Source: a virus. From it: a stretch of 64,000 bases of DNA. The DNA is taken from the IMG/VR virus record IMGVR_UViG_3300045988_152944. One strand, 5' to 3'. A model generated the notes under the pieces. It worked only from the letters and a program-made list of their open reading frames with translations, had not been told where the DNA came from and made no database searches. Positions 1-64,000 of this stretch are shown here, one piece after another; positions within the stretch are counted from its first letter, which is position 1, and every line of letters begins with the position of its first letter. The translations under genes were made by a program, and so were the position numbers.

Positions 1-109
1 GTCCTCCCGAAGTATCTAAGGTAGCCTGAAACGGAACCCCAGATTCGCCTGCTTGTATCTTTCTTAACGTTTCGTTAATCGAAAGATTTATATTAATATC
101 ATCCGCCAT
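1..109 (-). CDS. hypothetical protein, N-terminal fragment (gene runs off left edge)
   Basis: ATG at 109-107 (MADDINI...) preceded by GGAGG (complement of 116-120); frame open to nt 1. Confidence 0.4.
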   Translation of the reverse strand, partial: MADDININLSINETLRKIQAGESGVPFQATLDTSGG

Positions 110-112
110 AAC

Positions 113-592
113 TTACCTCCGAATTAATTGTTTAATGAAAGTTACAAAATCAGTAGTTACAAATTTCGCGATAGCTTCAATCGCTTCTTTAGTATAATAG
201 TCATCCTCTCTCTCCCCATCAATTGGAGTTTGCCAATAACTATATAAATCATGAACCTCTGATTCTTCATTTTGCATATAATGTATTTTATAAATTGGGT
301 CCCCTGTGGAATCTTCCCAATTGATTATTGTCTCATCAAAAAATATTTTACAGCTCCATCCGTCAACTTCGGACATCACGGAGCCCAAAAACCTATCCAA
401 CGGAACGACATTTGTCCTAAAACTATTAATTTGATAGACTTCTGCCACTTTTTGCCTAAAAATATACAGACAATTGTCAGACAAGTAATTCATAATTTGA
501 GGACGCAGTTGCGCTAGCCGTTTTGCGGCCGATGGAGAGTTTGCATTATGTATCACGATTTCCCCCACTATTTGAGTTAAATTAATTTCCAT
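113..592 (-). CDS. hypothetical protein (159 aa)
   Basis: Track ORF; GGGAGGG RBS upstream of ATG at 592; co-oriented with the late arm. Confidence 0.55.
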   Translation of the reverse strand: MEINLTQIVGEIVIHNANSPSAAKRLAQLRPQIMNYLSDNCLYIFRQKVAEVYQINSFRTNVVPLDRFLGSVMSEVDGWSCKIFFDETIINWEDSTGDPIYKIHYMQNEESEVHDLYSYWQTPIDGEREDDYYTKEAIEAIAKFVTTDFVTFIKQLIRR

Positions 593-609
593 ACGCCCTC
601 CCTCTTTTT

Positions 610-646
610 TTCAAATAACAAAACTAGGCGGAGTAAGTGCTCCGCC
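610..646 (-). terminator. rho-independent terminator
   Basis: Perfect 7-bp stem GGCGGAG/CTCCGCC (627-646), then a T-rich tract on the minus strand; sits just after the stop at 671. Confidence 0.6.
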
Positions 647-670
647 CAGAATTGCGTTATTCAGTACACC

Positions 671-1324
671 CTATTCGTCTGTGGTTTTTATTAAATTGGT
701 TAACTCATCGTCTTTGAGTAGACCGTGTTCCGAAAGGGCTCCCGCAACCGCCGCCGTCATCGGATCATTTTGTTGAGTAATTGTTGCCAAATTCTTTACT
801 GTTTCAGCGTCTAATCCCTGTATCGTTTTCTTCATAGCTTTCACCGTTTTTGCAAGTTTATCAGCGTCAAGTCCATCAAACATTTCAACCATTTTGAACA
901 GATTTGAATAGTTTAACATTCTGTCAACCATTTGTTCTAAATATCTATAATCCCTTTCACAGAATTTTAAGATATCATCAACAATTCCGCTATCGTATAA
1001 AGCATCGATTGTGACCGGCGACATTGCAATTTCACCCATATCGTTGTTAATGTTGGAATAAGCCAAAAGACAGTATAAAATTTTTGCACACTCTATACGA
1101 ACAGTGGCCTCAACCGCATCATGCTCGTTATTTTTTAAACTCCAGGCTGTATATAATAGCGCTGCGGTTTTGTCACCCATTGTGAGTCTAGATTGCACAA
1201 GCAAATCTTGTTTCTGTTGTTGTAAAGCCTTCTCGGCCTCTTGATTTGTCTTACCTTCTTTATAAGCATCGCGACAATTAAACCAATTGATTAGTATATC
1301 TGATAATAAAACCTTATTTTCCAT
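671..1324 (-). CDS. hypothetical protein (217 aa)
   Basis: Internal ATG at 1324 with GAGGAG RBS, 2 nt after the integrase stop; the track start at 1432 lies inside the integrase gene. Confidence 0.55.
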   Translation of the reverse strand: MENKVLLSDILINWFNCRDAYKEGKTNQEAEKALQQQKQDLLVQSRLTMGDKTAALLYTAWSLKNNEHDAVEATVRIECAKILYCLLAYSNINNDMGEIAMSPVTIDALYDSGIVDDILKFCERDYRYLEQMVDRMLNYSNLFKMVEMFDGLDADKLAKTVKAMKKTIQGLDAETVKNLATITQQNDPMTAAVAGALSEHGLLKDDELTNLIKTTDE

Positions 1325-1325
1325 A

Positions 1326-2318
1326 TTACTCCTCTTCTTCTCCAACAAAAAATTGAGCCCAACGCTCTTCTGTCGGAATATCTGAATATCTCTTGACCAT
1401 TTCAAGAGAATCCCAAGATTGGATTTCAGCAATAGCCGAATCCGAAATACCTTCTTTTTGCATATTGGTTGTCCACAAATGTCTCATACAGTGGAAATAA
1501 AAAGGTACATTCATCAACGCACCAATCTTCTCAGCGTACGTATTCATTTGCGACACCGTTGCTTGAACAAATTTGCCATCACTGGTAGTAACAAACAGCC
1601 ATGGCGATTCTATTCCGCGTTCCTCGCGCTGTTTCATCCAAGCATCAAAATAGGGTTGAAATTTATTTTTTAATACATATTTAGGGATCTGTTTGCCGTT
1701 TGAGCCGCGTCCTTTTGTCTTAATAACACCCGTTTTATACATTTTACCATTAAGAATTAAATGTGCGTCATCAAAAAACTCAACCTTCATCCTGGTCAAT
1801 TCGGCCTTTCTCATTCCCGACGCAAAACTTAATGCGAGTGCGCAGGCTATTTGACACTGACCTTGTGTCAAGAGTTTGTCCAAACACTCTTCGACTTGTT
1901 CGTCAGTCAACACCGTTTTTTCACGTACTGGTTCTTTGTGCACCGGTTCAAGACTTTTGATCAAGTTCCTAAAGTTTGGATATAAATCTTCGTCCAAAAC
2001 CTCAATACAGTTCGACAGACTGCTAATGGCAGACTTTAAAGAAGCCACCCTATTGGAGCTCAAGCCGAGTCCGCGCAAATAACCAATGTATCTCACAAAA
2101 TCTCGCTTTTTGAGATCGATGAAAAACTTGTCTTCATTCTCGGTGTAATTCCAACAGAAGAAAACTTTCAACTGAGCCTCATACTGCTTGATGGTTTGCG
2201 CACTGCGGTCATTCGCTTTGCAATAGTCTATAAACTCTTTAACTAATTGTCTGTTTGGCTTACTGACTGAAGGCCAAGCTTGAGTGAGATTTGCGTTGTA
2301 AACTGTTGTTCGTCCCAT
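1326..2318 (-). CDS. tyrosine recombinase / phage integrase family
   Basis: N-terminal SAM-like core-binding region (TIKQYEAQLKVF). Catalytic-type residues ASGMRKAEL, HCMRHLWTT and VKRYSD fit the R..HxxR..Y pattern. GGAGGG RBS. Confidence 0.8.
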   Translation of the reverse strand: MGRTTVYNANLTQAWPSVSKPNRQLVKEFIDYCKANDRSAQTIKQYEAQLKVFFCWNYTENEDKFFIDLKKRDFVRYIGYLRGLGLSSNRVASLKSAISSLSNCIEVLDEDLYPNFRNLIKSLEPVHKEPVREKTVLTDEQVEECLDKLLTQGQCQIACALALSFASGMRKAELTRMKVEFFDDAHLILNGKMYKTGVIKTKGRGSNGKQIPKYVLKNKFQPYFDAWMKQREERGIESPWLFVTTSDGKFVQATVSQMNTYAEKIGALMNVPFYFHCMRHLWTTNMQKEGISDSAIAEIQSWDSLEMVKRYSDIPTEERWAQFFVGEEEE

Positions 2319-2974
2319 TTGAGTCCCTCCAATCTTTCTATTTCATTATCGACATCTTTGATGGCATGATTCGCTGTCAAAGTTTTACGATGTTTTTTTT
2401 CAAGTTTAATTTGGTCGTCTATATCTTTATTCCACTTGGCACCTCGAAGACAGAACCAAAGTGCGATGGCATCTGACTCGTCGCGCGTAATCGATTCGGG
2501 ATCGATGTCATAGTATTTACACACCGCCGCACGGATGTCATCTTTTTGCGGTTTCTCAATCCCTAGAAGTTTTTTAAAATATGTCTTCACGGAAATCGAG
2601 TGAATACCGTTGGAATAAGTGTAAAGTTTTCTTAAATAAGTGTTGATATTAAAAACCGCGTGTGCCGCTGCAAGGGCTTGCAACGTTTGAGCCGTTGAGT
2701 GCGGTCCGCAGTTAATAGGCAGTTGTTCTTTAATAATAATTAAATCTTCTGCTTGAAGACTGTACCTATCCAAGAAATCGTTGACCATCTCATCGAACAT
2801 TTGATACATCTCGCCGGTAGGCTGATCTGTCGTTCGAGATACGGATATCTGTTGCACCTCTATGAGGGCATTTGTTGATACATCTAAAAGAGCAAAGCCG
2901 CTCTCGTATTGCGCCAAATCGCATACGAGAGCGTACTTATAATCACTTAACCGTTTGAGGAATTTTGCTTCCAT
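2243..2974 (-). CDS. RuvC-like Holliday junction resolvase (putative)
   Basis: D (ALVCDLA), E (IIIKEQL) and ESDAIALWF motifs are spaced like the RuvC D-E-D-D set; AAGGAG RBS; its 3' end overlaps the integrase start. Confidence 0.45.
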   Translation of the reverse strand: MEAKFLKRLSDYKYALVCDLAQYESGFALLDVSTNALIEVQQISVSRTTDQPTGEMYQMFDEMVNDFLDRYSLQAEDLIIIKEQLPINCGPHSTAQTLQALAAAHAVFNINTYLRKLYTYSNGIHSISVKTYFKKLLGIEKPQKDDIRAAVCKYYDIDPESITRDESDAIALWFCLRGAKWNKDIDDQIKLEKKHRKTLTANHAIKDVDNEIERLEGLKWDEQQFTTQISLKLGLQSVSQTDN

Positions 2975-3022
2975 TCGTTTCTCCTTGTTTTCCTTGTTAT
3001 TTACCTTGTGTACTATATTACC

Positions 3023-3841
3023 TTAGAAGTTGATAATTAACGTGTCTCCTGAAAGTTCGAAGGTGGGTATATCACTTGCCTTTGCGCCGCCTGCTTCAGT
3101 TAAAATCTCACTTGGTGTCCTGTAATATATCCAGCCGTTACTATCGAATACACATACCATTCCAGTTCCCGAACCTTTGTTAGACTTAACACTCGATTGC
3201 AACCAACTGCCTTTTACATATCCGCTTGCGTTGATTGAATAACCACCGTCTTCTCCTGTTATTGTTTGCCCTCCTGTGAACGTATTATTTCCAGCAAGGT
3301 TTGCCTTTCCACTTATATCTTGATGACTTGTTATTACCGTACCTAAATCTACAACACCACTCGTACCTTTACTTCCACCATTCATCTTGATTTCAGTAAT
3401 AGTACCAGTTTTGTTCAAGCCAGGAAATGCTGTTTCATTAACGCCAACGTCGCTTGTACCTAATGTAATATCAGCATTTAGAGCTTTATGATTAACTTTT
3501 CTTGTGTTAGGTACAGCATTGTCTGCTTTTGTACCTTGTGCTGCAGTAGCAAAGAATCCTACGTCTTTTTGAGCAGCAGTGCCCAATCCGTTGACCGTGC
3601 TTTCGAGGCTAGCGATTCTATTGTCATAATCTATCAAGGCAAACGGGAGATTATTGATTGTTCTCGAACCGTCGCCAATTTTGAAACGAACTGCTTGTGT
3701 CTGGACTCCGCTGGTGTTATATTCCGCATCGTATATCACGATTTCTCCCTTTTTGGGGATAAAAGTCGTTGCTTTTGCCCAGTTGGCAGCAGTATCGTGC
3801 TTTTGTTGTATTCTAGAAGTTATATTTTTTTCAGCAGCCAT
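3023..3841 (-). CDS. tail fibre / receptor-binding protein paralog (272 aa)
   Basis: Start moved to ATG 3841 (AAAGGAGG RBS). N-terminal KHDTAANW..KKGE..KIGDG..NLPF anchor is shared with the 5170, 6092 and 9512 genes. An internal module VPNTRK..AFPGLNKTGT..VVDLGTVITSHQDISGK is shared with the 6092 gene. Confidence 0.7.
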   Translation of the reverse strand: MAAEKNITSRIQQKHDTAANWAKATTFIPKKGEIVIYDAEYNTSGVQTQAVRFKIGDGSRTINNLPFALIDYDNRIASLESTVNGLGTAAQKDVGFFATAAQGTKADNAVPNTRKVNHKALNADITLGTSDVGVNETAFPGLNKTGTITEIKMNGGSKGTSGVVDLGTVITSHQDISGKANLAGNNTFTGGQTITGEDGGYSINASGYVKGSWLQSSVKSNKGSGTGMVCVFDSNGWIYYRTPSEILTEAGGAKASDIPTFELSGDTLIINF

Positions 3842-3910
3842 TCGGGCCTCCTTTATCCATTTCAAATTGAGCCAAAAGAAAAGCGTTAGGATCAATTTCA
3901 CCTAAAGCTC

Positions 3911-3932
3911 GACGGGGTTGCTACACCCCGTC
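3911..3932 (-). promoter_or_regulatory. conserved intergenic stem-loop (copy 1)
   Basis: GACGGGG-N8-CCCCGTC. Near-identical hairpin and about 100-nt leader recur at 6037-6062 ahead of the paralogous fibre gene. No clear U-run. Confidence 0.5.
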
Positions 3933-3967
3933 TATTGTTTAAGTTTATGTGTGTTTATTGATATTGG

Positions 3968-5158
3968 TCATTGTTTCGGTATATCTCCATCTGTACAGTG
4001 GATTGTATAGTTACCTGTGTCTGTATCCCAATAAGAGCCTTTTGTTATTGCATTCCATTGTGCTTTCGTTCCATTAAAAGTAATGTTGGTAAGTCTACTG
4101 CACTCCCGGAACGCACCCTTGCCGATGCTCGTTACTTTATCTGGAATAACTATTTGCGTAAGAGAAGTGCACTGCCAAAAAGCGTATTCACTAATGCTCG
4201 TCACACTGTTGCCTATTGTCACACTCGTAAGCCCGGTGCAATACTCGAAGGCATCTTTATCGATGCTCGTCACACTGTTTGGAACTTCTATGCTCGTAAG
4301 CCCACTGCAACCAGAGAAGGCATACCTGCCTATGCTCGTCAAATTGTCCGACATTGTTATACTGGTTAAACTTGTGCAGTTTTCAAAAGCATAAGGTAAA
4401 ATATTGCGACCATTAAATATAACAGTTGTTAATGATGATGGAATATAATATGTGTTGTGGTCGTTATAACCAATGTGTTGGTATGCTTCATAACTTCCTG
4501 TGTACTTACTTGTGCCAAAGATGTGCCCAAATGGGCGCCAATCTCCAATGGATGTTGAATCATTTGCCCCTCTACCAGCAAATGGAATGGTTATGCTTTT
4601 TAGTGATGAACAACCATTAAAAGTACCTTCTTCAATCGAGATAATATTTGTTGGAATTGTTATACTTGTAAGCCCAATACAACCAGCAAAATTAATGTTA
4701 ATTTTTGTACCACTGGTTATAATAACTTCAAAAGAATTACTTTTACATTGTTTTGCAACAATAGGAGCAACAGAAGAAGACCCTATTATTTTTGTTAAGT
4801 TACTGCAGCCTCTAAAGGCGTAATCCTTTATATCATTAACACTACTGGGTATTGTTATACCTGTAAGTCCAACACAACCATCAAAAGCAGAGTAACCAAT
4901 AGTCGTAACTATAAGTGTATTTTTTATTCTGTTCGGAATTTTTAGATAACCATTATGTTGATAATTAGACCGAAATCCTGTAATTGTAGCTTTATCATTT
5001 GTTACAGTATAAGTAAATAATAAATTTGCAAAATCATTTCCCCATACACACACAACTTCTTGTGCTCGTTCTTTAGCATAAATTGCTTTAACCGCTTTAT
5101 TATTTCTTACTGCGTTTGTGCTAATTTGTTTGTTCTCTTGGTAAACATAAATAGGCAT
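3968..5158 (-). CDS. BspA-like leucine-rich-repeat (LRR_5 type) protein
   Basis: At least 8 tandem ~23-aa repeats of the form IPxSVTSIGxxAFxxCxxLTSI; GAGGTG RBS; embedded in the fibre array. Confidence 0.8.
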   Translation of the reverse strand: MPIYVYQENKQISTNAVRNNKAVKAIYAKERAQEVVCVWGNDFANLLFTYTVTNDKATITGFRSNYQHNGYLKIPNRIKNTLIVTTIGYSAFDGCVGLTGITIPSSVNDIKDYAFRGCSNLTKIIGSSSVAPIVAKQCKSNSFEVIITSGTKININFAGCIGLTSITIPTNIISIEEGTFNGCSSLKSITIPFAGRGANDSTSIGDWRPFGHIFGTSKYTGSYEAYQHIGYNDHNTYYIPSSLTTVIFNGRNILPYAFENCTSLTSITMSDNLTSIGRYAFSGCSGLTSIEVPNSVTSIDKDAFEYCTGLTSVTIGNSVTSISEYAFWQCTSLTQIVIPDKVTSIGKGAFRECSRLTNITFNGTKAQWNAITKGSYWDTDTGNYTIHCTDGDIPKQ

Positions 5159-5169
5159 AACTCACCTCG

Positions 5170-5970
5170 TTATTGAACGTCAAAGGTTGTAGCTTTAACA
5201 ATGGTATTATTAAATTTAACACTGGTAGTATCAACCGTAAGTTTATTGAGTAACGCAATCAACTTGGTTAGTTGTTCTTCTGTTAAATTCAATAATGTTA
5301 ATATATCTATTTGTGTTAATTTATCTGTTAAATCATTGTAAGAACCAGAAAATAATGTAGGTTTATCAGTTAAATCATCATATGAACCACTAAATATTTT
5401 ACTATTTATTTCGTCAACAGCACCTTGCAAATTCGTTGCCGTAAGTCCAGAATTAGCATTATTATACACTATATGGTCAGCCGTAGAAACAAAATTTACC
5501 GTTCCTGTTTCGCCTTCAATTAGGTATAATTTATCATCTTGTAAAGTGCCTGCTAAATACGCTTGAGAAAATTCAGCCTCTGTCATAATTACAACGTCAG
5601 CGAATGTAAGAGGTCCTGAACCACCACCCAAGTTCCCTAAATCAACTTTGCCTGTTGAGTCAGGATTAAAATTCACCCCGTTGGCTTTCACCGACGTGAC
5701 AGTGCCAACCTTGTCTAAACCAGGCTTGCTCTCAAGAGCAGTGATTCTATTGTTATAATCTATAACAGCAAATGGAAGATTATTAACCGTTCTAGTGCCA
5801 TCACCGATTTTAAATCTAACAGCCTGGGTTTCACTTCCACTTGCATTGTATTCTGCGTCATATATAATAATTTCCCCTTTTTGAGGAATAAAATTTATCG
5901 CTTTTGCCCAATTGGCAGCGACGTCATGTTTTTGTTGAATTCGTGAATTTATTTTTTTTTCAGTAGCCAT
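5170..5970 (-). CDS. tail fibre / receptor-binding protein paralog (266 aa)
   Basis: Same N-terminal anchor and upstream leader as the 3023 gene (~75-80% nt identity by eye). Shares ALESKPGLDKVGTVTSV with the 6092 gene. Confidence 0.7.
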   Translation of the reverse strand: MATEKKINSRIQQKHDVAANWAKAINFIPQKGEIIIYDAEYNASGSETQAVRFKIGDGTRTVNNLPFAVIDYNNRITALESKPGLDKVGTVTSVKANGVNFNPDSTGKVDLGNLGGGSGPLTFADVVIMTEAEFSQAYLAGTLQDDKLYLIEGETGTVNFVSTADHIVYNNANSGLTATNLQGAVDEINSKIFSGSYDDLTDKPTLFSGSYNDLTDKLTQIDILTLLNLTEEQLTKLIALLNKLTVDTTSVKFNNTIVKATTFDVQ

Positions 5971-6036
5971 TTGGGCCTCCTTATCATTTTCAAATTAAGC
6001 CGAAACAGAGCTTTGAGATCTATTTCACTCAAAGCT

Positions 6037-6062
6037 CGACGGGGGTTGCTATACCCCCGTCG
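6037..6062 (-). promoter_or_regulatory. conserved intergenic stem-loop (copy 2)
   Basis: CGACGGGGG-N8-CCCCCGTCG; paralogous to 3911-3932. Confidence 0.5.
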
Positions 6063-6091
6063 ATTATTTAAGTTTTTGAGTGTAGAAAAAA

Positions 6092-7774
6092 TTAATCGAT
6101 ATTTACCGTAGCTGAGCCACAGTCAAACACGAACACTACCGAATCGTCAATTTCGACTTTCGGAGCAACAGCAGCGGTGCCAGTCACTTTCAAACCAACT
6201 CCGGCGCTAACATTAGTAACGGTACCAACTTTGTCTAGACCAGGTTTACCTTCAAGAGCAGTAATCTTATCTGCATAACCGTCGTAAGTGCTAACTTTTG
6301 CTTCAGTGATACCAGAGTTAACAGCGCCGAGTTGTGCAGTCGAAAGTTTATCTTGTTTACTTGTTGCATAACCGTCATACGTGCTAACTTTTGCTTCGGT
6401 AATACCAGAGTTGACTGCACTAAGTTGATCAGTGGTCAACTTGTCTTGTTTACCCGAAATGTCTTGGTGAGCGGTGATAACAGTACCAAGGTCAACAACA
6501 CCAGAAGCTGGATTCTTTGTTGTGCCGTTCATCTTAACAGCAGTAACAGTACCAGTTTTGTTCAAGCCAGGGAAGGCTGCTTCGGTAACGCCAACATCAT
6601 CAGCACTCAAGTTGATGTCACTTGAAAGCGCTTTATTGTTAATTTTTCTTGTGTTAGGCACATAACCAGAAAGGTCAATGTCTGTATTGCCAATACGCTC
6701 CCACTTATAAGTCGAACCTGACTCAACAGTTATAAATTCATCATAACTGTCGGGTTGTCCGTCGCTCGGATTGTGCGAGTGAGCCATAAGATAAATCTTG
6801 CCCATAGTCGCTTTTGCTGCTGTAGGCAATTCGGTAACAACCTGATATTCAAATTGTTTAACCGTGCTTATTGCGGTGTCCACATATTGTTTAGTCGCGG
6901 GATTCATTTCCGCCGTAGGCGCTTGAACTGTTACAGCACCAGTGAACGCACCACCCGCTTTAGGCATTGCGTCATCAGCTTTCGTACCTTGTGCCGCAGT
7001 TGCGTAAGCAGAACTTTCGGTATAAGCCGCACTCTTAAGACCTTTAACAGCAACATTGTCAGTAGCAGTACCATTAACAGTAATCTTTACTGTACCGTTG
7101 TTAGTACCGGACGCAAGAGTAACTGTTTGGTGACTCTGGAGAGCAGTGTCTGCTTTGCCCAATGACGTTTGGACCGCTTCTGCTAAATCTGCTTTGGGGA
7201 TTCCGCCAGCAGGTTTTGAATATTTACCATCTGCCGTAGATTGTGCAGCCTGTGCAGCAGATGCGGCAGCAGCAGCGTCATCAACACCTTTTTGAGCTTT
7301 AGTAAGCAGTGCAGCCCAACCTTTAACAACAGCGTCATCACCAACAGCCACACCGTTCTTTTTCAGAACAAGCGAGCCATCAGCAGCTCCAGTTTCAAGC
7401 GTAAACTCAGCCTGTGCCGGAAGAGCGCCGATTTGTTGATCTGTGTAGGCTTTAGCACTTTGCAACGCACCAGCGGCTGAGCCAGCACTATCAGCACCAA
7501 CTTCATTTGCGGTATAAGTTGGCTTGGTCGCCGCTTTGGCCCATCCGTAAACATCAGCAGCAAGACCACTCGCCCATGGGAGTTCGCTAAATTTGTGAAC
7601 ACCATCGCCCACCTTTAATAATACTGCAGGAGGCGTGGATTGTTCGGCAGTCTCACCAGTAGCCAATGAACAAATTGCGACTTCACCCTTTTTAAGGATA
7701 AATTCGGAAGCATTCCAATTGGCTAAAGTATCATATTTTAAAGCAATTCTTGTATTAAGTGTAGTAGTTGCCAT
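6092..7774 (-). CDS. tail fibre protein (560 aa), mosaic
   Basis: N-terminal ANW..KKGE..KVGDG anchor. The MPKAGGAFTGAVTVQAPT..NPATK.YVD module is shared with the 7796 gene. C-terminal modules are shared with the 3023 and 5170 genes. GGAGG RBS. Confidence 0.7.
   Translation of the reverse strand: MATTTLNTRIALKYDTLANWNASEFILKKGEVAICSLATGETAEQSTPPAVLLKVGDGVHKFSELPWASGLAADVYGWAKAATKPTYTANEVGADSAGSAAGALQSAKAYTDQQIGALPAQAEFTLETGAADGSLVLKKNGVAVGDDAVVKGWAALLTKAQKGVDDAAAAASAAQAAQSTADGKYSKPAGGIPKADLAEAVQTSLGKADTALQSHQTVTLASGTNNGTVKITVNGTATDNVAVKGLKSAAYTESSAYATAAQGTKADDAMPKAGGAFTGAVTVQAPTAEMNPATKQYVDTAISTVKQFEYQVVTELPTAAKATMGKIYLMAHSHNPSDGQPDSYDEFITVESGSTYKWERIGNTDIDLSGYVPNTRKINNKALSSDINLSADDVGVTEAAFPGLNKTGTVTAVKMNGTTKNPASGVVDLGTVITAHQDISGKQDKLTTDQLSAVNSGITEAKVSTYDGYATSKQDKLSTAQLGAVNSGITEAKVSTYDGYADKITALEGKPGLDKVGTVTNVSAGVGLKVTGTAAVAPKVEIDDSVVFVFDCGSATVNID
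6273..6458 (-). repeat. in-frame 93-bp tandem duplication inside the fibre gene
   Basis: Two 93-bp units (6273 and 6366) encode QDKL(T/S)..QL.AVNSGITEAKVSTYDGYA twice. Confidence 0.85.
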
Positions 7775-7795
7775 TGTTTTTATTCCTCCAAATTA

Positions 7796-9493
7796 TTAGG
7801 CGTTTGCGCTGCCGCCGTTGAGAATAAGTTCATCTCCGTCCGTCTGGACAAGTTTATTCACGTTCAACGCACTGATTTTTGCATCGGTCACTTGACCATC
7901 ACCAATCATCGCTGTCAGTACACCGCCGGTTGCAATCGAGAACTCGCGTTTCTCATTGATGGCAAGACCGCCATTGGTAAGGACATTATACGTAAGAGCT
8001 TCGGGTACGGGAACCGTAACATAAGCTTTCCCATCTTCGTCCAACACAACTGCGTGTTCGTTTCCGCCTTCCGTGTGTCCAAGTTTGATGCCACCAAGAG
8101 CTTCGGTTGTGGCTTGGGGAATCTCAGTCAGTGCGCCCAGATCAGCAGCGGTAATTTCAACAGCTTCAGAACCATTGTAAGTTTTACCGCCCGCCGTTAA
8201 AATGTTTTTAACCGAATCAGCAACACCTGCGTTCGCTACGGCTCCATCAATCAATGTGCCACTCAGTTTGTGATCAGCGTCGATAATGGATTGTTTCTTA
8301 TTGATCTCGCCTTCGAGTTCAGTCTTCGCTCCGCTAACCGCTGTGCTGATTTCACTCGTGACGTCTGCTGATTTAGCATAACCATCAAGAGCTGCCCCAG
8401 TAATGTATGCAGAATTGTCGACTTCATAACCGTCGGCTGTTTTCTTAACAAGACCAGTACCAGTTATAGCGTTTAACTTATCGAGATTCGCGTTGGCAGC
8501 CTGTTTGCCCGCCAGAGCTTCGGCAAGGCCATTGACTTGACCTTGTTCAATTGCGATTGCTTGTTTTTCAACCGCAACTACACCGTTAGTTTCGGAAATA
8601 GATTTGATTGTTTCGCTCGCTGCAACATCAACTTGTGCCAAGATAAGCTTTTTAATCTCATCCGAAAGCGCTTGTGTGGTTACATAACCCGAAAGGTCAA
8701 TATCCGTGTTACCGATCTTTTCAAACTTATCCGTAACCCAAATGTATTCATCATAAATATCTTGAGTGCCGTGTGTGTGTGCTACAAGATAAATGACACC
8801 AGCTTCGCCAGTGGTAGGAAGTTTTTCAACAACCTTGAACTCAACACCCGTGATACCACCAATAGCATCATCAACGTATTTCTTCGTTGCGGGGTTCATA
8901 TTCTCCGTTGGAGCTTGGACTGTTACAGCGCCAGTGAACGCACCACCCGCTTTAGGCATCGCTGCATCTGCGGTGGTCTGTACGGCTTCAACTTCCGTCT
9001 TTTTAGCATATGCGCTGAGATCAATATTTACTTTTTTATCAGCGATTGCAACGTCTGCGCCGTTAACCTGAACACCTTCAAGAACGTTAACCTGTGCGCC
9101 AGCAGCAATACCGTCAAGTTTTGCTTTATCTTCTTTTGACAGGAAACCATCTTTTTCCGTGGTCGCAAGAATAAGTTTACCTTCGATAGTCGTGCAGCGT
9201 GCTTCCAGTGCGCTAACTTTTTCAGCAAGTTCATCTGCACTAGATGCCTGGCCAAACTTCGTAAGCGTCTTGCCCGCGTTGATTTGATAGAGACCAACAC
9301 CAACTGTCGTGTCCTTAACGATCAATAATTGACCAATGTAATATGCACTATCTGCACTACCTACTTCTGCAGCGCCCGCAGCAGCAGTGACAGCATCATT
9401 ATAATTCTCAAAATAGCTGTTAGCATCCAGTGGGAAAGCAGAAGTCCTATTAAAGCCAACAGCAAAATTTAATTTACCAAAATCCATTGACAT
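7796..9493 (-). CDS. tail fibre / tail-associated protein (565 aa)
   Basis: Shares MPKAGGAFTGAVTVQAPTENMNPATKKYVDDAI and YL(V/M)AH(T/S)H..GNTDIDLSGYV modules with the 6092 gene; GGGAGG RBS. Confidence 0.6.
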   Translation of the reverse strand: MSMDFGKLNFAVGFNRTSAFPLDANSYFENYNDAVTAAAGAAEVGSADSAYYIGQLLIVKDTTVGVGLYQINAGKTLTKFGQASSADELAEKVSALEARCTTIEGKLILATTEKDGFLSKEDKAKLDGIAAGAQVNVLEGVQVNGADVAIADKKVNIDLSAYAKKTEVEAVQTTADAAMPKAGGAFTGAVTVQAPTENMNPATKKYVDDAIGGITGVEFKVVEKLPTTGEAGVIYLVAHTHGTQDIYDEYIWVTDKFEKIGNTDIDLSGYVTTQALSDEIKKLILAQVDVAASETIKSISETNGVVAVEKQAIAIEQGQVNGLAEALAGKQAANANLDKLNAITGTGLVKKTADGYEVDNSAYITGAALDGYAKSADVTSEISTAVSGAKTELEGEINKKQSIIDADHKLSGTLIDGAVANAGVADSVKNILTAGGKTYNGSEAVEITAADLGALTEIPQATTEALGGIKLGHTEGGNEHAVVLDEDGKAYVTVPVPEALTYNVLTNGGLAINEKREFSIATGGVLTAMIGDGQVTDAKISALNVNKLVQTDGDELILNGGSANA

Positions 9494-9511
9494 AGTGTAT
9501 ACCTCCCTCTA

Positions 9512-10777
9512 TTATGCTACGGTGAAATGCCACTTGTTCGCTTTGTCGCAAGCTGCAGCATTATCTTTGTAATATACGTTATACGACTTAGCCTCATAGC
9601 CATTCGCACCTTCTACATCCACAGTAATGTGGGTAAATGCGCTGAATGCTTCTGCGTTCAGTCCGTTAACGTCTTTGATTGAATTGATAGTTCTCGGTGC
9701 AGGGACAGCTATGATAACACGCATGTCACCAACAGCCTCTTGAGCATCGCCCGTATTGCCCGCTGAGATTGCTCCATTTCTCTTACCAGCCAAACCTCTG
9801 ATAATCGCACTCGTGGGCGTGCCTTCTTTAGATTTGACACCACCCCAGAAACTGTTTCTATAACCAGTAATAGCACTCGAAGCAGCGCTCTTTGTGCCAG
9901 CCGCAATTTTACCAGCTACGCCCTCAGTCGCACCAAGGTTGTTTTTAGGATCGGCACCGGCCGTGTGTGTAGCAACAACACTGACCTTATAACTGGTACT
10001 GTCACCAACTGTAAACTGAGCAAACGAACCCGTTTCTGTAGTAGCCGTATGCGAATCTGTATCGCTGACCTCATAGGTCGCTGTAATACCCGTGTCTGGA
10101 CCATATTGATAGCTACCTTTGTTAAAAGCCACTGAGTACGCAGGAGTGAATTCGCTACCAACCTCCTTTGCGCCGGCACCGGTTAAACTAATAGACACTG
10201 ACGGTTGGTTTACTGTAGGATTATTGTTAGCTTTTGCGAGCGCTCCTTTTAAGAATTCTTCTACAGACTTACCACTTGCGGGCAGCACAACCGAACCGGA
10301 TGCACCAGGAGCATAAATACCAAACGCTGTGGTTGCTGTGATATCATCTTTAAAATATACATTGCCTGCGTCGTAATTGCCATCCATGGCTTCCCAGTTG
10401 GTCTCGCCGCGTACATATGCAGTATACTGATATTTGCCACCAACCAACGCTTCCCTGATGATCGCAATGTCACCTTTAACAGGCTCTGCAATTTCAGCAA
10501 GCGCTGCCGCTTTGTCACCACCCAACGCGATGTCTTTCTGATAAACATCGGTAGTATGCAAATTTTTGGTAGCATCACCGATTGCTTTTTCGACGGCTGC
10601 CAAATCTACAAATGAAACGGTAATTTCGCTCCAAGTTTTGGTGCCATCGCCAACTTTGAAAATGTGTAAATCGGTATCATAACCAACTTCACCTTTCTTC
10701 AAAACAAGCTTGGAAGCAGCCCAATTGGTGCTGGTGTCATTACGTAAAATTAAAGTAATACGTATTTGTTTCTCCAT
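9512..10777 (-). CDS. tail fibre-like protein (421 aa)
   Basis: N-terminal TNW..KKGE..KVGDGTKTW anchor. Its ATG lies inside the 3' tail of the IscB ORF and has no obvious RBS. Confidence 0.55.
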   Translation of the reverse strand: MEKQIRITLILRNDTSTNWAASKLVLKKGEVGYDTDLHIFKVGDGTKTWSEITVSFVDLAAVEKAIGDATKNLHTTDVYQKDIALGGDKAAALAEIAEPVKGDIAIIREALVGGKYQYTAYVRGETNWEAMDGNYDAGNVYFKDDITATTAFGIYAPGASGSVVLPASGKSVEEFLKGALAKANNNPTVNQPSVSISLTGAGAKEVGSEFTPAYSVAFNKGSYQYGPDTGITATYEVSDTDSHTATTETGSFAQFTVGDSTSYKVSVVATHTAGADPKNNLGATEGVAGKIAAGTKSAASSAITGYRNSFWGGVKSKEGTPTSAIIRGLAGKRNGAISAGNTGDAQEAVGDMRVIIAVPAPRTINSIKDVNGLNAEAFSAFTHITVDVEGANGYEAKSYNVYYKDNAAACDKANKWHFTVA

Positions 10778-12054
10778 AAAATTTTCGGCAAAGGCCCCGC
10801 ATCCCCTTCAGGGGTGTGGGGGAATTGCCTCCTCCTTTCTATTAGTTTTGTTGAATTGTGTCTAATCCTTTTAAGGTTCTTATAACTTATTGAACCATTG
10901 TTTACCTTTTCTCCGTCTAAATTTCTGATATCTAAAAATCCTGATTTGCGTCTACCAAAAATCACATATTGTTTATTTTGATATTCTACCGTATCAAATA
11001 AGTCAAACCCAAAAACGTTGCCAATTAGTTGATTATTCTTTTTATATCCACCCTTTGAAAAATTATTTTTATGGATTTGTCTACTCTGCCTTCTAACACA
11101 CTTTTGATAAATATAATAATCTAAAGACTTCGCCTTTGGATTACCACTTATACACCGAGCATCTATGTAGTGTGCTTTCGGCAGATTATTTTCAATACGA
11201 GTGTTTTTAGTTATATAGCCATATGTTTCGTGGACATTTGAATATAACGCACATAATCTGTCAAATAGCGTCTTACACATAATCCCCATAAACGCAGCAT
11301 CTCGATAACTTTTACCACGTTTGAACTTTAATTCAACTTCGCCCTTGTGATAAGCTTTATGACAAGTTTCGCACAAGGTAATTAAATTATTCGGTGCATT
11401 GCCACCTGCTTTACGACTTTCAATATGATGTACATTTAATACATTATCTTTTGATTTACCGTGGCAACATTGGCATTCGTGGTGATCGCGGAATAATACA
11501 TAGGCTCTCACATTCCAGAAACCTAATTGCTCGCCCTGTTGATATTCTTTTCCCGATATTTCGGGATTGTTTATCTTCTGGATATCGAATTGAGCGGTTT
11601 CGACAATAAGTTTAGTTATCGGTAAAATCGCATACAAGCGTTTTATAACTTGAATATGCGAATTTATCTTTTGTTCAACACTTGGAGCAAGCCATCCTTT
11701 GTGTTTTGAATAAACACGATTGTTAAATCTTGCAGGGCGATATCTCAACCGGTTTCTTCTCGTTCTTCTTGCTTCTCTACGAGATGATAGTTTATTTACA
11801 ATATCATTACGCAATTCGACATCAGCTTCATATAGCACTTGTTTGTCCGTTGTGGCAGAAACACCAATATGCTTACTTCCGACATCAATTCCAAGATTCA
11901 CTTCTTGTGTTTGATTTTCACAATCGAATAATAACTGAATTGTAAACGGTTCGTATTTTACTATTTTTGCTTTATTTTGTTTTAGCAATTTTCTTGCTTT
12001 TGCTTCTTTGCAAGGCATTAATGGTTTGCCTTGTTTGTTTAATACATATACCAT
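10750..12054 (-). CDS. iscB: IscB RNA-guided nuclease (434 aa)
   Basis: N-terminal PLMP motif (GKPLMPC), RuvC-I GIDVGSKHIG, Arg-rich bridge helix RREARRTRRNRLRYR, HNH (VHHIESRKAGGNAPNNLITLCETCH), RuvC-III AHYIDA. Confidence 0.85.
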   Translation of the reverse strand: MVYVLNKQGKPLMPCKEAKARKLLKQNKAKIVKYEPFTIQLLFDCENQTQEVNLGIDVGSKHIGVSATTDKQVLYEADVELRNDIVNKLSSRREARRTRRNRLRYRPARFNNRVYSKHKGWLAPSVEQKINSHIQVIKRLYAILPITKLIVETAQFDIQKINNPEISGKEYQQGEQLGFWNVRAYVLFRDHHECQCCHGKSKDNVLNVHHIESRKAGGNAPNNLITLCETCHKAYHKGEVELKFKRGKSYRDAAFMGIMCKTLFDRLCALYSNVHETYGYITKNTRIENNLPKAHYIDARCISGNPKAKSLDYYIYQKCVRRQSRQIHKNNFSKGGYKKNNQLIGNVFGFDLFDTVEYQNKQYVIFGRRKSGFLDIRNLDGEKVNNGSISYKNLKRIRHNSTKLIERRRQFPHTPEGDAGPLPKILWRNKYVLL

Positions 12055-12320
12055 TGCTTTTATAGCCTCCTATATGTTAGAGTGGTTACTCCACGACAAT
12101 GTTATTCAAAGGTTTTACGTATGCAACACTGTTCCTACCCATCAGAACTGTTTAATCACATACCGCAGAGCGTAAGACTGGAGAGTACATCCTACAGTGC
12201 CTATATATTCTTTGATAACGTAGTGCTCGAAGCACTGAGTCTGATCAACTAGTGAGCTTGAAGCCCACGCCTATTTATGGGCTGGGTAGTTGACAAAAAC
12301 TCCTTTTGAAAATAAATTCG
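12055..12320 (-). ncRNA. candidate IscB omega-RNA (guide plus scaffold)
   Basis: 266-nt ORF-free, relatively GC-rich spacer directly 5' of iscB on the same strand, where IscB omega-RNAs are encoded. Local stems are present, e.g. AGTGCT-TCG-AGCACT. The fold was not verified. Confidence 0.55.
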
Positions 12321-12791
12321 TCACTCACTCAAGGCGTCGCCGCCATTGAAAATGAAATGCTCGTAATTTTGTCCCATGCTTTTATAAGATTTTGTGTCCT
12401 TATCCCAGCAATAGGTTGCTTGTTCTGATAATACAAAGTACACACCACCAACATCGCCCACAGCGGGTAGTTGTTCGCGTGTACTCACTTGAACAGCCCC
12501 TGCGGTAACGCCCGAAGCAGAAATAACATTGTTTTCGTCAATTGTAATACCAGAACCAGCGGTTAATTTTTGTTGATACTTTTGTAGCTCCTCGGTTGAA
12601 TCCAAGGCTATCCAATTAGAACCGTCTGAACGATATAGACCGTTGTGTTCTAATTTCTCCGTTGTGGCACCAAGATGATGATAGATTTTATTATCGCTTG
12701 CGTCCTTCGGAGAAAAAGAACTCAGATCTTTGTTCTCAATTGGAGTGTTAAGCAGCTGATTATAATCAGCAATCATAATTCTTTGAATCAT
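12321..12791 (-). CDS. fibre-associated protein (156 aa)
   Basis: GAGGG RBS; LTAGSGITIDENNVISASG is a fibre-like motif. Confidence 0.5.
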   Translation of the reverse strand: MIQRIMIADYNQLLNTPIENKDLSSFSPKDASDNKIYHHLGATTEKLEHNGLYRSDGSNWIALDSTEELQKYQQKLTAGSGITIDENNVISASGVTAGAVQVSTREQLPAVGDVGGVYFVLSEQATYCWDKDTKSYKSMGQNYEHFIFNGGDALSE

Positions 12792-12794
12792 CTT

Positions 12795-13115
12795 TTAACC
12801 CTCTGTAATTATATAGTAAGCATTTTGAACATATTTTTCCGTGGTCGGTCCCACATACTTAACAAATTTACCAAAAAACTCACTTACGTTCAGCTTGTTC
12901 ATTTCTTCTTCGGTTTTGGCTATAATGGGGTTTTCGATCGAACCAAGTTCTCCAGTACCATTAATTACCTTCCCATACGAATCGTAAGCTGAATAACCCT
13001 TTAAAACCTTGGCCGCATCTGCCTGATTGCCAAGAGGGGTTAATACATAATCTCCTGTTGGACTATAATTATCATTAGTTTGGATAATTAACGTCCCCTC
13101 GTATTTTTGTCCCAT
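12795..13115 (-). CDS. hypothetical protein (106 aa), paralog of the 13176 gene
   Basis: Start moved to ATG 13115 (AGGAGG RBS); N-terminus MGQKYEGTLIIQTNDNYSPTGDY is near-identical to the neighbour. Confidence 0.55.
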   Translation of the reverse strand: MGQKYEGTLIIQTNDNYSPTGDYVLTPLGNQADAAKVLKGYSAYDSYGKVINGTGELGSIENPIIAKTEEEMNKLNVSEFFGKFVKYVGPTTEKYVQNAYYIITEG

Positions 13116-13175
13116 ACTTTCTCCTCCTGCCAAATCACCCATAACCAATAGTGTGGATGCTTTTGCGATAGTTGT

Positions 13176-13394
13176 TTACGCCGCAGGTTCAGGTTCAGGT
13201 TCAGGTTCAGGATCTTTCTCCGGTGCGACATAAGAACCATTCAATACCACGCCCTGTGCTCCATAAGCTTTTTTGCCTTTCAGGATGTCTTCTTCGGATG
13301 CCAGATCAGGTATTGACTCCAAACGATATTCGCCCGTAGGACTATAATTATCGTTGGTTTGAATAATCAGTGTGCCTTCATATTTTTGTCCCAT
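13176..13394 (-). CDS. hypothetical protein (72 aa) with a PEPEPEPEP tail
   Basis: MGQKYEGTLIIQTNDNYSPTGEY; the (AGGTTC)x4 repeat at 13185-13210 encodes the PE repeat. Confidence 0.5.
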   Translation of the reverse strand: MGQKYEGTLIIQTNDNYSPTGEYRLESIPDLASEEDILKGKKAYGAQGVVLNGSYVAPEKDPEPEPEPEPAA

Positions 13395-13404
13395 AATTTT
13401 CCCC

Positions 13405-13731
13405 TCACTTCTTATTTACTTTTTTTGAAAAATCAATAATGAATTCGATTGCGTCGGAAATTTGATCAACCTCATATTGAATACCCAATTCCTTCGCAAA
13501 AGAATCCACAGCTGCCATAACAATTTCTTTTTTTTCTGCCCCAGATTGTCCAGTGGCTTCAGCATCTGCGATAGCCCGTAAAATCATAGGATACAGTTTT
13601 TTCCAATTGCCATCTTTTGCTAATTCGCCAAACTTCTTTTTCAGTTTTGTAAACATTGCAACCATAGCAGTAATCGCAGCGATGACAATACTGACAAGTG
13701 AGACGATTAATCCAATATCTACATTACTCAT
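13405..13731 (-). CDS. holin-like protein (LL-H family-like, 108 aa)
   Basis: Start moved to ATG 13731 (GAGGTGG RBS). One N-terminal TM helix (IGLIVSLVSIVIAAITAMVAMF), then a charged tail with the G..K..A..V..LGI...ISDAIE pattern. Confidence 0.55.
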   Translation of the reverse strand: MSNVDIGLIVSLVSIVIAAITAMVAMFTKLKKKFGELAKDGNWKKLYPMILRAIADAEATGQSGAEKKEIVMAAVDSFAKELGIQYEVDQISDAIEFIIDFSKKVNKK

Positions 13732-13873
13732 GGATTCCACCTCGTTAAATAAAATGATATTTTTATTTGAACCCACACACTGTGGGATTATTTTCGATTT
13801 TAATAGACAAGTGTCTATTTGTAAAAAAGAAAATTGGGGCCATACATAAATGTACGACCCCAAAACCTTTTAA

Positions 13874-14056
13874 TCAGTCTTTTAACTGAAAATATTTGCA
13901 ATTTTCTTTGCAACCATTTGGCACCCAGCATTTCTCATTGTGACAAAATCGCTGAAAAGGACAAACCTCTCCTTTGAGTTTTTCACACACATATGTGTCT
14001 GCGCCACACCCTCTTGCAAATTGGCAAGGATGCAAGGTCCTTTTTGGAAATTCCAT
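13874..14056 (-). CDS. Cys-rich mini-protein (60 aa, 8 Cys)
   Basis: Start overlaps the upstream stop as TAATG (translational coupling); several Cys spaced in short clusters. Confidence 0.45.
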   Translation of the reverse strand: MEFPKRTLHPCQFARGCGADTYVCEKLKGEVCPFQRFCHNEKCWVPNGCKENCKYFQLKD

Positions 14057-15093
14057 TACGCAATAGTGAAGGAATCCGTTTTGTTACCAAATGTAGCAGA
14101 AAGAACCTTACCTTGTTCAAGAGCAGTGGTTTCCTCTGCCACCGTATTATCATATTTGATTTCGAGGCCCTCTATGTCGTGTTTAAGCAACATCAGGCTC
14201 TTATCGTTATACAAGGCATAGATTTCAACATCCGAAACCTTATTGCCTACAACGGCGCTTTCGGGATTGATCGCGATAGCAACCAAGCCATCGGTAAGAC
14301 TTCTACCTTCAATAACTTCAATAATACGGAACAGTTTACCACTGCCAACATCACAACCCTCGTTCATAACCATGGCGGTACCATTGAGGTTCATAGTTGC
14401 ATTCGAACTCATGTTGAAGGTGAATTCTTGACCACCATCAAGTTGGAATCTCGGAACCTCAAACGTAAGAGTGCCAGCTTTGCTACCCTTCGAGGCCGCA
14501 CAAGCGTCACCGGCGAAAATAGGCACAGTGATAACCAACATAAGCTCTTGAGGGATAAGATCGCTCTTCACAACCGCTTCTTTAGCTTCGTTGCTAGAAC
14601 CATAATAGCGCACACAATAGGTTTTACCTTCAACGCCATCCTCAATGGTCACGTCTTTACCAACAATTGCCGTGCTGACCTTGTAATCATCATTGCCTTC
14701 CAGTGCATACCAAACCATTTTGGTTACAGCGCCGCTATCACATTTCAGCATGGGAATATCAGCAGGAGTTTGTTTGAGGGAAAGTTTGTTCCCATTGCAC
14801 ACAACCTCTTCACCTTGATACGCGTTGAGACCACGCGCAAAAGTAGTGCCAAGCTGAGCTTCAATATAAGATTCTTTATAAAGAATATCCGTAAGGGTGA
14901 TTGCTACAGCAGGATCGTGGAAAAAGTTTGCAACAACAGGCGCATTCGTGCCACCACGAAGTTCGTCTTTCGTGATTGTGACAGAAATCGAAGAATCCGT
15001 CAACGTCTTGGCAACAAACGCCATCGTCGGTTTCCCATCGACCAAACGAAACGCTTCAGCCGTACCAACGGAGCCTAAAAAATATTTTGCCAT
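14056..15093 (-). CDS. abundant virion protein, putative major tail protein (345 aa)
   Basis: AAGGAG RBS inside the conserved leader ATTTAATTATATAA; position downstream of the head/connector genes; no motif-level identification. Confidence 0.4.
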   Translation of the reverse strand: MAKYFLGSVGTAEAFRLVDGKPTMAFVAKTLTDSSISVTITKDELRGGTNAPVVANFFHDPAVAITLTDILYKESYIEAQLGTTFARGLNAYQGEEVVCNGNKLSLKQTPADIPMLKCDSGAVTKMVWYALEGNDDYKVSTAIVGKDVTIEDGVEGKTYCVRYYGSSNEAKEAVVKSDLIPQELMLVITVPIFAGDACAASKGSKAGTLTFEVPRFQLDGGQEFTFNMSSNATMNLNGTAMVMNEGCDVGSGKLFRIIEVIEGRSLTDGLVAIAINPESAVVGNKVSDVEIYALYNDKSLMLLKHDIEGLEIKYDNTVAEETTALEQGKVLSATFGNKTDSFTIA

Positions 15094-15125
15094 ATTAGTT
15101 TCTCCTTATATAATTAAATTATGTT

Positions 15126-16049
15126 TTAGATTTGAGACATCTCACCCTTGAATTCATCAAGAGTCCTATAAGCGTCGCCCAAAACATCTGTCTCTTTTTT
15201 ATATATCCAATGTTCGGGCGGTTCTTTCATTGAAACCATTCCGGTCATCATACCAACACGAGTAGCCTCATATTGAATTACATCATCAACCGTAGTTAAC
15301 AACATCAAAAACTTTCTGATGGGCATATCATACAGCTCACTCAACTTATAGCTGGTTTTAGCTGAAACACATACCATCTTTTTCTCAGTGGTCGCTTTTC
15401 CACTCTTTTGGCTTTTAATTCTGATACGTTCTGCGTAGTCAGCCTTCAAGTCAGGATCAATCTTGCTGTCATCATAATAATCAGGTAAATTCTGATACAT
15501 TACAATTTGCCTTAAACGCTCAAACGCCGCAGCGTCGATTGAATGTCCCGCTACGACTAACTTATACTTCTTCGTTTCCGGATCTGCAGCATATCGTATC
15601 ATTGCCTCAAGTTGTGTTGAACCGCACTTAGGGCAAGCCACCAACTTCTCCTCTTCTGGTTTTTCTTGAGTGAGAATTTCTCTGTGTTGAGTTATAAACT
15701 CGGCGTAAGTCATCGTGTTGCCACATTGTGGGCACCACACCCCATCTTTTAAATGGAAAATCAACTCAAACAATTTACTCAAGCGAAGAGTCCAAAGCTG
15801 TCCTTCTTCTTGATCGTTAAGTTTTCCGATCAAAAAATCTAGATGAGTTTGTTTAAGGCCTTCAAAGGTTTCATTTTTATTCAATGTTAAACACGGATTC
15901 ACCAACATAAAATCGTTGTAATTCCGCATTGGTATTGGATAAATTTGTAACCCACAAAAGGGAACGGGTTCGTCATAGGTAAAATACGTAGCCTCATATT
16001 GTTGAATTTCGTTGGCTATTTTTTCGCTCAAACACCCATATCTGTCCAT
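15126..16049 (-). CDS. structural-module protein with CPQC...CPKC zinc ribbon (307 aa)
   Basis: GAAGGAGG RBS; WCPQCGN..ACPKCGS. Confidence 0.55.
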   Translation of the reverse strand: MDRYGCLSEKIANEIQQYEATYFTYDEPVPFCGLQIYPIPMRNYNDFMLVNPCLTLNKNETFEGLKQTHLDFLIGKLNDQEEGQLWTLRLSKLFELIFHLKDGVWCPQCGNTMTYAEFITQHREILTQEKPEEEKLVACPKCGSTQLEAMIRYAADPETKKYKLVVAGHSIDAAAFERLRQIVMYQNLPDYYDDSKIDPDLKADYAERIRIKSQKSGKATTEKKMVCVSAKTSYKLSELYDMPIRKFLMLLTTVDDVIQYEATRVGMMTGMVSMKEPPEHWIYKKETDVLGDAYRTLDEFKGEMSQI

Positions 16050-16122
16050 TCTATCCTCCTTCTCATCCTTATATTTCAGTAGCTATTAATATATTGCGCT
16101 CATTTCAAGCTATTGAAACCCT

Positions 16123-16815
16123 TTAGAAATTGCGATTCGGTCCTTCCGCTAATCCTGATACCAGCATTGCCATCTTGGTAACGTGGCCCAGATAGGTTCG
16201 ACCATTCCACAAATTTTGTTGTGAGTTGTTATAATAATTTGTTTTTTGGTTAAATTGGAAGTACCCAATTCCATCCAAATACAAACCATTCAACTCTGCA
16301 ATCACGCTCTTTAATAGAACGCTCTCGCGATTTTTATATAAAACCACCGCTTCTCCTTTTTTATCCGAATCGTTGGGATTCGGATTGGGAAGTAAGGGGT
16401 TTATATCTTGTGCGTCGGCATCTCCCATAATTTTAATAATCTTGCTGTGTGAAATTGTTTCTAACGCAATATTAACTACAGCGACCTCGTGGTTGGTCGG
16501 GAAAACGCCGTCTATATAAATATGGAGATGTGCACATTGTTCAGTCCACGCGTCGTCAACATATCTGGATAAAAACACTCTTTTATTTGTTTCTTGGCCA
16601 TCTTCAGTGTCGATTAGGGCATAACGCTCTTCGAGTGAAACATTGTCTTTGAACAAACAATCCATTGTTGGATACTTTAAGATTTTCCAAATATTTTGAG
16701 CATTTTTCGTTTGACTATACAACAAATGGGATATAATTTTCCACTCGATGCTGTCAAGATTGGTGAACCTATTATAGTTGCTCATCTCATCATAACTACC
16801 TTGATATCCTGCCAT
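16123..16815 (-). CDS. structural-module protein (230 aa)
   Basis: Track ORF packed tightly against its neighbours; weak RBS. Confidence 0.5.
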   Translation of the reverse strand: MAGYQGSYDEMSNYNRFTNLDSIEWKIISHLLYSQTKNAQNIWKILKYPTMDCLFKDNVSLEERYALIDTEDGQETNKRVFLSRYVDDAWTEQCAHLHIYIDGVFPTNHEVAVVNIALETISHSKIIKIMGDADAQDINPLLPNPNPNDSDKKGEAVVLYKNRESVLLKSVIAELNGLYLDGIGYFQFNQKTNYYNNSQQNLWNGRTYLGHVTKMAMLVSGLAEGPNRNF

Positions 16816-16821
16816 AATACC

Positions 16822-17964
16822 TTATAACCCCCTTAGTGAAATATTAAATTTATATGTCACGTCCACACCTTCAAGAATTGCCTTGCAGGTAACTTCTAAA
16901 TTTCCCGCCGGATAAAATTTTAATTTTTGCAACGAAAAGCTATTACCGTCCAATTGCTCAAATTTGACATATTTATCTCTAACTGAATCATCAACGGGTT
17001 GTGGTGGACTAGAGGCGTTCATAAGCTGATATGTGGTTGCGACCTTCGTATCGGTAGATACACCAGAAGCATATACCACAGGCTTAAATATCAACGGCTC
17101 ATTTGAAAGCGTTTCGGGAATGACAGATGGTTCGTCTAATCGGATTTGATAATCCGTTTCTGTTCCAGTTTCTTCAACAACAACGCTTTCTTTTTGGTTA
17201 TACGCAATGCGCGTTTGAAAATTATCGTATTCAGATTTTTGAACAACTTCAAAATAAAGAATAATTGTTCCTAAATCATCATCCACAAATGTACGATTGG
17301 AAGCAAATTTGCTTATTGCTTGTATACGATAAACCTGGTCATATCCAACAATAAATCGTTGGTTGACATAATATTTACGCGTAAACTCGTTGTGCTGCAC
17401 AATTACGGTTAAGTCCGATGATTGACTCACCGCTGTCTGATTATACACGATGTTAACGCCAGCAAGCTCTTTTGTTTGAACTGCGGGCTCATAATGATAA
17501 CGTGTTATACCTTGAGCGTCTAAGTATTCACTACCTAAAGTGCCGTTGCATCGCGCAATAATAGCACTTGCGGTTGCATCACTAGTATTACGGTTAGTCG
17601 TTAACCAAACACTTTTGTTTTCCTCTGGTTCATCGATATCATATTGGAATGAAAATTTAAATTTTAATCCCAAAGGACAGTGATAGTGAACATCGCGAAA
17701 TACCACACGACGCCAGTCGTCAGAAATCGGAACGCCTTTATCGGTTTTAACTGTTTGTAAAACGACCTCCAAGGGGACGAACTTGTTTGTTCCAATTGCC
17801 GTCTCTTGTTCAATCAATGCGCGATTGGGACGATAATCCCAGTCGGCATCTACCTTATCTTGAATTTCTTTTAGCCAATAATTTTGAGGTACGTAATTGC
17901 GTGGAGTTTGTGAAATTAAATGATAAGGATTTGGTCTGTTTGTAGTATCATAAACTTTACCCAT
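16822..17964 (-). CDS. structural-module protein (380 aa)
   Basis: Start moved from GTG 17973 to ATG 17964 (GAGGAGG 8 nt upstream). Confidence 0.55.
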   Translation of the reverse strand: MGKVYDTTNRPNPYHLISQTPRNYVPQNYWLKEIQDKVDADWDYRPNRALIEQETAIGTNKFVPLEVVLQTVKTDKGVPISDDWRRVVFRDVHYHCPLGLKFKFSFQYDIDEPEENKSVWLTTNRNTSDATASAIIARCNGTLGSEYLDAQGITRYHYEPAVQTKELAGVNIVYNQTAVSQSSDLTVIVQHNEFTRKYYVNQRFIVGYDQVYRIQAISKFASNRTFVDDDLGTIILYFEVVQKSEYDNFQTRIAYNQKESVVVEETGTETDYQIRLDEPSVIPETLSNEPLIFKPVVYASGVSTDTKVATTYQLMNASSPPQPVDDSVRDKYVKFEQLDGNSFSLQKLKFYPAGNLEVTCKAILEGVDVTYKFNISLRGL

Positions 17965-17983
17965 TCGCACCACCTCCTCGTTA

Positions 17984-18322
17984 TCACAAGCTCTTTAGCA
18001 AATGATCGATAATGCCCTTGGTTTCAAAAATCTGTTTTCGCACCAACGAATAAGGGAGATTTTTATAATCTCGAATACCGTTTAGTTTTACAATTACATC
18101 AACCAAAGCACCATCAAATAAAATATTGGCCGAATTCACCTCAAACAACTGACTTACAATATAATCATCCGCAGTGATTCTATGTTCATCTTGGACAGTG
18201 TTGTTAGTTTCATCTTCAATAAGATACAGAATTTTTATACATCGCTTACTCAGTTTATGAAGGTAATCTTTTTTTGCCTCTAAGGGCAGTATTAACTTAT
18301 TTGCCAATTTGTCTACCTCCAA
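17984..18322 (-). CDS. structural-module protein (~107-112 aa), non-ATG start
   Basis: Only TTG starts are available. TTG at 18307 has GGAGGT 7 nt upstream; the track start is TTG 18322. Confidence 0.4.
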   Translation of the reverse strand: MEVDKLANKLILPLEAKKDYLHKLSKRCIKILYLIEDETNNTVQDEHRITADDYIVSQLFEVNSANILFDGALVDVIVKLNGIRDYKNLPYSLVRKQIFETKGIIDHLLKSL

Positions 18323-18989
18323 TTGCTCCTGACCACAAATCCCATGACAGCTTCTGTGTCAAATCATTTAACCCTTCACGAATATTTTGGTACCACTCGG
18401 TTTTGGCTCTTACAGAGTTGGCCGGAGAATGCAATTTGAAATCTGTATCAGTTAAAATATTGCGAATATCTAACATGAAATTCTTTTCATTCTCAGCCCA
18501 CCCTAAAAGCAAACAGTGTGCTAAAATATCTTTCGTACGCGATTCTATAAACGCAGACGAAATATTTGACGAAAATCCTGTAAAATCTGCAGCGAACTCG
18601 CCGGCATAATACCATTCAACCGAACATGGTGTTTCGTTTGGAACATCACGCGAGAATGTCACGGTATTGGTTTCGGGATTGTATTCCGCCAGTGGATCGG
18701 CTGTTTTTCCAATGAAAAAACTCATTACTGCATTATCCAGCGGAGTCGTAGACAAAGTATAACTAGCACCACCGTTGCCGTCAAAAACCTCTAACTTGCC
18801 TTGGGCATCTGTATAATTAGAAAACCTGGAGGAAACCGTTGTGGGATTTGCAAACATCCCTAAACCGTTAATCAAGTATGGTCTCATTGTTTTTGAAAAT
18901 TCAACAGGGTTGAGTTCATAAGCACGTAAAATATCGGGGTCATCGAATAAATTCACCGCGCGATTAAAAATATCTTCAAATAGAATCAT
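18297..18989 (-). CDS. head-tail connector region protein (230 aa)
   Basis: Track ORF, G-rich RBS, position after the capsid genes. Confidence 0.5.
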   Translation of the reverse strand: MILFEDIFNRAVNLFDDPDILRAYELNPVEFSKTMRPYLINGLGMFANPTTVSSRFSNYTDAQGKLEVFDGNGGASYTLSTTPLDNAVMSFFIGKTADPLAEYNPETNTVTFSRDVPNETPCSVEWYYAGEFAADFTGFSSNISSAFIESRTKDILAHCLLLGWAENEKNFMLDIRNILTDTDFKLHSPANSVRAKTEWYQNIREGLNDLTQKLSWDLWSGAIGGRQIGK

Positions 18990-19008
18990 AACGACCCCCT
19001 ATTAAAAA

Positions 19009-19701
19009 TTATTTGTTAGTAGTTAGCTCGAGGATTTCGTACTCGAACGCGTTGTTGGTAAAACCATTAAGAATCTGCAACTTTTTCAAATCTCTGAATT
19101 CGGGTGCTTTTTCAATGAATTTACGTTTCCAGTAACTTACAATGAAATCTTTTTGACCATCGCAAACTTTTTCGTAAATATCCTGCACTTCATTCATGGG
19201 AAGTGTGCCAAGTTTGCGAATAAACTCAGAGCTTATCAACGACTCAGACGCCATTTTAAGATTGTTACGACGTGCATAGTATTCCGAACCAGCACCGACA
19301 GCAATAATACCACGGTCAAACCAAGAGCGATATCTGCCGACCAACTCTTCAAATTGTTGAACCGTAAGAGTTCTTACTTCACCGAATGCTGCCATATCAA
19401 TAGAATAATTTGATAGATCGATGTGTGTGGTAATACCAGGCGCATTATCAAACAGATGGACAATCGTCACTTCATCATTACGATTATAACTCGTCGATTG
19501 AGCAACAGGCGTCGCCATATTATTCTTCAATTCTGCAAACTGAGCCATCAAAGACTTCATTGCATCTTGAAGTTCTGCATTTTGATTGCGCAAAAAATCT
19601 ATTTCTTCCTGTTTGTTATCAGGTTTAATTTCAGTTTTTACAACCTTTTCTTCGTTTATTGCCTTTTCTACCGTCTGGGTAGCTTCCTTGTTATTTGCCA
19701 T
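19009..19701 (-). CDS. structural-module protein with N-terminal coiled coil (230 aa)
   Basis: AAGGAG RBS; follows the terminator after the capsid gene. Confidence 0.5.
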   Translation of the reverse strand: MANNKEATQTVEKAINEEKVVKTEIKPDNKQEEIDFLRNQNAELQDAMKSLMAQFAELKNNMATPVAQSTSYNRNDEVTIVHLFDNAPGITTHIDLSNYSIDMAAFGEVRTLTVQQFEELVGRYRSWFDRGIIAVGAGSEYYARRNNLKMASESLISSEFIRKLGTLPMNEVQDIYEKVCDGQKDFIVSYWKRKFIEKAPEFRDLKKLQILNGFTNNAFEYEILELTTNK

Positions 19702-19740
19702 AATAAGTCTCCTTGTGAACTAAAAATCTAAGATAATAAG

Positions 19741-19769
19741 TCTCAACAAGGGCCTCCAAAAGGAGGCCC
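19741..19769 (-). terminator. terminator/attenuator after the major capsid gene
   Basis: Perfect GGGCCTCC-TTTT-GGAGGCCC hairpin (19750-19769), then TTGTTG on the minus strand. Confidence 0.6.
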
Positions 19770-19788
19770 CAATTAGACTTTAAATTAA

Positions 19789-20886
19789 TTATTGAAGATC
19801 GATACGACCAAATTTCGAACCAACGATCGCCGAAACACCAACCCTCATTTGAATACGGATACCGTATCTCTTGTCAGTGGTTTCTTCGGGGATTCTTTCA
19901 ACCGTCATCGAAGTGCCTTCGAAAACGATCTTAACAGGTTTGTACGCATCTGCCGCAACCAGATAAATCTTGTTATCGGGAACCGCGAGGTCAGCCGTCG
20001 TATTGATGGTTGTCGGAACGAGAGCGGGATCAACGGGAATCATTCTCGCGCCAAGGAATTTATCAAGATAGCCCTTGGAGAGATAATCTTCGCCAACAAA
20101 ATATTGAAGGCCAAGGCCGTTAGCACCCGTGGTGTTGACTTTCATCAACGCACCAAGCGAACCAATTGCATAAACGGGAGCGCCACCGTTTGCCGCCGAA
20201 ACTTTCTGAACAAGGCCGGTCCAGTTAGCGGGAGTGTAGCCGTTAGCAATATAACCAGCGCCCATCATATCGCCCGTGACCGAAGTCATAGCAGCAATAA
20301 CTTTCAGGAAGATATATGCTTCGAACGAACGGCCAGCGCGGAGACCGAAGTCACCCCAATCGAACACACCAGCTGCGACTGCATACCAGTCAATAGCCGT
20401 TGCGATTTCGATCGGCGAGGGGTTAACCGTAACTTCGTTATCGAAGATGGGTTGCAATACACCACGGTTTACACCTTCTGCGATTTCGTTGACTTTAAAG
20501 AGTTCGTTAGAACGGATAATGAAACGACCAGTGTCGCCCCAACCGATTTGACGAACTTCAGCAAGGAATCTCGAATAATCCGCACTGGTAACCGACGGAG
20601 CGATCGCGTTGACCACTTCAGCGATAACAGCTTCGAAATTGCTACGAACGGTTTCGTTTTTCGTAATTTGAGGGTTTTTCATGCAAGCAAGGCCTTCCTG
20701 TTCGAATTTAGCTTCGAAACGGGTACCTTCAAGCGCGTATTTAACGATTGCTTCGTTTTGGAGTCTGAGGTCATCTTTCGAGGGCTCAGATTTTGCTTCA
20801 TAATGAGCTTGAGCACTTTCAACGATCGAGCTGATAATTGCGTTGAAATTGTCGTCTTGACTATTAAAATTGAAATGTTCCATCAT
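19789..20886 (-). CDS. major capsid protein (putative, 365 aa)
   Basis: GGGAGG RBS; size and position after the scaffold gene; strong hairpin immediately downstream. Confidence 0.65.
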   Translation of the reverse strand: MMEHFNFNSQDDNFNAIISSIVESAQAHYEAKSEPSKDDLRLQNEAIVKYALEGTRFEAKFEQEGLACMKNPQITKNETVRSNFEAVIAEVVNAIAPSVTSADYSRFLAEVRQIGWGDTGRFIIRSNELFKVNEIAEGVNRGVLQPIFDNEVTVNPSPIEIATAIDWYAVAAGVFDWGDFGLRAGRSFEAYIFLKVIAAMTSVTGDMMGAGYIANGYTPANWTGLVQKVSAANGGAPVYAIGSLGALMKVNTTGANGLGLQYFVGEDYLSKGYLDKFLGARMIPVDPALVPTTINTTADLAVPDNKIYLVAADAYKPVKIVFEGTSMTVERIPEETTDKRYGIRIQMRVGVSAIVGSKFGRIDLQ

Positions 20887-20905
20887 TGCTGTAGTCCTCC
20901 CTTAA

Positions 20906-21466
20906 TTAAAGTCCAACGACTTCGCAAAGATAGAGTTTGCCATTGGCCGACTGACCATAGTTGAAATCTTTGCCGAGGTGAATTTTGACATTGAGTTGAC
21001 CCGCAGTAATAGTTTTTGCACCACTGTCTTTAAGGGTCGTTTTGTTTGCTTCGAGACCTGCGATGTTGCCAACGACAACAGCACCATCAAAGTTGCCTTC
21101 GCCAAGCCAGAATCTGTCATGGAGAGCAAGTCTGCGAGCGCGAACAGGACGGCCAGCAGGTGCTACAAGGTCAAAAAGTTTGACGCCAATTCTGTAAGAG
21201 TTACCAGAGATAGCTCCTTCAGAAACGCCAGGATAATCGATAACGACAACTTCGTCGGTCACAGCGGCCGGCGCAGCAGCGAGATAAACGTTGTAATCTT
21301 TATCGCCAGCTGCAACATAAGTTTTATCGTCTTTGAGTTCGCCAAGTTTAACAAACGCGCCGTCTTCGATAGGAGCGTCGACGCCGTCAGCTTGGTATTG
21401 GCAGGAAATTACATAGGACTGAACGTCTTCCGACATCATTTCAGCCGCTCTAAACACTTTTGCCAT
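20906..21466 (-). CDS. head accessory/decoration-like protein (186 aa)
   Basis: Lies between the scaffold and capsid genes; has the conserved leader ATTTAATTATATAAAGGAG. Confidence 0.3.
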   Translation of the reverse strand: MAKVFRAAEMMSEDVQSYVISCQYQADGVDAPIEDGAFVKLGELKDDKTYVAAGDKDYNVYLAAAPAAVTDEVVVIDYPGVSEGAISGNSYRIGVKLFDLVAPAGRPVRARRLALHDRFWLGEGNFDGAVVVGNIAGLEANKTTLKDSGAKTITAGQLNVKIHLGKDFNYGQSANGKLYLCEVVGL

Positions 21467-21521
21467 AATAAGTTTTCTCCTTTATATAATTAAATAAAAT
21501 GTATTATTTTTCGTATGCTGA

Positions 21522-22982
21522 CTATTCTCTTCCAACATACAGTTTTAGTTTGTCCATAGCACTCATATTCTTCTCAGATTTGATTTCTACGGGTTTTGCG
21601 ATAGGTGTGGTAAACGTCTCTTTTTTGTGAGTTTTACTGCCCTTGTTCGCGTTAAAGACTGCCAATGCTACTTCTGCACGCAATGCGTCAGACGAAGCAT
21701 ACTCGCCACGTGCGCACTTATCGAAAATCGCATCACATTGCTCTTTATTGACGTTTTCGTCGTCCAAAAGCTCGTGCGCTTCTGCCACACGCTTCTCGCA
21801 CTCAATAGCAAATAGCGCTTGGTTGGCTTTAGCGAGTTGTTCTTTGATCTCGTCATAATCGAAATATTTAGAATAAGCTTCTTCTTTTTCGGCCATCTTA
21901 CACTCAAGCTCTTCAATGCGTTTCATAAGTTCGCAATTTTTTGCTTCGAGTTCGCCACATTTCATCAAAAGCTCTTCTTCTGGATTGGGGGCAGGTTCGC
22001 CTTCGCCTTCGGGTTCTCCCGAATAAGCAGGTTCTGCACCTTCTTCACCAGAGGGACATTCCGAATATGCAGGTTCAGGATTATCGGAACCTTTGTCGTC
22101 ATCCGAATCGTCATCATCTTGATTGTCATCTTGATCGTCGTCGTTATCGTCGTCCATATGGCAATCTTGACACTGAGCGTCTTCTTGTGCCGGTGCGACT
22201 GGGCAATCTTCTTGCGCCACTTCACCTTCACCAAAGTTGACAACTTGGGCTTCTTCCTGTAAAGTCAATTCATTGTCCAACTGCTCGCTATCCTCCTTAT
22301 TAGATTTTTCGACATCCACTGCGTCGCCATCCAATTCTTTGTAAGCAAAACACAATGCCGTCTTCTGTCTGTTGAAAACCTCATTATCGATGATATCCAA
22401 GACTGACGCCGATGCACCCTCGATACCTTCCGTAACTGGTTTCCCGTTTTTCGAACCTAATATAGTGATGCCCAGAAGTTCAAACTGGTTGATATATCTG
22501 ATACCATCCCTATCCTCATAGTCCTTTATATCGATCTCAACAGAAACTTTCTTTTTCTTATCTTTAAGCAGCCGTTTAATTTGAGGCAAAGCGTATTGTA
22601 CCCACAGAGCGCATGTAAGCACAATCCAATTTTTCCCCTTATTATCGGGCTCTATAGAGACAGAATCAGACTCTCTGATCAATCCTAATATTCTCTCACC
22701 ATTGGGCATAGTTGTGTCCCAATAAGGTGTGTCGGTCTCGGAATCTCTTTTCCAAGTACCGTTGTGAGATTCAAAATCTTGCTCTTTTGTATTAAAATAT
22801 CCCAAAATTGGTTTATTTCTAAAACTGGGAAGAGCACCCTGCATTGCTTCTAAAGAGAAGCTACTGTGATTACGATTTTCGCCTTCTGAAATAGCCTTCA
22901 TCTCAAGTTGTAAGAAATTACTACCAAGTATTTTCTTTAACTTGATTCTATCGGCCTCAAGGCTAAACACCATTGGATTCAT
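21522..22982 (-). CDS. scaffolding / prohead protease-like protein
   Basis: Start moved from TTG 22991 to ATG 22982. Long D/E-rich linker followed by a C-terminal coiled coil. Lies between the portal and capsid genes. Confidence 0.4.
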   Translation of the reverse strand: MNPMVFSLEADRIKLKKILGSNFLQLEMKAISEGENRNHSSFSLEAMQGALPSFRNKPILGYFNTKEQDFESHNGTWKRDSETDTPYWDTTMPNGERILGLIRESDSVSIEPDNKGKNWIVLTCALWVQYALPQIKRLLKDKKKKVSVEIDIKDYEDRDGIRYINQFELLGITILGSKNGKPVTEGIEGASASVLDIIDNEVFNRQKTALCFAYKELDGDAVDVEKSNKEDSEQLDNELTLQEEAQVVNFGEGEVAQEDCPVAPAQEDAQCQDCHMDDDNDDDQDDNQDDDDSDDDKGSDNPEPAYSECPSGEEGAEPAYSGEPEGEGEPAPNPEEELLMKCGELEAKNCELMKRIEELECKMAEKEEAYSKYFDYDEIKEQLAKANQALFAIECEKRVAEAHELLDDENVNKEQCDAIFDKCARGEYASSDALRAEVALAVFNANKGSKTHKKETFTTPIAKPVEIKSEKNMSAMDKLKLYVGRE

Positions 22983-22997
22983 ATAATTCAATCCCCC

Positions 22998-23711
22998 TTA
23001 CTCTATTTCTTGTTCAACATGAGAAAATTGAAGGGCTCCAGAAATGCGTTGCGCTTTTTTACTCAAGCATAATTTTAGAGCTTCTTTATCCTCAGGCGTT
23101 TTCGCGTTAAATTCAGCCGCAATGAACCCTAACACAACATCGGAAACGTTGTCCACTAAAGCTTTGAAATAAATAGCATCGCTACCCCAGCACTTTAAAA
23201 ATTGATAACTACCAGGGTTTCTATCTTTTATCGACTCAATATTATCAATATAACATTCGCCTTTTGTGGCTAGCTCATTATCTAACTCAATAAACAAAGC
23301 CCGCTGGACATTTTGATAATCCATCAGAAACGGCCTTGTTTGATTATCAACAGCCTCTGCCACAATACTACATTTGGAAAAATTACGCGCGTTTAGATAT
23401 GTGCCGCCATTATGATATGCTACACAAAAGGCACGATTTGCGCCATTATCCCGAACGATTGCATTTAATTGAGATTTAATGTAGGTCGTAACCTTACGAT
23501 TGTCGGCCTCTTCTGTTGGGCTATGTTTTTTAGAATCGTGTATGGCGAGTTTAATGCTCGAATCGATAAGATCTGTTAGGCGTTTCTCCTGTTCTTCTGC
23601 AGCACGATTTTGACGTTTTTGCATAGCTAAAAGCAGCCATAAAAGAATTCCCATAAGAACAGGATAAATACCATATTCAATAATTAATTTTACAATTTCT
23701 CCAGGACCCAT
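22998..23711 (-). CDS. membrane-anchored hypothetical protein (237 aa)
   Basis: GAGGTG RBS; N-terminal TM helix YGIYPVLMGILLWLLLA. Confidence 0.5.
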   Translation of the reverse strand: MGPGEIVKLIIEYGIYPVLMGILLWLLLAMQKRQNRAAEEQEKRLTDLIDSSIKLAIHDSKKHSPTEEADNRKVTTYIKSQLNAIVRDNGANRAFCVAYHNGGTYLNARNFSKCSIVAEAVDNQTRPFLMDYQNVQRALFIELDNELATKGECYIDNIESIKDRNPGSYQFLKCWGSDAIYFKALVDNVSDVVLGFIAAEFNAKTPEDKEALKLCLSKKAQRISGALQFSHVEQEIE

Positions 23712-23719
23712 AATTCACC

Positions 23720-24223
23720 TCATTCGACGATGGGAATGAAGTGCGTATAATCGCTAAAGTGAATATCAAAATGGTACGCCGGCACGGTTTTGACAACCTG
23801 AAGCCACTCGTCTGATTGTTTTACATAATTCAACAATACACCGTTAAGCAAATTTTCTCCAAAAATTCTGATGTCCACGTCATCCGACATATCCGCCAAA
23901 TCTACGATTTCCTTGCACTTCTCAAAAACCTTATTAACGGCAGCCGAATTGACAACCATCATTAGTTCCAGATTATCATACTCTTCATTTGCTCCCTCTA
24001 CAGGTAGCCTAATTGGTCTCGCGTTTAATTTGAGCATTTCGTCGCTAATCATATCTGCCACTTGACCCCAAGCGTGCGCATAACTGTGATGGAATAACTC
24101 TGCTGAATGATTATAATACAGATTTGCCATATTATAATATATGTTATCAGCAACAGCATTCATCTCAAAACACATCTTAACCAGCTCATTTAACGCATTG
24201 TAAGTTTCTTCATGAATTTTCAT
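23720..24223 (-). CDS. hypothetical helical protein (167 aa)
   Basis: AAGGAGG RBS; a weak Dps/ferritin-like impression only. Confidence 0.5.
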   Translation of the reverse strand: MKIHEETYNALNELVKMCFEMNAVADNIYYNMANLYYNHSAELFHHSYAHAWGQVADMISDEMLKLNARPIRLPVEGANEEYDNLELMMVVNSAAVNKVFEKCKEIVDLADMSDDVDIRIFGENLLNGVLLNYVKQSDEWLQVVKTVPAYHFDIHFSDYTHFIPIVE

Positions 24224-24235
24224 GCGTGATCCTCC

Positions 24236-26194
24236 TTAAGTTTCACTGTGCTCTTCAAGATACGTCTCTCGACACTCGTCACATAGAACATCGTCGTCGT
24301 CATCTAGTTCTGCCCCGCAAATTGCACACCGTTTTGCGGCATATACATCTTTGTTTTCACTTGTATTTTCACCTTTCTCGCGTGACGCAGCAGTTTCATC
24401 AGACTCTATATCTTCGTCTTCTAATGCAGGACGACCAACTTTCTTAATTGAACCGTCTTCGTTAGTGTTTGAATCGGCTGACTTCGTTTGTTGTGCGCTT
24501 AACTTTGAAGCCGCAACTTGAGTAAGCGTAGTCAAGTTATTATAAAACCCGATTGCATCTAAATACAACTCGGCAGCCTTAGAATCTTTAACCGTAATGT
24601 CCTCATAAGCAAGCAATTTAGGCACAAGTCCCTTCATACCTGCGGTGACAAGCTCTTTAAGATATTTCTTCTGATTTTGTTCAGAGAAAATATCCCCAAA
24701 GATGTCCACTTTCCATTTATAATCGGCACCTATACATTCTTGGACAATATTGTTAAGTGCTGATTTAAACTGTTTCACCACAAAATCATATTGAGCCGCC
24801 GAAAGCATATTAGCAGTTTTTACCTGCGCAATGCTCGGTTTTTCGGTAGCGATAATATTGCCACCTTCGCCCGCGACACTAATAAAGTTTGAAACCGCTT
24901 TAGTCTTAATGTCACTACTATTAGGAACGTTGTTAAGGCTTTGTAATTTTAAATTCTTCAACGGCGCAAAGAACGCTTCCGTATTGGTGCTCGTCATACT
25001 GTTAAACAAGTTTTGGAATTTTAAAACCGTTTCAGGGTTCATTGCCGTCTGATCACGACCAGTTGAAGGGTTAGGAATCAGCTCAATTTCGCCCGTCAGT
25101 AGCGACGTCAAGGGCGTACTAGCAATAAGCCCTGCCAGTACCGAGTAATCCGTCAATTCTTGCAAATCCATAAAGAGACCTGCTGTATCAGGCGCTGCGG
25201 TAGCTGTAGAGGTGTCGCTACAGAAAGTATAACACAAATCTTGAGGTAATTGGACCCAGAACATATATGTCCTTTTTTCGGTCCTCTCTAGCAATGTGTC
25301 ATAAGAATTACCATCATCATCTACGAACGCATAATTGGCCGCTTTCGCAATGTCCAATTTGTATGACTTTTTCTTAGGATCGAAGACTGCAATTTTATTG
25401 TTGATCATATCACTCCACACTCTTTGAATAAAAGCAGGGTATTGATCAGGAACAAATGCTGGATTCATAAAGACCATTAAATTAAAACTTGCTACAAAAC
25501 CATGTTCCCCAATTGCCGTAAGTTTGACAAATTGTGGCGGAAGTTTTTGCAACGCCGCATAATCTACAATCTTTTTACCACCTTTTTTTGTCACATGACT
25601 ACGCAACAAATAACTCGGCTTACCTTCGCGTTTCACTTCAATCGCAATGCGTTTAAAAGTGTTCACTATATCGAATTTTTCGAGCCACTCGTCCACAAAG
25701 TCGTCATCTTTTTTGAATTTTTCCGTTTTATATTCAGATGCTTCTAAAAAAGGCGGATATTTAACATACTTCATTAGAGGGATATCGCCCGCTTGACGAA
25801 GTATTTTATAATACAAATACTGGCTTGACGACAATGAAGCCGCTGCCCCACGAATATCTTCCTCGTGGAATTGAGGATTTTTTAACGCATTGATAATACT
25901 ATCTTTGCTCATCTCAATTGGCAGACCTGCCAACGTCTTCAATCGTGTATTTTGTAAAAATGGATTATATTGATTTAAATTATAAATACCTTGACCAAGA
26001 ACACTGTTGGAATCAACATCTCCTAAAAACCGATTAAAGAAATCCGTGCATCCTTGCAACACATCTTTAACTTCGGCCCCAGCGTCTCCTGTCGTCATCA
26101 ACAACTTGGAGTCTTGCGGTTGTTCTTGTTCTGTAATGGGAATTTGTTTCTTTGGACGGCCACCTTTGTTTGTGGTCTTATTGGCTTCACCCAT
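24236..26194 (-). CDS. portal protein (putative, 652 aa) with a C-terminal CxxC..CxxC tail
   Basis: Size and position just downstream of terL; AAGGAGG RBS; C-terminus CAICGAELDDDDDVLCDEC. Confidence 0.5.
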   Translation of the reverse strand: MGEANKTTNKGGRPKKQIPITEQEQPQDSKLLMTTGDAGAEVKDVLQGCTDFFNRFLGDVDSNSVLGQGIYNLNQYNPFLQNTRLKTLAGLPIEMSKDSIINALKNPQFHEEDIRGAAASLSSSQYLYYKILRQAGDIPLMKYVKYPPFLEASEYKTEKFKKDDDFVDEWLEKFDIVNTFKRIAIEVKREGKPSYLLRSHVTKKGGKKIVDYAALQKLPPQFVKLTAIGEHGFVASFNLMVFMNPAFVPDQYPAFIQRVWSDMINNKIAVFDPKKKSYKLDIAKAANYAFVDDDGNSYDTLLERTEKRTYMFWVQLPQDLCYTFCSDTSTATAAPDTAGLFMDLQELTDYSVLAGLIASTPLTSLLTGEIELIPNPSTGRDQTAMNPETVLKFQNLFNSMTSTNTEAFFAPLKNLKLQSLNNVPNSSDIKTKAVSNFISVAGEGGNIIATEKPSIAQVKTANMLSAAQYDFVVKQFKSALNNIVQECIGADYKWKVDIFGDIFSEQNQKKYLKELVTAGMKGLVPKLLAYEDITVKDSKAAELYLDAIGFYNNLTTLTQVAASKLSAQQTKSADSNTNEDGSIKKVGRPALEDEDIESDETAASREKGENTSENKDVYAAKRCAICGAELDDDDDVLCDECRETYLEEHSET

Positions 26195-26600
26195 TGGTGC
26201 AATCCTCCTTTTGATGTTTCGGTACTGCGATTAATTGGCCGGAAGCCAAGGCTTGGGCTAACTCAAGTTTAAGTGCCTCGATTTCCATTTTCTTCCGATA
26301 TTTCTCGCTATTTAATTCGTCTATCGCCCGTTTGGTCGCAAGATTAGTAAAATACTCACGCGCCCAATCAGCAACGTATCCGCCCTCATTACAAAGACCG
26401 TCTTCTGTAATCTCCAAAATTACACAATCCGACACGCCACTGCGTTTGATAGCAGATTTTAATTTTTGTTTAGAACACTCTCCCAGTGTTTGGAAATAAA
26501 TTACTCCTTTTATTAGCATAAAAGAGCCCATTTTCCCAATTTTATCTAAGAGATTTTCTATATCAATCCCAGTATGATCGAAAATTATTTTACAGATCAT
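26187..26600 (-). CDS. hypothetical protein (137 aa)
   Basis: AAGGAGG RBS; lies between terL and the portal gene. Confidence 0.55.
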   Translation of the reverse strand: MICKIIFDHTGIDIENLLDKIGKMGSFMLIKGVIYFQTLGECSKQKLKSAIKRSGVSDCVILEITEDGLCNEGGYVADWAREYFTNLATKRAIDELNSEKYRKKMEIEALKLELAQALASGQLIAVPKHQKEDCTNG

Positions 26601-26620
26601 CCTTCTGCCTCCTTTTGCTT

Positions 26621-28492
26621 CTATCTTCGCCGCCCAAATGGATTAGTGAATCCATTAAACGGATTGGCGCTTTGTCTTTGCTTGAATCCTTGAGCAATTC
26701 GATTACTAAACAAAACATCCATATTTGTAGTTGGTTCGGCTGAACCTAAAATTTCTTCTCTTCGCAATTGTGCCAAGTGATGCGCCGCCAACACACAGGT
26801 GTAACATCTATCGTCGTGTAGCTTCCTGGATTTTTCTGGCGGCAAACCGTATTTCACATCGCCGCTAGGTGTTTTTGTTTTTACAATTGCTACAAGTTCT
26901 TCTTTCATAAGATCAATTTCAAGTAGTGCTCGCAATTCTTCTTTTGAAAGTTCGTATTTTTCCCCATCTTTTTCCCAAACTCCGCGTTTGGGTACCGGCA
27001 TTGGGAAAATTAAATAATCGTTTATGATCATTTCTGCACATTCACTAAACATTGTTGTGCGCCACTTGCGCGGCTCAATGATTCGACAAACATCCTTAGC
27101 TTGTCTGAATTTTTCTGCCTGTTCTTTAGCTGTATCATCAGTTAAATCGATAATACCCGCGTGCTCGACCCCATCACGATCTGTCCAAGGAAGCATTAGA
27201 TTGTCTGCATAACTACGACCACCACCCCCAGAACCAGCGTCAACATAAAACATAACGTTTTCGTACTCGGGTGATTTCCCGTTATATGCTACAATGAGTT
27301 TGCGAATCCACTCTAATTGTTCGGGAGAACGTAAAGGCTTCTTATCGCCGTTTGGTAATTTTTCGATAAGGTTAATACCATTAACAATTTTACCCATCCA
27401 TCCGCGTTTTTTGTCTTTCCAATATTCAACAATAAGCACAAAACTGTTGTCTTGTTGCAATGCGGGGTCAAAAAATAAACCATAATGGTGTTCTGGACCT
27501 TCTGATTTAAAGATTGGTAAATAGTCTTGTTCGTTTCGTAAAATATCTTGTCGTTTTACTAACGCGTCAATACCACCCGTGTTATCGAATATGTTATAAT
27601 ACTCGCGCATTGCTCGAGACTCGTTGCTTTTTAATGCGTCATCGATCTCACTTTGTTTAAGCAATGGTGACATTAATTTTCCGTTGAGTTTCGGTGCAAG
27701 CGGAATATCACAATTAATATCTGCACAAAAATATCCAGGTATACCCATCATCATATTGGTGGCACAAAGTTTATACATGGACCACAAATGGGTATTGATG
27801 TCTTCAGCTGACGACGAGTAAATACACTGTGTTGGTATATCCTTTGGATAAACCGACGCATCAAAACCAGAGCCTGTTTTAAAATCACGGTTTTGCGCTG
27901 TAAAAGGTTCTGTTAAATCGAAAAAGGCTTGTGGAATCTTGCCGGCCTCGTCGTAGAAGTTAATATTAGAACGAACACCGACAACAGTCTCTGGTTTACC
28001 TACAAGCGCCCTAATACGCGAACCGTTATAGAGATTACACTCATAACCCTTTTGGCTATGGGTAAACCCGTCGGTATTAGCATTGCTCTTGATGAGTTCA
28101 TCAAAAAACACATCTGTCGTGTTCAACAATGAAGCAATATTCTTTTTTGCAATATCTTCGATTTTCATAAAGGTGTCAAAAGACTGACGCCCCGAAACGT
28201 TCATGATATTTATTTTAAATTGTGGGAACAAAACAGCCTTCGCCATTAAATACACCGCTCCCAAAAATGTTTTACCCGCGTTTCGTGAACATACCCAAGC
28301 GGCTTTTTCTGCCGTCCAGGTGCCCATAATAATCCACCGCTGATAATCCAACAATTGTATTCCAAAAATTTTTTCAATAAATCGAGTGGGATGCTTGCGG
28401 CCCCATTGAATTAACCGATTATATCTTTCAAAACTTTCTTGTTTGCGAATATTTACTTCGTTATCTGTGAGATTCCCATAGACTGAAATCAA
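26621..28492 (-). CDS. terL: terminase large subunit
   Basis: Walker A-like CSRNAGKT, Walker B-like INFYDEAG, acidic nuclease-region residues. TTG start overlaps the upstream stop (TTGA), with AGGAGA 8 nt upstream. Confidence 0.8.
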   Translation of the reverse strand: MISVYGNLTDNEVNIRKQESFERYNRLIQWGRKHPTRFIEKIFGIQLLDYQRWIIMGTWTAEKAAWVCSRNAGKTFLGAVYLMAKAVLFPQFKINIMNVSGRQSFDTFMKIEDIAKKNIASLLNTTDVFFDELIKSNANTDGFTHSQKGYECNLYNGSRIRALVGKPETVVGVRSNINFYDEAGKIPQAFFDLTEPFTAQNRDFKTGSGFDASVYPKDIPTQCIYSSSAEDINTHLWSMYKLCATNMMMGIPGYFCADINCDIPLAPKLNGKLMSPLLKQSEIDDALKSNESRAMREYYNIFDNTGGIDALVKRQDILRNEQDYLPIFKSEGPEHHYGLFFDPALQQDNSFVLIVEYWKDKKRGWMGKIVNGINLIEKLPNGDKKPLRSPEQLEWIRKLIVAYNGKSPEYENVMFYVDAGSGGGGRSYADNLMLPWTDRDGVEHAGIIDLTDDTAKEQAEKFRQAKDVCRIIEPRKWRTTMFSECAEMIINDYLIFPMPVPKRGVWEKDGEKYELSKEELRALLEIDLMKEELVAIVKTKTPSGDVKYGLPPEKSRKLHDDRCYTCVLAAHHLAQLRREEILGSAEPTTNMDVLFSNRIAQGFKQRQSANPFNGFTNPFGRRR

Positions 28493-29664
28493 GTGCTACT
28501 CTCCTGAAGCTCAGGAGCAAGCAGTTCCTCTATTTCTTCTGAAGGAATTCCTTTGCGTTTATATTCTTTAATAAGTTCAGCAATCAACTCTTGTTTACGC
28601 AAATATTCTTTACACATTCGCAAAGCCTCTTCCGCCTGCTTACGCGCCGCAATCTCTCTGCGTACAACCATTGCTTGTTCCTCAACCATTTGAGCGTAGT
28701 CAGAATCTGACAATCTCAACTGTGCCATAATTGATTTTGCACTAATATCAGAACACTGTTGGATGCTTGAACTTGTCTCAATATCGTAAAGATTGGTTTT
28801 GCCATCGTCATAGTTGGTCTCTTCCATGTCACGCATAATACCTGACAGCGTACCAGCACCTCGACTCTTGGAGTTAGCATATTTTGCCGACAATCCGTGG
28901 TCTTTACATAACATTGAAATATTTTTATTAACATCTGATTTCATTTTTCGCAAAACTTCCAAGTCTTTGGCGTTTTTTACGATGTCGTCAGGTGTTATAG
29001 ATAATTTTGCAATCGCCAAATCCAATCGGTCAATTTCCTCATAGTTAGTAACTATTTCAATTGCCGCTCTTTGACGCACCAAGTCATTATTTAAAGTCGG
29101 ATCAATCATTTGGCTGAGTGAACGATACAACATTGAACGTTGTGATATAGGTTTAGATTCAAACGGGTCGTAACCAAAACTTTTTTTAATATCATTACGA
29201 TTTTGTTTATCATCTTCCGTAAGCTCGTCTTCACCCTCTTTGAAACTAGCCATCTTTATAAATACTGACCGGCTTAACTGTTTGCAAAAAGATTTATTAC
29301 AATATTCTTCGTTTGTAAACAGAATCTCTAGATATTTATCTGGCATTATTTCAGTCGCATCCAATGATGTTGCCACACTTGACGCAAGTAAATCATCATA
29401 ATACCAGTCATTGATTGCGCAGAGCTGGAAAAGTGCCTCAAGATGGTCGTTTTCACATTCTGCTAATATTTTATTATATAATGCACGCGTACATTCTTTA
29501 CATAATAAAGATTTGTGCTCTTTATCTTTCACGGTTCGAAGTGCGGATATTGTCCCATTGCTACCCCAAAATTCTTCGGGGTCCAGACTAGTCTTACATC
29601 CGACACAATATAACTTTTGGGCTATTGTGCCAAAAGCTGATAAAATCTTCCTTTCAGTGGCCAT
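28489..29664 (-). CDS. hypothetical protein, possible small terminase (391 aa)
   Basis: Start moved to ATG 29664 (AAGGAGGG RBS); N-terminal CVGC..CKEC; called on position upstream of terL only. Confidence 0.3.
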   Translation of the reverse strand: MATERKILSAFGTIAQKLYCVGCKTSLDPEEFWGSNGTISALRTVKDKEHKSLLCKECTRALYNKILAECENDHLEALFQLCAINDWYYDDLLASSVATSLDATEIMPDKYLEILFTNEEYCNKSFCKQLSRSVFIKMASFKEGEDELTEDDKQNRNDIKKSFGYDPFESKPISQRSMLYRSLSQMIDPTLNNDLVRQRAAIEIVTNYEEIDRLDLAIAKLSITPDDIVKNAKDLEVLRKMKSDVNKNISMLCKDHGLSAKYANSKSRGAGTLSGIMRDMEETNYDDGKTNLYDIETSSSIQQCSDISAKSIMAQLRLSDSDYAQMVEEQAMVVRREIAARKQAEEALRMCKEYLRKQELIAELIKEYKRKGIPSEEIEELLAPELQESST

Positions 29665-29695
29665 AAGCCCTCCTTGTGATCTACACACAACCACT

Positions 29696-29723
29696 CAAAA
29701 AAGCCCCCACAACAGCGGAGGCT
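29696..29723 (-). terminator. rho-independent terminator
   Basis: AGCCUCC-N8-GGGGGCU stem (one G-U pair), then a U-run on the minus strand. Confidence 0.6.
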
Positions 29724-29745
29724 CTTTGAACAATATATCCTTGAA

Positions 29746-30981
29746 TTATTCCTGAATGTCTAAGTTAATACTATGATGCAACACGTTGTCACCATCAAAG
29801 ATTAACAGGGTTTGGCCTGGTTTGCCAAACAGGCGTTTGCTAAACGCATATTGATCTACGCCAACAATACTGCCATTTACATAAACTTTGAAATTGTTGA
29901 ACGTTTTAAGTTTTTCACAATGATAATGGCCGACAAAAGCATAATCTACCACTATCCCAGTGTAAGCAGTCATATTTTGGAAAAGCGTTGTAATATTATC
30001 ATGGTGCCCATGAACAAACACGCCGGTCTTCCCGTTTTGGAAATTAATCATACCAATTTCCTGATCGAGAACATTTTCCTCAAAAGTAATGTTCGTGTCT
30101 CTCAACCTTTCTTTTAAATAGAAAGTAATAAGCTTACCATAATTTTCAGCCTCAATACTTTCTTTAAGAGAAGGCGTCATTCGTGAATGATTATCGGTAA
30201 CAGAATAATATCTCACATCTGGTGCAGCAGCCTGCAGTTGATTGAGCGTGTCTGCAATAAGCTCAGATGCAACCATGATTTGTTCAACAACATCGATTTG
30301 TTGCTCCAATCTTGCACTTGTGTGAATATGCCCTTGGCAATAATCACCAAGTCCTAAAATATTTAATCTTTGAACATTGTTGTTTACACAATATCTAATT
30401 ACATCTTGGATTAGTTTATTTACTCTTTTGCGAGCAATAGTAATATTATATTTATTATAATAATTATCAATCTCTACCCCAATATGTAAGTCCGACAACA
30501 TTAAAACCGCTTCTGTGTAAGTATTTCCAACCGGATGATACACAACTTTGGGAAGTTTGGTAATATCCACAACCAACTCTTTCATCAAAGCTTTAAAATC
30601 ATCCAAACGCGCTTCTTCTCTCATCATTCTTCGATAAGCATTTAAAGAATCGCGTGTTTTTACTTGTTGTTTATACAAATCTTGAATTTGTCCTTGGATT
30701 TCGTCTTCCATTTCTTGGGTAGACAAATCTTCAACTGTTTTATTAGATAATAATTTTGAATTTCGAGGTAATTCGCCGGTGCGTGCAAGTTTTTGCTTTA
30801 CCCAACAACGATAGTTTTCACCCGTTGTAAAAGGCATTCCTAACATCTCGTTCAGGGCACTCCAGTTTTTTACTCCCAATGGTAACTCTTTATGGGTTAC
30901 CCCTATTTCAAACAAATCGTCCTCAGTTAAGTTTTCTTCATTAAACTTTTTGAGGAACTCTAAAAAGTCGGTTTGAGTCAT
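29746..30981 (-). CDS. calcineurin-like metallophosphoesterase (411 aa)
   Basis: Motifs LSDLHIG, LGDYCQG, VTDNHS, VHGHHD and VGHYH in canonical order. Confidence 0.7.
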   Translation of the reverse strand: MTQTDFLEFLKKFNEENLTEDDLFEIGVTHKELPLGVKNWSALNEMLGMPFTTGENYRCWVKQKLARTGELPRNSKLLSNKTVEDLSTQEMEDEIQGQIQDLYKQQVKTRDSLNAYRRMMREEARLDDFKALMKELVVDITKLPKVVYHPVGNTYTEAVLMLSDLHIGVEIDNYYNKYNITIARKRVNKLIQDVIRYCVNNNVQRLNILGLGDYCQGHIHTSARLEQQIDVVEQIMVASELIADTLNQLQAAAPDVRYYSVTDNHSRMTPSLKESIEAENYGKLITFYLKERLRDTNITFEENVLDQEIGMINFQNGKTGVFVHGHHDNITTLFQNMTAYTGIVVDYAFVGHYHCEKLKTFNNFKVYVNGSIVGVDQYAFSKRLFGKPGQTLLIFDGDNVLHHSINLDIQE

Positions 30982-30999
30982 GTATTTCTCCTTTTGCTT

Positions 31000-31230
31000 C
31001 TAGATAGTTCATTGAACTTCTCACGACTAAAGTCGTGAGATTCTTGGGAACTTCCGACCACTGCCGGAATATTTACCAAGCTAACCCCGTCGTCCCAACG
31101 GTTGTTTATATTTAGGCTAATTGTTTAAGCCCTTCATTAAGAATATTTATCGCCGCATTAACATCTCTATCATGATGAGTGTGACAAACGGGGCAATCCC
31201 ATTCTCTGACTTTTAGGTCTTTTGTCTCAG
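31000..31230 (-). ncRNA. candidate TnpB omega/reRNA (overlaps the tnpB 3' end; bounds approximate)
   Basis: Downstream of the stop: perfect hairpin CTCACGAC-TTTA-GTCGTGAG (31020-31039) plus TTCCG..CGGAA and CCGT..ACGG stems, in the position expected for the right-end guide RNA scaffold. Confidence 0.5.
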
Positions 31231-32209
31231 TGTTCTTATATCCACAAACGCTACAAGTCTGCGAACTCGGGAAGAATTTGTCAACTTTAATAACCATTCT
31301 TCCATACCAACGTGCTTTATACTCCAACTCTCTTACAAATTCTGACCAAGAAACATCATTGATTGCTTGCGCGAGTTTGTGATTTTTAACCATATTTTTT
31401 ATTTGCAAATCTTCAAGACAAATCACATCATTTTCTCGAATGATAACTGTTGAGAGTTTTTGTAGAAAATCTTTACGTTGATTTGAAATTTTCTCATGCA
31501 ATCTCGCGACTTTTATTCTTGCTTTGTTACGGTTAGAACCATCTTTTGATTTTCGAGATAATTCTTTTTGTAACTTTGCAAGTTTATTTAACGAGTTTTT
31601 GAGATATTTCGGATTATTGACAACCTCACCATCGCTCGTGATACAAAACTCTTTAAGACCCAGGTCTATGCCGACCACATTGTTTGTAATCGGCAATGGT
31701 TGTATATCCACATCCACACAGCACAACGAAACGTAGTATTTTCCGCTGGGCTCTTGTGAAACCGTCGCGTTTACTATTCTACCTTGTGGTACCAACTTGT
31801 TTTTCGTTTTTACCAATCCAAGTTTTGGAAGTTGAATGTAACCGCCAAGATATTTTATGGTGCCATTCCTATATTTAGAGTTGTAAGAATATTTATGAGT
31901 TTTCTTACTTTTGAAATTTGGAAACCCAGCGTGTTCTTTAAAGAACTTTTTATAAGCATTGTCTAAATCTTTGAGAGAAGATTGAAGAGCAGTGGAATCA
32001 ACTTCTGTAAGCCATTCAAGTTCAGCTTTTAGTTTAGTCATCGCTTTCGAACATTGAACGTAAGTTATATTTTTCTTTTCGGTTTTATATAATTCAATCT
32101 TTTCAGCAAGATACTTGTTATATACAAATCGGCAACAACCAAATGTTTTTGCAATTATTTCTTTCTGCTTTTCGTTTGGATATATACGATATTTATAAGA
32201 TTTTTCCAC
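31112..32209 (-). CDS. tnpB: TnpB RNA-guided endonuclease (365 aa)
   Basis: N-terminus YKYRIYPN..Q, RuvC D (GIDLG) and E (VICLEDL), zinc finger [25 protein letters not shown] start with AAAGGAGG RBS. Confidence 0.9.
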
Positions 32210-32301
32210 ACTCTTTACCTCCTTTTCTGATTTAATAAAACTATTATTTTACTCTTTCCATAGAATATTAGAACACCGTACCTTTCGACATCTACCACAA
32301 A

Positions 32302-33054
32302 TCAGATTTTTTTGGCCTGTCGAGAACGCCGTTTTAACTCGTTTTTACGCTGTGTTAATTCGGTTTTGTAACAATCGGGGCATAAATCCTTATATTTCTT
32401 TTTCCCCACGATAAACCTCTTACCACACGACCTACAAGTGCCACTATATTCGCTAAATTGGAAATCTGTCTTAACCGTTCCTTTATTATCAAAAAAATTT
32501 AATTCGATTACGTTCCCGTAAACAGGTTTCCCGTCTCTGAAATAAGCTTTCTGGTGCATAGTATATAAGTTGTATTGGGCATTCCACTTGTCCATTTGTA
32601 AAACTCTATATGGGCGACGTTGGCGGCGGGTACCTTTAATTAACCCTTCCCAAACTTCTTGGCTACAAAAAAATCCATCTGCTCGTCCAAAAGAGCGTTG
32701 GCACTCAACTAAAATTCGCAAAAACTCTTTGTATTCTTTGTCTACATCTAAACCTTCAATAAAATTATATTCTTTTGCTGTTAGCCCATAAATATATTTT
32801 CTATTAAAGCCATAATGTAACGCCTTCTCCCAAAATTTATCAAAATACTCACGAGTTTCTTCTTCACTAAAACACCCTACAACTTGTGGCGACTCTAGTT
32901 CCACCCAAATCTTATAGGCGGTCTCTTTAGTCACCCCTTGCTCTTGCCAATATTGACAAAGGTGTGTTTGTTCGGTGTTAATACTACGTCGTGTGTTATA
33001 ATATCCTTGTTTTAACACTGCTTCTGAATTTTTATTCCAGTCCAAAATTAACAT
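32302..33054 (-). CDS. hypothetical protein with a C-terminal zinc ribbon (250 aa)
   Basis: AAAGGAG RBS; CRSCGK..CPDC. Confidence 0.55.
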   Translation of the reverse strand: MLILDWNKNSEAVLKQGYYNTRRSINTEQTHLCQYWQEQGVTKETAYKIWVELESPQVVGCFSEEETREYFDKFWEKALHYGFNRKYIYGLTAKEYNFIEGLDVDKEYKEFLRILVECQRSFGRADGFFCSQEVWEGLIKGTRRQRRPYRVLQMDKWNAQYNLYTMHQKAYFRDGKPVYGNVIELNFFDNKGTVKTDFQFSEYSGTCRSCGKRFIVGKKKYKDLCPDCYKTELTQRKNELKRRSRQAKKI

Positions 33055-33057
33055 AGG

Positions 33058-33639
33058 TTAACTCCTTTTCGCCACCGGTGTACGCAGTACAGCTAAGAAT
33101 TCTTGTAAGGAATAATCAAGGGCGAACAGCTCATCTTCATTTTCTCGCACGAACACCGGAAGTTTAAAACATAAGATCGGATTTTTACTACCAACCACTC
33201 TAAATTCTAATTTAAGCTTCACGGCCTGATGCACCAATTCTAAAAACTTCTTATGATCCTTCATCCCCAACAATTGCATAATTTGTGGCTCGTCGTATTT
33301 GATCCACCCTGAGTCGTGCCAAGTTGTTTTAGCCACATATATTAACACCCCAAACAAGGCTCGAACTTCCTCATTGCTAATATTTAATAAAAAGTTCCAT
33401 TCGTCCTCATAAACCACGAAAGTTGTGAATGTATTTTTGGTATCAAGAGGGGCCTTTAATAAACAGTCCACAATTTGTTCAAAACATTGGTTATTTAATT
33501 CAAACCCGCGTTCACACTCAAGGAGAAATTCTCGTATAGAGCCGTCGGTCATACCTTCGGCTCTTAACGAACTAATAATTTTTACAACGCTGCTGCCTTT
33601 CTCGATCAATTTGTTACAAATTTGTTCTTCAACTGTCAT
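33058..33639 (-). CDS. hypothetical protein (193 aa)
   Basis: Start moved to ATG 33639 (GGAGGA RBS); overlaps the RNAP stop by 11 nt. Confidence 0.5.
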   Translation of the reverse strand: MTVEEQICNKLIEKGSSVVKIISSLRAEGMTDGSIREFLLECERGFELNNQCFEQIVDCLLKAPLDTKNTFTTFVVYEDEWNFLLNISNEEVRALFGVLIYVAKTTWHDSGWIKYDEPQIMQLLGMKDHKKFLELVHQAVKLKLEFRVVGSKNPILCFKLPVFVRENEDELFALDYSLQEFLAVLRTPVAKRS

Positions 33640-34870
33640 AGTCACAATCTCCTCCAAATAAGTTATCAGCATCGAAGTCAAAATCTAAATCTTGCCCCAA
33701 AATTTCTTCCCACGCCGCTTGATTCCAATCGTCATCATCACACAACTCGCTGACGCGATCTTCGTGAATCACTTGTAAAGTGTATCGATTACCAAGGTAT
33801 TCAAATCCAACTTCGTTTTTCACGGGAATTTGAACAATTCCACGAGGGATTAAATCTAACACGCTTTCGTCTAAAATGTCCCAAGCAAAATCCCAATTAA
33901 ACTGTTTGTATTCTTTTGATAAACAATGGCAGTAATAAAGCAATTCTTTGCCACTGAACGACGAAGACTCAATCGCCTCTTGAATTTCCGTTCTGATAAA
34001 TGTCATTGCCCCGAATCTGATTTCATCATATTCGTCACGATTCGGTAAATCAATATTATCAACAATACTCTCCAAGGTTTTTACTTGTTTACGCGCTGTA
34101 TATTTGCGATACAAATCTTTAACAATAGCAAACCGTTCTTGATCAAATTCAAAACAATCCTCAAAGGTGGGCAACATACTTACCGCGTTTTTATTGAAAT
34201 TAATATCAAAATCGACATTTTCAAATTCCTTACACAACACATTCATTATGCACGGTGCGGTGATTAGTGGCGAATACTTTTGATAACGGCGTACCAAATT
34301 CATCTCGTCTTCTGATTTATTAGGTTTGGTTAAAAGTTTTTTAAATTTAACACCAAACATATTTTTGGACGCCATATTATAACTGTTTTCGTATTGTTTA
34401 AATTGTTGATTTAGTTCGGGATATAAATATCTAAAGAAATATGGTTTTTTAGAAATAACCATCGAGTTTCTTTTATATTTATCAGCCTTAACCGCATCAG
34501 TGTCATCATCATTAATTCGGATGAATTTCTTCCACTCTTTCGGCAACTCCGGCGCGGCTGTTCCTTTAATTCGATCAATTTCTTGACCAACAATTTCTCG
34601 AAGTAATTTAATACGCAATGTAAGTTCGTCTCTTTGCTCTTTTTGGGTGTCTTTTTGGAAAATTCCCTTCATCGCGTGCATTATTGTTGCGCAGTTAGAA
34701 AAACCTCCAACCCCAGTTCCCAATCCGCGAATATCAGTCGCGATTGAATTCTTTAAACAAATCTTTTGAACCGGCACCGCACCTTTCTCATATGTGATGA
34801 CATTGTGCCATTTTTGCGCACCCTTGATAAAGATTTTATTATCCGTGGACATTACTACATCTCCGTCAAC
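33629..34870 (-). CDS. YonO-like single-subunit RNA polymerase, exon 2
   Basis: Reading frame is open upstream of the track Met back to 34870 and reads VDGDVVMSTDNK, which completes a DxDGD motif when joined to exon 1. Confidence 0.6.
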   Translation of the reverse strand, partial: VDGDVVMSTDNKIFIKGAQKWHNVITYEKGAVPVQKICLKNSIATDIRGLGTGVGGFSNCATIMHAMKGIFQKDTQKEQRDELTLRIKLLREIVGQEIDRIKGTAAPELPKEWKKFIRINDDDTDAVKADKYKRNSMVISKKPYFFRYLYPELNQQFKQYENSYNMASKNMFGVKFKKLLTKPNKSEDEMNLVRRYQKYSPLITAPCIMNVLCKEFENVDFDINFNKNAVSMLPTFEDCFEFDQERFAIVKDLYRKYTARKQVKTLESIVDNIDLPNRDEYDEIRFGAMTFIRTEIQEAIESSSFSGKELLYYCHCLSKEYKQFNWDFAWDILDESVLDLIPRGIVQIPVKNEVGFEYLGNRYTLQVIHEDRVSELCDDDDWNQAAWEEILGQDLDFDFDADNLFGGDCDYDS

Positions 34871-35190
34871 CTTTACACCCTCGGTTTCCCGATATTTCTT
34901 AGGGGAGTAGATTATCTCATCAACTCATTTCCTGTTACCGTAGTGAGCTGCTCAGCGCTTTGAATGTTGGAGTTTCACCAACACCCTACTCTACTTGCTT
35001 ACTTTCAAACATATTTCTTGTTTGATACGCGTTCGATAATCGTTACACTTTCCTTATTAAAGGCTTAGCACGGTGTTCCCTACGCAGGTTCACCGTTAGC
35101 AGGATTTCATCCCACACCTTGGATTTCCAAGTTCACTGAGTTATCATTCGATTGTCACCAACCGACGGACCCTGTATACGTTAAGTCACT
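34871..35190 (-). other. group I-like self-splicing intron, ORF-less (320 nt)
   Basis: Stop-filled insert. The 5' exon ends in U (35191) and the intron ends in G (34871). Exon CCGAU can pair with intron GUCGG about 25 nt in (P1). Other stems: UCGG-GAAA-CCGA tetraloop hairpin, CUUGG-AAAU-CCAAG, GUUGG..CCAAC. Confidence 0.6.
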
Positions 35191-36825
35191 ATCGGAGTGT
35201 CGTAATGTTGAAGTATCATATATACTGTAAATGATTCCACTCTTAATATATTGATACCAATAGTCCATATCTTCGGACGATACTACTTTACAAGGGTTGT
35301 GTTCGTGCGAATCAATCATCGGGCTTCGGCACAGGTCAACACAACCCACACTTCGCTGCCTCCAGAAATTTGAATACACTTGGTCAGGCCCAATTAACCC
35401 CACCGGTTCCAACCCAAGCGCCGATTGACACTGTGCCACGGGATCAGAAATCATAAAACTATAATTTCCTCTCACCCATATCTTACCAATCTTCGCCTTG
35501 TTTATCGTCTCAGCAATATTGCGATATATTTTCTTCTGTACATGAGCGTCTTCCAACATTATCGGGTTTTTAATAATAGCCCTCAACGCCGTGCTTTGCG
35601 CCCCATTATACAATTCTTTAAAACTGACTTGTTCACCCTTGCAACCCAACATATACAACATTGTATACAATTGGTCACCTGAACAAATCTTTTTAATCCA
35701 ATCAATTGTCGGTTGAATCAATTCCAGAATATCATCCTTATTGATATCCAACACTTGCAGATATTGATAATTGGCCAGCACATATTCGTCATCGTACTTT
35801 TTATTATATCTCGCAACTCCCCACTGAATACCAGCCGCATCTACATACTTTTGATATTCATACCAAGATACATAATATTTATACATCTTGAATTGAGATT
35901 CACTCAATATAACGTCAATATCCTCCAACCTATGTGAAATTCCCCACCGGTCACGAATTGAATCAATACCGTGTTCAGCTCCAAACTCTCGAAAATCAAA
36001 CGGGACCAAACACCCCTTCACAAAAACGCTACGAACAACGAACGACGACGGCGTATACGATAAATTCATATCTTCTGCCCACAGTGCCGCAAACTTAGGA
36101 TCGACCAATCCCTGTCCATCAGCGCAATTCAACTCGATGTCCATAGTTCTTTCTTTAATCTGCTTCTTCCCGGTCTCAGGATTAGGGCAAATCCAATCCA
36201 CCTGTTGGTCCTTCACCACATTAAAGAAATCCTTAACAACACACACTCTCGGCGTCCTCACCCACATAACACTCGAAAACGCCAACGCAAAATACGCATG
36301 ATATTTCGCCAAATTCATTTCTGAAATCTTGGTGTCCAACCCGCACATCAGATTTTTATACAGGGTGTCATAAAGAGCTTCATTAATAAAGGTAATAGTG
36401 TTGCGCCTCATTTGTCCCGAACCACAACAAAACCTCACATAATGAATACCGTTAACGTCAAATCCGTTCTTGGCCAATTCTTTATATTCTTTTTTGGTCA
36501 CGACTTCAACGTTAACAATATCTTTAACAAACAACGCATCTGTCAAAAACCGATTAAGAATACCAGCTTCTTTGGTTCGTCCTTCTCTCTTCGCAGCTCT
36601 GATAGCGCGACGAAATTGTTGGACATCGTTAAAAATCTCTCGATGACTTCTGGTATCATTATAATATTTTCTGATTTGTTGAAAAACCAGATTATCACCA
36701 ATTGATACCAGTGCCCCATCGCGAGCTGCCTTAGATTTTGAATAATTAACTATATTTAAGTTGTTCTCTACAATAAAACTAGATTTAAGTTTAAAAACTT
36801 GATATAGGTTTTGTAAATTAGGCAC
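35191..36825 (-). CDS. YonO-like single-subunit RNA polymerase, exon 1
   Basis: Ends ...CRSPMIDSHEHNPCKVV...STLRHSD, resembling the R.P...H...P / S.DxDGD region of YonO and eukaryotic RdRP-type two-barrel polymerases. GTG start 2 nt after the upstream stop. Confidence 0.6.
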
Positions 36826-36827
36826 TC

Positions 36828-37376
36828 TTAATCTTCCTCTTTTTCGCGTTTAATAATATCTAGCAAATCATTCACCGTTTGTGTCAAATCTAAATTTGTC
36901 AAAACGTATTTGTTTTTATATTCCTTCTCGAACTCACAAAACTGGGCGTCTTCCGCAGCCATTCTCTTGTGGACAATTTCAACATCATCGCCTCGTTTCA
37001 TCAAGAATCCACGTTGTACATCCGCAGGTACAGAAATCAAAACAGCCACAATTTTTAATGGGTGTTTGTGGAAGTTCCAATACTTCCACAAATCCCCAAG
37101 TCCTTTAGGATCGATTATATAAAAATCACTATTTAATACTTGCGTAACTGTAGCAAAATATTCCACATCTCCAATTACAGTCTGTGCAATAATATCATCT
37201 TTATATTTATCCACATCCTCAGGTTGTACAAAAATGTGGGTGTCACCTTCATTAACTCTCTTGGGACGTGTGGTATAAGAACACACTTTCTTCATTCCTG
37301 TCAGTTGGCACACACGATCAACGACCGTATCTTTCCCGGCGCCACTTCTGCCAAGTACACAAAATAATGTTTTCAT
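36828..37376 (-). CDS. guanylate kinase-like P-loop nucleotide kinase (182 aa)
   Basis: GRSGAGKDT P-loop and SYTTRPKRVNEGDTHIFV, matching the guanylate kinase signature; GAGGAG RBS. Confidence 0.6.
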   Translation of the reverse strand: MKTLFCVLGRSGAGKDTVVDRVCQLTGMKKVCSYTTRPKRVNEGDTHIFVQPEDVDKYKDDIIAQTVIGDVEYFATVTQVLNSDFYIIDPKGLGDLWKYWNFHKHPLKIVAVLISVPADVQRGFLMKRGDDVEIVHKRMAAEDAQFCEFEKEYKNKYVLTNLDLTQTVNDLLDIIKREKEED

Positions 37377-37377
37377 T

Positions 37378-37947
37378 TTACTCCTCGATAATCGACGAAG
37401 GTTTCCCTACAAGTTCAGGATAGTTGGCATAAAACTTTACCAACGCTTCCAAGTCTTTAAAGTTATGTATGATATAAAAATCATCCTCATTACCCTCAAC
37501 ATGATTACGTTGATGGTTAACGTCGCCAGTAAACAACACAACCATATCAGCTAAATAATTAGCACACATACGATAATCGCTACCGACATATATAACCGAA
37601 TCTCCAAAAAGACGAATTTTTTCTATATCCGCTGCTGTTGCTGTTCTATAAGCTTCAGCATAACTTTCAATCTCGATAGTGAGCTTGCAGTTCTCCGCAA
37701 GTTCTGTGATGGTATCAAGAAAATCTTCCGCACCTTCTCGAATCCACAAGTCGGGCACATTCAGACTTTTGATACAATTAATGATTTCGAAATCATGATC
37801 TTGACCACAGAACGTTTGGAATTTGTTTTCGTAAAAATCGATTACAGAATAATTAGTGTTGTATTTTTCATTAAGTTTTTTGGTTATTGTCTCCGCACAA
37901 TTAAAAATTACATTGTCTTCTACAATTAGATGTAAGTGTTTGCTCAT
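37378..37947 (-). CDS. hypothetical protein (189 aa), first gene of the left arm
   Basis: Track ORF with weak AAGGA RBS, downstream of promoter P1. Confidence 0.5.
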   Translation of the reverse strand: MSKHLHLIVEDNVIFNCAETITKKLNEKYNTNYSVIDFYENKFQTFCGQDHDFEIINCIKSLNVPDLWIREGAEDFLDTITELAENCKLTIEIESYAEAYRTATAADIEKIRLFGDSVIYVGSDYRMCANYLADMVVLFTGDVNHQRNHVEGNEDDFYIIHNFKDLEALVKFYANYPELVGKPSSIIEE

Positions 37948-37984
37948 AGTAGTGTAGTTCCTTAGAAGTTATATAGATTCCCAA

Positions 37985-38006
37985 AGAAAGAGGATATTCT
38001 CTTTCT
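37985..38006 (-). promoter_or_regulatory. 5'-leader hairpin between P1 and the first left-arm gene
   Basis: Perfect AGAAAGAG-N6-CTCTTTCT. Confidence 0.4.
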
Positions 38007-38021
38007 TCTTATTATATTTAT

Positions 38022-38050
38022 ATTATAACACATATCATATTTAATATCAA
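38022..38050 (-). promoter_or_regulatory. sigma-70/sigma-A type promoter P1 (leftward)
   Basis: TTGATA-17 nt-TATAAT on the minus strand. Confidence 0.7.
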
Positions 38051-38108
38051 CCTATGATGACATTTTTATAAAATTTTTAACATTTTTTAATTTTTCTGTC
38101 ATTGTAGG

Positions 38109-38137
38109 TTGACTTTTCTTTTCAAAGTTGTTATAAT
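38109..38137 (+). promoter_or_regulatory. consensus promoter P2 (rightward)
   Basis: TTGACT-17 nt-TATAAT. Confidence 0.75.
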
Positions 38138-38139
38138 TT

Positions 38140-38291
38140 GGGTGGTGGGCGGGTATAGATAAGAAGATCTTTTTTATTTATATATAAATATATAATATAT
38201 ATTCTATAATTATAACATATAATATGTTAAATATATATTAAAATATAATATAATAAAAAATAGTGATCTCATTCTCCCGACCACCCACCCC
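38140..38291. repeat. G-box / AT-core / C-box element between convergent promoters
   Basis: GGGTGGTGGGCGGG (38140-38153) and CCCGACCACCCACCCC (38276-38291) are imperfect inverted repeats. They bracket ~120 bp of almost pure A/T. Confidence 0.7.
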
Positions 38292-38292
38292 T

Positions 38293-38321
38293 ATTATACA
38301 CAGAAAAATACCATTTGTCAA
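38293..38321 (-). promoter_or_regulatory. consensus promoter P3 (leftward)
   Basis: TTGACA-17 nt-TATAAT on the minus strand. Confidence 0.75.
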
Positions 38322-38421
38322 CTACCAATGACAGAAAATACAAAAAAATAAAAAAATATTTTCCACAAAGCAAAACTACCACGCATGCTCACAGAATCTT
38401 AAAGAATTATGTCATCTACGG

Positions 38422-38450
38422 TTGACTTTTGTTGGCACATAGTGTATAAT
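38422..38450 (+). promoter_or_regulatory. consensus promoter P4 (rightward, early arm)
   Basis: TTGACT-17 nt-TATAAT. Confidence 0.8.
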
Positions 38451-38552
38451 ATTTATATATAAGATATAAAAGGAGTATAGTGATGTAACAATCCTAATTA
38501 AATAGAGCAACAAATTCCAACCAAATAACCAACTATGCTATGATGAGGCTAC

Positions 38553-38750
38553 ATGACACGTAAATCTAATCCTACAACAACAACAGCAACCCCGCAACCA
38601 CAAAAACCACCAAAATCCCAAACTCCGAATCCTCAACCTCCGACGACTCGACAATTGCCCCGCGCAATTATCCACAAAAAGAAGAAACCCAAAAATCTTC
38701 CGCCGGAACCAATAACCGAAGATTCTTACATAGATCAAGTTATGAGTTAA
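38553..38750 (+). CDS. questionable Pro/Thr/Lys-rich ORF (65 aa), or an untranslated C-rich leader
   Basis: Open frame but no convincing RBS; extreme C/A-rich, G-poor composition. Confidence 0.25.
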   Translation: MTRKSNPTTTTATPQPQKPPKSQTPNPQPPTTRQLPRAIIHKKKKPKNLPPEPITEDSYIDQVMS

Positions 38751-38775
38751 ACGCCTAACCCCAAGGAGCAACCAA

Positions 38776-39144
38776 ATGTGTATTCTTCAAAAAACACTGC
38801 CTTATACTACCAAAACACGCCAACGTCTGTCAAGGTACCCAACCATTTACATTATTTGCTATTTCGCACACGTCGGTTGTTTATCTTTCCCTTTCACCGG
38901 GAAGCATGATAATAAAGGTCGCCCCCTTGTGTACCAGTTTGATGATCACGATGGTCTATATCCCGAGTATTGCCTTCGCAACATTAACGAAGTCACTTCC
39001 GTTCACATCTGTGAATGGACGACGAATGCTGACGACGTACAACGACTCATAACCAAATGGCAAACCAAATACGACGAATATCGCGCCGCAATGATCAAAA
39101 CTTATGAGGAAAACTTACAAGCCTATGAGAATAACTCTAACTAA
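38776..39144 (+). CDS. early protein, MCIL-family paralog A (122 aa)
   Basis: AAGGAG RBS. Alignable with the 40053 gene: MCIL.K.LP..KT...L...P.IY, PLVY.FDDH.G.YPEY.LR. Confidence 0.7.
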   Translation: MCILQKTLPYTTKTRQRLSRYPTIYIICYFAHVGCLSFPFTGKHDNKGRPLVYQFDDHDGLYPEYCLRNINEVTSVHICEWTTNADDVQRLITKWQTKYDEYRAAMIKTYEENLQAYENNSN

Positions 39145-39850
39145 CCAAAGCTGTTTTGACTTACTCAAAACCACGCCAGATAAATCAGTCGACTTGGTTC
39201 TCATCAATCCGCCCTACGAGGTCTCTAGAGATACAAATTTCCAATCAGGGGAACCCAAAGGCGCTGACACCGACCGCTTTCGCGTGTCGATGGATTTCGG
39301 CGAGTGGGATAATAATTTCACGGGGTTGGATTTGGTAATCAAAGAGTGCTACAGACTCTTAAAAGACGGCGGAACTTTAATATGCTTTTACGATCTGTGG
39401 AAGCTCACAACCTTAAAACACTACTTTGAGCTCGCGAACTTTAAACAGCTCCGTTTCATCGAATGGGTGAAAACAAATCCGGTCCCGCTTAATAGCAAAA
39501 CGAACTACCTCACAAATTCCAGAGAGATAGCCATCGTGGGTGTGAAAAAAGGGAAGCCGACATTCAATTCAGAGTATGACAATGGCATTTATAATTTTCC
39601 CATATGTCACGACAAAGGCAGATTCCACCCCACCCAAAAACCTGTCGCATTGCTTGAAGACTTGATTCTCAAACATTCGCACGAGAACGATACTGTTCTC
39701 GATTGTTTCGCCGGGAGCGGTTCGACCGCTGTCGCTGCCCATAACACGAACAGGAATTTCATCGGATGTGAACTGTCGAAAGAGTATTTCGACAAAACCT
39801 TGCAACGGTTCGACGCACTAGGGTTCAAATACACGGAGGCGGACCTATGA
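39125..39850 (+). CDS. DNA methyltransferase (beta-class N6A/N4C, orphan)
   Basis: Motif IV DLVLINPPY lies near the N-terminus and motif I DCFAGSGST near the C-terminus. No nuclease partner is nearby. The start could also be ATG 39104. Confidence 0.85.
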   Translation: MRITLTNQSCFDLLKTTPDKSVDLVLINPPYEVSRDTNFQSGEPKGADTDRFRVSMDFGEWDNNFTGLDLVIKECYRLLKDGGTLICFYDLWKLTTLKHYFELANFKQLRFIEWVKTNPVPLNSKTNYLTNSREIAIVGVKKGKPTFNSEYDNGIYNFPICHDKGRFHPTQKPVALLEDLILKHSHENDTVLDCFAGSGSTAVAAHNTNRNFIGCELSKEYFDKTLQRFDALGFKYTEADL

Positions 39851-40047
39851 CCCTCAAAGAGTACATCAAAAAACATCCGTATAACAGCGACGGCGATAAC
39901 ATTATTGAATTCCTTCGCCACGACATTAAACTCCGTGCGCTGGTGCTAAGCCAGCTCGCGAGAGACGTAAGCATCGATATTCAATTGCTGTTGTATGAGA
40001 ACGAATCAAAACAAAAACAATTAGACAAGCAAAATAATAAGGAGTAA
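39847..40047 (+). CDS. hypothetical early protein (66 aa)
   Basis: ATGA overlap with the methyltransferase stop; GGAGG RBS. Confidence 0.6.
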   Translation: MTLKEYIKKHPYNSDGDNIIEFLRHDIKLRALVLSQLARDVSIDIQLLLYENESKQKQLDKQNNKE

Positions 40048-40052
40048 TCACT

Positions 40053-40484
40053 ATGTGCATATTAAGAAAACATCTACCCGATAATCAAAAAACTAAAGAC
40101 AAGCTCGCCAAGCTGCCAAAGATTTACCTCGTGGCCTGTTGGGCAAGTTATGGTACCCTCGAGTTTCCATTCCCAATAAAATATAAAAAGGTGAAAGATA
40201 AAGACACCAAAGTTGTCCGATATATTCCGCTGGTTTACGACTTCGATGATCATAACGGTGTTTACCCCGAGTACGTCCTCAGACCAATAACATCAACGAC
40301 TACAGGATTTATAAGAGGTTGGTTTTATACCAAACAACAGGCGAAGGATGTCGCTGATGTCTACGAGAGCTATCGACGTCAGAAAGCGAGGGAGTATGCA
40401 ACACAAATAGATGCCGAGTTTAGGTACAGAATGTCGCTTGAAAGAGAAGAATTAAATAACACAACGCTGAAATTGAACGATTGA
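40053..40484 (+). CDS. early protein, MCIL-family paralog B (143 aa)
   Basis: AAGGAG RBS; paralog of the 38776 gene. Confidence 0.7.
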   Translation: MCILRKHLPDNQKTKDKLAKLPKIYLVACWASYGTLEFPFPIKYKKVKDKDTKVVRYIPLVYDFDDHNGVYPEYVLRPITSTTTGFIRGWFYTKQQAKDVADVYESYRRQKAREYATQIDAEFRYRMSLEREELNNTTLKLND

Positions 40485-40591
40485 AAAATAGTTAAACAAA
40501 CCGACCAGGCAGGTTCATATAATCCCGTCAGCAGAGAACGGCGGGAAATATAAATCAGAGCGAAGATAAGGAACGCTCAAAGGAGTACAAT

Positions 40592-40897
40592 ATGAAATAT
40601 TATAGTGAAATGACCAATAAAGTCTATGAAACAAAAGAAGAGTGCGAAAAGGCCGAAGAGGCTATTGTCGCAAAAAAGAAAGCCGAAGAAGAAAAACAAC
40701 TGGCTCTCAAAAACGAACGTGAGACGAGATCGAAGGCTGTCGTCGACGCCTTTAAAAAGGCGCGAGAGGCTGAGGCCGAAGCACAGAAGTTGCTGAAAGA
40801 GTTCGTCAAGGACTACGGCTCTTTCCATATGAGTTATAATGGGAAGAGTTCGATGCCGTCGATGTTCGACATACTCGATAATTTCTTTTTGCTGTAA
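40592..40897 (+). CDS. K/E-rich coiled-coil early protein (101 aa)
   Basis: AAAGGAG RBS; last gene before the tandem terminators. Confidence 0.65.
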   Translation: MKYYSEMTNKVYETKEECEKAEEAIVAKKKAEEEKQLALKNERETRSKAVVDAFKKAREAEAEAQKLLKEFVKDYGSFHMSYNGKSSMPSMFDILDNFFLL

Positions 40898-40903
40898 ATG
40901 AAA

Positions 40904-40931
40904 GAGAGGGGGCCTGGCTCCTCTTTTTTTT
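40904..40931 (+). terminator. rho-independent terminator 1
   Basis: AGAGG..CCTCT stem followed by T8. Confidence 0.6.
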
Positions 40932-40934
40932 ATG

Positions 40935-40967
40935 GGCGCTGACTACGGATGTCGGCGCCTTTTTTTT
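40935..40967 (+). terminator. rho-independent terminator 2
   Basis: GGCGCTGAC-N7-GTCGGCGCC (1 mismatch) followed by T8. Confidence 0.7.
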
Positions 40968-40969
40968 AT

Positions 40970-41008
40970 GGGGAAATTGGGGAGGGGGTGGGATGGTGGG
41001 AAAATGGG
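40970..41008 (+). other. G-quadruplex-type G-tract cluster
   Basis: GGGG-AAATT-GGGG-A-GGGGG-T-GGG-AT-GG-T-GGG-AAAAT-GGG, directly after the terminators. Confidence 0.5.
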
Positions 41009-41109
41009 TTTATGAATATTTTTGTCCATAAGTGTGTAAAAAGTTGAATTTTACATTGTAAAAAGTGTAAATTCGACTTTATACATAATAATATAAGGAG
41101 GTAGAAGAT

Positions 41110-41268
41110 ATGAAATTGTATACAATTTCCTATTTCAAGTTTGGTAAAACTTTTGAGGTATATCCTCAAGTGTTTACTAAGCGCAAAGACGCAGAACAGC
41201 TCTGTGTTTTTCTGCGTGAAAACAAACATACTAAAGTGCAAATTACGGTTTGCACTTTGGCAGAGTAA
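41110..41268 (+). CDS. hypothetical early protein (52 aa)
   Basis: Not in the track (<60 aa); AAGGAGG RBS 8 nt upstream; translated by hand without stops. Confidence 0.6.
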   Translation: MKLYTISYFKFGKTFEVYPQVFTKRKDAEQLCVFLRENKHTKVQITVCTLAE

Positions 41269-41351
41269 AAATTCGCTACTGGCGGGACAAGCGCAAAAAT
41301 GCCCTCCACCAACATTTCCTTGCTCCCAGGGATAAGGGAAAAGATAAACTT

Positions 41352-41528
41352 ATGTTAAAACTCAAAGTCAACTTTTACGCACAAAACAACAACCACCTCC
41401 TCAACACCCTCAACATTGAAGTTGAGGATAATTCAGACTACGCAGCGGTCGTGTACGAACGTTGTGACAGAATCGCAGAAGAAATTGAACGCGATTTGAA
41501 ATGTGGTAATGTTTACTACACTTTCTAA
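41352..41528 (+). CDS. hypothetical early protein (58 aa)
   Basis: Internal ATG of the track ORF 41250; weak AAGGGAAAAG RBS. Confidence 0.4.
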   Translation: MLKLKVNFYAQNNNHLLNTLNIEVEDNSDYAAVVYERCDRIAEEIERDLKCGNVYYTF

Positions 41529-41692
41529 ACCCTCACGTCCTGAGCAAGACATTAAACTGTTCTCTTAATGCAGCCGACGGCGGTCCAAAGCCCGCGAGTA
41601 ATGCAGATGGAGCAGACGCTACATAACGGCGTCCCCCGCAAAAACTAAAAATAACGCCAGTCGGGGAGCTCGGCAAGCAAAGGAGAAATGCT

Positions 41693-41896
41693 ATGGGAAA
41701 TTTTAAATCTTGGATCGACGAGCTCGATCGAGTAGCAACTGAGAGACAACTCTCCCATTATGATCAACTTTTGCTGGATGCAGCAGAAGTACAACTGCTT
41801 CTGGGCAACCTGGGGGCGGCGGACAGCTTGATCAGCAAAATCAGCGACTATAATATCATTGGAACGTTCAATGTTCTTAAAGAAAAGGAGGACTAA
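41693..41896 (+). CDS. hypothetical early protein (67 aa)
   Basis: AAAGGAG RBS. Confidence 0.6.
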   Translation: MGNFKSWIDELDRVATERQLSHYDQLLLDAAEVQLLLGNLGAADSLISKISDYNIIGTFNVLKEKED

Positions 41897-41900
41897 TAAA

Positions 41901-42086
41901 ATGAAAAACTTAAAACATTATAGTTTTGTTTTCAGCAACAACAACGGCGTCACCGTCGCAACGATGACGCTGGCAACGCCCGTCAAACTTGACGTCTTCG
42001 AACTCGGAGACGATCTTTCGATGGCGCTTATCCATCAATTGGGTATAAATATTAACACAAAAGTCACAGTCGACACGATCGACTAA
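41901..42086 (+). CDS. hypothetical early protein (61 aa)
   Basis: Start moved to ATG 41901 (AAAGGAGG RBS). Confidence 0.6.
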   Translation: MKNLKHYSFVFSNNNGVTVATMTLATPVKLDVFELGDDLSMALIHQLGININTKVTVDTID

Positions 42087-42100
42087 TAAGGAGGTATAAT

Positions 42101-42442
42101 ATGAAAAAATATCAAAATTTAATTAACCAGGTGAACGACCTGGTAGCAACAAAAAAACAAAACGACAATTGGAATAAAAACGAAGCCATTTGTTATTATT
42201 GGGTCATTGGGGCCCTCAAAGACGATAACTTGCCATACGCAAGATATTTTGCTATGGGATCGTCGATTGCGGACGATTATCTCAAAATTCTTGGCGTCAG
42301 TCGCCAATTCACAAACGAACAAAAACAAGCAATTGGGTTGTTTGTGGGAGACTTGTGGAGTCTATTTGACAATAAACAAGTTAACGATTATCATGTTACA
42401 AAATTCCTGAAAACTTATGGTATAAAGGAGATTAAAGCATGA
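42101..42442 (+). CDS. hypothetical early protein (113 aa)
   Basis: AAGGAGG RBS. Confidence 0.65.
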   Translation: MKKYQNLINQVNDLVATKKQNDNWNKNEAICYYWVIGALKDDNLPYARYFAMGSSIADDYLKILGVSRQFTNEQKQAIGLFVGDLWSLFDNKQVNDYHVTKFLKTYGIKEIKA

Positions 42443-42603
42443 TGATTTACACGCTTTTTATCAATGGAAAACAAAAAGACTACCAAAGCCGCCGCCGCGC
42501 CTATGCGGTGGCGAAACTTTATAAAGTGGTAGTTTTTAAACATGAACGATATTTATATACCCTCGAGGAGGTATTAAATATAAAAACCAAAACTTTTTTA
42601 TAG
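42439..42603 (+). CDS. hypothetical early protein (54 aa)
   Basis: Not in the track; ATGATG overlaps the upstream TGA; AAAGGAG RBS. Confidence 0.5.
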   Translation: MMIYTLFINGKQKDYQSRRRAYAVAKLYKVVVFKHERYLYTLEEVLNIKTKTFL

Positions 42604-42615
42604 GAGGTCATTATT

Positions 42616-42942
42616 ATGACAAAAACGGAATTTTTGAATCAAATCAACAAACTTTTGCCTAATGGCGCTGAAATTCTCACGCGAGATGAGCTTGAACAAC
42701 AGCGCCAAGAGGTTTCAGAACTGAAGGAGCACATCAAAGCACTCGACGAACAATTGAGTGATTTATACCACATAGGGTATGAGTCGTGGGATAGCGGCGC
42801 TGAGTGGGCAATTCAAATTATCAAATGTTTATTGTTACAAGAGCATTGTAACAACAACACTATCACATTAACCCGCGATGAGTTAATGCGTGATGTTGTT
42901 GGGTATGTTAAAAACATACTCAATAATCGTTATAGGGGGTGA
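42616..42942 (+). CDS. hypothetical early protein (108 aa)
   Basis: TAGGAGG RBS. Confidence 0.65.
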   Translation: MTKTEFLNQINKLLPNGAEILTRDELEQQRQEVSELKEHIKALDEQLSDLYHIGYESWDSGAEWAIQIIKCLLLQEHCNNNTITLTRDELMRDVVGYVKNILNNRYRG

Positions 42943-42946
42943 ACTA

Positions 42947-43072
42947 ATGGCATACAAGCAAATCACCATCGATGAATATCTCGAGGAAAATGTATCAACT
43001 CTCGACGAAGATCCGTGTAAGGACTGTACAGATCGTACATGTGAGTGGGGAATCTGCTCACAGGCAAATTAA
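42947..43072 (+). CDS. small Cys-containing early protein (41 aa)
   Basis: Start moved to ATG 42947 (GGGGGTG RBS); CKDCTDRTCEWGIC. Confidence 0.45.
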   Translation: MAYKQITIDEYLEENVSTLDEDPCKDCTDRTCEWGICSQAN

Positions 43073-43088
43073 TGAAGGAGGTGTCGCA

Positions 43089-43484
43089 ATGCTCATACAC
43101 GACCTAACAGAATACATCAATAATCACAAAGACGACAACATCAAAGTCGTCGTCAAACAGCACCCACTCAGTGGTGTTGAAAACTCTCAGGTCTTGCTTA
43201 CCTTTAAACAGCAAAAAGTAAAAATCTCATTAGCTCAGTTTTCACCCGAAGGCTATCTATATCTGTGTATTATAGCAAAGAAAACCCCGAGTGGGCTGCC
43301 AGCGGGAAGCAAACTGTCCGGAGGCACATACAATTGGACTGAGGTTTATTGCAGTCCTTTTTGCAACAAACTCGATCAGATTTATACTCTGATCACAAGA
43401 ATGGCCGATCACACAGATCGATTCTTTGATAGGTCAATGCCTATCGGCATCAAAACCGCTTGCGAAAGAGTGGTAAACATTTAA
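43089..43484 (+). CDS. hypothetical early protein (131 aa)
   Basis: Start moved to ATG 43089 (GAAGGAGG RBS). Confidence 0.6.
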   Translation: MLIHDLTEYINNHKDDNIKVVVKQHPLSGVENSQVLLTFKQQKVKISLAQFSPEGYLYLCIIAKKTPSGLPAGSKLSGGTYNWTEVYCSPFCNKLDQIYTLITRMADHTDRFFDRSMPIGIKTACERVVNI

Positions 43485-43517
43485 TTAAAAAATATTATTA
43501 TAAAGGAGGACATCACT

Positions 43518-44009
43518 ATGTCTATTAAAATCAATCAAATTGCAGCAACCGCCAACATCATCAACGCTCTCGATGCAATGAAAGCAGACGAGAACATCAG
43601 CCTCGGCATCGAAGAAATCGAGTTTCCTGATGGAAGCAAAGAGAAATTCTATTACAACGGCGAGTCCGACAAACAAGCAGCCGTGCACTTCGCACAGATT
43701 TGCATCGATGTTTGCGCCGGCGACAGCGACAAAGCCAAACGTATGATGGCTTCGTGTTTCAAACTTCTCACTAAAGGCTACAATGTCGACGAAATTGTCC
43801 CGTCTGCGGAAAGCGAAATCAACACCGAAACTTATATTGATTATAAGAAAGGTGTCTTGCTCACGCCGTACGCGTCGGTTGTCGCGTCTCTCACCGAGGA
43901 TGAACTCAAAGCAACAAAGGGCAAAAAGAATCCCCTTACCAAATCACTCTTGCTCGAAAGATCGAGAACTGATTGTTTAGAAGACGCTCTTAAATATTAC
44001 GAGAGCTGA
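43518..44009 (+). CDS. hypothetical early protein (163 aa)
   Basis: AAAGGAGG RBS. Confidence 0.65.
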   Translation: MSIKINQIAATANIINALDAMKADENISLGIEEIEFPDGSKEKFYYNGESDKQAAVHFAQICIDVCAGDSDKAKRMMASCFKLLTKGYNVDEIVPSAESEINTETYIDYKKGVLLTPYASVVASLTEDELKATKGKKNPLTKSLLLERSRTDCLEDALKYYES

Positions 44010-44156
44010 ACCCCGCAAGGCCCGCACGAAAGTGTGAACGGCGCAAGCCCGTTGCCCTCTTAGGAGGGTGGCGCTCATGGTGTTCATAATGGCATCATCT
44101 TCGTAAAATAAAAATCTTGCTAATCGAAGACTAATGGCATAGAAAGGAGAATCATT

Positions 44157-44750
44157 ATGAAAAATTATATTATTGCAACCGTCAAGGCAACCTTCTACAA
44201 TGTAGAAAAACAAGTTCCAGTTGCCCCGACCCATCCGATGGACCAAAATGAATGGGACGAGAATGTCGTCACTGAAACGGTATTCCAAAATGTAGTGGAG
44301 GAATTCCACTCCTTGCCGCGCAGGAACACTGCCGCAGCAATGGAAGAGGCTAAATGGCTGGCACTTCGTAAAGGTTGGTCAATGCAACGCAACGATTACG
44401 AGATCGAAATCGAAGAACTGCCTACCAAGGCGGTGTCAGTTTATGAGGAAGAAGACCTCGTAAAATTGTATCAAGGTAACAAAGTTGAAAAATTCGCTTT
44501 GTTGCAAAATCTTGTCCCTGGACAAGAAATCAAATCATATACCAAACGTTATTGGATGTTAAATCCTCAAACGTTTGAACCCGTCCGTACGACGGTGACG
44601 ATGTACAAAGAAGGGAATATCAACCCCGACTTCGAAAACGAAGAGGGTACTGGGAAATGGTATTATCTAAATGAAGAAGAGTGCCTCTTCACCGGCGACG
44701 AGAGCTGCCGCAAACATATCAATAAACACCGCAATATTTGGTTGTTTTAA
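44157..44750 (+). CDS. hypothetical early protein (197 aa)
   Basis: AAAGGAG RBS. Confidence 0.65.
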   Translation: MKNYIIATVKATFYNVEKQVPVAPTHPMDQNEWDENVVTETVFQNVVEEFHSLPRRNTAAAMEEAKWLALRKGWSMQRNDYEIEIEELPTKAVSVYEEEDLVKLYQGNKVEKFALLQNLVPGQEIKSYTKRYWMLNPQTFEPVRTTVTMYKEGNINPDFENEEGTGKWYYLNEEECLFTGDESCRKHINKHRNIWLF

Positions 44751-44777
44751 AATACACAAATAAAAGGAGATATAACA

Positions 44778-46808
44778 ATGAGAAACATTCAAAAAATTAT
44801 CGAAAATATTGTTACAAAAGAACCCAATCCTGATACCAAATACACGCCACACCTGGTGTTACATTGGTACACAAAAACAGAAGGACAAATTTATCACGAT
44901 TTGTCTACTGGTGAGAGACTGTCACGTGATGACATAGATACGTTTTTCAGATGGGAGAACTTCTCTTATAATTATTTAAAATATTGCACGGGGGCGTCGC
45001 CTCGAATCACATATATTAAATACCATCACAAACAAAAAGTAATGGAATTGGCATATGTGAATATTCCAATGAATCGCGCCAAACCTGGCGAAATTCGTAC
45101 GTTTGAATATAACAAGAATTGGTCGGGCAAGACCGATAGGTATTTTGTTGATTTGTCCCAATATCCTCGCCGACTGTTTGGGAGCGATGGTATGCTCGCC
45201 CCGATAGTGATGGTGAAAAACATCATGCGGGACACTGGTGCTCATCGAAAGGTCCAAATTTATAATGAACTCTTTCCAGATGATAAGATAACAGCAATAA
45301 AATTCTCGTGGTCCAAAATAGAGTATGTGACAAAGTATCTCACATATCAAAGACAACTCACGATTGCAACATCAAAAACTGCAAAAGCGGCGCTTATTGC
45401 CAAAGGTAATAGTTTGCTTGCGGCTTCTCCCACAACATTTCCGAAAGAAATTATGAGTGTTGGTATTGTGAGGAATTTCCCTGGTATCTCTATTGTGGAG
45501 GCGAAGCCGTGGTTTGGCTTAACAACGCGATTTTATTACGATGGTAAAACTTTCGCAGCAGCCAAATCACCGAAGTTTGATGTAAGTTATGCTTGCTCAA
45601 ATATTAAAGATGTTTCAATCTACAATCCCGAAGATTTACAAAACGGGATGTTTAACAAGTATGCTGATTTGTTTGTTAAACCTGCACTCGAACCGGTAAG
45701 CTGGGACGATCGGTATCGTTGTAAAAATCCTGATCAAAATAATAAATTTATCAACTTACAAATATTGGCCGCAATGATCAAAAATCCCTTGTACGAACAG
45801 TTGGCAAAATCATACAAAGGAATCCAGTTACTGAATCTCACCAGAGCATACACCCAAGATGAACTGTTTGGTGACAACTTAAACAAAAAGGCCACAACAG
45901 TTGACAAGTGGTTGGGGTTAAACAAATATCAAATCAATCGTTTAATATCTGAACAAAACCCTAATGATCCCTATTCAACACGAAAAGGGATTAGCATTTT
46001 CCGAAAACTCGTTGGCGAAAATGCGTCCTCGTTGGATAATCACACAAGTGATATGTATATTGATCATTTGGATGCGCTCGCATCGCTGACCACAAACTAT
46101 TTATGGGATCCAGAACTAATTCCTTGGGCGAAGCAAATATTGCGAAAAATCGTCAAAAGCACCCAAGTGTCATATAATATCGAGTTGTTACTAGATGCAA
46201 TGCGTTTATGGCGGTCGTTAAATTGGCCACGTCCTACATTGCCAAACATATCCGTCTCTGAATTACAAAGACTTCATGATTTGTATATGACAATGTCAAA
46301 CGAACAGTTCAGACAACGCCAAGCAATGTATGCGGAGGAAACCCGCAAACAAGAGGAGCGTAGGCAAAAAGAAAATAAACTCAAACTGGAATTTCGTCAA
46401 CAACTGAATTATGAAGACGAGAATTATCTCATTCGACTGCCGGTTGATGGCGACGAAATCCAACAAGAAGGTTTGACGCTACACCATTGTGTGGGTGGCT
46501 ACGCCTATAGCCACGAGAGCGGTGCTACGACAATTATGTTTTTGCGTAAAAAGTCCGAACCTGATAAACCTTTCTACACCATTGAAGTAGAGATTGGACT
46601 TGCGGACGGCAAGGTTGCAGGATTGCGGATAAAGCAAGCGCATTGTGTAAACAATGGTTGGTTGGGTTTGTGCGTCTCAGCAGCGCAGTTTGTATATAAA
46701 TGGTGCCGCATCAAAAATATTGAGGTAAGGAAAGAAATTTTATTATGTAAGTCACATGGGTATAGCCCAACCAACCAGTTCTTGCCCGATAGTGTTTTGG
46801 AGGTTTAA
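44778..46808 (+). CDS. PcfJ-like protein (676 aa)
   Basis: C-terminal EGLTLHHCVGGYAYSHESGATTIMFLRKK...FYTIEVE resembles the PcfJ domain of conjugative elements, as recalled from memory; AAAGGAG RBS. Confidence 0.45.
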   Translation: MRNIQKIIENIVTKEPNPDTKYTPHLVLHWYTKTEGQIYHDLSTGERLSRDDIDTFFRWENFSYNYLKYCTGASPRITYIKYHHKQKVMELAYVNIPMNRAKPGEIRTFEYNKNWSGKTDRYFVDLSQYPRRLFGSDGMLAPIVMVKNIMRDTGAHRKVQIYNELFPDDKITAIKFSWSKIEYVTKYLTYQRQLTIATSKTAKAALIAKGNSLLAASPTTFPKEIMSVGIVRNFPGISIVEAKPWFGLTTRFYYDGKTFAAAKSPKFDVSYACSNIKDVSIYNPEDLQNGMFNKYADLFVKPALEPVSWDDRYRCKNPDQNNKFINLQILAAMIKNPLYEQLAKSYKGIQLLNLTRAYTQDELFGDNLNKKATTVDKWLGLNKYQINRLISEQNPNDPYSTRKGISIFRKLVGENASSLDNHTSDMYIDHLDALASLTTNYLWDPELIPWAKQILRKIVKSTQVSYNIELLLDAMRLWRSLNWPRPTLPNISVSELQRLHDLYMTMSNEQFRQRQAMYAEETRKQEERRQKENKLKLEFRQQLNYEDENYLIRLPVDGDEIQQEGLTLHHCVGGYAYSHESGATTIMFLRKKSEPDKPFYTIEVEIGLADGKVAGLRIKQAHCVNNGWLGLCVSAAQFVYKWCRIKNIEVRKEILLCKSHGYSPTNQFLPDSVLEV

Positions 46809-47570
46809 ATGAGTAATTTTATTGATATGACAGGCTGGGTAATGGCCGAACATGGGGTTGAAGGCAGTCGCCTGAAAGTAATTAAAAGAGTAGACAATTA
46901 TGTTGCTAACTGTGGTTCACAATCGGCACAATGGCTGTGTGAGTGTTCTTGTGAAAAACATACCCAATTTATTTTAAAAGCACAGCGAGTCAAAACAACC
47001 AAATCTTGTGGTTGTTTACGAACGGAAAAATCAGCCGAACGATTAAAACAAATGAATGCCAAACCCACTACTGTTGAATTAAGAGATGGTTACGCGGTTG
47101 GTTTTACACCTAAAAATGAAGAGTTTTGGTTTGATATAGAATTTATCGATTTTGTCAAAGCACATTGTTGGCATTACGATAAGTGCGGATATGTTCGGAG
47201 TCGTATAAATGGTAAGGGCGTTCGTCTACACCGATATGTTATGGGCGTAACCGACAGTGCTATTATTGTTGACCACATCGTTCATCCACCTTGGGGAGAA
47301 CATCAAGTTGATAATCGAAAATCAAATTTACGTCTCGTAACAAATAGCCAAAATAAAATGAACAGTAAAATCTCCAAAAATAACACAACGGGAGTCAAAG
47401 GCGTGAGTAAATCCGGAAATAAATATGTGGCTCGCATTATGATAAACGGTAAGTCCATATCATTGGGTTATTATTCAACTCTTGAAGAGGCCGCCAAAGC
47501 ACGTCAAGACGCAGAAAAACAATTCTTTGGTAATTATGCGTATGACACTTTTAATAATGAAACAACATAA
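46809..47570 (+). CDS. HNH homing endonuclease with a C-terminal AP2 DNA-binding domain
   Basis: HRYVM..VDHI..DNRKSNLRLVTNSQN (HNH_3 type), then TGVKGVSKSGNKYVARIMINGKSISLGYYSTLEEAAKAR (AP2). Abuts the upstream stop as TAAATG. Confidence 0.8.
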   Translation: MSNFIDMTGWVMAEHGVEGSRLKVIKRVDNYVANCGSQSAQWLCECSCEKHTQFILKAQRVKTTKSCGCLRTEKSAERLKQMNAKPTTVELRDGYAVGFTPKNEEFWFDIEFIDFVKAHCWHYDKCGYVRSRINGKGVRLHRYVMGVTDSAIIVDHIVHPPWGEHQVDNRKSNLRLVTNSQNKMNSKISKNNTTGVKGVSKSGNKYVARIMINGKSISLGYYSTLEEAAKARQDAEKQFFGNYAYDTFNNETT

Positions 47571-47581
47571 AGGAGGTATGT

Positions 47582-47797
47582 ATGATAGCACGTTATTTGA
47601 AATATGGCAATGATTGCCTATTATATCAAACACTTGTCCTTGAGGACAACATCATCATTATCATCAACCGCGAGAAAGGCGGTTGGTGTGATAAAGCACC
47701 AAGAGTGTCAACCAAAGTATATGATACTCGCCTGGAAGCCAAAACGGCTTTTAAACAATTGTGCAACGAGCTTGCACAAGAATATACCAAAATTTAG
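47582..47797 (+). CDS. hypothetical early protein (71 aa)
   Basis: AAAGGAGG RBS. Confidence 0.6.
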   Translation: MIARYLKYGNDCLLYQTLVLEDNIIIIINREKGGWCDKAPRVSTKVYDTRLEAKTAFKQLCNELAQEYTKI

Positions 47798-47808
47798 GAG
47801 GTAGCAAG

Positions 47809-48018
47809 ATGAAAAATCAACTCATTCAAGAGACCGCAGCAGGTCTCGCAATGGCAACGGCGTTCACAGACGGCGATTTCAAAGGGATATCGATTATCCT
47901 TAATACCGATGGCGAACAAGCAGAAGTCCGTCTCGACGTTACGTCAGACGGTGAAGCAAGAGTCTTCGTTTACAAAGTGGGCGAAGACGAACCCAGCGAC
48001 ACAATCGTGTTAAACTAA
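47809..48018 (+). CDS. hypothetical early protein (69 aa)
   Basis: Start moved to ATG 47809 (TAGGAGG RBS). Confidence 0.6.
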   Translation: MKNQLIQETAAGLAMATAFTDGDFKGISIILNTDGEQAEVRLDVTSDGEARVFVYKVGEDEPSDTIVLN

Positions 48019-48032
48019 AAGGAGGCATAAAA

Positions 48033-48434
48033 ATGGAAAACATCACATTTACACAAGAACAAAAAGAACAAATCAAAAACAATGCGCTCGCCATTGAGCG
48101 TTACATCGTCGAAAACGTCGTCCCGCGTCTTGCGGGCGATGTTCGACTCGAGTTTGGAGGGACTTATCACTGCCCAAGAACAGGAACGGCAACACCGACG
48201 TATGTTCTTGTCGTCAAAAAAGAACCCTACTATTTTTGTGCAGGGTGGAACAAAACCCAAGAAGCCCATGTGGGGCTCGTTTACGGGTTTGGTTCTGCAA
48301 TGGTGTTGGAGGAACGTTTGGCAGACGACCTCTACGCTCTGCTCAAAAATTGGCCCTATCTTAAGGCCAAACTTGAACAAATAATCGCTGATCAAGACGC
48401 AGCCAATGCGTTTATAAACAATTTCGAAATTTAA
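48033..48434 (+). CDS. hypothetical early protein (133 aa)
   Basis: AAAGGAGG RBS. Confidence 0.65.
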   Translation: MENITFTQEQKEQIKNNALAIERYIVENVVPRLAGDVRLEFGGTYHCPRTGTATPTYVLVVKKEPYYFCAGWNKTQEAHVGLVYGFGSAMVLEERLADDLYALLKNWPYLKAKLEQIIADQDAANAFINNFEI

Positions 48435-48447
48435 GGAGGTATCAATA

Positions 48448-48627
48448 ATGAGAACAATTCAAGCACGTATCCATTCCCTGTGCGGTCAATTCGCCGAAGT
48501 CACAATCATCAGCGAAAAAAGCGATAATGACGTTATCGTCGAATATCGCGGCGTTCGCTGCACCGCAATCTACAATCCGTTTGTGGGTTGCTACTACGTA
48601 GATGACATCTACGGTATTATTAAGTAA
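48448..48627 (+). CDS. hypothetical early protein (59 aa)
   Basis: Not in the track; TAAGGAGG RBS; frame checked by hand. Confidence 0.55.
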   Translation: MRTIQARIHSLCGQFAEVTIISEKSDNDVIVEYRGVRCTAIYNPFVGCYYVDDIYGIIK

Positions 48628-48641
48628 AGGAGGTAATACAG

Positions 48642-48965
48642 ATGAAGTATTATTATGGTAATGATTACAACGAAGCGCACACCAACGCGCCTATCGAAAT
48701 CACCTCGGTAGAACAACTTCGTCAATATACGGAAAACTACAACGTGGTATTCCCGGCTGACGATGAAATCGATCTGGTTCTTGAAGAATTAGATTACACT
48801 GAAACAGAAGACGGGATCGCCGTTGACAAATACATCTTTGATGATTATCAACAAGGAACTTATATTAACATCCAATTTGCTGATGACAATGAGGATGACA
48901 ATATTTATTCCTATAAAATGATCAACGAAGACGACGAAAAAATCTATTTTGAATTTATTGGTTAA
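48642..48965 (+). CDS. acidic early protein (107 aa)
   Basis: AAAGGAGG RBS. Confidence 0.65.
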   Translation: MKYYYGNDYNEAHTNAPIEITSVEQLRQYTENYNVVFPADDEIDLVLEELDYTETEDGIAVDKYIFDDYQQGTYINIQFADDNEDDNIYSYKMINEDDEKIYFEFIG

Positions 48966-48976
48966 AGGAGGACCAT

Positions 48977-49192
48977 ATGAACAAATACGAAATTGCCAAG
49001 GAAATAGAGCAAGAAGATACCCTAAATGCTATTGAGTGTTTGGGGTATGACACCAGTCGTTTGTCTAACGACGAACTCGCAATCATCAATGATGAGTTGC
49101 AAGATGCGCTCGCTAATGATGATATTTACAACGCAATCTATAATGAGGCGCTGCAAGACATTCTTGCAGCGCACAACATCGAACAACTTTAA
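48977..49192 (+). CDS. acidic early protein (71 aa)
   Basis: AAAGGAGG RBS. Confidence 0.6.
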   Translation: MNKYEIAKEIEQEDTLNAIECLGYDTSRLSNDELAIINDELQDALANDDIYNAIYNEALQDILAAHNIEQL

Positions 49193-49207
49193 AGGAGGGT
49201 CATAGAG

Positions 49208-49384
49208 ATGACAATTGAACAAAAACAAGCATTATTACTTACCGCATTGGTTGACGACCTTTGCGAAGAATCTTCTGCAGAAGAAGTATTCGAACGTTTG
49301 ATCACCGTCGGTGAAAACTGCGGTATCACCGAAGACGACATCGTTGAAATGGGATTTGCTCCTATGGGCGACGATGAAGAATAA
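49208..49384 (+). CDS. acidic early protein (58 aa)
   Basis: Not in the track; AAAGGAGGG RBS; frame checked by hand. Confidence 0.55.
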   Translation: MTIEQKQALLLTALVDDLCEESSAEEVFERLITVGENCGITEDDIVEMGFAPMGDDEE

Positions 49385-49397
49385 GGAGGTAAAGATA

Positions 49398-49685
49398 ATG
49401 ACTTTTAAAGAACAACTCAAAGTAGCAAACGATAACAATCTCAGCATTCTCGATCTCGAAATCGCCAACGAATGCGACTGCGTATTCGATTTTGACTACA
49501 CCGATGACGATTTTGAAGCCCTTTGTGGGGTTATACGAACTGCTTATCTTAAAGCGGAAGCGATGACGATTATAGCACTCGTTCAATGTGTGAGTGATCT
49601 TATCACCGATGAAAATTACACCGTTCAACAAGTGCTTGATGTAACCACTTGGGATCTTGTCGAAAAAGCAAGTTGGTATTGCTAA
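49398..49685 (+). CDS. hypothetical early protein (95 aa)
   Basis: Start moved to ATG 49398 (TAAGGAGG RBS). Confidence 0.6.
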   Translation: MTFKEQLKVANDNNLSILDLEIANECDCVFDFDYTDDDFEALCGVIRTAYLKAEAMTIIALVQCVSDLITDENYTVQQVLDVTTWDLVEKASWYC

Positions 49686-49698
49686 GGAGGTAACAACA

Positions 49699-50295
49699 AT
49701 GGTAAAACTCACACCGGCACAACTCGAAATGGCAATGAAACCCGAAAATATTGCGGCAAGAGTAGAGCTCCTAAAGGCTATGGACGTTGTCGTCCGTAGC
49801 CTTAATGATGAAAGCGTTATGAGCCTTTGGCTCACCAACGGAATTCCTGACGGAGCTGATGATTCAGATTATGAATTCATCGCAGAAGACGTCGCAACCC
49901 CCGAATATGAGGATGGTGATATTTCTTGCTTTGAAGAAACTTGTCGCTGTTTTACGGCGTGCATCGCCGCAGGAGCAAAGTATAGTTATTATAGCGGTGG
50001 AGTGCTCGGCGACATCCGACCTGCTTCCAAAATTAAAAAGTCCATCGCAACGTGGGCAAACATTCAGACAGAAGATTTCCTCTTCCGTTGGTATATTGCA
50101 AACCTTCACATGAGCGGCGTGGTTACAGCAAAGAACGTGGTCGCCCCGACGGAGAAAATCCTCAAATATGTTAAGGAACACTTTATTGAAAACGATTGTT
50201 TCAACAGAGAAAAGATTGAAAATCTCTCTGAAGACGACATCCAAGTATGGATCGACTGCGAACAGAACGACGGCGTGCTCGTCCTAAGTTATTAA
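49699..50295 (+). CDS. hypothetical early protein (198 aa)
   Basis: Start moved to ATG 49699 (TAAGGAGG RBS). Confidence 0.65.
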   Translation: MVKLTPAQLEMAMKPENIAARVELLKAMDVVVRSLNDESVMSLWLTNGIPDGADDSDYEFIAEDVATPEYEDGDISCFEETCRCFTACIAAGAKYSYYSGGVLGDIRPASKIKKSIATWANIQTEDFLFRWYIANLHMSGVVTAKNVVAPTEKILKYVKEHFIENDCFNREKIENLSEDDIQVWIDCEQNDGVLVLSY

Positions 50296-50309
50296 AGGAG
50301 GTATAGAAC

Positions 50310-50579
50310 ATGTACAGAAACATTTTAGCTGTCATCGATGTCGATGACACAATCAATAATGGTCAAGTGATTGACACATTGGAACAAAAGATGGATGGGG
50401 ACATCCACATCCATCTCGACAGCGCTGTTATTCTTGATGAAGACAGCGACAGTATGCACGAACGCTATCTGCGTTATCTGCAAGACTGGATTATCGATCA
50501 TTGTGATGACTATTTTGAAGGCAGCTCTCCGGCGTGCTTTGAAGAATGGAAAGACAATGAATACGCATACAACAATTAA
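50310..50579 (+). CDS. acidic early protein (89 aa)
   Basis: AAAGGAGG RBS. Confidence 0.6.
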   Translation: MYRNILAVIDVDDTINNGQVIDTLEQKMDGDIHIHLDSAVILDEDSDSMHERYLRYLQDWIIDHCDDYFEGSSPACFEEWKDNEYAYNN

Positions 50580-50591
50580 AGGAGGATATAT

Positions 50592-50984
50592 ATGTTTACT
50601 GAAAAAACAGCACAAGGTTATCAAATCGTTACAATTATTCCCGATGGCAGTCGGGAACACGTCATCGCAAAACGTGAGATGTTTTGGGGTGATGACTACT
50701 TCGTCGGCCTCGGTTACAATCGGGCTGACGGCACTTGGAGTCAAGGGATGTATTCGTGGAGCACAGCCGACGAGGCGCTTCAGGCTTTGATTGAAGAGAA
50801 ATATTCTTTTACAAAGAACTCTCTCATCAAGCGTTTATTGCGCTACGTGGAAGCAAATTCCGAGGGCGCGGAACAGTTGTACCAAACCCTCATTGGAGAA
50901 ATCCAAATGACCGAAAGCGAAATCGATGATTGGGGATACGGATATTGTATCCCTGAAGAGGAGAATCAAGATGAAAATGATTAA
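50592..50984 (+). CDS. hypothetical early protein (130 aa)
   Basis: AAAGGAGG RBS. Confidence 0.65.
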   Translation: MFTEKTAQGYQIVTIIPDGSREHVIAKREMFWGDDYFVGLGYNRADGTWSQGMYSWSTADEALQALIEEKYSFTKNSLIKRLLRYVEANSEGAEQLYQTLIGEIQMTESEIDDWGYGYCIPEEENQDEND

Positions 50985-51396
50985 CATTGTGAAAGAAGGT
51001 TTCAATGTTGAGTGTTATATTGACAGAGATTATAATGTCGATATAAACATCAACAACAACAACGTCACATATTGTGATGGAGAAATCGTAAGCAATAACG
51101 CTGAGGTTGAAGGCGTTACTCCCCAAGAGTGGATTGAAGCTTTTGTGGTCGAGCCACTCGAAACAGCGGAGACACTTGAACAAGTGCTCGACGAGCTTGA
51201 CCTCCCCTATGTAATTGGAGATACGGTTTATGACCTAATTGATGACTACACGGCAAGTGATGCGTATTCGGCAGAAGATGTTGACCTGCTACGGGGGTTG
51301 TCACCAGAACGTCTCCAAGAGATGTTCAGTTGCACTGAAGGCATTGCCTTTATCAAAACAAAAAATCAATATGCTCTTGTATGGGCAGAAAACTAA
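50971..51396 (+). CDS. acidic early protein (141 aa)
   Basis: Start moved to ATG 50971 (GAGGAG RBS); overlaps the upstream gene by 14 nt. Confidence 0.55.
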   Translation: MKMINIVKEGFNVECYIDRDYNVDININNNNVTYCDGEIVSNNAEVEGVTPQEWIEAFVVEPLETAETLEQVLDELDLPYVIGDTVYDLIDDYTASDAYSAEDVDLLRGLSPERLQEMFSCTEGIAFIKTKNQYALVWAEN

Positions 51397-51406
51397 GGAG
51401 GTTTAT

Positions 51407-52348
51407 ATGAAACAAACAATTTTACATCAAAAACTCAAAGCATTTCTCGACGATCGATATGGGTCGTGGGCTTGGGATGAACAATACCAATGCTACTACG
51501 ACGAACCTTATCGTTCTTATGATGATATCATTGATGACAAAACCATCGGCTACATTTTAGATTCAAACTATCCTATGGAGGAGTTGGAAGATAAATGCTA
51601 CGATTGGTGGGAAGACGCCGCATGGCAGTGTGAGATGGAACTGGTTAAAGAGTTTCAGAAAACTCTCACACGTCAGTCGTGGGATGACGACCAAATCCGT
51701 GAAGAACTCGAATCAATGTGGTATTTCAAATACCCAATTGATGAGTATCTAAAACAGGAAGTCGATGTCGACATTTGTATTGATACGGGTGACGCCAACT
51801 ACGATTACACACTCAACGCGGTATATCCACATTACAATGGCCGTACGGGTGACGTGATCGATGACGACGCCTCATTGGTGTGGTTGGCAAAAACTCAAGG
51901 TTACTCAAAAGAACAACTTCAACACGCATTCAACACATTTGAGGACAGCCTTGAACGTCACGGTTTCTTAGAAACTGTATACGACGAGGTGCTCAATTGT
52001 TCAACGCCAATGCCAGCACTCGTATTTCCCGTAAAAATGTCTCTTGGCAAGTTAATTGAACTGTATGAAGTTATGCACAAGAGAGACCAAGAAGGATACG
52101 AGTGGTATTCCGAAAACCGTGAAGATTGTGGTTCAATCATCGTCGATAAAAACGTTGATTGTACACTTTACGACTTTTGGGATGGCGGCGGAGGATGCTG
52201 GGGAATCGAACTTGAAAAAGATGTCGAAATCCCTATTAAGTATATCAAAAGTGCCGAACCCGATGGGGCGAAAACATATTCAATGAAATCTTGTTACGGT
52301 TGCAACAGCGATTGTTGGAAAGACGCCGTCAAAGAATACAAATTCTAA
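51407..52348 (+). CDS. hypothetical early protein (313 aa)
   Basis: Start moved to ATG 51407 (TAAGGAGG RBS). Confidence 0.65.
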   Translation: MKQTILHQKLKAFLDDRYGSWAWDEQYQCYYDEPYRSYDDIIDDKTIGYILDSNYPMEELEDKCYDWWEDAAWQCEMELVKEFQKTLTRQSWDDDQIREELESMWYFKYPIDEYLKQEVDVDICIDTGDANYDYTLNAVYPHYNGRTGDVIDDDASLVWLAKTQGYSKEQLQHAFNTFEDSLERHGFLETVYDEVLNCSTPMPALVFPVKMSLGKLIELYEVMHKRDQEGYEWYSENREDCGSIIVDKNVDCTLYDFWDGGGGCWGIELEKDVEIPIKYIKSAEPDGAKTYSMKSCYGCNSDCWKDAVKEYKF

Positions 52349-52408
52349 ATCAATCACGATGTGCTATCGACGTTACGGGCAAAATAAATAAATAGGAGAA
52401 TCAAAATT

Positions 52409-52726
52409 ATGGAAAAGAAATGTGTTTACTTAGTGGTCATCGACTACGCCGATTGCAGTGGTGACAGTGATCAAACAATCAAGGCGTTTGAGCGCCAAGA
52501 AGCCGCAAAGGCGTTGTATGACATTTGCATCAAAGAGACGAAAATGAACGACTATCCCGAATACTTTGATAGAGACGGGAGTTTCAACGAAGACGAGTAC
52601 GGCGACACCTTTGCTTGTGACGAATTTATATCACCAGAGGGCGAATCGTTTTCGTTTTATGAAGACGGTTTTTACAAACAAGAACACTACACCGTTTATT
52701 GGCGTAAACTTGAAGTGCTCGAATAA
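52409..52726 (+). CDS. hypothetical early protein (105 aa)
   Basis: TAGGAG RBS. Confidence 0.6.
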   Translation: MEKKCVYLVVIDYADCSGDSDQTIKAFERQEAAKALYDICIKETKMNDYPEYFDRDGSFNEDEYGDTFACDEFISPEGESFSFYEDGFYKQEHYTVYWRKLEVLE

Positions 52727-52751
52727 GTGAAACAAAAAGGAGAACACAAAA

Positions 52752-52931
52752 ATGGTTAAAACCTATCAACAACACAAAACAGAAACAAGAGAACAAGCCA
52801 TCGAATGGCAACGCGAATTCGAAAATCAAAATTACTCCTGGTCGGAACTCGCTGACTGGGCAGCACATTTTGAGAAACGCGGTAAAAGATACGGACTCTT
52901 AAAAGAGTTTAAAGAAAATGGTATTTGTTAA
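52752..52931 (+). CDS. hypothetical early protein (59 aa)
   Basis: Not in the track; AAAGGAG RBS; frame checked by hand. Confidence 0.55.
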   Translation: MVKTYQQHKTETREQAIEWQREFENQNYSWSELADWAAHFEKRGKRYGLLKEFKENGIC

Positions 52932-52945
52932 GGAGGTGAACAACT

Positions 52946-53458
52946 ATGCCAAATTGGTGTGAAAACACATTATCAATTAAAGGAACAAAAGAACAAATCG
53001 TCGACTTCAACAAAAGATATCTTCCAAACGGAACCTTTTCTTTTGAAAATGTCATTTCCTCTCCACAAACTATAGAGGAATGCCCCGAAGACTATATTCT
53101 TCACAACGAAAAAGAAGCAAACAAACACTGCCTTTTGTGGGACCCAACACAACCCAGAAATTGGTTCAACTGGTATGATTGGAATTGCCATTATTGGGGG
53201 TGCAAATGGGACGCTACGGTAATGAATGTCGAACAAAACGACGAATCTATCAAAATCCTCTTCGACACCCCCTGGAGTCCATCAATCCCCGTTATCGAGA
53301 AACTTATCGTAGATAACCCGCAACTCGAAATCGAGTGTGAGTATTTCGAACCAGGAATGTGGTTTGCAGGACTAATCACGAAGGAAGGTTGCGAAGAGCT
53401 TTCTGATGAAGAGATATCGAACATGTATCCAGAATGGTGCGAACCGGTGGAAGAATAA
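52946..53458 (+). CDS. Api92/DUF1281-like protein (170 aa, tentative)
   Basis: N-terminal MPNWCENTLSIKG and WGCKWD motifs, as recalled for that family; TAAGGAGG RBS. Confidence 0.35.
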   Translation: MPNWCENTLSIKGTKEQIVDFNKRYLPNGTFSFENVISSPQTIEECPEDYILHNEKEANKHCLLWDPTQPRNWFNWYDWNCHYWGCKWDATVMNVEQNDESIKILFDTPWSPSIPVIEKLIVDNPQLEIECEYFEPGMWFAGLITKEGCEELSDEEISNMYPEWCEPVEE

Positions 53459-53470
53459 AGGAGGTATAAT

Positions 53471-54145
53471 ATGAATAAACAAATGCAAACGAAACAATTG
53501 AGCCAGTGGCTTAAAGAAAGCGTCGATTGGGTAATCGACCATCAAGAAGGTTGTTGTACTTTTACCTTGGATGACCACCTCGCCGTGTGCGTTGGTTGGT
53601 CGGGAGGTTACACAGATGAACCCGATGAAGGTTTGATTCAAGCAATCGATGATTTGACGTTCGCCGTCAACGTCGCCCTTAAAGTCTGGACTTCAGATAG
53701 TATGAGAACCGATCTTGACTACATCAACGCCCCGTATTACCCAAACGGAGATGTAGCCGATATCGCAGTATCAATTTCTGAAGATGAAGATTATGATAAG
53801 TTGGCCGAGTACTTCCTTAAAGAGTATGAAGGTTTTAAATCTGTCGTAATTTCAGATAATGGTGAAATCACCGAAAACCCCAATCTTGATTATGAGATTG
53901 AAGGACGTTATTTCACCTGGTATGAAATCGACCGTACCAATGTAGGTAAAGATACGTATGTATTGTTTGAATCTTGTGAATACGGCGATGAAGCCGGCGC
54001 CATTCTGGTCCAACTTCCAAATACACCGTTGGAAATCAAGAGATTATCCACCGGCGAACTCGTGTATGTCATTCCAGAAGACTGCGAAATTGCAGAAACC
54101 TTCGATGATCTCATCACCGCTTTAGAGGATAACGATATCTTATAA
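53471..54145 (+). CDS. hypothetical early protein (224 aa)
   Basis: AAAGGAGG RBS. Confidence 0.65.
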   Translation: MNKQMQTKQLSQWLKESVDWVIDHQEGCCTFTLDDHLAVCVGWSGGYTDEPDEGLIQAIDDLTFAVNVALKVWTSDSMRTDLDYINAPYYPNGDVADIAVSISEDEDYDKLAEYFLKEYEGFKSVVISDNGEITENPNLDYEIEGRYFTWYEIDRTNVGKDTYVLFESCEYGDEAGAILVQLPNTPLEIKRLSTGELVYVIPEDCEIAETFDDLITALEDNDIL

Positions 54146-54198
54146 TCACAACCACCTTGGGACACTTTCCTGTTTAGAAAGCCGAAAAAGGAAATTTT

Positions 54199-54423
54199 AT
54201 GAAAACTTTTTACATTTCGGTCACTGAGACCTTGAACAGAATCATTGAAGTTCACGCAGAGGACAAAGATGAAGCAATTCAAAAAGTGAGCGATGCTTAC
54301 TACGATGGACAAGTCGTCCTTGACTCGGAGGATTACGTGGATGTCGATTTCAACGACGAAACGGAAGAAACAATCAACAATTACGAACTCGGCGGAATGC
54401 CAAAATTCTACGAAGTGCAATAA
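54199..54423 (+). CDS. DpnD/PcfM-like protein (74 aa, tentative)
   Basis: Y.SVTETL.R.IEVHAEDKDEA...V.D.Y..G.VVLDSEDY fits the recalled PcfM/DpnD pattern. Confidence 0.4.
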   Translation: MKTFYISVTETLNRIIEVHAEDKDEAIQKVSDAYYDGQVVLDSEDYVDVDFNDETEETINNYELGGMPKFYEVQ

Positions 54424-54435
54424 GGAGGCGTCTAA

Positions 54436-54660
54436 ATGATAAAACGATTAGGACGAACCATTTGTGTCAAATGCAGCGAAATAGTATGGGACACAGACGG
54501 CGACAAAAAATTAGCAAGAACCTTACCTCAAAGTTGTGATATCAACATCGAGGATTACGAAGATGGCGATGATTTGGATGATGAAATCGCCGACGCTCTT
54601 TCCGATTTAACCGGATTCTGCGTAGAAGGATTCAATTACACAATTAAAAATAATAAATAA
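54436..54660 (+). CDS. hypothetical early protein (74 aa)
   Basis: TAAGGAGG RBS. Confidence 0.6.
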   Translation: MIKRLGRTICVKCSEIVWDTDGDKKLARTLPQSCDINIEDYEDGDDLDDEIADALSDLTGFCVEGFNYTIKNNK

Positions 54661-54677
54661 AAAGGAGATAACAAATT

Positions 54678-55088
54678 ATGAAATTTAATTCTATTTACAA
54701 AAATGGCAAACCCGATTACTTCTTCATCACAATCGACAGCAAAAAAGGTGAACGCGCGTTCATCCAACCCTACTTTATCGTCACCGACATCGATCACCCG
54801 CGTCGTGGTCGTATCAAAGAGATGAACGTTCTCGTGAATACAAACGGTGTAATCGTCTATTACGGCAAAGCGACGCACGGTTACGGGTATTCACACTCGG
54901 CTGATGTCTACGGTGAACTCATCGACATTATTAGGGATTCCTACGGGAAAGAGCTGACAGATGCCGAAGAGAAAGAGCTTCGCAAAATCAACACTCACGA
55001 TGATGAATTGACGTTGTCGCCCGAATTGCTTGAACATCTCGCGGAACTTAACAACGTTGCTCTTTATGGAAAATTCAACAATCTTTAA
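54678..55088 (+). CDS. hypothetical early protein (136 aa)
   Basis: AAAGGAG RBS. Confidence 0.6.
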   Translation: MKFNSIYKNGKPDYFFITIDSKKGERAFIQPYFIVTDIDHPRRGRIKEMNVLVNTNGVIVYYGKATHGYGYSHSADVYGELIDIIRDSYGKELTDAEEKELRKINTHDDELTLSPELLEHLAELNNVALYGKFNNL

Positions 55089-55150
55089 CATTATTACTCA
55101 CAGGCGCTTGACAAACTCAGGCGCCTGTGATATAATTAGGAGGTATTACT

Positions 55151-55396
55151 ATGGCACTTAGAACAATAAATGGATTAGCAATTTGCAACAAAGATGATTA
55201 TGAGCAATTCTTTAACTTGCGCACAAACAACGGGATGAAAAACCCGTTTTCTGAGGAAAAAATCAAGAAAATCATCGAAGACTGGGATGATCTTGTATTA
55301 GCCAATGATGACCTGTGGGCCATTTATTGGGATATGTTGCGACAAGCAATTCAAGACAATTCAGAAGAAATCAATGCACAATGTGCAAATATTTAG
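55151..55396 (+). CDS. hypothetical early protein (81 aa)
   Basis: TAGGAGG RBS. Confidence 0.6.
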   Translation: MALRTINGLAICNKDDYEQFFNLRTNNGMKNPFSEEKIKKIIEDWDDLVLANDDLWAIYWDMLRQAIQDNSEEINAQCANI

Positions 55397-55406
55397 GAGG
55401 TGTTTT

Positions 55407-55721
55407 ATGGAACTGACCAACTACAAAACTTACAAAAAAGAAATGGAACGCATCGGCTACGACGCAGATATGACGCTCGACATGATCGAGCGTTGGGCGT
55501 CTGAATGCGACGGAAGTTATGGCTCACGCGATATTCACTATTGCGACCATTATCACCACGATTTCGCATTCGACTTGGTACGGCCGGCGTATTGGGAAAT
55601 TTGCGACGAAGCCACAGATCGTAGAATTTGCGTTGACAAATGTACGAATTGTGGCGATTTGAAGCCTGGCACTTATATAGGGGATGTGGTAATTGAACCT
55701 ATATACAGATTTAGAAAATAA
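55407..55721 (+). CDS. hypothetical early protein (104 aa)
   Basis: Start moved to ATG 55407 (TAGGAGG RBS). Confidence 0.6.
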   Translation: MELTNYKTYKKEMERIGYDADMTLDMIERWASECDGSYGSRDIHYCDHYHHDFAFDLVRPAYWEICDEATDRRICVDKCTNCGDLKPGTYIGDVVIEPIYRFRK

Positions 55722-55734
55722 TAGGAGGTGGCAC

Positions 55735-55938
55735 ATGTTTAAAGACTATAGTTTTTATGTCAAATGCAACGACAATCCTTTAATATTGGTTAAAGTTGTT
55801 GCAGACAATTATGACGAAGCTATAAAGTTTGCAAAAAGCTCATATGCTTCGGAATGCTCAATCTACGCCGACGATCGTGCAAATGATTGGCATATCGCTC
55901 CGCAATATTGCTATTGTATTAATAGGAGGTCTATATGA
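55735..55938 (+). CDS. hypothetical early protein (67 aa)
   Basis: Start moved to ATG 55735 (TAGGAGG RBS). Confidence 0.6.
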   Translation: MFKDYSFYVKCNDNPLILVKVVADNYDEAIKFAKSSYASECSIYADDRANDWHIAPQYCYCINRRSI

Positions 55939-56165
55939 ACACAACAATTCAAACAGAAGCAGTGGAGGTTTGTCCCTTCTGCGAACAAGAAAACGTTTAT
56001 CCCAATTGGGATGTCAGCAAGCAAGGCTACGTCGCCCAATGTCAGCATTGTGGTAAATTGATTATGCTTTGCGACGAATGTATGCGCGATGAGGATTCGT
56101 GCATTACTTGCAACTGGACAAAGGAGCACAATTGCTTCAGAGCTCCAGACTTATATCGTGATTAA
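55935..56165 (+). CDS. zinc-finger early protein (76 aa)
   Basis: CPFC..CQHC..CDEC..C.TC; TAGGAGG RBS; 4-nt overlap with the upstream gene. Confidence 0.6.
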   Translation: MNTTIQTEAVEVCPFCEQENVYPNWDVSKQGYVAQCQHCGKLIMLCDECMRDEDSCITCNWTKEHNCFRAPDLYRD

Positions 56166-56179
56166 TAGGAGGTGTCACA

Positions 56180-56572
56180 ATGAATGACAAACAATTAGAG
56201 GCCGCAAGGTCACAACTTAGCAATGAAATCGCAGCCATTGGCTACGGTTGGATCAACGGGAAATATCGTAATCCCCCTAAGAAATATCGCCTGCGTGAAA
56301 AAGAATTCGATTGCATCGATATGATTAACTCTCTGTTGTGTTATAGTTATAGCGGCTACTCAGACGATGCGGCTTGGATTCTTCACGACGAACTTAACAG
56401 TTATCATTCGTATCTTGCATCGTATGTAGATACACTTGGAGAAAAACGAGTAATCGAGTTGATTCAAGGACAGATTGATGATATTGAACGAGTGGGCTAC
56501 TCGGTATATACCGACAGTGAAGGGTGTACATATAACACCCTTATTTGGGAAAACGCGGAGGTAGCGAAATGA
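56180..56572 (+). CDS. hypothetical early protein (130 aa)
   Basis: TAGGAGG RBS. Confidence 0.65.
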   Translation: MNDKQLEAARSQLSNEIAAIGYGWINGKYRNPPKKYRLREKEFDCIDMINSLLCYSYSGYSDDAAWILHDELNSYHSYLASYVDTLGEKRVIELIQGQIDDIERVGYSVYTDSEGCTYNTLIWENAEVAK

Positions 56573-56754
56573 CAATTAAAGCACAAGAACTACTGCAAGA
56601 ATTATATGACGATACGTCGTTTGCCATTGACAGCGATACGGGTAACGCCGATGTAAATAAAGCATTAAAAACAATCGAAAATAACATTAACGAACTATTT
56701 AAGATGGCACTTTTAGAAAAGGCAAAAAAATATAACATAAAAATCAGGAGGTAA
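56569..56754 (+). CDS. hypothetical early protein (61 aa)
   Basis: Start moved to ATG 56569 (GGAGGT RBS; ATGA overlap). Confidence 0.55.
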   Translation: MTIKAQELLQELYDDTSFAIDSDTGNADVNKALKTIENNINELFKMALLEKAKKYNIKIRR

Positions 56755-56759
56755 TAAAA

Positions 56760-57110
56760 ATGTGGGTAGAAATTGATAATGAAAAAGCATTAGATATTCT
56801 TATGGATAGGGTAGCGTATTGGACAGACGATATGGAAGTACAGGAGTTGTACAATAAAATGTATGATAATATGGTTTTCGGCGGAGTTTTTGACCACGGC
56901 GAGTTCGACGTGAACGCTATTGTTGATAACGATTATATTAACTATACAAAAGTTGTAAGCAAGGGCGATGACGAATACGACGAACTTTTGAAAGTTTATA
57001 AGGACAACGACTGCTGCTGCGGCGATGTGTCTTGCAATACGACAATTTGTGATTATATTGAAGCGGTTGACAACGAAGAAGAGCCGACAATGTTTCTTAT
57101 CAGAATGTAA
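56760..57110 (+). CDS. acidic early protein (116 aa)
   Basis: CAGGAGG RBS. Confidence 0.65.
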   Translation: MWVEIDNEKALDILMDRVAYWTDDMEVQELYNKMYDNMVFGGVFDHGEFDVNAIVDNDYINYTKVVSKGDDEYDELLKVYKDNDCCCGDVSCNTTICDYIEAVDNEEEPTMFLIRM

Positions 57111-57130
57111 TAAAACGGAGGTAACTAATT

Positions 57131-57508
57131 ATGGGAAAAGCAGTAGCAATTAGTACATACGATATTGATCAAATCCGTAACATTATCAACGGCTTCAGTT
57201 ACGACACTCTTGTTGAGTGTTGCTCACAATTAGACGGCGACGCAGCCGTCTATCCTATGGATGACTTCGACGAAGTAATGGACTATCTTAAACCTTGGGA
57301 CCTGGCTCGAGCAGTGTATTATGGGGAGTTTGAACCTATACACAGTTATTTCCGAGTTAACGTCTATGGAAATCTCGAATCATCCAACGCCCCTATCGAA
57401 GATGGGTGGATAGACATTGACGAACTTGCTATATATGCCGTCGATTACAATGAAGACTTCGGTGATAATGAAATTTGTTCACTCCTCGACCAATGGGAAA
57501 AGGAATAA
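57131..57508 (+). CDS. acidic early protein (125 aa)
   Basis: CGGAGG RBS. Confidence 0.65.
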   Translation: MGKAVAISTYDIDQIRNIINGFSYDTLVECCSQLDGDAAVYPMDDFDEVMDYLKPWDLARAVYYGEFEPIHSYFRVNVYGNLESSNAPIEDGWIDIDELAIYAVDYNEDFGDNEICSLLDQWEKE

Positions 57509-57557
57509 AAAAATAATGAAGAGGTGGCTGAATAAGCCGCCTCGAAGGAGATAAAAA

Positions 57558-58058
57558 ATGAAAATTTATAGTGAACAAAGTTTGGCAGATTTTAAATTTT
57601 GGAGTGGTGCAGAAACCACCGCTCAACGCATTTGGGAAGAGCAAGGATCAGAAGGCTTTGACCAACTTGAAGCGATTTTGGAAGATTTATATCCCGACGG
57701 AATCGACGAAACAGACTTGAATGACTTGCTTTGGTTCGATGCCGACACCGTTTACGAATGGTTGGGAATCGAGGATGAAGAAGACGAAGATGAAGACGAC
57801 GAAGACACCGACGATGACGGTGAAGAAGACGAGGAAGACGACGAGGAAGAGGAAACTGAACCCGCCAGCGATTATGTTATTAACGTAGGTGACAGTTGGG
57901 ATGATCTGGCACCACATGACGCGTTTGCGACAAAAGAAGTTGCAATATCAATGGCAAAAGCAATGTCAAAAGCGCAGCACGACAAATGTGTAGAAGTCGT
58001 CTATAGTCCGTGTGACGATGTCGACACTAATGAAATTATTTGGCGTAATCAAAATTAA
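57558..58058 (+). CDS. highly acidic early protein with a ~35-residue D/E run (166 aa)
   Basis: GAAGGAG RBS; EDEEDEDEDDEDTDDDGEEDEEDDEEEETE. Confidence 0.65.
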   Translation: MKIYSEQSLADFKFWSGAETTAQRIWEEQGSEGFDQLEAILEDLYPDGIDETDLNDLLWFDADTVYEWLGIEDEEDEDEDDEDTDDDGEEDEEDDEEEETEPASDYVINVGDSWDDLAPHDAFATKEVAISMAKAMSKAQHDKCVEVVYSPCDDVDTNEIIWRNQN

Positions 58059-58072
58059 TATAGGAGGCTTAT

Positions 58073-58333
58073 ATGCAAATCACTAATCAAGAATACAACT
58101 TTTTAATGCAATTATCACACGACACCAAAACCGATTGCTGGTTTAACCTCACACAAGATGAGAAAGGGCGCGACGTCGTCGAAGACCTTGAAACCGGCGA
58201 TATACTCGATTTGGCCGAGGGCATCGATCTTTTGTTTGATGCTGTAAACGACGATATCATTCGTGCTTTCACTCCTGAAGAATCCGAGTTGTTTGCGTCG
58301 CTTGAACAAAAAATTATGCACGAATATTTATGA
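58073..58333 (+). CDS. acidic early protein (86 aa)
   Basis: TAGGAGG RBS. Confidence 0.6.
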   Translation: MQITNQEYNFLMQLSHDTKTDCWFNLTQDEKGRDVVEDLETGDILDLAEGIDLLFDAVNDDIIRAFTPEESELFASLEQKIMHEYL

Positions 58334-58347
58334 GGAGATAACCGAAT

Positions 58348-58776
58348 ATGGAATTCATGAAACAAAATGTAGCAAAACTCAATCAACAAGCAATCGACAA
58401 CCTCGACGATTTGATGGAAAGTGTAACAAGTTATGTGCTCCGCCACTGGGACGAATATGACGATCTGAAGCAGATCCCCCTCGAGGTGCTCGAACACGGT
58501 TGCGTAAGTGGAATCGTCAGTGGGCTCGTCTGGTATTCCGACACGACTGCTTATTACGCAAAAAACAAAGACGAGATTAATAAGCTTCTTTATGAAAAGA
58601 TGGACGAATGGGGGGTATATAGCCTCAACGAAATATTCTCTCGCGATCCGAGCTGGGACGAAGAAGACCCGCTGGCCCTTTATGACTACAATCAGAACCT
58701 TCTCGCTTGGTTCGGCTTCGAAGAAACAATGCGTAACTTTGCACGAGAATTTGAAGAATTCGAAGAACTTATTTAA
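58348..58776 (+). CDS. hypothetical early protein (142 aa)
   Basis: GAGGAG RBS. Confidence 0.65.
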   Translation: MEFMKQNVAKLNQQAIDNLDDLMESVTSYVLRHWDEYDDLKQIPLEVLEHGCVSGIVSGLVWYSDTTAYYAKNKDEINKLLYEKMDEWGVYSLNEIFSRDPSWDEEDPLALYDYNQNLLAWFGFEETMRNFAREFEEFEELI

Positions 58777-58849
58777 AGCAACAAAGCCGAGCGGTGGCGA
58801 TTACGGCTGATGCTGTTTTGAAGAACTATAGATAAAGGAGGTGATGCGG

Positions 58850-58930
58850 ATGGACACATTATACGGCTTATTAATGGTCGGTGCAGCACTAATGATTGTA
58901 GTAGCAATCTGGTTTAAACTTCATCAATAA
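58850..58930 (+). CDS. 26-aa hydrophobic peptide
   Basis: Not in the track; AAAGGAGGTG RBS; MDTLYGLLMVGAALMIVVAIWFKLHQ (single TM helix). Confidence 0.5.
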   Translation: MDTLYGLLMVGAALMIVVAIWFKLHQ

Positions 58931-58942
58931 AAGGAGGCGCTA

Positions 58943-59023
58943 ATGGCAATAGAAATAATAGGCAGTATTATTGGTTTTACCTTTACTTTTATGCTCACCG
59001 CCTGGTTGTGCAATTGTAAATAG
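58943..59023 (+). CDS. 26-aa hydrophobic peptide
   Basis: Not in the track; AAAGGAGG RBS; MAIEIIGSIIGFTFTFMLTAWLCNCK. Confidence 0.5.
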   Translation: MAIEIIGSIIGFTFTFMLTAWLCNCK

Positions 59024-59302
59024 TAACAATTTGGGTTTTGTTGGTAGTCACCATTAAACAAACCATCATCCCTCGGCGGCATCCGTAATCATCGTTTGTC
59101 GTCATCATCCCTTAACCCCACATTAAAACAGGACTGGTCAATGCCTGGGCACATTATGCCGAAATCACACCAGGGGATATTATACACGCGATACTCATCC
59201 CCGCCCCAAAAACCAATAGATCGACCTACAAAACCAGGTCAGCGACCTATTTTTTTCTTTGTTGTCATCCGTCGTCAGCATCCGTTTTTTCTTCCAATGA
59301 GA

Positions 59303-59345
59303 GCAAAAAAAGAACACAGTCGGGGTGTCTAGCAACTGTGTTCTT
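59303..59345 (-). terminator. rho-independent terminator
   Basis: Perfect 11-bp stem AAGAACACAGT..ACTGTGTTCTT with a 14-nt loop, followed by T7 on the minus strand. Confidence 0.65.
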
Positions 59346-59504
59346 AAAAATAAAAATAGGAGGTAACATATAATACGTAAAAGAAACAAGGCGCAATAGG
59401 AGGTGATAATAAAAAGATGCGCGATGTATGTGATCTCGGGAAGCAGCGACGTGCGTTCTTCACGGCCGTCAACACCCTTAAGCGGCTTAACCCCGAGGAT
59501 CTCG

Positions 59505-59693
59505 CTATTTGAAGAGATCGGGAGGGATGGATGCGAGGAAGTCAGCGTAATCACCCGAGAGGAGGACGGCGTCGTCATCGGACGTAGGCTGATAGTCGTT
59601 GATACCATCGGGGAACGTATCGAAGATAAAAGCGTCGCCTGGGGGGATGGGGATTGAGCGCGTGGCTTTTTTGGAATCCATCTGGAACCTCAT
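59505..59693 (-). CDS. acidic hypothetical protein (62 aa)
   Basis: AAGGAGG RBS, its own consensus promoter and its own terminator. Confidence 0.6.
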   Translation of the reverse strand: MRFQMDSKKATRSIPIPPGDAFIFDTFPDGINDYQPTSDDDAVLLSGDYADFLASIPPDLFK

Positions 59694-59724
59694 TGGGTAC
59701 CTCCTTGTTTCTCTTTATATTTAT

Positions 59725-59753
59725 ATTATAACACAGGGAGAGTGAAAAGTCAA
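59725..59753 (-). promoter_or_regulatory. consensus promoter
   Basis: TTGACT-17 nt-TATAAT on the minus strand. The post -10 sequence ATAAATATAA is shared with P1. Confidence 0.75.
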
Positions 59754-59900
59754 CAGGGAGTGACAAAATATTTATTTTTTTTATATGTTTCTTTCCGGAG
59801 TGATAACAGGTCAAATAGATGCGCAATTTCATTAACGCGCAACACCGCAGGTGTAAGCGTTTGAAACACTGGCGAAGCCGCGTAGGGGTTGAAGGGGACG

Positions 59901-60116
59901 TTAGTCCCTTTCTATTTCCTGGGCAGCTTCGGGGATCTCTACATTTAATAATTTAGCTACTCGTAGCCAAGCCTGATGAAAGAGAGGAGTATACTCAAAT
60001 ACAAAGGAGGTCTTGATGGGATTGTCTTTTGCTGGTTTAATATCTATTGGTGGGAATCCTAATTGTATAAGTTTACGAGCTACTGCTGCGTTGGTGATAA
60101 CTTTTGTAGTTTGCAT
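59901..60116 (-). CDS. hypothetical protein (71 aa)
   Basis: Start moved to ATG 60116 (GAGGAG RBS; TAATATG junction with the upstream gene). Confidence 0.55.
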   Translation of the reverse strand: MQTTKVITNAAVARKLIQLGFPPIDIKPAKDNPIKTSFVFEYTPLFHQAWLRVAKLLNVEIPEAAQEIERD

Positions 60117-60117
60117 A

Positions 60118-60849
60118 TTAATAATCTCCTCTATTGAATTTACCAGGGTTTCTTGTGAACATGTCGTTCTCGGTCGGTGATAATCCATAATACTCTATTA
60201 ATGACTGAATATCGAGTTCCCTATATTGAGGTTTACTAGAAGGCAGATGGCCAGCCAAATAGCAAATATCTTCATAGCTTACTGGGTCAAGTATTGCAAA
60301 CGTAGCCGGTCGTTTAGCGCGTTTTTTTACACTATCTACAGGAGAGATGGAGGGTATTTTCAAATTTGGTTTTTTCTTCATTTGAAACGGAGTTATATCG
60401 TCGGCGGGAATGGTGAAATCAAAATACTTTCTCCATCCTTGTAATTGGATTTGTCGTTCTGGTGTATTTGGTTGAGTGAATGATAAACCACCATCTAACA
60501 CAAATGATAAGTATGTTGTGGTTTTCCCTTGTGAATCTTTTGTATAATATCCTTTCAATATCGGAATCTCATTTTGTAGATCTGAGTAATATTGTTCTCG
60601 TGCTGAGGTTAATATTAAATCTAACGGTTTTAATTTGATGTCATATAATGGCTGAAACATTTGTTTAAGCCAGTCGTTATTATATGAGTGTGAAGATTCT
60701 GTGGCAGTTGCTGGTGTAGTGGCCGTAGTGGTGGTATTAGAGTTTGATAACAAAGCGTTAATAGTTGTACGCATTTGTTGTATTTGTTGCTGTACTTGTT
60801 GTTCGAATTGTTGTAGCTGTTGTGATAGCTGTTCAATTAATGTTTGCAT
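60118..60849 (-). CDS. hypothetical protein with a Q-rich N-terminal coiled coil (243 aa)
   Basis: Track ORF; weak AAGGA RBS. Confidence 0.55.
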   Translation of the reverse strand: MQTLIEQLSQQLQQFEQQVQQQIQQMRTTINALLSNSNTTTTATTPATATESSHSYNNDWLKQMFQPLYDIKLKPLDLILTSAREQYYSDLQNEIPILKGYYTKDSQGKTTTYLSFVLDGGLSFTQPNTPERQIQLQGWRKYFDFTIPADDITPFQMKKKPNLKIPSISPVDSVKKRAKRPATFAILDPVSYEDICYLAGHLPSSKPQYRELDIQSLIEYYGLSPTENDMFTRNPGKFNRGDY

Positions 60850-60912
60850 CTTTGTAAGTCCTTTTTTAGTTTATTTTAATATGTGTCGCCACATATCGTG
60901 TTTCTTCTATTC

Positions 60913-60934
60913 AGGAACCCCTATAGGGGTTCCT
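60913..60934. repeat. perfect 22-bp palindrome
   Basis: AGGAACCCC-TATA-GGGGTTCCT. Confidence 0.9.
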
Positions 60935-60935
60935 T

Positions 60936-61006
60936 GTATTACATGTATTACATATGACATATTGTATTACAGTATTACATGTAGTACAGTACTACAGTGT
61001 AGTACA
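60936..61006. repeat. array of ~8 short GTAnTACA units
   Basis: GTATTACA x4, then GTAGTACA, GTACTACA and GTAGTACA at 8-9 bp spacing, with one 11-nt interruption. Confidence 0.85.
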
Positions 61007-61019
61007 TATATGTTATATG

Positions 61020-61049
61020 GTCATATCAACTCTTTAGAGTTGATATGAC
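61020..61049. repeat. 13-bp perfect inverted repeat with a 4-nt loop
   Basis: GTCATATCAACTC-TTTA-GAGTTGATATGAC. Confidence 0.9.
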
Positions 61050-61117
61050 ATATGAAATATGAAATATTTGTTTTATGATATATTGAAATACTGATATACT
61101 GACATATGACATATAAT

Positions 61118-61186
61118 CACGTGCACGCGCATGCACATACACACGCATATACGCACGCCCGCACGCGCATGTATACATATGTGCAG
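61118..61186. repeat. alternating pyrimidine-purine (Z-DNA-prone) tract
   Basis: A 41-nt perfect Py-Pu alternation (CACGTGCACGCGCATGCACATACACACGCATATACGCACGC), a CCC break, then 27 more alternating nt. Confidence 0.85.
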
Positions 61187-61218
61187 AGTCTGGCTGTAAA
61201 TACAACCACGTCAAAACC

Positions 61219-61260
61219 GGCGGCGGACATCTCCCCGTCGCCTTTGGTTTGCCCGCCGCC
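61219..61260 (-). terminator. putative terminator after ssb
   Basis: GGCGGCGG..CCGCCGCC outer stem (alternative inner stem possible), followed by GGTTTT on the minus strand. Confidence 0.4.
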
Positions 61261-61635
61261 TTAAAACGGCAGTTCTTCGTAGTCCTCTGAGGATTCGGGC
61301 GTAACCTCGTCCGCCGCCACTTCAACAGAGTCGTCGTTGTTGGTTTCGTCTACCGGTCCACTACGTTGCTTAACCACGGTGAACGAAAACTTATTAGGTT
61401 CACCGGTTCCAGCGCCATTCAGGACGAGGTAGACATACCCGCCCCTTTGAAGATTGTGTTCGGCGTAAGTCGCTTGCCTACCCATGGCGACAACTTCGAT
61501 GCTGCACCATTTGCCGAAATCTTTACCAGTGCAGACAGTATAGGCCGCCGTCTTTACTTTGTTACCGCGAGCCAATTGCTTTTCGCCGATGGTGATATTG
61601 GTGATGATTTTCCCGAATACGGTCGTCTCAATCAT
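61261..61635 (-). CDS. ssb: single-stranded DNA-binding protein (124 aa)
   Basis: OB-fold-sized N-terminal domain and an acidic tail ending DYEELPF, matching the canonical SSB D-(D/E)-(L/I)-P-F tip; AGGAGGG RBS. Confidence 0.75.
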   Translation of the reverse strand: MIETTVFGKIITNITIGEKQLARGNKVKTAAYTVCTGKDFGKWCSIEVVAMGRQATYAEHNLQRGGYVYLVLNGAGTGEPNKFSFTVVKQRSGPVDETNNDDSVEVAADEVTPESSEDYEELPF

Positions 61636-61679
61636 TAGATTATCCCTCCTGTGGGGTGTTATTATTGTGCGGGGCTTTT

Positions 61680-62048
61680 TTACTTGGCCGCCGCCGCCGC
61701 TTTTTGTGCTGCCCTCATTGCTTTCATGCGTTCTGAGTTTGCGATACGTTGCTCTTCGGTCATAGTGCGGGTCACGCGGACACTTCTTAATGACAAAAAT
61801 TCCTTAGGTGCCTCAACCTCATACGCCACCGGCTGCCCATCATAAGTGGATATCGAGCGCAGGATATATTCTTCAGGACTCTTTGTCATTAATCCCCTGA
61901 GTTTGGTGACTATTGTGTTGTCACTGGTCCAGATGGTCATCTTGTCGCCGTTGCGTTCAAAAACGATCGAAGTCTCTTGTTCGTCCAAAGGGTTATTCGG
62001 GAAAGCGACCAAATCGTCAACCGTGTACGTCTTTTTTTGTTTAACCAT
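61680..62048 (-). CDS. hypothetical protein (122 aa)
   Basis: GGAGGT RBS downstream of a consensus promoter. Confidence 0.6.
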   Translation of the reverse strand: MVKQKKTYTVDDLVAFPNNPLDEQETSIVFERNGDKMTIWTSDNTIVTKLRGLMTKSPEEYILRSISTYDGQPVAYEVEAPKEFLSLRSVRVTRTMTEEQRIANSERMKAMRAAQKAAAAAK

Positions 62049-62082
62049 AAGCTAAACCTCCATTATTCTTTTTTATACTTCT

Positions 62083-62111
62083 ATTATACCACACGGCGGC
62101 GGGTATGTCAA
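62083..62111 (-). promoter_or_regulatory. consensus promoter
   Basis: TTGACA-17 nt-TATAAT on the minus strand. Confidence 0.75.
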
Positions 62112-62117
62112 CACAGG

Positions 62118-62147
62118 GTGACAAATACTTCTAACTTGTCGTATAAT
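62118..62147 (+). promoter_or_regulatory. back-to-back divergent promoter
   Basis: GTGACA-18 nt-TATAAT; its -35 is the other half of the TGTCA-N8-TGACA palindrome. Confidence 0.45.
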
Positions 62148-62296
62148 GAAGACACCTTATTCCACAAACGAAAATACCTCGGTCGATAAATCTGTCGACC
62201 AAACTCTTTTCTTTTACTACAGAGCTTAAATAAGCTCAAGAAAAACCAAAAAAGGGTATCTCAGACCATTTTCCCCCATCACGCGTCCGCCTACAC

Positions 62297-62325
62297 ACAA
62301 AAAATACCCAGGCTGCTATGCCTGG
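62297..62325 (-). terminator. rho-independent terminator
   Basis: CCAGGC-N6-GCCTGG followed by a T-run on the minus strand; 10 nt after the stop at 62335. Confidence 0.65.
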
Positions 62326-62334
62326 ATATCTTTC

Positions 62335-62763
62335 TTACTCTTCATCGTCCCATTCGTCGTCTTCTTCGTCCGCCAGCATAATCTGGCACTCGGGGCAGAT
62401 CTTGTTGTACATCGCCACCCATCCTTTCGGATTTCTCCATACCGTCCTGGTGGTCACGTCACACCAATGAGCGATGATGCCGACGACGGACTTGATCGCC
62501 TGGGGACGATCGTACTCGAATTTGAAGCACGGGCACTCACGAATGTTGTACTCCTCACCCAACGCCCCCTGATGCGTCTCATACTTGCTCCCTTCCACCG
62601 GGATGCCAGTCTTGAACTTCGAGCAGGAATGTTCTTTATTGTCGCGGGCGTTCATGCAAGACCAGCACAAGGTGTCTGTCTTCAGATTGTTGAAGAAGAT
62701 TCTGGCGTTGATGGCTTCGACTTCCGACTTGGTTAATTTGGTTGCTTTAATGACTCTGTTCAT
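62335..62763 (-). CDS. Cys-rich acidic-tailed protein, possible regulator (142 aa)
   Basis: AGGAGA RBS; CWSC..CSKF..CPCF..CPEC; C-terminus EEDDEWDDEE. Confidence 0.6.
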   Translation of the reverse strand: MNRVIKATKLTKSEVEAINARIFFNNLKTDTLCWSCMNARDNKEHSCSKFKTGIPVEGSKYETHQGALGEEYNIRECPCFKFEYDRPQAIKSVVGIIAHWCDVTTRTVWRNPKGWVAMYNKICPECQIMLADEEDDEWDDEE

Positions 62764-62793
62764 ATCACCGTCTCCTAATCTTTTTATACTTTA

Positions 62794-62822
62794 AGTATAA
62801 CATAGGTTCGACAGTTTGTCAA
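62794..62822 (-). promoter_or_regulatory. near-consensus promoter
   Basis: TTGACA-17 nt-TATACT on the minus strand. Confidence 0.7.
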
Positions 62823-63159
62823 CATATTTTTAGAAAAAAAAATAAATATTTTTCAAGAAAAAAATAGTGCAAAATTTTCCTATTCAATAGTGTAAAAATT
62901 TACCATCGGCGGCGGACATCTTTTTATGCGGCTGCGCCCGTTTTTTACCCGTTAGCACTGGTTTAGAAAACTGAACATATCGCTACCAAAACCGTCCTGG
63001 CGGAGCTGCATTTTTATAAAAAAACAGGGTATTTTGGGATATTTGTGAAGAAAATTGTAACACGATGTCGACGGCTGATGACGGTCGATGATGACGTAAT
63101 GTACCATAAACGGTACATAACTTTAGACAAAAATGACACCGTCCGCCGCCTGAAGTAGG

Positions 63160-63197
63160 ACAAAATATTCCTATTATAGAACAAAATATTCCTATTA
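63160..63197 (+). repeat. 17-mer direct repeat at 21-bp period
   Basis: ACAAAATATTCCTATTA x2; a degenerate third copy (AAAATTTTCCTATTCAA) near 62872. Confidence 0.8.
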
Positions 63198-63231
63198 AAA
63201 TGACAAAAAATTACCATCGATTTTGCGGCGA

Positions 63232-63261
63232 GTTGTCCACTTTTCCACATAGTTATCCACA
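63232..63261 (+). promoter_or_regulatory. DnaA-box cluster
   Basis: TTGTCCACT, TTTTCCACA and a perfect TTATCCACA in tandem direct orientation (consensus TTWTNCACA). Confidence 0.6.
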
Positions 63262-63407
63262 TCAAAAGTCACGTTTTCGATGCCTTTCGTTACCAAAATT
63301 GTATGGTTTTTTTAACGAGCGATGACGACGGATGATGCCAAAAGTATCAGTATACTGACACTATGTTTCGTAGAGTAATGTTTATTATAAGCGACAAATA
63401 ACCCTTT

Positions 63408-63429
63408 AATGTCACTTATAATTGACATT
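63408..63429. promoter_or_regulatory. perfect palindromic operator-like site
   Basis: AATGTCA-N8-TGACATT; the same TGTCA-N8-TGACA architecture as at six promoters. Confidence 0.6.
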
Positions 63430-63451
63430 ATAATGATACTGTAAGGTACTA

Positions 63452-63475
63452 AAATGACCCTATAAATGACCCTAT
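63452..63475 (+). repeat. tandem 12-mers
   Basis: AAATGACCCTAT x2, followed by degenerate copies AAAGTGCC and AAATGTCCCCC. Confidence 0.8.
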
Positions 63476-63567
63476 AAAGTGCCAAAATGTCCCCCTTTGA
63501 TGGCGTAAATGACGCTGAAAACGATCAAATTCCTGCGGTTTCTCTGTAAAGTTAGTACCCATTTTTG

Positions 63568-63624
63568 CTTGTGCAAAACTTGCACTCTTGTGTGCAAACT
63601 CGACTTTTTGTGTGCAAACTCGCG
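63568..63624 (+). repeat. three iteron-like direct repeats at 20-bp period
   Basis: CTTGTGCAAAACT, TTGTGTGCAAACTCG and TTGTGTGCAAACTCG. Confidence 0.8.
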
Positions 63625-63796
63625 TTACAAAGGAATCAAATAGGGTGTTGGTTTACGCCAAAAAAGGCACAAAATCGGATGCCTACAGCTGTTCACGTCC
63701 GCCGCCTACGTGTACCAACGTCTATCGCCTACGTGCAAATAAAGCATAAAAAATGAGCCAAATTGGTGCAGGTTTTACACTTTTCCAGACGATATT

Positions 63797-63824
63797 GGGG
63801 TGGTTTTTACACATTTTCCACCCC
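63797..63824. repeat. GGGGTGG / CCACCCC hairpin
   Basis: Perfect 7-bp stem, 14-nt loop; the arms resemble the G/C boxes of the promoter hub. Confidence 0.7.
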
Positions 63825-63906
63825 TTTAATTCCGTCGAATTCGACCAGTTTAACCGCCTCGATTTCGACACGGTGGCCCAAAGTGGTCAGCCGTCCCTAT
63901 TTTAAT

Positions 63907-63931
63907 AAAAAAAAGAGGCATCTCAGCCTCT
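63907..63931 (-). terminator. rho-independent terminator for a gene lying beyond the right edge
   Basis: AGAGGC-N6-GCCTCT followed by T8 on the minus strand. Confidence 0.6.
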
Positions 63932-64000
63932 CTCTCGCGCACGCATGTATATATACTATATATAATACGCTCACTTTTTCAGCGCGTTTTTAGCGATCCA

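What the first reader, a model, noticed from the sequence alone, without database searches (positions are those of the whole stretch)
37985..38450. Symmetric four-promoter hub with convergent consensus promoters over a G-box / AT-core / C-box element
Four promoters with exact 17-nt spacers lie within 430 bp: leftward P1 (38022-38050), rightward P2 (38109-38137), leftward P3 (38293-38321) and rightward P4 (38422-38450). P2 and P3 face each other. Each fires within a few nt into a G-rich box on its own template sense: GGGTGGTGGGCGGG for P2 and GGGGTGGGTGGTCGGG for P3. Both then cross the same ~120-bp, almost pure A/T core. Each arm therefore has a proximal promoter and a distal one located beyond the other arm's proximal promoter. 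This gives about 140 nt of fully complementary 5' RNA and likely transcriptional interference, which could act as an early/left-arm switch. The GC clamps around an AT core, plus a DnaA-box-like TTTTCCACA at 38359-38367, would also fit a transcription-activated origin.
Basis: seen in the sequence. Interest (0 to 1): 0.7.

Follow-up and report, generated by a model that had tools for sequence, protein, structure and literature searches.

The report
Four-promoter phage hub with G-box leaders
The spot is the central control region of an uncultured large phage. Four strong host-type promoters launch both gene arms, and the two inner promoters carry a conserved G-rich start element found in many unrelated phages whose job is still unknown.

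Summary
Four sigma-70/sigmaA promoters (11-12 of 12 matches, all with 17-nt spacers) lie in the 605-bp gap between a leftward arm (YonO-like RNA polymerase, then further leftward genes) and a rightward arm. The order is P1<- P2-> <-P3 P4->. P2 and P3 face each other across two G-boxes and a 123-bp core that is 89% A/T.

The layout is conserved in relatives with 83-99% identical YonO, and in one more distant YonO phage. The core itself varies freely in length (about 100-220 bp) and in sequence.

New here:
- All four promoters carry the palindrome TGTCA-N8-TGAC(A) over the -35, a likely shared operator.
- P2 and P3 belong to a widespread "G-box promoter-leader" cassette: 72 IMG/VR loci, against 0 for the C-rich control pattern. 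It usually sits upstream of a second, ordinary promoter.
- One lineage shows G.U-compatible variation that supports an RNA helix between the G-box and the C-box.

The DnaA-like box is not conserved and is not special. Contigs often break in the core, most likely an assembly artefact.

Best reading (0.42): a transcription and RNA-leader control hub. Main rival (0.3): an R-loop-primed bidirectional origin. I rate it a new variant of known kinds.

The parts
37948..38552 (.). Non-coding hub between the first leftward gene (37378-37947, -) and the first rightward ORF (38553-38750, +).
   Evidence: ORF lists. The strand switch and the change of sign in GC/AT skew fall here.
38022..38050 (-). P1, the outer leftward promoter (TTGATA-17-TATAAT, with extended -10). 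It has a short A/T leader, then a hairpin, then the RBS of the 189-aa gene.
   Evidence: Conserved in relatives.
38109..38137 (+). P2, the inner rightward G-box promoter (TTGACT-17-TATAAT, with extended -10).
   Evidence: The hexamers are invariant in 7 aligned genomes.
38140..38163 (+). Left G-box, GGGTGGTGGGCGGG plus TATAGATAAG. It has four G-tracts separated by 1-nt loops and spans the P2 discriminator and the first ~15-20 transcribed nt.
   Evidence: The extended form GGGTGG-N1-2-GGGCGGG-WAWAGATAA recurs in 23 IMG/VR loci.
38154..38276 (.). A/T core (89% A/T). Its length and sequence are hypervariable among relatives. It overlaps the tail (38154-38163) of the extended left G-box listed above.
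38213..38229 (.). Central palindrome TAACATAT-A-ATATGTTA. The ATAACATAT motif recurs 2-4 times in the cores of relatives.
   Evidence: (repeat I19).
38277..38292 (-). Right G-box, GGGGTGGGTGGTCGGG on the - strand (the C-box on the + strand). With the P3 -10 it is the most conserved stretch of the hub.
38293..38321 (-). P3, the inner leftward G-box promoter (TTGACA-17-TATAAT, 12/12).
38422..38450 (+). P4, the outer rightward promoter (TTGACT-17-TATAAT).
   Evidence: An equivalent promoter is present in all relatives.
38046..38062 (-). Operator-like palindrome TGTCA-N8-TGAT over the P1 -35.
38097..38113 (+). Operator-like palindrome TGTCA-N8-TGAC over the P2 -35.
   Evidence: Nine sites in the window against 0.6 expected.
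38316..38333 (.). Perfect palindrome TGTCA-N8-TGACA over the P3 -35.
38410..38426 (+). Operator-like palindrome TGTCA-N8-TGAC over the P4 -35.
37984..38007 (-). 10-bp stem-loop in the P1 leader.
   Evidence: (listed as terminator-like on the + strand).
38359..38367 (+). DnaA-box-like TTTTCCACA. Judged not part of the element.
35155..36825 (-). YonO-like single-subunit RNA polymerase, the third gene of the left arm, fed by P1 and P3.
   Evidence: tblastn to SPbeta YonO and relatives. Pfam RdRP and PHROG hits.

Best explanation
This is the main early-transcription control region of an uncultured 95-140-kb phage that encodes a YonO-type RNA polymerase and probably infects Clostridia.

**Four promoters, one likely regulator.** Host sigmaA RNA polymerase starts both gene arms here. 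All four promoters carry the same palindrome (TGTCA-N8-TGACA) over the -35, so one DNA-binding protein probably shuts them together.

**Outer promoters.** P1 and P4 are ordinary mRNA promoters with short leaders.

**Inner promoters.** P2 and P3 are two copies of a widespread phage cassette. The cassette is a consensus promoter, then a G-tract box covering the discriminator and the first ~15 transcribed nt, then a non-coding A/T-rich leader, then a second promoter or an RBS. Here the two copies are nested face to face. They share one leader region, and each G-box supplies the C-box complement for the other transcript.

**Inferred mechanism.**
- Each inner transcript folds into a ~150-nt panhandle hairpin closed by G-box:C-box pairing.
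- That hairpin sequesters the 5' end and acts as a pause, attenuator or processing point before the arm's genes.
- The two polymerase streams collide, and their RNAs are complementary over about 142 nt.
- P2 and P3 therefore form a second, leader-controlled and mutually interfering input into each arm.

**Shown versus inferred.** Shown: the sequence architecture, its conservation, the strand specificity of the G-box, and RNA-compatible variation in one lineage. Inferred: promoter activity, hairpin function and interference.
For: **Promoters and clustering.**

**Conservation.** The architecture is conserved in window relatives L005-L010 while the core varies in length and sequence. It is also present in L138, a 150-kb contig that has a dNMP kinase and a YonO-like gene next to its hub, and in L165.

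**Operator.** The motif sits on all four promoters and on other promoters at 59.7 and 62.1 kb, plus a further copy at 63.4 kb. There are 9 sites against 0.6 expected.

**G-box cassette.**
- 72 IMG/VR loci match consensus promoter + GGGTGGNNGG, against 0 for the C-rich control.
- In every sampled lineage the box keeps four G-tracts while the loop bases change.
- It heads transcription units in front of unrelated genes: unannotated genes in the ~130-kb group, a collagen-repeat ORF (tail-fibre-like by reading only), TerL operons, dUTPase/NrdD and a sigma factor. It is normally followed by a second promoter.

**RNA-level pairing.** In five genomes of the ~130-kb group, the C-box differs from the perfect complement of the G-box only by C->T. 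That is 8 of 8 changes in helix 1 and 3 of 4 in helix 2, all G.U-compatible. In 3 of the 5 genomes a clear U-tract follows directly.

**Folding.** The window's P2 and P3 RNAs fold as long hairpins closed by the boxes: -34.5 and -39.7 kcal/mol, z = -4.2 and -5.0.
Against: - There are no transcript data. Promoters, start sites and hairpins are predictions only.
- In the window the hairpins are not followed by good U-tracts, so they are not classical terminators.
- Box complementarity in the hub follows automatically from two inverted promoter copies, so it does not prove RNA function here.
- Other cassette lineages lack a C-box, so the panhandle cannot be the universal role of the G-box.
- A 24-nt extended G-box that is nearly identical in phages of 42-62% GC suggests recognition by some conserved factor that this model does not name.
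- The unique, easily melted A/T core at the strand switch fits an origin equally well.
Confidence: 0.42

Rival explanations
1. **Transcription-primed (R-loop) bidirectional replication origin.** Each inner promoter plus its A/T core is a promoter-plus-unwinding-element origin of the T4 oriF/oriG, T7 primary-origin or lactococcal c2 type. The G-tract RNA re-anneals to the C-rich template just behind the polymerase. The non-template G-box may fold as a quadruplex. The A/T core opens, and the RNA primes leading-strand synthesis. Two inverted copies give two divergent forks that run in the same direction as the genes of both arms.
For: - The core is the only extreme A/T stretch in 64 kb and is bounded by GC clamps.
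- It lies at the strand switch and at the minimum of cumulative GC skew.
- The core's sequence and length are free but its A/T richness is kept, as expected of an unwinding element.
- The G clusters sit on the non-template strand right at the start site.
- c2-type origins have the same layout: a non-coding stretch between divergent gene blocks, bounded by tandem promoters PE1/PE2, with the PE1 transcript implicated in replication initiation (PMC7150918).
- PMBT24, a distant relative, has a ~650-bp almost pure-A/T gap beside its YonO gene. Its authors' gene list, as read here, names no origin-binding initiator (PMC11035940).
Against: - The same G-box cassette heads operons in small phages with only a 60-75-nt leader that is not especially A/T-rich.
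- It occurs twice per genome, 60-75 kb apart, in the ~130-kb group.
- The G.U-compatible variation plus U-tract points to an RNA hairpin, although a terminated primer is also conceivable.
- Convergent transcription puts positive supercoils into the core, which works against melting.
- The skew signal is confounded by gene orientation.
- No clear iterons were found, and the DnaA-like box is not conserved.
Confidence: 0.3
2. **Mobile regulatory cassette with no special joint function.** P2 and P3 are simply strong promoters whose G-rich start helps escape from a consensus promoter. They were spread by recombination, like the PeSL promoter cassettes of T4-type phages. The face-to-face arrangement and the A/T core are by-products of two cassette insertions, and the core is junk that mutates freely.
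For: - Identical 23-24-nt boxes have a patchy distribution in otherwise unalignable phages.
- The core is hypervariable and carries microsatellites.
- PeSLs provide a precedent (PMC2839356, PMC4122927).
Against: - The convergent pair is retained in every sampled member of the family and in the distant L138.
- The four-tract pattern is conserved beyond plain G-richness.
- The C-box changes are RNA-compatible.
Confidence: 0.12
3. **A pair of small regulatory RNAs or a type I toxin-antitoxin-like sense/antisense module.** The products would be the two ~150-nt complementary RNAs themselves, or a small peptide.
For: - There is a ~142-nt perfect antisense overlap.
- A 20-24-aa hydrophobic ORF starts at GGGAGAATG on the P3 transcript.
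Against: - The ORF shrinks to 9 and 4 codons in relatives, by reading.
- The SD-to-ATG spacing is 1-2 nt.
- The core sequence is not conserved.
- No terminators were found in the window.
- There are no Rfam matches.
Confidence: 0.05
4. **Physical genome end.** The site would be a hairpin telomere, cos or pac site, because many contigs stop in the core.
For: - At least 11 IMG/VR or MAG contigs end within ~170 nt of a G-box promoter. These include both ends of contig 172055.
- The CB457P1 and MT835481 records start in the equivalent A/T region.
Against: - The break points differ from contig to contig.
- The hub is internal in the window and in six other contigs.
- The palindrome is imperfect.
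- PMBT24 is a circularly permuted pac-type phage whose authors place the pac site at the start of the record, about 9 kb from the A/T gap beside its YonO gene.
- Extreme A/T content and strain-level length variation readily explain assembly breaks.
Confidence: 0.03

Closest known systems
Origin of lactococcal Ceduovirus c2 (PE1 - non-coding region - PE2)
   Same: - A non-coding stretch lies between divergently transcribed gene blocks.
- A first promoter has no RBS behind it and makes a non-coding transcript, and a second promoter follows before the genes.
- The inter-promoter sequence varies between lineages (PMC7150918).
   Different: - There is no sequence similarity.
- The c2 region is neither extremely A/T-rich nor palindromic.
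- c2 has a single direction only and no G-box at the start site.
- Origin function is proven for c2 and untested here.
Phage T4 oriF/oriG and the T7 primary origin (promoter plus downstream DNA unwinding element, R-loop priming)
   Same: A promoter is immediately followed by an A/T-rich stretch that melts easily. Several such elements per genome can sit at the heads of genes. This comparison rests on established knowledge and was not tested here.
   Different: - Those origins use phage-modified or phage RNA polymerases.
- They have no G-tract box and no inverted duplication.
- R-loop formation is untested here.
Face-to-face promoter switches of coliphages 186 (pR/pL) and P2 (Pe/Pc)
   Same: Two strong promoters fire at each other with overlapping transcripts, and transcriptional interference is expected.
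   Different: - In those phages each promoter is the main promoter of the lytic or the lysogenic operon, and the repressor gene lies in one arm.
- Here each arm also has its own outer promoter.
- No repressor or integrase gene was found next to the hub.
- The separation is 142-270 bp of A/T filler.
Lambda late promoter PR' with its terminated leader (6S RNA / tR') and Q antitermination
   Same: A strong constitutive promoter sits at the head of a long operon, followed by a ~150-200-nt non-coding leader. In the ~130-kb phage group that leader ends in a hairpin plus U-tract just before the first gene.
   Different: - No Q-like protein or binding site was identified.
- In the window the hairpin lacks a U-tract.
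- The terminator stem is formed by the very 5' end of the RNA.
PeSL promoter-stem-loop cassettes of T4-type phages
   Same: Short conserved intergenic cassettes that contain an early sigma-70 promoter are shared between divergent genomes (PMC2839356, PMC4122927).
   Different: - The sequence and layout differ.
- PeSLs occur many times per genome at the borders of variable genes.
- The G-box cassette occurs once or twice per genome, at the head of major transcription units.
SPBRE/MrpR operator system of Bacillus phage SPbeta
   Same: A repeated operator sits on many early promoters of a YonO-encoding phage, including the yonP-yonO promoter (PMC10516654). This is analogous to TGTCA-N8-TGACA here.
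   Different: - The motif here is a different one; the SPBRE sequence itself was not retrieved for comparison.
- No binding protein was identified here.
- The equivalent yonR-yonP gap of SPbeta has no G-box or A/T core.

Membership tests
Housekeeping sigma-70/sigmaA promoter | -35 TTGACA and -10 TATAAT separated by 17+/-1 bp. | tested here: met
   12/12, 11/12, 11/12 and 11/12 matches, all with 17-nt spacers. The hexamers are conserved in relatives.
Housekeeping sigma-70/sigmaA promoter | Transcription actually initiates there. | not testable with these tools
   Needs 5'-end mapping or in vitro transcription.
Face-to-face lysis/lysogeny switch (186, P2) | Convergent promoters with overlapping transcripts. 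| tested here: met
   The P2 and P3 -10 elements face each other at 38137 and 38293.
Face-to-face lysis/lysogeny switch (186, P2) | The arms are the lytic and lysogenic operons, with the immunity repressor encoded next to the switch. | tested here: not met
   No HTH, repressor or integrase hits in the flanking genes. Each arm has an extra outer promoter.
Promoter + DUE R-loop origin (T4 oriF/oriG type) | A promoter directly upstream of an A/T-rich unwinding element. | tested here: met
Promoter + DUE R-loop origin (T4 oriF/oriG type) | A persistent RNA:DNA hybrid forms and replication starts at the site. | not testable with these tools
   Needs DRIP or RNase H assays, and marker-frequency or 2D-gel mapping.
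Ceduovirus c2-type ori | A non-coding region between divergent gene blocks, bounded by two tandem promoters, with no RBS after the first. | tested here: met
   PMC7150918.
Ceduovirus c2-type ori | Sequence homology to the c2, bIL67 or 923 ori types. | tested here: not met
   No phage-database match for a 1.8-kb query spanning the hub (megablast only). The c2 ori sequence is unrelated on reading.
DnaA-dependent (oriC-like) origin | A conserved cluster of DnaA boxes beside the unwinding element. | tested here: not met
   The single 8/9 box at 38359 is missing in L005, L006 and L010. There are 31 such matches in the window against 19 expected.
Intrinsic (bidirectional) terminator | A GC-rich hairpin immediately followed by a U-tract. 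| tested here: not met
   The scan finds no terminator in 38140-38300. The tails are UAUUAUAC and AAAUUAUA. The feature is met only in the ~130-kb phage group.
G-quadruplex-forming sequence | Four G-tracts separated by short loops. | tested here: inconclusive
   The canonical G3x4 pattern does not match. A relaxed 3-2-2-3 pattern with 1-2-nt loops matches both boxes and only one other site in 64 kb. The first tract probably lies upstream of +1, so only the DNA strand has four tracts. Folding was not tested.
Hairpin telomere / fixed genome end | A perfect palindrome and a constant end position. | tested here: not met
   The arms are 71-89% complementary. Contig ends are scattered over the core.
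Type I toxin-antitoxin / antisense sRNA pair | A conserved small ORF or a conserved RNA sequence in the overlap. | tested here: not met
   The ORF is 20-24 aa here and 9 or 4 codons in relatives. The core is not conserved.
Any Rfam RNA family | A covariance-model match. | tested here: not met
   No hit at E<=1 in 37000-39500, and none overlapping G-boxes in 8 other loci.
PeSL-type mobile promoter cassette | A conserved promoter-containing cassette shared by divergent genomes. | tested here: met
PeSL-type mobile promoter cassette | Many copies per genome, flanking variable gene modules. | tested here: not met
   One hub in the window, and two cassettes per genome in the ~130-kb group.

The most novel reading that the evidence does not exclude
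The G-box may be a previously undescribed class of promoter-proximal element. It consists of four G-tracts with 1-2-nt loops on the non-template strand, spanning the discriminator and the first ~15 transcribed bases, and often continues as GGGCGGG-AATAGATAA. Diverse phages would use it to reprogram host RNA polymerase just after initiation. Possible mechanisms are a G-quadruplex/R-loop that primes replication or boosts re-initiation, or a put- or Q-like loading site that makes transcription of long operons resistant to termination. On this reading the face-to-face hub is its bidirectional form.
Probability: 0.2. Interest if true: 0.8.

Novelty: new variant of a known kind. Interest (0 to 1): 0.58.

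Why it matters
- Large YonO-encoding phages of gut Clostridia are almost unstudied. This hub is where the host polymerase enters both arms, including the operon that makes the phage's own RNA polymerase.
- The G-box cassette is strictly strand-specific and shared by many unrelated uncultured phages. It is absent from about 50,000 GenBank phage records in the blastn searches run here.
- It is therefore a candidate for a general but undescribed device in phage gene expression or replication initiation.
- It could also be a useful strong-promoter or leader part for Firmicute synthetic biology.
- The work also warns that assemblies of these phages break at this site, which mimics genome ends.

Tried and rejected
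- **DnaA-type origin.** The box is not conserved and not enriched at the site.
- **Known RNA family.** None found.
- **Homology to characterised phages or plasmids.** None by megablast or blastn.
- **The same structure in SPbeta.** The yonR-yonP gap and the region upstream of yonK show nothing similar.
- **Small peptide in the core.** Not conserved.
- **Genome end or telomere.** The ends are variable, the palindrome is imperfect, and a distant relative is pac-type.
- **Cos site upstream of terminase in the small-phage groups.** The boxes are not at constant contig ends.
- **MITE with terminal inverted repeats.** Many cassettes are single-ended.
- **Shine-Dalgarno or STAB-SD role for the G-box.** This fits only some variants.
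- **Obligate link to YonO.** Most YonO-like loci lack G-boxes or an extreme A/T island upstream.
- **A common gene downstream of the cassette.** None found.
- **Repressor for the operator.** No DNA-binding domain was found in nearby small genes.
Full report
**Observation**

The region 37948-38552 is a non-coding gap. To its left runs an unbroken leftward gene array (113-37947). To its right runs a rightward array that starts at 38553. GC and AT skew change sign at this point.

- P3, 12 of 12 matches.
- P1, P2 and P4, 11 of 12 each.

Only 14 sites of that quality exist in the whole 64 kb. Four of them within 430 bp has a Poisson P of about 3e-6.

The order is P1<- P2-> <-P3 P4->. P1/P2 and P3/P4 are back-to-back pairs, and P2/P3 face each other, mirror-symmetric about 38215-38216. 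So each arm's distal promoter lies beyond the other arm's distal promoter, not its proximal one.

The sequence between P2 and P3 reads as follows:
- GGGTGGTGGGCGGG at 38140-38153.
- A 123-nt core that is 89% A/T, with only 4 G/C in its inner 93 nt. It is the only 100-nt stretch of >=88% A/T in the window.
- The complement of GGGGTGGGTGGTCGGG at 38277-38292.

**Genomic context**

The left arm begins with an unknown 189-aa gene, a guanylate-kinase-like gene and a 556-aa homologue of SPbeta YonO, the single-subunit RNA polymerase that transcribes SPbeta late genes (PMC5467207). The right arm starts with small unknown genes and a DNA methyltransferase.

No GenBank phage or PLSDB plasmid matches the DNA. 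IMG/VR holds 95-140-kb relatives with 83-99% identical YonO. MAG contigs carrying the same hub are labelled Clostridia, and one is labelled Treponema.

**Conservation**

I aligned the hub with six relatives. All promoter hexamers are retained. The C-box plus the P3 -10 is nearly invariant (CATTCTCCCG(A)CCACCCACCCCTATTATAC).

The core changes in length (about 100 to 220 bp) and in sequence, and one relative even carries an (ATT)n run. Only its A/T richness and a short repeated ATAACATAT motif persist.

A more distant 150-kb contig, L138, has the same convergent G-box pair beside a 5'-nucleotidase-like gene, a dNMP-kinase gene and a YonO-like gene. The equivalent gaps in SPbeta show nothing similar. 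Most YonO-like loci lack the structure.

**New features**

1. *A shared operator.* All four promoters carry TGTCA-N8-TGAC(A) overlapping the -35. So do promoters at 59.7 and 62.1 kb, and a further copy lies at 63.4 kb. That makes 9 sites against 0.6 expected. This looks like a common operator, analogous to SPBRE/MrpR in SPbeta (PMC10516654). No binding protein was identified.

2. *Two kinds of promoter.* P1, P4 and the promoters at 59.7, 62.1 and 62.8 kb (the last without the operator) share short A/T leaders that run into an RBS. P2 and P3 are different.

3. *A widespread G-box cassette.* A scan for consensus promoter + N0-3 + GGGTGGNNGG finds 72 IMG/VR loci. The same pattern with the complementary C-rich box finds none. 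Across lineages the box keeps four G-tracts separated by 1-2-nt loops, while the loop bases and the position of the short tract change. It often continues as GGGCGGG-(A/T)A(A/T)AGATAA.

4. *Where the cassette sits.* It sits in intergenic gaps upstream of unrelated genes and is normally followed by a second, ordinary promoter:
   - Unannotated genes in one module of a ~130-kb phage group, and a collagen-repeat ORF (tail-fibre-like by reading only) in the other. This group has two cassettes per genome, 60-75 kb apart.
   - The packaging operon with TerL in two groups of small contigs.
   - dUTPase and NrdD.
   - A sigma factor.

5. *Extended box in other contexts.* The extended box also occurs in contigs of 42-62% GC that lack a good -35.

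The window's hub is therefore two such cassettes nested face to face, each followed by the other arm's outer promoter region and then its own arm's ordinary promoter.

**RNA-level evidence**

In five genomes of the ~130-kb group, one cassette's A/T leader ends with ATCTATTCC...CAACCACCC. This is the complement of the 5' GGGGUGGUUGG...GGAAUAGAU. In three of the five genomes a clear U-tract follows directly, with the RBS after it.

All 8 departures from perfect complementarity in the first helix are C->T, which are G.U-compatible. So are 3 of 4 departures in the second helix. This argues for an RNA helix between the very 5' end and the end of the leader, acting as a panhandle attenuator.

In the window the P2 and P3 RNAs also fold into long hairpins closed by the boxes (-34.5 and -39.7 kcal/mol; z = -4.2 and -5.0). 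However, the tails are poor U-tracts. Complementarity also follows automatically from two inverted copies, so this is weaker evidence here.

**Points that fail**

- *DnaA box.* The DnaA-like box at 38359 is one of 31 one-mismatch matches (19 expected) and is absent from the closest relatives.
- *Small ORF.* The 20-24-aa ORF on the P3 RNA shrinks to 9 and 4 codons in relatives.
- *Known RNA families.* No Rfam family matches.
- *Genome end.* At least 11 contigs end within or next to the core, including both ends of one 135-kb contig. The CB457P1 and MT835481 records also start in the equivalent A/T region. Against a genome end:
  - The break points differ between contigs.
  - The hub is internal in the window and in six other contigs.
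  - PMBT24, a distant relative (about 31% YonO identity), is a circularly permuted pac-type phage (PMC11035940). Its authors place the pac site at the start of the record, about 9 kb from its A/T gap.

  I read the breaks as assembly failures in an extreme-A/T, strain-variable palindrome.

**Interpretation**

The best-supported reading (0.42) is a transcription and RNA-leader control hub. Host sigmaA polymerase enters both arms from four co-regulated promoters. The inner pair adds a leader-controlled input that collides head-on and gives about 142 nt of complementary RNA.

The main rival (0.30) is a promoter-plus-unwinding-element origin primed by an R-loop, as in T4 oriF/oriG, the T7 primary origin and, closest in layout, the PE1 - non-coding - PE2 origin of lactococcal phage c2 (PMC7150918).
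- *For it:* the unique meltable core with GC clamps at the strand switch, and the G clusters on the non-template strand at +1.
- *Against it:* the cassette's presence with short, ordinary leaders in small phages, two copies per genome in another group, the RNA-compatible substitutions, and the positive supercoiling that convergent transcription creates.

The two readings are not mutually exclusive, because T4 origin promoters also express genes.

Lesser rivals are:
- A mobile promoter cassette with no joint function, as with PeSLs (PMC2839356, PMC4122927) (0.12).
- A small-RNA pair (0.05).
- A genome end (0.03).

**Novelty**

The hub combines known motifs: face-to-face promoters, tandem promoters and a promoter followed by an A/T-rich stretch. 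The conserved, strand-specific G-box cassette has no counterpart in Rfam, in the blastn searches of GenBank phage records, or in the literature searches run here. I rate it a new variant of known kinds, with moderate-to-good interest.

Noticed in passing
window 44008-44087 (+): Twister-sister self-cleaving ribozyme, 64 bits against a gathering score of 34, inside the rightward arm between ORFs.
   Followed up: no
window 12082-12294 (-): HEARO RNA (HNH-endonuclease-associated RNA), 133 bits against a gathering score of 83, in the left arm. It may mark an IscB/IS-like insertion.
   Followed up: no
window 40908-41005 (+): Two tandem intrinsic terminators (40908-40922 and 40934-40960) are directly followed by a run of G-tracts, GGGGAAATTGGGGAGGGGGTGGGATGGTGGG. 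This is the only other G4-like motif in the 64 kb.
   Followed up: partly
window 59725-59765, 62083-62147, 63410-63427: The same TGTCA-N8-TGAC palindrome overlaps further consensus promoters, including a back-to-back pair at 62.1 kb. It looks like one regulon with the hub. No DNA-binding domain was found in the nearby small genes.
   Followed up: partly
window 38470-38488 (+): The P4 leader carries a strong Shine-Dalgarno (AAGGAG) followed by a two-codon mini-ORF, GTG ATG TAA. It is conserved in the two closest relatives.
   Followed up: no
window 34853-35154 (-): A 302-nt non-coding gap just downstream of the YonO-like gene folds better than shuffles (z = -2.8). In SPbeta the YonO-dependent start site and an unannotated RNA lie upstream of yonK, downstream of the yonO and yonN genes, so this is a candidate YonO promoter or leader.
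   Followed up: partly
L103 ~6410, L124 ~2470, L160, L114, L121: In other G-box cassettes the A/T leader ends in alternating purine-pyrimidine runs of variable length (ACGTGCGCGTATAC, (GT)n). These sequences are prone to Z-DNA formation and slippage.
   Followed up: no
L200 1908-1931, L201 (-) 3339-3361, L202 182-205: A nearly identical 24-nt extended G-box occurs in phage contigs of 42-62% GC without a consensus -35. In one it precedes helicase genes. In another it sits between TerL and portal, flanked by terminator hairpins.
   Followed up: partly
L196 1-130, L197 end, L198 1-40, L199 1830-2560: The deposited Enterocloster phage CB457P1 and the fecal scaffold MT835481 begin inside a pure-A/T block beside their YonO-like gene. 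CB457P1 ends in a run of more than 50 T. PMBT24 shows the intact gap of about 650 bp. These record ends are probably assembly breaks.
   Followed up: partly
window 35155-36825 (-): The YonO-like polymerase is only 556 aa, against about 840 aa for SPbeta YonO. It aligns to the central part of the SPbeta protein, so it is a compact variant.
   Followed up: no

What the first reader, a model, noticed from the sequence alone, without database searches (positions are those of the whole stretch)
38045..63429. Recurrent TGTCA-N8-TGACA palindrome overlapping the -35 of at least six promoters
Seven sites share the architecture TGTCA-8 nt-TGA(C/T)(A/T). Six of them use one half-site as the -35 hexamer of a consensus promoter:
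- 38097-38114 (P2)
- 38410-38427 (P4)
- 38316-38333 (P3)
- 38045-38062 (P1, with TGATA)
- 59748-59765
- 62106-62123
The seventh, 63408-63429, is a perfect AATGTCA-N8-TGACATT in the ORF-free right end. At 62106-62123 the two halves serve as -35 elements of back-to-back divergent promoters. The fixed 8-nt spacing and dyad symmetry suggest a dimeric phage or host regulator that gates all host-RNAP-dependent promoters together. The promoter at 62794-62822 lacks the motif.
Basis: seen in the sequence. Interest (0 to 1): 0.65.

Follow-up and report, generated by a model that had tools for sequence, protein, structure and literature searches.

The report
Shared upstream tag on phage promoters
Nearly every host-type promoter of this uncultured human-gut phage carries the same short sequence (TGTCA) exactly 7 bases upstream of its -35 box, a conserved control element that most likely lets one still-unidentified protein regulate all these promoters together.

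Summary
All seven sites exist at the stated coordinates. No other match (up to 1 mismatch) occurs in the 64 kb, and none lies in coding DNA. Seven of the nine strong sigma-A/sigma-70-type promoters carry TGTCA exactly 7 nt upstream of the -35 hexamer.

The window is about half of a ~110-145 kb human-gut phage that encodes a YonO-type RNA polymerase. The element is conserved in relatives whose proteins are only 27-90% identical. It is also present in two deeper lineages. It is absent from 98 promoters of other YonO phages, and a sister lineage has AAACCCC at that position instead.

A logo of 24 non-redundant promoters shows (T)GTCAY at -47..-42 and G at -36, about as conserved as the -35 and -10 boxes. 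Only the 5-bp core mirrors the -35. Y-42 and G-36 are not mirrored. The one stand-alone palindrome (63408-63429) is missing from six close relatives.

The element is therefore real, selected, clade-specific and promoter-coupled. The best reading is an operator for a probably phage-encoded repressor that occludes the -35 (confidence about 0.4). The main rival is an upstream element that recruits RNA polymerase (about 0.3). No binding protein was identified. This is a new member of a known kind, of moderate interest.

The parts
38022..38062 (-). P1: TGTCA (38062-38058), 7 nt, -35 TTGATA (38050-38045), 17-nt spacer, -10 TATAAT (38027-38022). It drives the 189-aa ORF, a guanylate-kinase-like ORF and the YonO-type RNA polymerase.
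   Evidence: TGTCA is invariant at this promoter in L005-L010, even where the -35 is TTGCAT.
38097..38137 (+). P2: TGTCA-ttgtagg-TTGACT, 17-nt spacer, TATAAT. The transcript starts with GGGTGGTGGGCGGG and there is no ORF downstream.
   Evidence: The orthologues read CGTCA or TGTCA.
38293..38333 (-). P3: TGTCA-ttggtag-TTGACA, 17-nt spacer, TATAAT. It is convergent with P2 and its G-rich transcript starts with GGGGTGGGTGGTCGGG.
   Evidence: The orthologues read GATCA in L007-L009 and AGCAC in L010.
38410..38450 (+). P4: TGTCA-tctacgg-TTGACT, 17-nt spacer, TATAAT. This is the promoter of the rightward early operon (paralogous 122- and 143-aa ORFs, DNA methylase and others).
   Evidence: The orthologues read AGTCA, GGTCA, CGTCA or TGTCA.
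59725..59765 (-). Promoter TGTCA-ctccctg-TTGACT, 17-nt spacer, TATAAT. It drives a 62-aa ORF (59505-59693).
   Evidence: It is conserved in L081, L083 and L085.
62083..62147 (.). Back-to-back promoter pair sharing TGTCAACACAGGGTGACA. The leftward promoter is TTGACA-17-TATAAT and drives the 122-aa ORF and an SSB-like ORF. The rightward promoter is GTGACA-18-TATAAT and gives a short ORF-less transcript.
   Evidence: In L081, L084, L085 and L086 the distal half reads TGTCG. The rightward promoter is not found in L081 or L085.
63408..63429 (.). Perfect palindrome AATGTCA-N8-TGACATT with no usable -10 on either side. It lies in a window-specific insertion.
   Evidence: It is absent from L081-L086, and only the right half is shared with L083.
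62794..62822 (-). Strong promoter without the element (TCTAA at the element's position). It drives the 142-aa Cys-rich ORF.
   Evidence: The homologous gene's own promoter also lacks the element in lineages L406 and L407.
55108..55136 (+). Perfect-consensus promoter without the element (ACTCA). It is embedded in its own inverted repeat, TCACAGGCGC-N13-GCGCCTGTGA.
   Evidence: It is conserved in L081, L083 and L085.
33629..36825 (-). YonO-type single-subunit RNA polymerase, split here into 556-aa and 407-aa ORFs by a 302-nt insert. It is the presumed polymerase for promoters that do not carry the element.
   Evidence: Pfam RdRP; uninterrupted 960-aa members in the same cluster.
62335..62763 (-). 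142-aa Cys-rich protein with a confident C-terminal three-helix bundle. It is a weak candidate for the binding protein.
   Evidence: Its family was recovered only from relatives of this phage, and all four contigs examined also carry the element. There is no structural or sequence match to any known DNA-binding fold.

Best explanation
The motif is a selected cis-regulatory element. It consists of (T)GTCAY at about -47..-42 plus G at -36, held in fixed register with the -35 hexamer of nearly every sigma-A/sigma-70-type promoter. It occurs in a clade of ~110-145 kb human-gut phages that carry their own YonO-type RNA polymerase.

Its 5-bp core is the exact reverse complement of the -35 core, so the element plus the -35 form an 18-bp dyad centred near -38.5.

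I think it is most likely the operator of a clade-specific, probably phage-encoded, dimeric DNA-binding protein whose promoter-proximal half-site is the -35 itself. Binding would exclude sigma region 4 and switch all host-polymerase promoters off together. These include P1, which makes the phage polymerase, and the two ORF-less convergent promoters P2 and P3. The switch could be an early-to-late shut-off once the phage polymerase has taken over, or a genome-wide silencer like MrpR/SPBRE in SPbeta.

Shown: the element, its fixed register, its conservation, its clade specificity and its absence from coding DNA.
Inferred: that a protein binds it, that the protein is a dimer, that it is phage-encoded, and that it represses.
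For: 1. Non-random and promoter-locked. Seven of 9 strong intergenic promoters carry TGTCA at exactly the same offset. There are no matches elsewhere in the 64 kb.

2. Under selection. A logo of 24 non-redundant promoters gives 1.4-1.9 bits at each of G-46, T-45, C-44 and A-43. That is comparable with the -35 and -10 positions. The -35/-10 spacer is near 0 bits.

3. Conserved across divergence. The element survives in L007-L010, where neighbouring proteins are 27-90% identical and the flanking DNA is randomised. It also survives in lineages L406 and L407, where the SSB is only 40% identical.

4. Clade-specific. None of 98 promoters from other YonO phages has TGTCA there. A sister lineage at 56% polymerase identity has AAACCCC instead. 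Only 1-2 of about 97 independent bacterial promoters have it.

5. Dyad with the -35. An independent 5-mer would be the reverse complement of a -35 5-mer with probability of about 2/1024. The information profile is mirror-symmetric, with the outermost positions -47 and -30 weakest in both halves.

6. Consensus core. The promoters already have consensus -35, a 17-bp spacer and consensus -10. This is typical of repressed promoters rather than activator-dependent ones.

7. Half-site alone is not specific. TGTCA/TGACA occurs 150 times in the window at the expected frequency, so specificity must come from the pairing.

8. Precedents. The identical consensus TGTcaN8tgACA is the operator of the repressor PpsR and overlaps sigma-70 promoters (PMC2654016). 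In the YonO phage SPbeta, the master repressor MrpR binds a repeated dyad in about 10 promoter regions, including that of the yonP-yonO polymerase operon (PMC10516654; sites located).

9. Spacing. Dyad centres of divergent promoter pairs are 50-52 bp and 94-96 bp apart in the window, L005 and L007-L009, which is about 5 and about 9 helical turns. This is weak support.
Against: - Symmetry stops at 5 bp. The two other conserved positions, Y-42 (22/24) and G-36 (21/24), have no mirror partner.
- The distal half is better kept than the proximal half. P1 has TTGATA in the window and TTGCAT in L010 while TGTCA stays intact. This fits an oriented upstream element better than a symmetric dimer site.
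- There is no conserved stand-alone operator. Site 7 is window-specific, and every other dyad in the clade is attached to a promoter.
- No candidate repressor was found. About 55 early ORFs gave no helix-turn-helix or other DNA-binding family. The 142-aa protein has no structural match. There is no MrpR homologue in the window.
- The other half of the genome was not examined for genes.
- The host is unknown, so a host factor cannot be excluded.
Confidence: 0.4

Rival explanations
1. The element is positive and oriented. (T)GTCAY plus G-36 would be read by a monomeric factor docked on RNA polymerase (sigma region 4 or the alpha C-terminal domain), or by the host polymerase itself. This would mark phage promoters for preferential recruitment. 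The match to an inverted -35 would then be secondary.
For: - The conserved positions are asymmetric: Y-42 and G-36 are not mirrored.
- G at -36 is the rarest base at that position in 103 bacterial promoters (11%) but occurs in 88% of promoters here.
- The distal TGTCA is kept where the -35 is poor: TTGCAT with an extended -10 in L010 P1, and TTGATA in the window P1.
- The element also accompanies promoters with weak -10 boxes (L005:14312, L238:632, L007:15261).
- It is never found without a promoter, apart from the non-conserved site 7.
- It sits between A/T-rich tracts resembling UP-element subsites.
- From memory: Spx bound to the alpha C-terminal domain reads a short element near -44 in Bacillus.
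Against: - Most of these promoters are already at consensus and should not need help.
- The exact reverse-complement relation to the -35 core would be a coincidence (about 0.002).
- The centre at about -38.5 and full overlap with the -35 do not fit class II activators at -41.5.
- Generic Bacillota-type promoters do not show the element, so it is not an intrinsic polymerase preference, unless the unknown host differs.
Confidence: 0.3
2. The element is the site of a host regulator that the phage exploits, in the way phi29 uses Spo0A boxes. Its host-type promoters would then be silenced or licensed according to host physiology.
For: - No phage DNA-binding protein was found.
- A different upstream element in the sister lineage could reflect a different host.
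- The element covers the promoter of the phage polymerase operon, the logical master switch.
Against: - The bacterial genome scan gave scattered hits. Most were in TTT-TGTCA-AAA contexts or were back-to-back promoter pairs, with no enriched taxon.
- Known Bacillota sites do not fit (consensus sequences from memory): the Spo0A box TGTCGAA needs G at position 5, and TnrA/GlnR is TGTNA-N7-TNACA, one base shorter.
- PpsR belongs to purple bacteria.
Confidence: 0.12
3. The distal half is an inverted -35 bound by sigma-A itself, or a relic of back-to-back bidirectional promoter modules that spread through the genome.
For: - The 62106 site is exactly such a module.
- Back-to-back promoter pairs sharing TGTCAA-N6-TTGACA made up about 10 of 120 bacterial hits.
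- P1 and the 59753 promoter share 21 nt around the -10, which suggests copying of promoter cassettes.
Against: - Position -42 is a pyrimidine in 22 of 24 promoters. On the other strand the hexamer therefore reads RTGACA, not TTGACA, which looks like selection away from a functional -35.
- Most sites have no -10 on the far side.
- A neutral relic would not survive divergence to 27-60% protein identity.
Confidence: 0.08
4. The element has no function of its own. It would be hitch-hiking sequence in recently duplicated promoter cassettes.
For: Several promoters share more than the core boxes, for example TTGACTTTT, and TGTGTTATAATATAAATATAA in P1 and the 59753 promoter.
Against: - The N7 between the element and the -35, and the 17-nt spacer, have diverged freely between paralogues and orthologues while GTCA stays.
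- The element is retained in lineages with 40-60% protein identity.
Confidence: 0.03

Closest known systems
PpsR/CrtJ operator of purple photosynthetic bacteria (TGTcaN8tgACA)
   Same: The 18-bp consensus is identical. It overlaps sigma-70-type promoters, binding represses, and about 15 copies form one regulon (PMC2654016).
   Different: PpsR sites usually occur as tandem pairs 7-8 nt apart, whereas here each promoter has a single site. PpsR is a PAS plus Fis-type HTH protein of Proteobacteria. No such protein was found in the window, and the phage's relatives infect Bacillota. The resemblance is in the site only and is almost certainly convergent.
SPBRE / MrpR (YopR) master-repressor system of Bacillus phage SPbeta
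   Same: SPbeta is also a phage with a YonO polymerase. It has a short dyad repeated in about 10 intergenic promoter regions, built into the core promoter in fixed register. The promoter of the polymerase operon (yonP-yonO) is among them, and one protein silences them together (PMC10516654).
   Different: The sequence differs: ATACA-N7-TGTAT, as I deduced from five MrpR-bound promoters. The position differs: spacer/-10 rather than upstream/-35. There is no MrpR homologue in the window (tblastn E = 8.9). Lysogeny has not been shown for this phage.
Lambdoid OR/OL operators bound by CI and Cro (own knowledge)
   Same: These are 17-18 bp dyads overlapping the -35 or -10 of strong early promoters, bound by small phage-encoded dimers that shut off early transcription.
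   Different: Lambdoid operators come in clustered triplets at two loci. Here single sites sit at about 15 promoters spread over the genome. No Cro/CI-like helix-turn-helix ORF was detected.
Class II activator sites (CRP/FNR family, centred at -41.5; own knowledge)
   Same: Both are dyads whose proximal half overlaps the -35 region at a fixed distance from the start site.
   Different: The centre here is inferred at about -38.5. The proximal half coincides fully with a consensus -35 instead of replacing a poor one. The half-site spacing is N8, not N4 or N6.
Spx / alpha-CTD '-44 element' and UP elements (own knowledge)
   Same: Both are short upstream elements next to the -35, read in a fixed register together with RNA polymerase and flanked by A/T-rich DNA.
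   Different: The sequences differ (AGCA or A/T tracts against GTCAY...G). Spx-type elements are not inverted copies of the -35.

Membership tests
Dimeric-repressor operator overlapping a promoter (generic) | Dyad symmetry of the conserved positions | tested here: inconclusive
   The 5+5 bp core is exactly symmetric and the information profile is mirrored. The further conserved positions Y-42 and G-36 are not mirrored.
Dimeric-repressor operator overlapping a promoter (generic) | The site can exist and be conserved independently of a promoter | tested here: not met
   The only stand-alone site (63408-63429) is absent from six close relatives. All other dyads in the clade are promoter-linked.
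Dimeric-repressor operator overlapping a promoter (generic) | A cognate DNA-binding protein is encoded by the phage or host | tested here: inconclusive
   No DNA-binding family was found among about 55 window ORFs. The 142-aa candidate has no fold match. The other half of the genome and the host were not examined.
Dimeric-repressor operator overlapping a promoter (generic) | Protein binding excludes RNA polymerase and lowers transcription | not testable with these tools
   This needs footprinting and reporter assays.
PpsR/CrtJ regulon | Consensus TGT-N12-ACA (TGTcaN8tgACA) | tested here: met
PpsR/CrtJ regulon | Two adjacent palindromes 7-8 nt apart | tested here: not met
   Each promoter has a single site. 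Centre-to-centre distances are 52, 94 and 219 bp.
PpsR/CrtJ regulon | A PpsR protein (PAS domains plus C-terminal HTH) is present | tested here: not met
   No PAS or HTH_8 hit in the window ORFs scanned. The phage's relatives are Bacillota phages.
SPbeta SPBRE/MrpR | Repeated element in many promoter regions of a YonO phage, including the polymerase operon promoter | tested here: met
   SPbeta side.
SPbeta SPBRE/MrpR | SPBRE sequence (15-bp motif; core ATACA-N7-TGTAT as deduced here) | tested here: not met
   The sequence and the position within the promoter are both different.
SPbeta SPBRE/MrpR | MrpR/YopR homologue (tyrosine-recombinase-like repressor) | tested here: not met
   tblastn of YopR against the window gives a best E-value of 8.9. 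The rest of the genome was not searched.
Class II activator site (CRP/FNR type) | Dyad centred at about -41.5, replacing a weak -35 | tested here: not met
   The centre is about -38.5, assuming the -10 lies at -12..-7. The -35 is at consensus in 17 of 24 promoters. Transcription start sites were not mapped.
UP element | A/T-rich -59..-38 with no G/C-specific core | tested here: not met
   The flanks are A/T-rich, but the conserved core is G-46, T-45, C-44 plus G-36.
Spo0A box (TGTCGAA; consensus from memory) | CGAA at positions 4-7 | tested here: not met
   Position 5 is A in 23 of 24 promoters, and positions 6-7 are Y and N. TGTCG occurs only as a variant in some relatives.
TnrA/GlnR site (TGTNA-N7-TNACA; consensus from memory) | 17-bp dyad with an N7 spacer | tested here: not met
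   The spacer is N8 in all sites. There is 1 window match to TGTCA-N7-TGACA against 3 at N8.

The most novel reading that the evidence does not exclude
The element is a phage-specific 'promoter tag': an inverted copy of the -35 core plus G-36. A small phage protein of no known fold would read it, docking beside or in place of sigma region 4. The narrowly distributed 142-aa Cys-rich protein is a possible candidate, since its own promoter is exempt from the tag in three of the four lineages examined. Such a tag would let the phage tell its roughly 15 host-polymerase promoters apart from the thousands of host promoters that share the same -35 and -10. The phage could then switch only its own promoters on or off while host transcription continues. 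The different tag (AAACCCC) in the sister lineage would then show co-evolution of reader and tag.
Probability: 0.18. Interest if true: 0.7.

Novelty: new member of a known kind. Interest (0 to 1): 0.42.

Why it matters
This phage group is common in human-gut metagenomes: the protein clusters examined occur on hundreds of contigs, and several contig titles say 'human gut metagenome'. It has no cultured member.

The element provides a ready-made map of the phage's host-polymerase regulon, about 15 promoters per genome. That map includes the promoter that launches the phage's own YonO-type polymerase. The element also gives a concrete bait for finding the regulator that controls the hand-over from host to phage transcription.

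If it is a host factor, it would reveal how the phage senses host state and would help identify the host.

Tried and rejected
- **Nucleotide similarity to known phages:** none found. Identity came only from protein hits.
- **Binding protein by homology:** Pfam and PHROGs on about 55 ORFs gave no helix-turn-helix, no MerR/Xre/LuxR family and no HU-like protein.
- **The 142-aa Cys-rich ORF:**
  - An alignment of 17 homologues gave an AlphaFold2 model with mean pLDDT 71 and a confident C-terminal three-helix bundle.
  - Foldseek against the PDB found nothing with E below 2.
  - A PDB profile search and a second database search with the profile found nothing beyond the same narrow family.
- **Other first-gene candidates (122, 71 and 189 aa):** no informative PDB sequence match; two found nothing and the 189-aa ORF gave only weak, uninformative hits.
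- **Host identification:**
It returned scattered Clostridia and Streptococcus hits in UP-like contexts.
  - An apparent enrichment of TGTCA among other promoters in those loci was an artefact of back-to-back partners of the selected hits.
  - There are no tRNA genes in the window.
- **Methylation idea:** G-36 makes GTTGAC (GTYRAC), and the early operon encodes an N6/N4 methylase. GTYRAC sites are at expected frequency genome-wide, and nothing links the enzyme to that site, so the idea was dropped.
- **Known sites rejected as members:** Spo0A, TnrA/GlnR, the PhoB pho box, WalR and IHF consensus sequences (recalled from memory) did not fit on sequence or spacing.
- **Late-gene promoters:** upstream regions of the late genes showed no obvious shared motif on inspection. 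This was not pursued.

Full report
**1. The observation**

- TGTCA-N8-TGAYW matches 10 times on the two strands (7 loci) against 0.78 expected.
- The perfect palindrome TGTCA-N8-TGACA matches 3 times against 0.06 expected.
- With one mismatch allowed, the only seven hits in 64 kb are the same seven sites.
- GTCA-N8-TGAC gives 6 against 0.77 expected. The oriented form TGTCAY-N6-TTGA gives 7 against 0.47 expected.
- No hit lies in coding DNA.
- The pentamer alone is not unusual: 150 copies, at the expected frequency. Among spacings 0-20, only N8 stands out.

My own scan for TTGACA-16/17/18-TATAAT with at most one mismatch finds nine strong, correctly oriented intergenic promoters. Seven carry TGTCA exactly 7 nt upstream of the -35 hexamer.

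The two exceptions are:
It has perfect consensus and sits inside its own inverted repeat, TCACAGGCGC-N13-GCGCCTGTGA.

The back-to-back pair at 62106-62123 is confirmed. The seventh site is a perfect 22-bp palindrome but has no usable -10 on either side.

**2. What genome this is**

There is no nucleotide match to catalogued phages.

The 556-aa ORF at 35155-36825(-) is a homologue of SPbeta YonO, the single-subunit two-barrel RNA polymerase. It is 28-36% identical over more than 80% of its length to YonO of SPbeta and to homologues in Enterocloster, Clostridium and Bacillus phages. It carries the Pfam RdRP domain.

Related contigs are 95-145 kb, and several are titled 'human gut metagenome'. 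The window is therefore about half of a genome.

Genes run leftward from 38 kb: polymerase, exonuclease, terminase, portal and tail. They run rightward from 38.4 to 59 kb as about 50 small ORFs, mostly orphans. These include a DNA methylase and PcfJ, DpnD/PcfM, LPD18 and DUF7222 domains. They run leftward again from 59 to 63 kb.

The host is unknown. Strong Shine-Dalgarno sites and the phage relatives point to Bacillota.

**3. Conservation**

In close relatives (L001-L006, L081-L086) the sites are retained.

In L007-L010 the neighbouring proteins are only 27-90% identical to those of the window, and the surrounding DNA and the 17-nt spacers have diverged. The four promoters of the 38-kb cluster nevertheless persist, with the element at the same offset:
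- P1 always reads TGTCA, even in L010 where its -35 is TTGCAT.
- P2 reads CGTCA or TGTCA.
- P4 reads AGTCA, GGTCA, CGTCA or TGTCA.
- P3 reads GATCA, and AGCAC in L010.

Parts of relatives' genomes that lie outside the window add eight or more further promoters with the element.

Two deeper lineages were reached through homologues of the 142-aa protein. In L406 the SSB is only 40% identical. L406 carries the element on 5 promoters in 12 kb, and L407 on 6-7 promoters in 15 kb.

**4. The logo**

I built a logo from 24 non-redundant promoters. Positions are numbered with the -35 hexamer at -35..-30.

| Position | Base | Count or information |
|---|---|---|
| -47 | T | 0.66 bit |
| -46 | G | 20/24 |
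| -45 | T | 23/24 |
| -44 | C | 22/24 |
| -43 | A | 23/24 |
| -42 | pyrimidine | 22/24 |
| -36 | G | 21/24 (1.8 bits) |

Positions -46 to -43 carry 1.4-1.9 bits each. The -35/-10 spacer carries almost none.

The element is therefore (T)GTCAY-N4-RG directly abutting TTGACA. Its 5-bp core is the exact reverse complement of the -35 core TGACA. The information profile of the two halves is mirror-symmetric. Y-42 and G-36 have no mirror partner.

G at -36 is the rarest base at that position in 103 bacterial promoters (11%).

**5. Specificity**

- None of 98 strong promoters in 70 loci of other YonO-encoding phages has TGTCA at that offset.
- A sister lineage at 56% polymerase identity keeps the promoter cluster and the G-rich transcript. 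It has AAACCCC directly upstream of the -35 instead.
- In about 860 kb of bacterial DNA fetched by the pattern scan, the independent promoters show the element only once or twice in about 97. An apparent enrichment turned out to be the back-to-back partners of the selected hits.
- Among the rows returned by a truncated scan of viral contigs, only this clade carries more than two copies per contig.

The element is therefore specific to this phage group.

**6. The stand-alone palindrome**

Site 7 (63408-63429) lies in a segment that does not align with six close relatives. They have 40-100 bp of other sequence there, and only L083 shares the right half. Every other dyad found in the clade's loci is attached to a promoter. 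There is thus no conserved free-standing operator.

**7. Mechanism**

Shown: a selected, clade-specific, promoter-coupled element.

Inferred: something reads it. Because the bare pentamer occurs 150 times in the window, specificity must come from its pairing with the -35. Either a dimer reads both halves, or a factor reads the distal part while polymerase holds the -35.

I favour the first option, a repressor that occludes the -35, at about 0.4. The reasons are:
- The exact dyad relation has a chance probability of about 0.002.
- The information profile is mirrored.
- The consensus-strength core promoters should not need an activator.
- An identical operator, PpsR, represses sigma-70 promoters.
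- In SPbeta, the master repressor MrpR binds a repeated dyad built into about 10 promoters. One of them is the promoter of the yonP-yonO polymerase operon. I located the shared core ATACA-N7-TGTAT at yonP, yonX, yonT, aimR and yopV.

A single repressor on P1 and on all other host-type promoters would silence the whole phage or shut off its early phase.

Against this reading:
- The conserved positions Y-42 and G-36 are asymmetric.
- The distal half is kept better than the proximal half: TTGATA and TTGCAT occur at P1 while TGTCA stays intact.
- There are no conserved free-standing sites.
- No repressor gene was found.

These points favour the main rival at about 0.3. In that reading the element is an oriented upstream element read together with RNA polymerase, acting positively.

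A host regulator (0.12), sigma binding to an inverted -35 or a relic of bidirectional modules (0.08), and neutral hitch-hiking (0.03) are less likely. Selection for a pyrimidine at -42 moves the distal hexamer away from TTGACA on the other strand. The element has also outlived deep divergence.

**8. Candidate reader**

Homology searches on about 55 ORFs found no DNA-binding family.

The 142-aa ORF at 62335-62763 has eight invariant or near-invariant cysteines and a confidently predicted C-terminal three-helix bundle. Its family was recovered only from relatives of this phage, and all four contigs examined carry the element. In three of those four lineages its own promoter lacks the element. 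In the fourth it sits inside an early operon.

It has no Foldseek, PDB-sequence, Pfam or PHROG match. It is a lead, not a finding.

**9. Comparison with known systems, and novelty**

- The site matches the PpsR/CrtJ consensus exactly. It fails that family's other features: paired sites, the PpsR protein, and a proteobacterial host.
- It works most like SPBRE/MrpR of SPbeta. It differs in sequence, in position within the promoter and, as far as the window shows, in the protein.
- It does not fit class II activator geometry, UP elements, Spo0A boxes or TnrA/GlnR sites.

I rate it a new member of a known kind: a multi-copy, promoter-embedded control element of a phage regulon. Interest is moderate.

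Noticed in passing
window 38138-38300: P2 and P3 are convergent promoters with no ORF between them. Both transcripts begin with G-tracts (GGGTGGTGGGCGGG and GGGGTGGGTGGTCGGG, an inverted repeat), and they flank a ~110-bp core of almost pure A/T. The G-rich start is conserved in L007-L010 and in the 56%-identity lineage. At least 9 of 14 close-relative metagenome contigs end inside this region, at variable positions. This could be a transcription-primed replication origin (R-loop or G-quadruplex) or a pair of small RNAs. It is certainly fragile for assembly.
   Followed up: partly
window 44008-44087 (+): A twister-sister self-cleaving ribozyme (Rfam RF02681, 64 bits against a gathering score of 34, full length) lies between early ORFs.
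   Followed up: no
window 10750-12294 (-): A HEARO RNA (RF02033, 133 bits, 12082-12294) lies directly upstream of a 434-aa HNH ORF (10750-12054). This is the arrangement of an IscB/omega-RNA (OMEGA) element inside the late gene block.
   Followed up: no
window 31020-32290 (-): A TnpB/IS605-OrfB ORF (31112-32209; Pfam OrfB_IS605 and Cas12f1-like_TNB) is present. In relatives that lack it, the same place holds a promoter with the element, TGTCActaaaatTTGACA, upstream of the SbcD-like exonuclease gene. In the window that promoter has been replaced.
   Followed up: partly
window 33629-36825 (-): The YonO-type polymerase gene is split into 556-aa and 407-aa ORFs by a 302-nt insert (34853-35154). 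Uninterrupted 960-aa versions sit in the same 90% cluster. The insert folds better than shuffled sequence (z = -2.7) but matches no Rfam family. It may be an unclassified intron or a mobile insertion.
   Followed up: partly
window 63232-63262: There are three adjacent DnaA-box-like 9-mers (TTGTCCACT, TTTTCCACA, TTATCCACA) in the ORF-poor right end, conserved in most close relatives examined. Other tandem repeats lie nearby: AAATGACCCTAT twice, TAGNACAAAATATTCCTATTA three times, and GTGTGCAAACTCG-like repeats.
   Followed up: no
window 61219-63706: GGCGGCGGAC occurs 10 times in the window with up to 1 mismatch, against 1.3 expected. Seven copies are clustered between 61.2 and 63.7 kb, on both strands, and are often intergenic. 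The sequence is GCC-box-like. A 253-aa ORF (46809-47570) has a weak AP2-domain hit.
   Followed up: no
window 55098-55136 (+): A perfect-consensus promoter sits inside a 10-bp inverted repeat (TCACAGGCGC...GCGCCTGTGA) that spans from the -35 to the -10. It is conserved in relatives. This may be a second, separate operator, or a terminator overlapping a promoter.
   Followed up: no
L347 and L348 (sister lineage, 56% polymerase identity): Promoters of this lineage share AAACCCC immediately upstream of TTGACA instead of TGTCA...G. This suggests lineage-specific upstream promoter tags.
   Followed up: partly
window 44778-58776 (+): The early region carries domains typical of the leading regions of conjugative plasmids and of anti-restriction islands: PcfJ, DpnD/PcfM, LPD18, an Api92-like ferredoxin domain and DUF7222.
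   Followed up: no
window 62148-62330 (+): The rightward promoter of the 62106 pair has no ORF downstream. The transcript contains a hairpin, GGTCGA-N8-TCGACC, followed by a T-rich run (read from the sequence), so it may be a small RNA. This promoter is missing in some close relatives.
   Followed up: no

Follow-up and report, generated by a model that had tools for sequence, protein, structure and literature searches.

A conserved block of short repeats and palindromes beside an uncharacterized gene family in large gut phages, tentatively read as an iteron-type origin

A large (∼135- to 140-kb) uncultured gut phage that has a YonO-like RNA polymerase carries a 410-bp gene-free segment in its DNA. 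The short repeats and palindromes of this segment form a real, conserved platform, beside which an uncharacterized gene is found in every case. The segment occupies positions 60850 to 61260 of the 64-kb stretch of phage DNA that was analyzed, here called the window. Its elements exist, are nonrandom and noncoding, are conserved and exclusive to this locus, and change with the lineage of the adjacent 243-amino-acid (aa) protein; they are also predicted to melt easily. Our tentative reading, to which we give a probability of about 0.4, is that the segment is an iteron-type origin, either secondary or module specific, with the 243-aa protein as its putative sequence-specific initiator. We infer both the identity of the repeat-binding protein and replication initiation as the outcome. 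The features of the locus are as follows, with related loci given as L numbers.

59901 to 60116, minus strand: 71-aa gene directly downstream of the 243-aa gene, syntenic in L001 and L009
60118 to 60849, minus strand: open reading frame (ORF) of the 243-aa gene, a member of a small unannotated family
60850 to 61260: gene-free segment of 410 bp between the SSB-like gene and the 243-aa gene
60879 to 60896: operator-like inverted repeat ATATGTG-N4-CACATAT, ∼30 to 47 nt upstream of the 243-aa start codon
60913 to 60934: 22-bp perfect palindrome with the halves AGGAACCCCTA and TAGGGGTTCCT, folding z = -4.0
60936 to 61005: GTAnTAC(A) dyad repeats, 7 units with 8- to 10-nt spacing and one 19-nt gap that holds an ATATGTC unit
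61020 to 61049: perfect palindrome GTCATATCAACTCT/AGAGTTGATATGAC with 14-bp arms and a 2-nt center, folding z = -6.9
61047 to 61114, minus strand: AT-rich head-to-tail array of ATAT(G/T/A)TC(A) with 7- to 24-nt spacing, a candidate unwinding region
61118 to 61185: alternating purine/pyrimidine tract of 41 nt (61118 to 61158) plus 26 nt (61160 to 61185), rich in CG and CA/TG steps
61126 to 61216: variable spacer of 91 nt, defined by alignments to L001 and L008, that contains most of the Z-prone tract
61219 to 61260: GC-rich inverted repeat GGCGGCGGACA...TGCCCGCCGCC, with arms at 61219 to 61229 and 61250 to 61260, just past the ssb stop codon
61261 to 61635, minus strand: divergent SSB-like gene of 124 aa with a putative OB fold, upstream of the segment in the direction of transcription

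All of the elements that the original prediction had listed for this segment were present in the places it gave, with small corrections and far beyond chance. The segment had been called ORF free. Mechanical ORFs do overlap it, but the description is effectively right, because relatives show 7-, 8-, and 21-nt indels and have one part replaced wholesale, which marks the segment as noncoding. Taken whole as single-stranded DNA, it has a predicted fold far more stable than those of shuffles (z = -7.9). The 7-bp inverted repeat around TCGC at 60879 to 60896 and the 22-bp perfect palindrome at 60913 to 60934 were both found as described, the latter being unique in the window and present in 0 of 100 shuffles. 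The hairpin at 61020 to 61049 was also there, with arms of 14 bp and a 2-nt loop rather than the 13-bp arms first reported, and the GTAnTACA array at 60936 to 61005 comprises 7 copies rather than about 8. GTAnTACA occurs at 29 per kb inside the region, whereas its density over the remainder of the window is 0.05 per kb, and adjacent GTAnTAC(A) units make overlapping 17-bp palindromes with the unit TGTAGTACTGTACTACA. The short repeats ATATGAA (period 7, 3.6 copies) and TGATATAC (period 8, 3.9 copies) were recovered as well, and the repeat units in the window total 7 GTAnTAC and 7 ATATnTC. The ATATGTG half-site of the gene-proximal inverted repeat is similar to the ATATGTC repeat.

Nine lineages of the 243-aa family, spanning 27 to 98% protein identity, share one layout: an SSB-like gene, a 250- to 460-bp noncoding block of repeats and palindromes, the family gene, and usually a small gene. 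The blocks are packed with 6- to 9-bp repeats and perfect palindromes, and each lineage has its own set of words (GTAnTACA and ATATnTCA; GTATAC and TAAACA; TAAGTGCA/TAATTGCA; GTAATAC and CAATACA; TGTACA and TGAAC). Per locus, repeat words reach 15 to 39 per kb within the block and 0 to 1.3 per kb elsewhere. Since the words are confined to the block, the site would be a single address and not a dispersed operator, and their difference by lineage is as expected of a site coevolving with its binding protein. In five of the six lineages for which base composition was measured, L013 being the exception, block and family gene together form an AT-rich island with a GC content 8 to 13 points lower than that of the flanks. 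When conservation was checked as the original prediction had proposed, the array position proved to be kept in nine lineages, which is not true of the Z-prone tract in the closest relatives. The most distant homolog, P0013 (L014), lacks a repeat array immediately upstream, and a terminase gene lies ∼3 kb downstream of it. A tblastn search with P0013 gave no match among GenBank phages, and ATATAATGATAWAG, a motif upstream of L014 genes, showed no enrichment in the window. A protelomerase-type telomere site, suggested by TATACGCGCGTATA in L013, was rejected, as no such enzyme is encoded nearby.

The core of the 61020 to 61049 hairpin, TCAACTCT..AGAGTTGA, occurs once at each locus, in the window as well as in L001 to L010, and its center reads AA in the window and TT in L001 and L008, a flip of the loop. 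The core CCCCTATAGGGG of the 22-bp palindrome is common to L009, where the flanking arm bases differ yet pair. At the spot equivalent to the gene-proximal inverted repeat, L009, L011, L012, and L013 have another short palindrome. The GC-rich inverted repeat at 61219 to 61260 is made of the word GGCGGCGG, which is overrepresented in this phage group, and its arms are conserved in L001 and L008 around a loop with a 13-nt indel. The ATAT(G/T/A)TC(A) array is near identical in L001 and L008 except for unit indels, and the ATATGTC unit within the GTAnTAC array is present in 1 copy in the window, 2 in L008, and 4 in L001. Across the AT-rich half (60850 to 61125), identity to L001 is 96.3%, against 91 to 92% for the flanking ssb and 243-aa genes, and variation is mainly by indels of whole repeat units. 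Measured by substitution rate against these coding flanks, the AT-rich half is under purifying selection.

A slippage-prone AT-rich spacer that gathers repeats and palindromes without any specific function would also differ in repeat copy number among close relatives and allow one part to be freely replaced, as is seen here. We find this scarcely credible, given that, in the comparison with L001, substitutions are fewer in the AT-rich half than in the genes on either side, that lineages with as little as 27% protein identity keep the architecture, each with words of its own, that a compensatory change preserves a palindrome, and that the hairpin core is kept down to 40% protein identity.

The alternating run had been put at 41 plus 27 nt; the first length held, and the second is 26 nt. 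They rank first and second in length among such runs in the 64-kb window, against a maximum of 23 nt in 200 mononucleotide shuffles, and the related tract noted at 63936 to 63955 is the third longest (21 nt, 63936 to 63956). Judged by composition, the tract at 61118 to 61185 is Z-DNA prone; as hairpins, the alternating tracts were no better than shuffles (z = +1.4 for 61118 to 61185). The weight originally placed on the tract carries over only in part, since it is absent from the closest relatives, where 8 to 14 nt are left, while similar tracts are found in distant lineages. In L005, L012, and L013, the equivalent block is enriched in tracts of this type; the enrichment is partial in L006, L009, and L011, where the tracts, as in L008, are shorter or interrupted. 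In the variable spacer, only 15 of 91 nt align to L001 or L008, both of which have unrelated DNA in its place, including a perfect palindrome whose arms are 15 bp long.

This swap took place between genomes with 89 to 98% identical proteins and, with the flipped palindrome loops, makes "recombination hotspot" apt as a description only. Such exchanges would be in keeping with a recombination or mobile-element site, be it a site of attachment or resolution or what remains of an IS200/IS605-type end, with the 14-bp-arm palindrome as its subterminal hairpin. The same hairpin core is also found at the 3′ end of TnpB-like ORFs at three loci on 144- to 149-kb phage contigs, and the block and gene form a compositional island. 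However, IS200/IS605 hairpins lie beside tnpA or tnpB, and no integrase, resolvase, or transposase gene is adjacent here; the TnpB-like gene of the window itself (31112 to 32209) has a different 3′ end, and a position stable over nine lineages is unexpected for a mobile insertion. When 185,579 reference bacterial genomes were scanned for peptide patterns, no relative came up, and there was thus no sign of integration. A scan of IMG/VR for the hairpin core returned 92 matches, which by a rough estimate is about chance for a 16-base palindrome in so large a collection, and among them the 243-aa family was represented by the known contig alone. A recombination or mobile-element site is very unlikely.

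The 243-aa protein consists of an N-terminal coiled coil, a Thr-rich linker, and a conserved C-terminal alpha/beta domain that finishes in a helix-helix-beta-hairpin unit. AlphaFold2 with only 5 family sequences gave an unusable model (pLDDT, 51), and the model from 9 sequences (pLDDT, 82.5; pTM, 0.70) was used. Searches of Pfam, PHROGs, NCBIfam, and PDB sequences with the family returned only coiled-coil noise and no known initiator, and tblastn found no match to the protein in PLSDB plasmids. Foldseek comparison of the model with PDB and BFVD gave nothing significant (best E = 0.09). The low-probability matches were mostly winged-helix DNA binders, which is only a hint, and we do not claim that fold for the protein. 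A Walker A motif was considered and set aside, as the "GKT" that is present is not conserved. A sigma-70 promoter scan revealed no convincing consensus promoter for the 243-aa gene, while its neighbors have perfect ones, and this would fit read-through transcription across the site. No definition of a promoter for the YonO polymerase was found in the literature. A resemblance of TAATAC...CTATAGGGG to a T7-type promoter was dropped because the spacing is wrong and the phage lacks a T7-type polymerase.

The segment had been described as next to ssb. Sub-threshold matches to PF00436 in 7 of 8 members of the SSB-like family (best E = 3.9e-4) and a top PDB sequence match to the SSB 5odp (E = 0.05) point weakly in that direction, and no SSB match was above threshold. 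The C terminus of the SSB-like protein is an acidic tail, ...EDYEELPF, and the gene is in the same position in L001, L005, L006, L009, and L013. The L009 homolog of the 71-aa protein has a weak match to DUF5659 (PF18903; E = 0.008) that the 71-aa protein of the window does not have. No partition NTPase, ribbon-helix-helix, or helix-turn-helix domain was found in the 243-, 71-, and 62-aa products. GenBank phages gave no match to the 243-aa and SSB-like proteins by tblastn and none to positions 59800 to 64000 in a search for near-identical DNA. In Rfam, the segment had no match at the gathering score, the only sub-threshold ones being spurious matches of microRNA models to the CA/TG-rich tract.

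The original prediction had offered four candidate roles without choosing among them. A second origin and a regulatory platform for the 243-aa gene both fit, on the basis that the position is kept in nine lineages and that the words are found at one locus only and differ with the lineage of the protein beside them; a pac or cos site is disfavored. Under the origin reading, the segment would be a cis-acting protein assembly site paired with the adjacent 243-aa gene. The 243-aa protein would oligomerize via its N-terminal coiled coil, and its C-terminal domain would bind the 7- to 9-bp repeats, that is, the GTAnTACA dyads and ATATnTCA units. These flank the 14-bp-arm palindrome on both sides. 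Cooperative coating could bend and stress the DNA until the AT-rich repeat block at 61000 to 61117 melts, the SSB-like protein coats the strands, and helicase and primase, from the phage or the host, are loaded. At the 60879 to 60896 inverted repeat the protein may throttle its own gene. The palindromes might extrude as cruciforms, and the alternating tract could absorb negative supercoils, its exact sequence being dispensable and the property recurring.

A cluster of iteron-like repeats is present, with equivalent arrays in all nine lineages, and it adjoins a stretch, 61000 to 61117, that by a composition-based prediction belongs to the three 100-bp stretches of the 64-kb window with the least stable duplex (99.8th percentile of instability). 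The neighboring gene is adjacent and syntenic and has no match to a known initiator family or fold, and no helicase, loader, or primase gene adjoins the segment. Host DnaA boxes are found in many such origins, though not in all. Allowing up to 1 mismatch, no DnaA box (TTATCCACA) lies inside 60850 to 61260, and clusters occur at 38294 to 38676 and 63241 to 63261. Beside the polymerase block, at ∼38.2 kb (38.16 to 38.26 kb), lies another AT-rich element, far more extreme and bearing both GC clamps and DnaA-like boxes, that could be the main origin.

Several characterized origins resemble the site in part. The origins of staphylococcal pathogenicity islands (SaPIs) have 6 to 12 penta- or hexamer iterons flanking an AT-rich center, beside rep, and are read by a winged helix (PMC9371898). 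The segment is similar in having many very short, lineage-specific repeats around an AT-rich or structured center next to the gene of the putative initiator. However, SaPIs rely on a large helicase that loads itself and has a primase partner, whereas the protein here has 243 aa and no NTPase motif; the SaPI origin is downstream of rep, while this site is upstream of the 243-aa gene; and the several long perfect palindromes and the Z-prone tract set the segment apart. The lambda origin with its O protein and the iteron plasmids (RepA/RepE/pi and RepA_N) combine dyad or semipalindromic iterons with a palindrome and a stretch of AT-rich DNA that unwinds. Lambda O and plasmid Rep proteins are small initiators without enzymatic domains, and an inverted repeat at their own promoter serves autorepression. 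The dyad-type repeats, AT-rich stretch, palindrome, small adjacent protein, and gene-proximal inverted repeat of the segment are all reminiscent of these systems, of which the RepA_N plasmid iterons have been described (PMC7145576). In contrast, the lambda and plasmid iterons are 17 to 22 bp long with helical-repeat spacing, and the units here are 6 to 9 bp and closely packed; neither by sequence nor by fold does the 243-aa protein match lambda O, Rep_3/RepA, or RepA_N, and the segment lacks DnaA boxes.

Tandem 7- to 9-bp boxes are just as characteristic of plasmid centromeres and of the operators bound by ribbon-helix-helix proteins, and this counts against the origin reading. ParR on parC, omega on its heptads, and MetJ on met boxes of 8 bp are all cases of ribbon-helix-helix proteins on tandem 7- to 11-bp boxes. 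The segment likewise has contiguous short boxes, some palindromic, both direct and inverted, that lie upstream of an operon and vary in copy number. The main rival reading, possible if rather doubtful, is that the array is an operator or centromere-like site for a cooperative DNA-binding protein, either the 243-aa protein or the small downstream one, and that coating switches the 243-aa operon on or off or forms a partition or condensation complex. Tandem dyad boxes with 7- to 10-nt spacing directly upstream of the operon, a separate short palindrome at the expected promoter place in most lineages, and repeats that vary with the lineage of the adjacent protein are consistent with this, as is the lack of a consensus promoter, which suggests that the 243-aa gene is regulated. 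The distant homolog P0013 is among late genes near terminase, a frequent place of phage transcription regulators. However, at least 14 boxes and three or four long perfect palindromes over ∼270 bp exceed what the autoregulation of one small operon needs, and long palindromes and an easily melted block are atypical of such sites. The repeat words are absent from other promoters. No partition NTPase of the ParA, ParM, or TubZ type is adjacent, the 243-aa protein lacks a conserved Walker motif, and neither protein shows a ribbon-helix-helix signature or another known DNA-binding family.

Boxes around a center and bendable AT-rich DNA are also features of headful pac sites such as P1 pac, SPP1 pacL/pacR, and SPbeta pac, and the repeats on both sides of a central element could be small-terminase binding boxes around a cleavage region. 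The location of P0013 ∼3 kb upstream of a large-terminase gene would agree with this. We nevertheless regard a pac site as highly unlikely. The large-terminase (26621 to 28492) and portal (24236 to 26194) genes of the window are 32 to 35 kb from the segment. SPbeta-type phages, which have the YonO polymerase in common with this phage, have pac beside the polymerase block, two phage records with related polymerases start in pure-AT repeats just upstream of the polymerase gene, and the window has its own such AT element at 38.16 to 38.26 kb. In addition, the coiled coil of the 243-aa protein is N terminal, which is not the usual order in small terminases, and the protein has no PHROGs match, terminase families included.

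A bolder form of the origin reading, and in our view an unlikely one, is that this locus combines origin and initiator in a self-contained cassette with a new protein fold, in which supercoil-sensitive non-B DNA is selected and initiation or switching is gated by topology. The non-B parts would be the three or four cruciform-capable palindromes, with their loops flipped between relatives, and the Z-prone tracts, which are interleaved with candidate binding sites in L012 and L013.

No origin, packaging site, or regulator has been mapped in large uncultured gut phages of this type. The locus described here provides a delimited DNA site and a candidate partner protein from a family without annotation or detectable structural relatives, and the nine lineages amount to a natural specificity-swap experiment. 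Should the site be only an autoregulatory operator, it would be ordinary in itself, though found in an unusual phage. If selected as non-B DNA, the Z-prone tracts that recur and the loops that have flipped would offer a rare natural test of such DNA in a bacterial virus. If the 243-aa protein binds the repeats, it would represent a new DNA-binding family and give a handle on the start of replication or the timing of gene expression in these phages.

The window covers part of the genome of a large tailed phage. Its close relatives were metagenome contigs only, 135 to 142 kb in length, and the DNA of 59800-64000 gave no match among GenBank phages. The phage has a YonO-type polymerase whose closest database relatives, at 27 to 36% identity, are found in unannotated gut phage scaffolds, Enterocloster phages, Clostridium phage c-st, and SPbeta-group phages. 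The features on which the argument draws are as follows.

Features of the window
24236-26194, minus: portal
26621-28492, minus: large terminase
35155-36825, minus: YonO-like single-chain RNA polymerase, 556 aa (Pfam RdRP, E = 3.8e-10)
59753-59725: promoter of the 62-aa ORF
59901-60116: 71-aa gene
60118-60849, minus: 243-aa gene
60850-61260: 410-bp segment packed with repeats and palindromes
61261-61635, minus: SSB-like gene, 124 aa
62111-62083: consensus sigma-70-type promoter of the 122-aa gene
62822-62794: consensus sigma-70-type promoter of the 142-aa gene

In the minus-strand direction the order is 142-aa gene, 122-aa gene, SSB-like gene, segment, 243-aa gene, 71-aa gene, and 62-aa ORF, after which an oppositely oriented gene block is met near 59.2 kb. 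Since both genes flanking the segment lie on the minus strand, it constitutes the upstream region of the 243-aa gene; a sigma-70 promoter scan found no consensus promoter for that gene within it. Elsewhere in the window, a plus-strand block encodes a DNA methyltransferase, a PcfJ-like protein, and a DUF7222 protein (39104-39850, 44778-46808, and 58348-58776), and the equivalent block of contigs L001 and L002 has a DpnD/PcfM-like gene, a set reminiscent of plasmid leading-region or anti-restriction genes. On the minus strand, a 434-aa RRXRR and HNH protein of IscB-like architecture (10750-12054) and a 365-aa transposase-family protein (phrog_506) with a TnpB-like C terminus (31112-32209) resemble RNA-guided nuclease or IS-type passengers carried by the phage. 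A 421-aa protein among the tail genes (9512-10777, minus), with an Mtd_N domain (major tropism determinant N terminus), hints at a diversity-generating-retroelement target or a receptor-binding protein.

All of the elements listed in the original prediction were found in the segment with minor corrections: the GTAnTACA array has seven copies rather than eight, the central hairpin (61020-61049) has arms of 14 rather than 13 bp, and the alternating run measures 41 + 26 rather than 41 + 27 nt. They far exceed what chance would give. No other alternating run in the window is as long as these two, and 200 mononucleotide shuffles reached 23 nt at most; GTAnTACA has about 600 times the density in the segment that it has elsewhere; and the 22-bp palindrome occurs once in the window. 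Folded as single-stranded DNA, the segment is 7.9 standard deviations better than shuffles, with z of -4 to -7 for individual palindromes. For the alternating tracts, folding does not exceed that of shuffles (z from -1.0 to +1.4), and hence what sets them apart is alternation, not self-pairing. Positions 61000-61117 are among the window's three least stable 100-bp duplex stretches, and in five of six lineages the block plus the 243-aa gene has a GC content 8 to 13 points under that of the flanks, the sixth, L013, showing no drop. This AT-rich island lacks the GGCGGCGG word, which is scattered through the DNA around it. The 8-mer, GGCGGCGG/CCGCCGCC, is 30- to 300-fold overrepresented in the phage group (window 61219-63706; L001, L005, L006, L008, L009, and L014), reaching 23 copies in 10.7 kb of L009, where 0.13 would be expected; copies run in either direction, frequently as GATGTCCGCCGCCG, and one lies inside the spacer of promoter 62111-62083.

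Nine lineages were retrieved: the window and metagenome contigs L008 (98% protein identity to the window), L001-L004 (89%), L009/L010 (48%), L005 and L006/L007 (∼40%), L012 (37%), and L011 and L013 (27 to 28%). Wherever upstream DNA was present, the family gene was preceded by 250 to 460 bp of noncoding DNA packed with repeats and palindromes, and wherever the contig reached (window, L001-L004, L005, L006, L009/L010, and L013), an SSB-like OB-fold gene stood before that block. The repeats of a lineage fall into two classes specific to it, the first mostly variants of a GTA..TAC dyad, and in all lineages the words are concentrated in one block per genome locus.

Repeat words of the block, by lineage
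Window, L008, and L001: GTAnTACA with ATATnTCA
L009: GTATAC with TAAACA
L005: TAAGTGCA/TAATTGCA
L006: TAAGTAC
L012: GTAATAC with CAATACA
L011 and L013: TGTACA with TGAAC

The most distant family member, the 322-aa protein P0013 of the 29-kb contig L014 (3199-4167), has an extra N-terminal domain. Its gene has no repeat array directly upstream, a large-terminase gene ∼3 kb downstream, and HNH genes and a weak DUF5659 gene nearby; a repeated motif, ATATAATGATAWAG, stands ahead of several L014 genes.

The conservation data speak against the segment being pure junk, a reading we disfavor. Its AT-rich half (60850-61125) is 96.3% identical to L001, against 91 to 92% for the flanking ssb and 243-aa genes; against L008, identity is 97.8% in the half, 95.5% in ssb, and 98.9% in the 243-aa gene. 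Differences in this half among the three are mostly whole repeat units gained or lost, ATATGTC having one copy in the window, two in L008, and four in L001. Most of the long alternating tract (61118-61185) falls within 61126-61216, a stretch that does not align to L008 or L001; both have there a perfect palindrome with 15-bp arms, leaving 14 or 8 nt of alternation. GC-rich alternating tracts nevertheless occur in the same block of distant lineages, three or four each in L012 and L013, interleaved with repeats, two in L005, and shorter or interrupted ones in L006, L009, and L011. The exact tract therefore appears dispensable while the property keeps reappearing, and the original emphasis on a Z-DNA-prone tract was too heavy. 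The central hairpin core, TCAACTCT..AGAGTTGA, is retained down to 40% protein identity as a single copy per locus; the window and L009 have the core CCCCTATAGGGG of the 22-bp palindrome in common, and the flanking arm bases of L009 differ yet still pair. The hairpin center is AA in the window versus TT in L001 and L008, and that of the 15-bp-arm palindrome is AG in L008 versus CT in L001, with a compensatory stem change. From sequence comparison, these flipped centers may be a trace left by hairpins or cruciforms formed in vivo.

A second GC-rich alternating tract (63936-63956) ranks third in length in the window and is conserved in L008 (2866-2890). By eye, it abuts a terminator-like hairpin (∼63914-63931) that has a minus-strand T-run; this tract and 61118-61185 stand on either side of the 142-aa/122-aa/ssb early segment. 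The second tract lies upstream of the 142-aa gene in ∼1.2 kb where no gene is convincing (62764-64000; 80 to 89% identity to L001 and L008), along with tandem repeats, namely two copies of a 21-mer (63156-63197), 2.2 copies of a 12-mer (63452-63478), and GTGTGCAAACTCG-like units near 63570-63620, and adjacent DnaA-box-like words (63241-63249 and 63253-63261).

The hairpin core is also found at the 3' end of TnpB-like ORFs at three loci on large phage contigs, which would fit a mobile-element or recombination site. We give that reading low weight, as no transposase adjoins the segment, the position of the block is stable across lineages, and the 92 IMG/VR matches to the core are, by rough estimate, about what chance gives for a 16-base palindrome. 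The three loci (L039 10380-10396, L083 2737-2753, and L084 6694-6710) have the form TCAACTCT-(A/T)-AGAGTTGA, with 8-bp arms identical to those of the central palindrome. They are on 144- to 149-kb IMG/VR contigs from the same metagenome as L008, and their ORFs carry an ...INADINGAYNI... motif.

The 243-aa family is very small, with eight representatives among 1.84 billion cluster representatives and eight from a word-indexed search. It was not found in GenBank phages, PLSDB plasmids, or 185,579 reference genomes and had no match in Pfam, PHROGs, NCBIfam, or PDB sequences. An AlphaFold2 model from a 9-sequence alignment was confident (pLDDT 82.5, pTM 0.70), with a predicted coiled coil (residues 4-35), a disordered Thr-rich linker (residues 37-55), and, in the remainder, an alpha/beta domain ending in helix, helix, and beta-hairpin. 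Foldseek against PDB and BFVD returned nothing significant, the weak matches being mostly winged-helix DNA binders; the protein may thus plausibly bind DNA.

A pac packaging site had also been proposed for the segment, and this is unlikely. The terminase genes lie 32 to 35 kb away, and SPbeta-type packaging starts between yonR and yonP, beside yonO. Pure-AT repeats open both the record of one Enterocloster phage and a related phage scaffold from a fecal metagenome, just upstream of a polymerase gene like that of the window; PMBT24, which belongs to this group, is of the headful pac type. More promising as a pac site or main origin is a ∼100-bp element at 38159-38259, 94% A+T and by far the window's least stable duplex, ∼1.3 kb from the polymerase block. 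It is flanked by a GC-rich inverted repeat (GGGTGGTGGGCGGG/CCCGACCACCCACCC), its right flank is common to the distantly related L014 (positions 40-100), and DnaA-box-like words lie nearby (38294, 38359, and 38668). The region 38140-38290 falls at the cumulative GC-skew minimum, within the intergenic region 37948-38775 between two divergent gene blocks.

An origin and a regulatory platform, also among the roles first offered, are both plausible. On anatomy and comparison, we put at roughly 40% the probability that the block is an iteron-type origin with an adjacent initiator gene. The block is an array, confined to one address, of many short sites that are lineage-specific and partly dyad-symmetric and that flank a conserved palindrome; a stretch predicted to melt easily, a short inverted repeat close to where the adjacent gene starts, and the SSB-like gene as the other neighbor complete an anatomy that such origins have. 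Short iterons have a precedent in SaPI origins, where 6 to 12 penta- or hexamers flank an AT-rich center next to rep and are read by a winged-helix domain (PMC9371898), and RepA_N plasmids have semipalindromic iterons with 8- to 9-bp subrepeats (PMC7145576). The main rival, which we consider less likely, is an operator or centromere-like array of the ParR/parC, omega-heptad, or MetJ kind; these likewise have tandem 7- to 10-nt boxes and a position upstream of an operon, but neither a partner NTPase nor a recognizable adaptor fold is present here. The site is tied to a protein family without known relatives.
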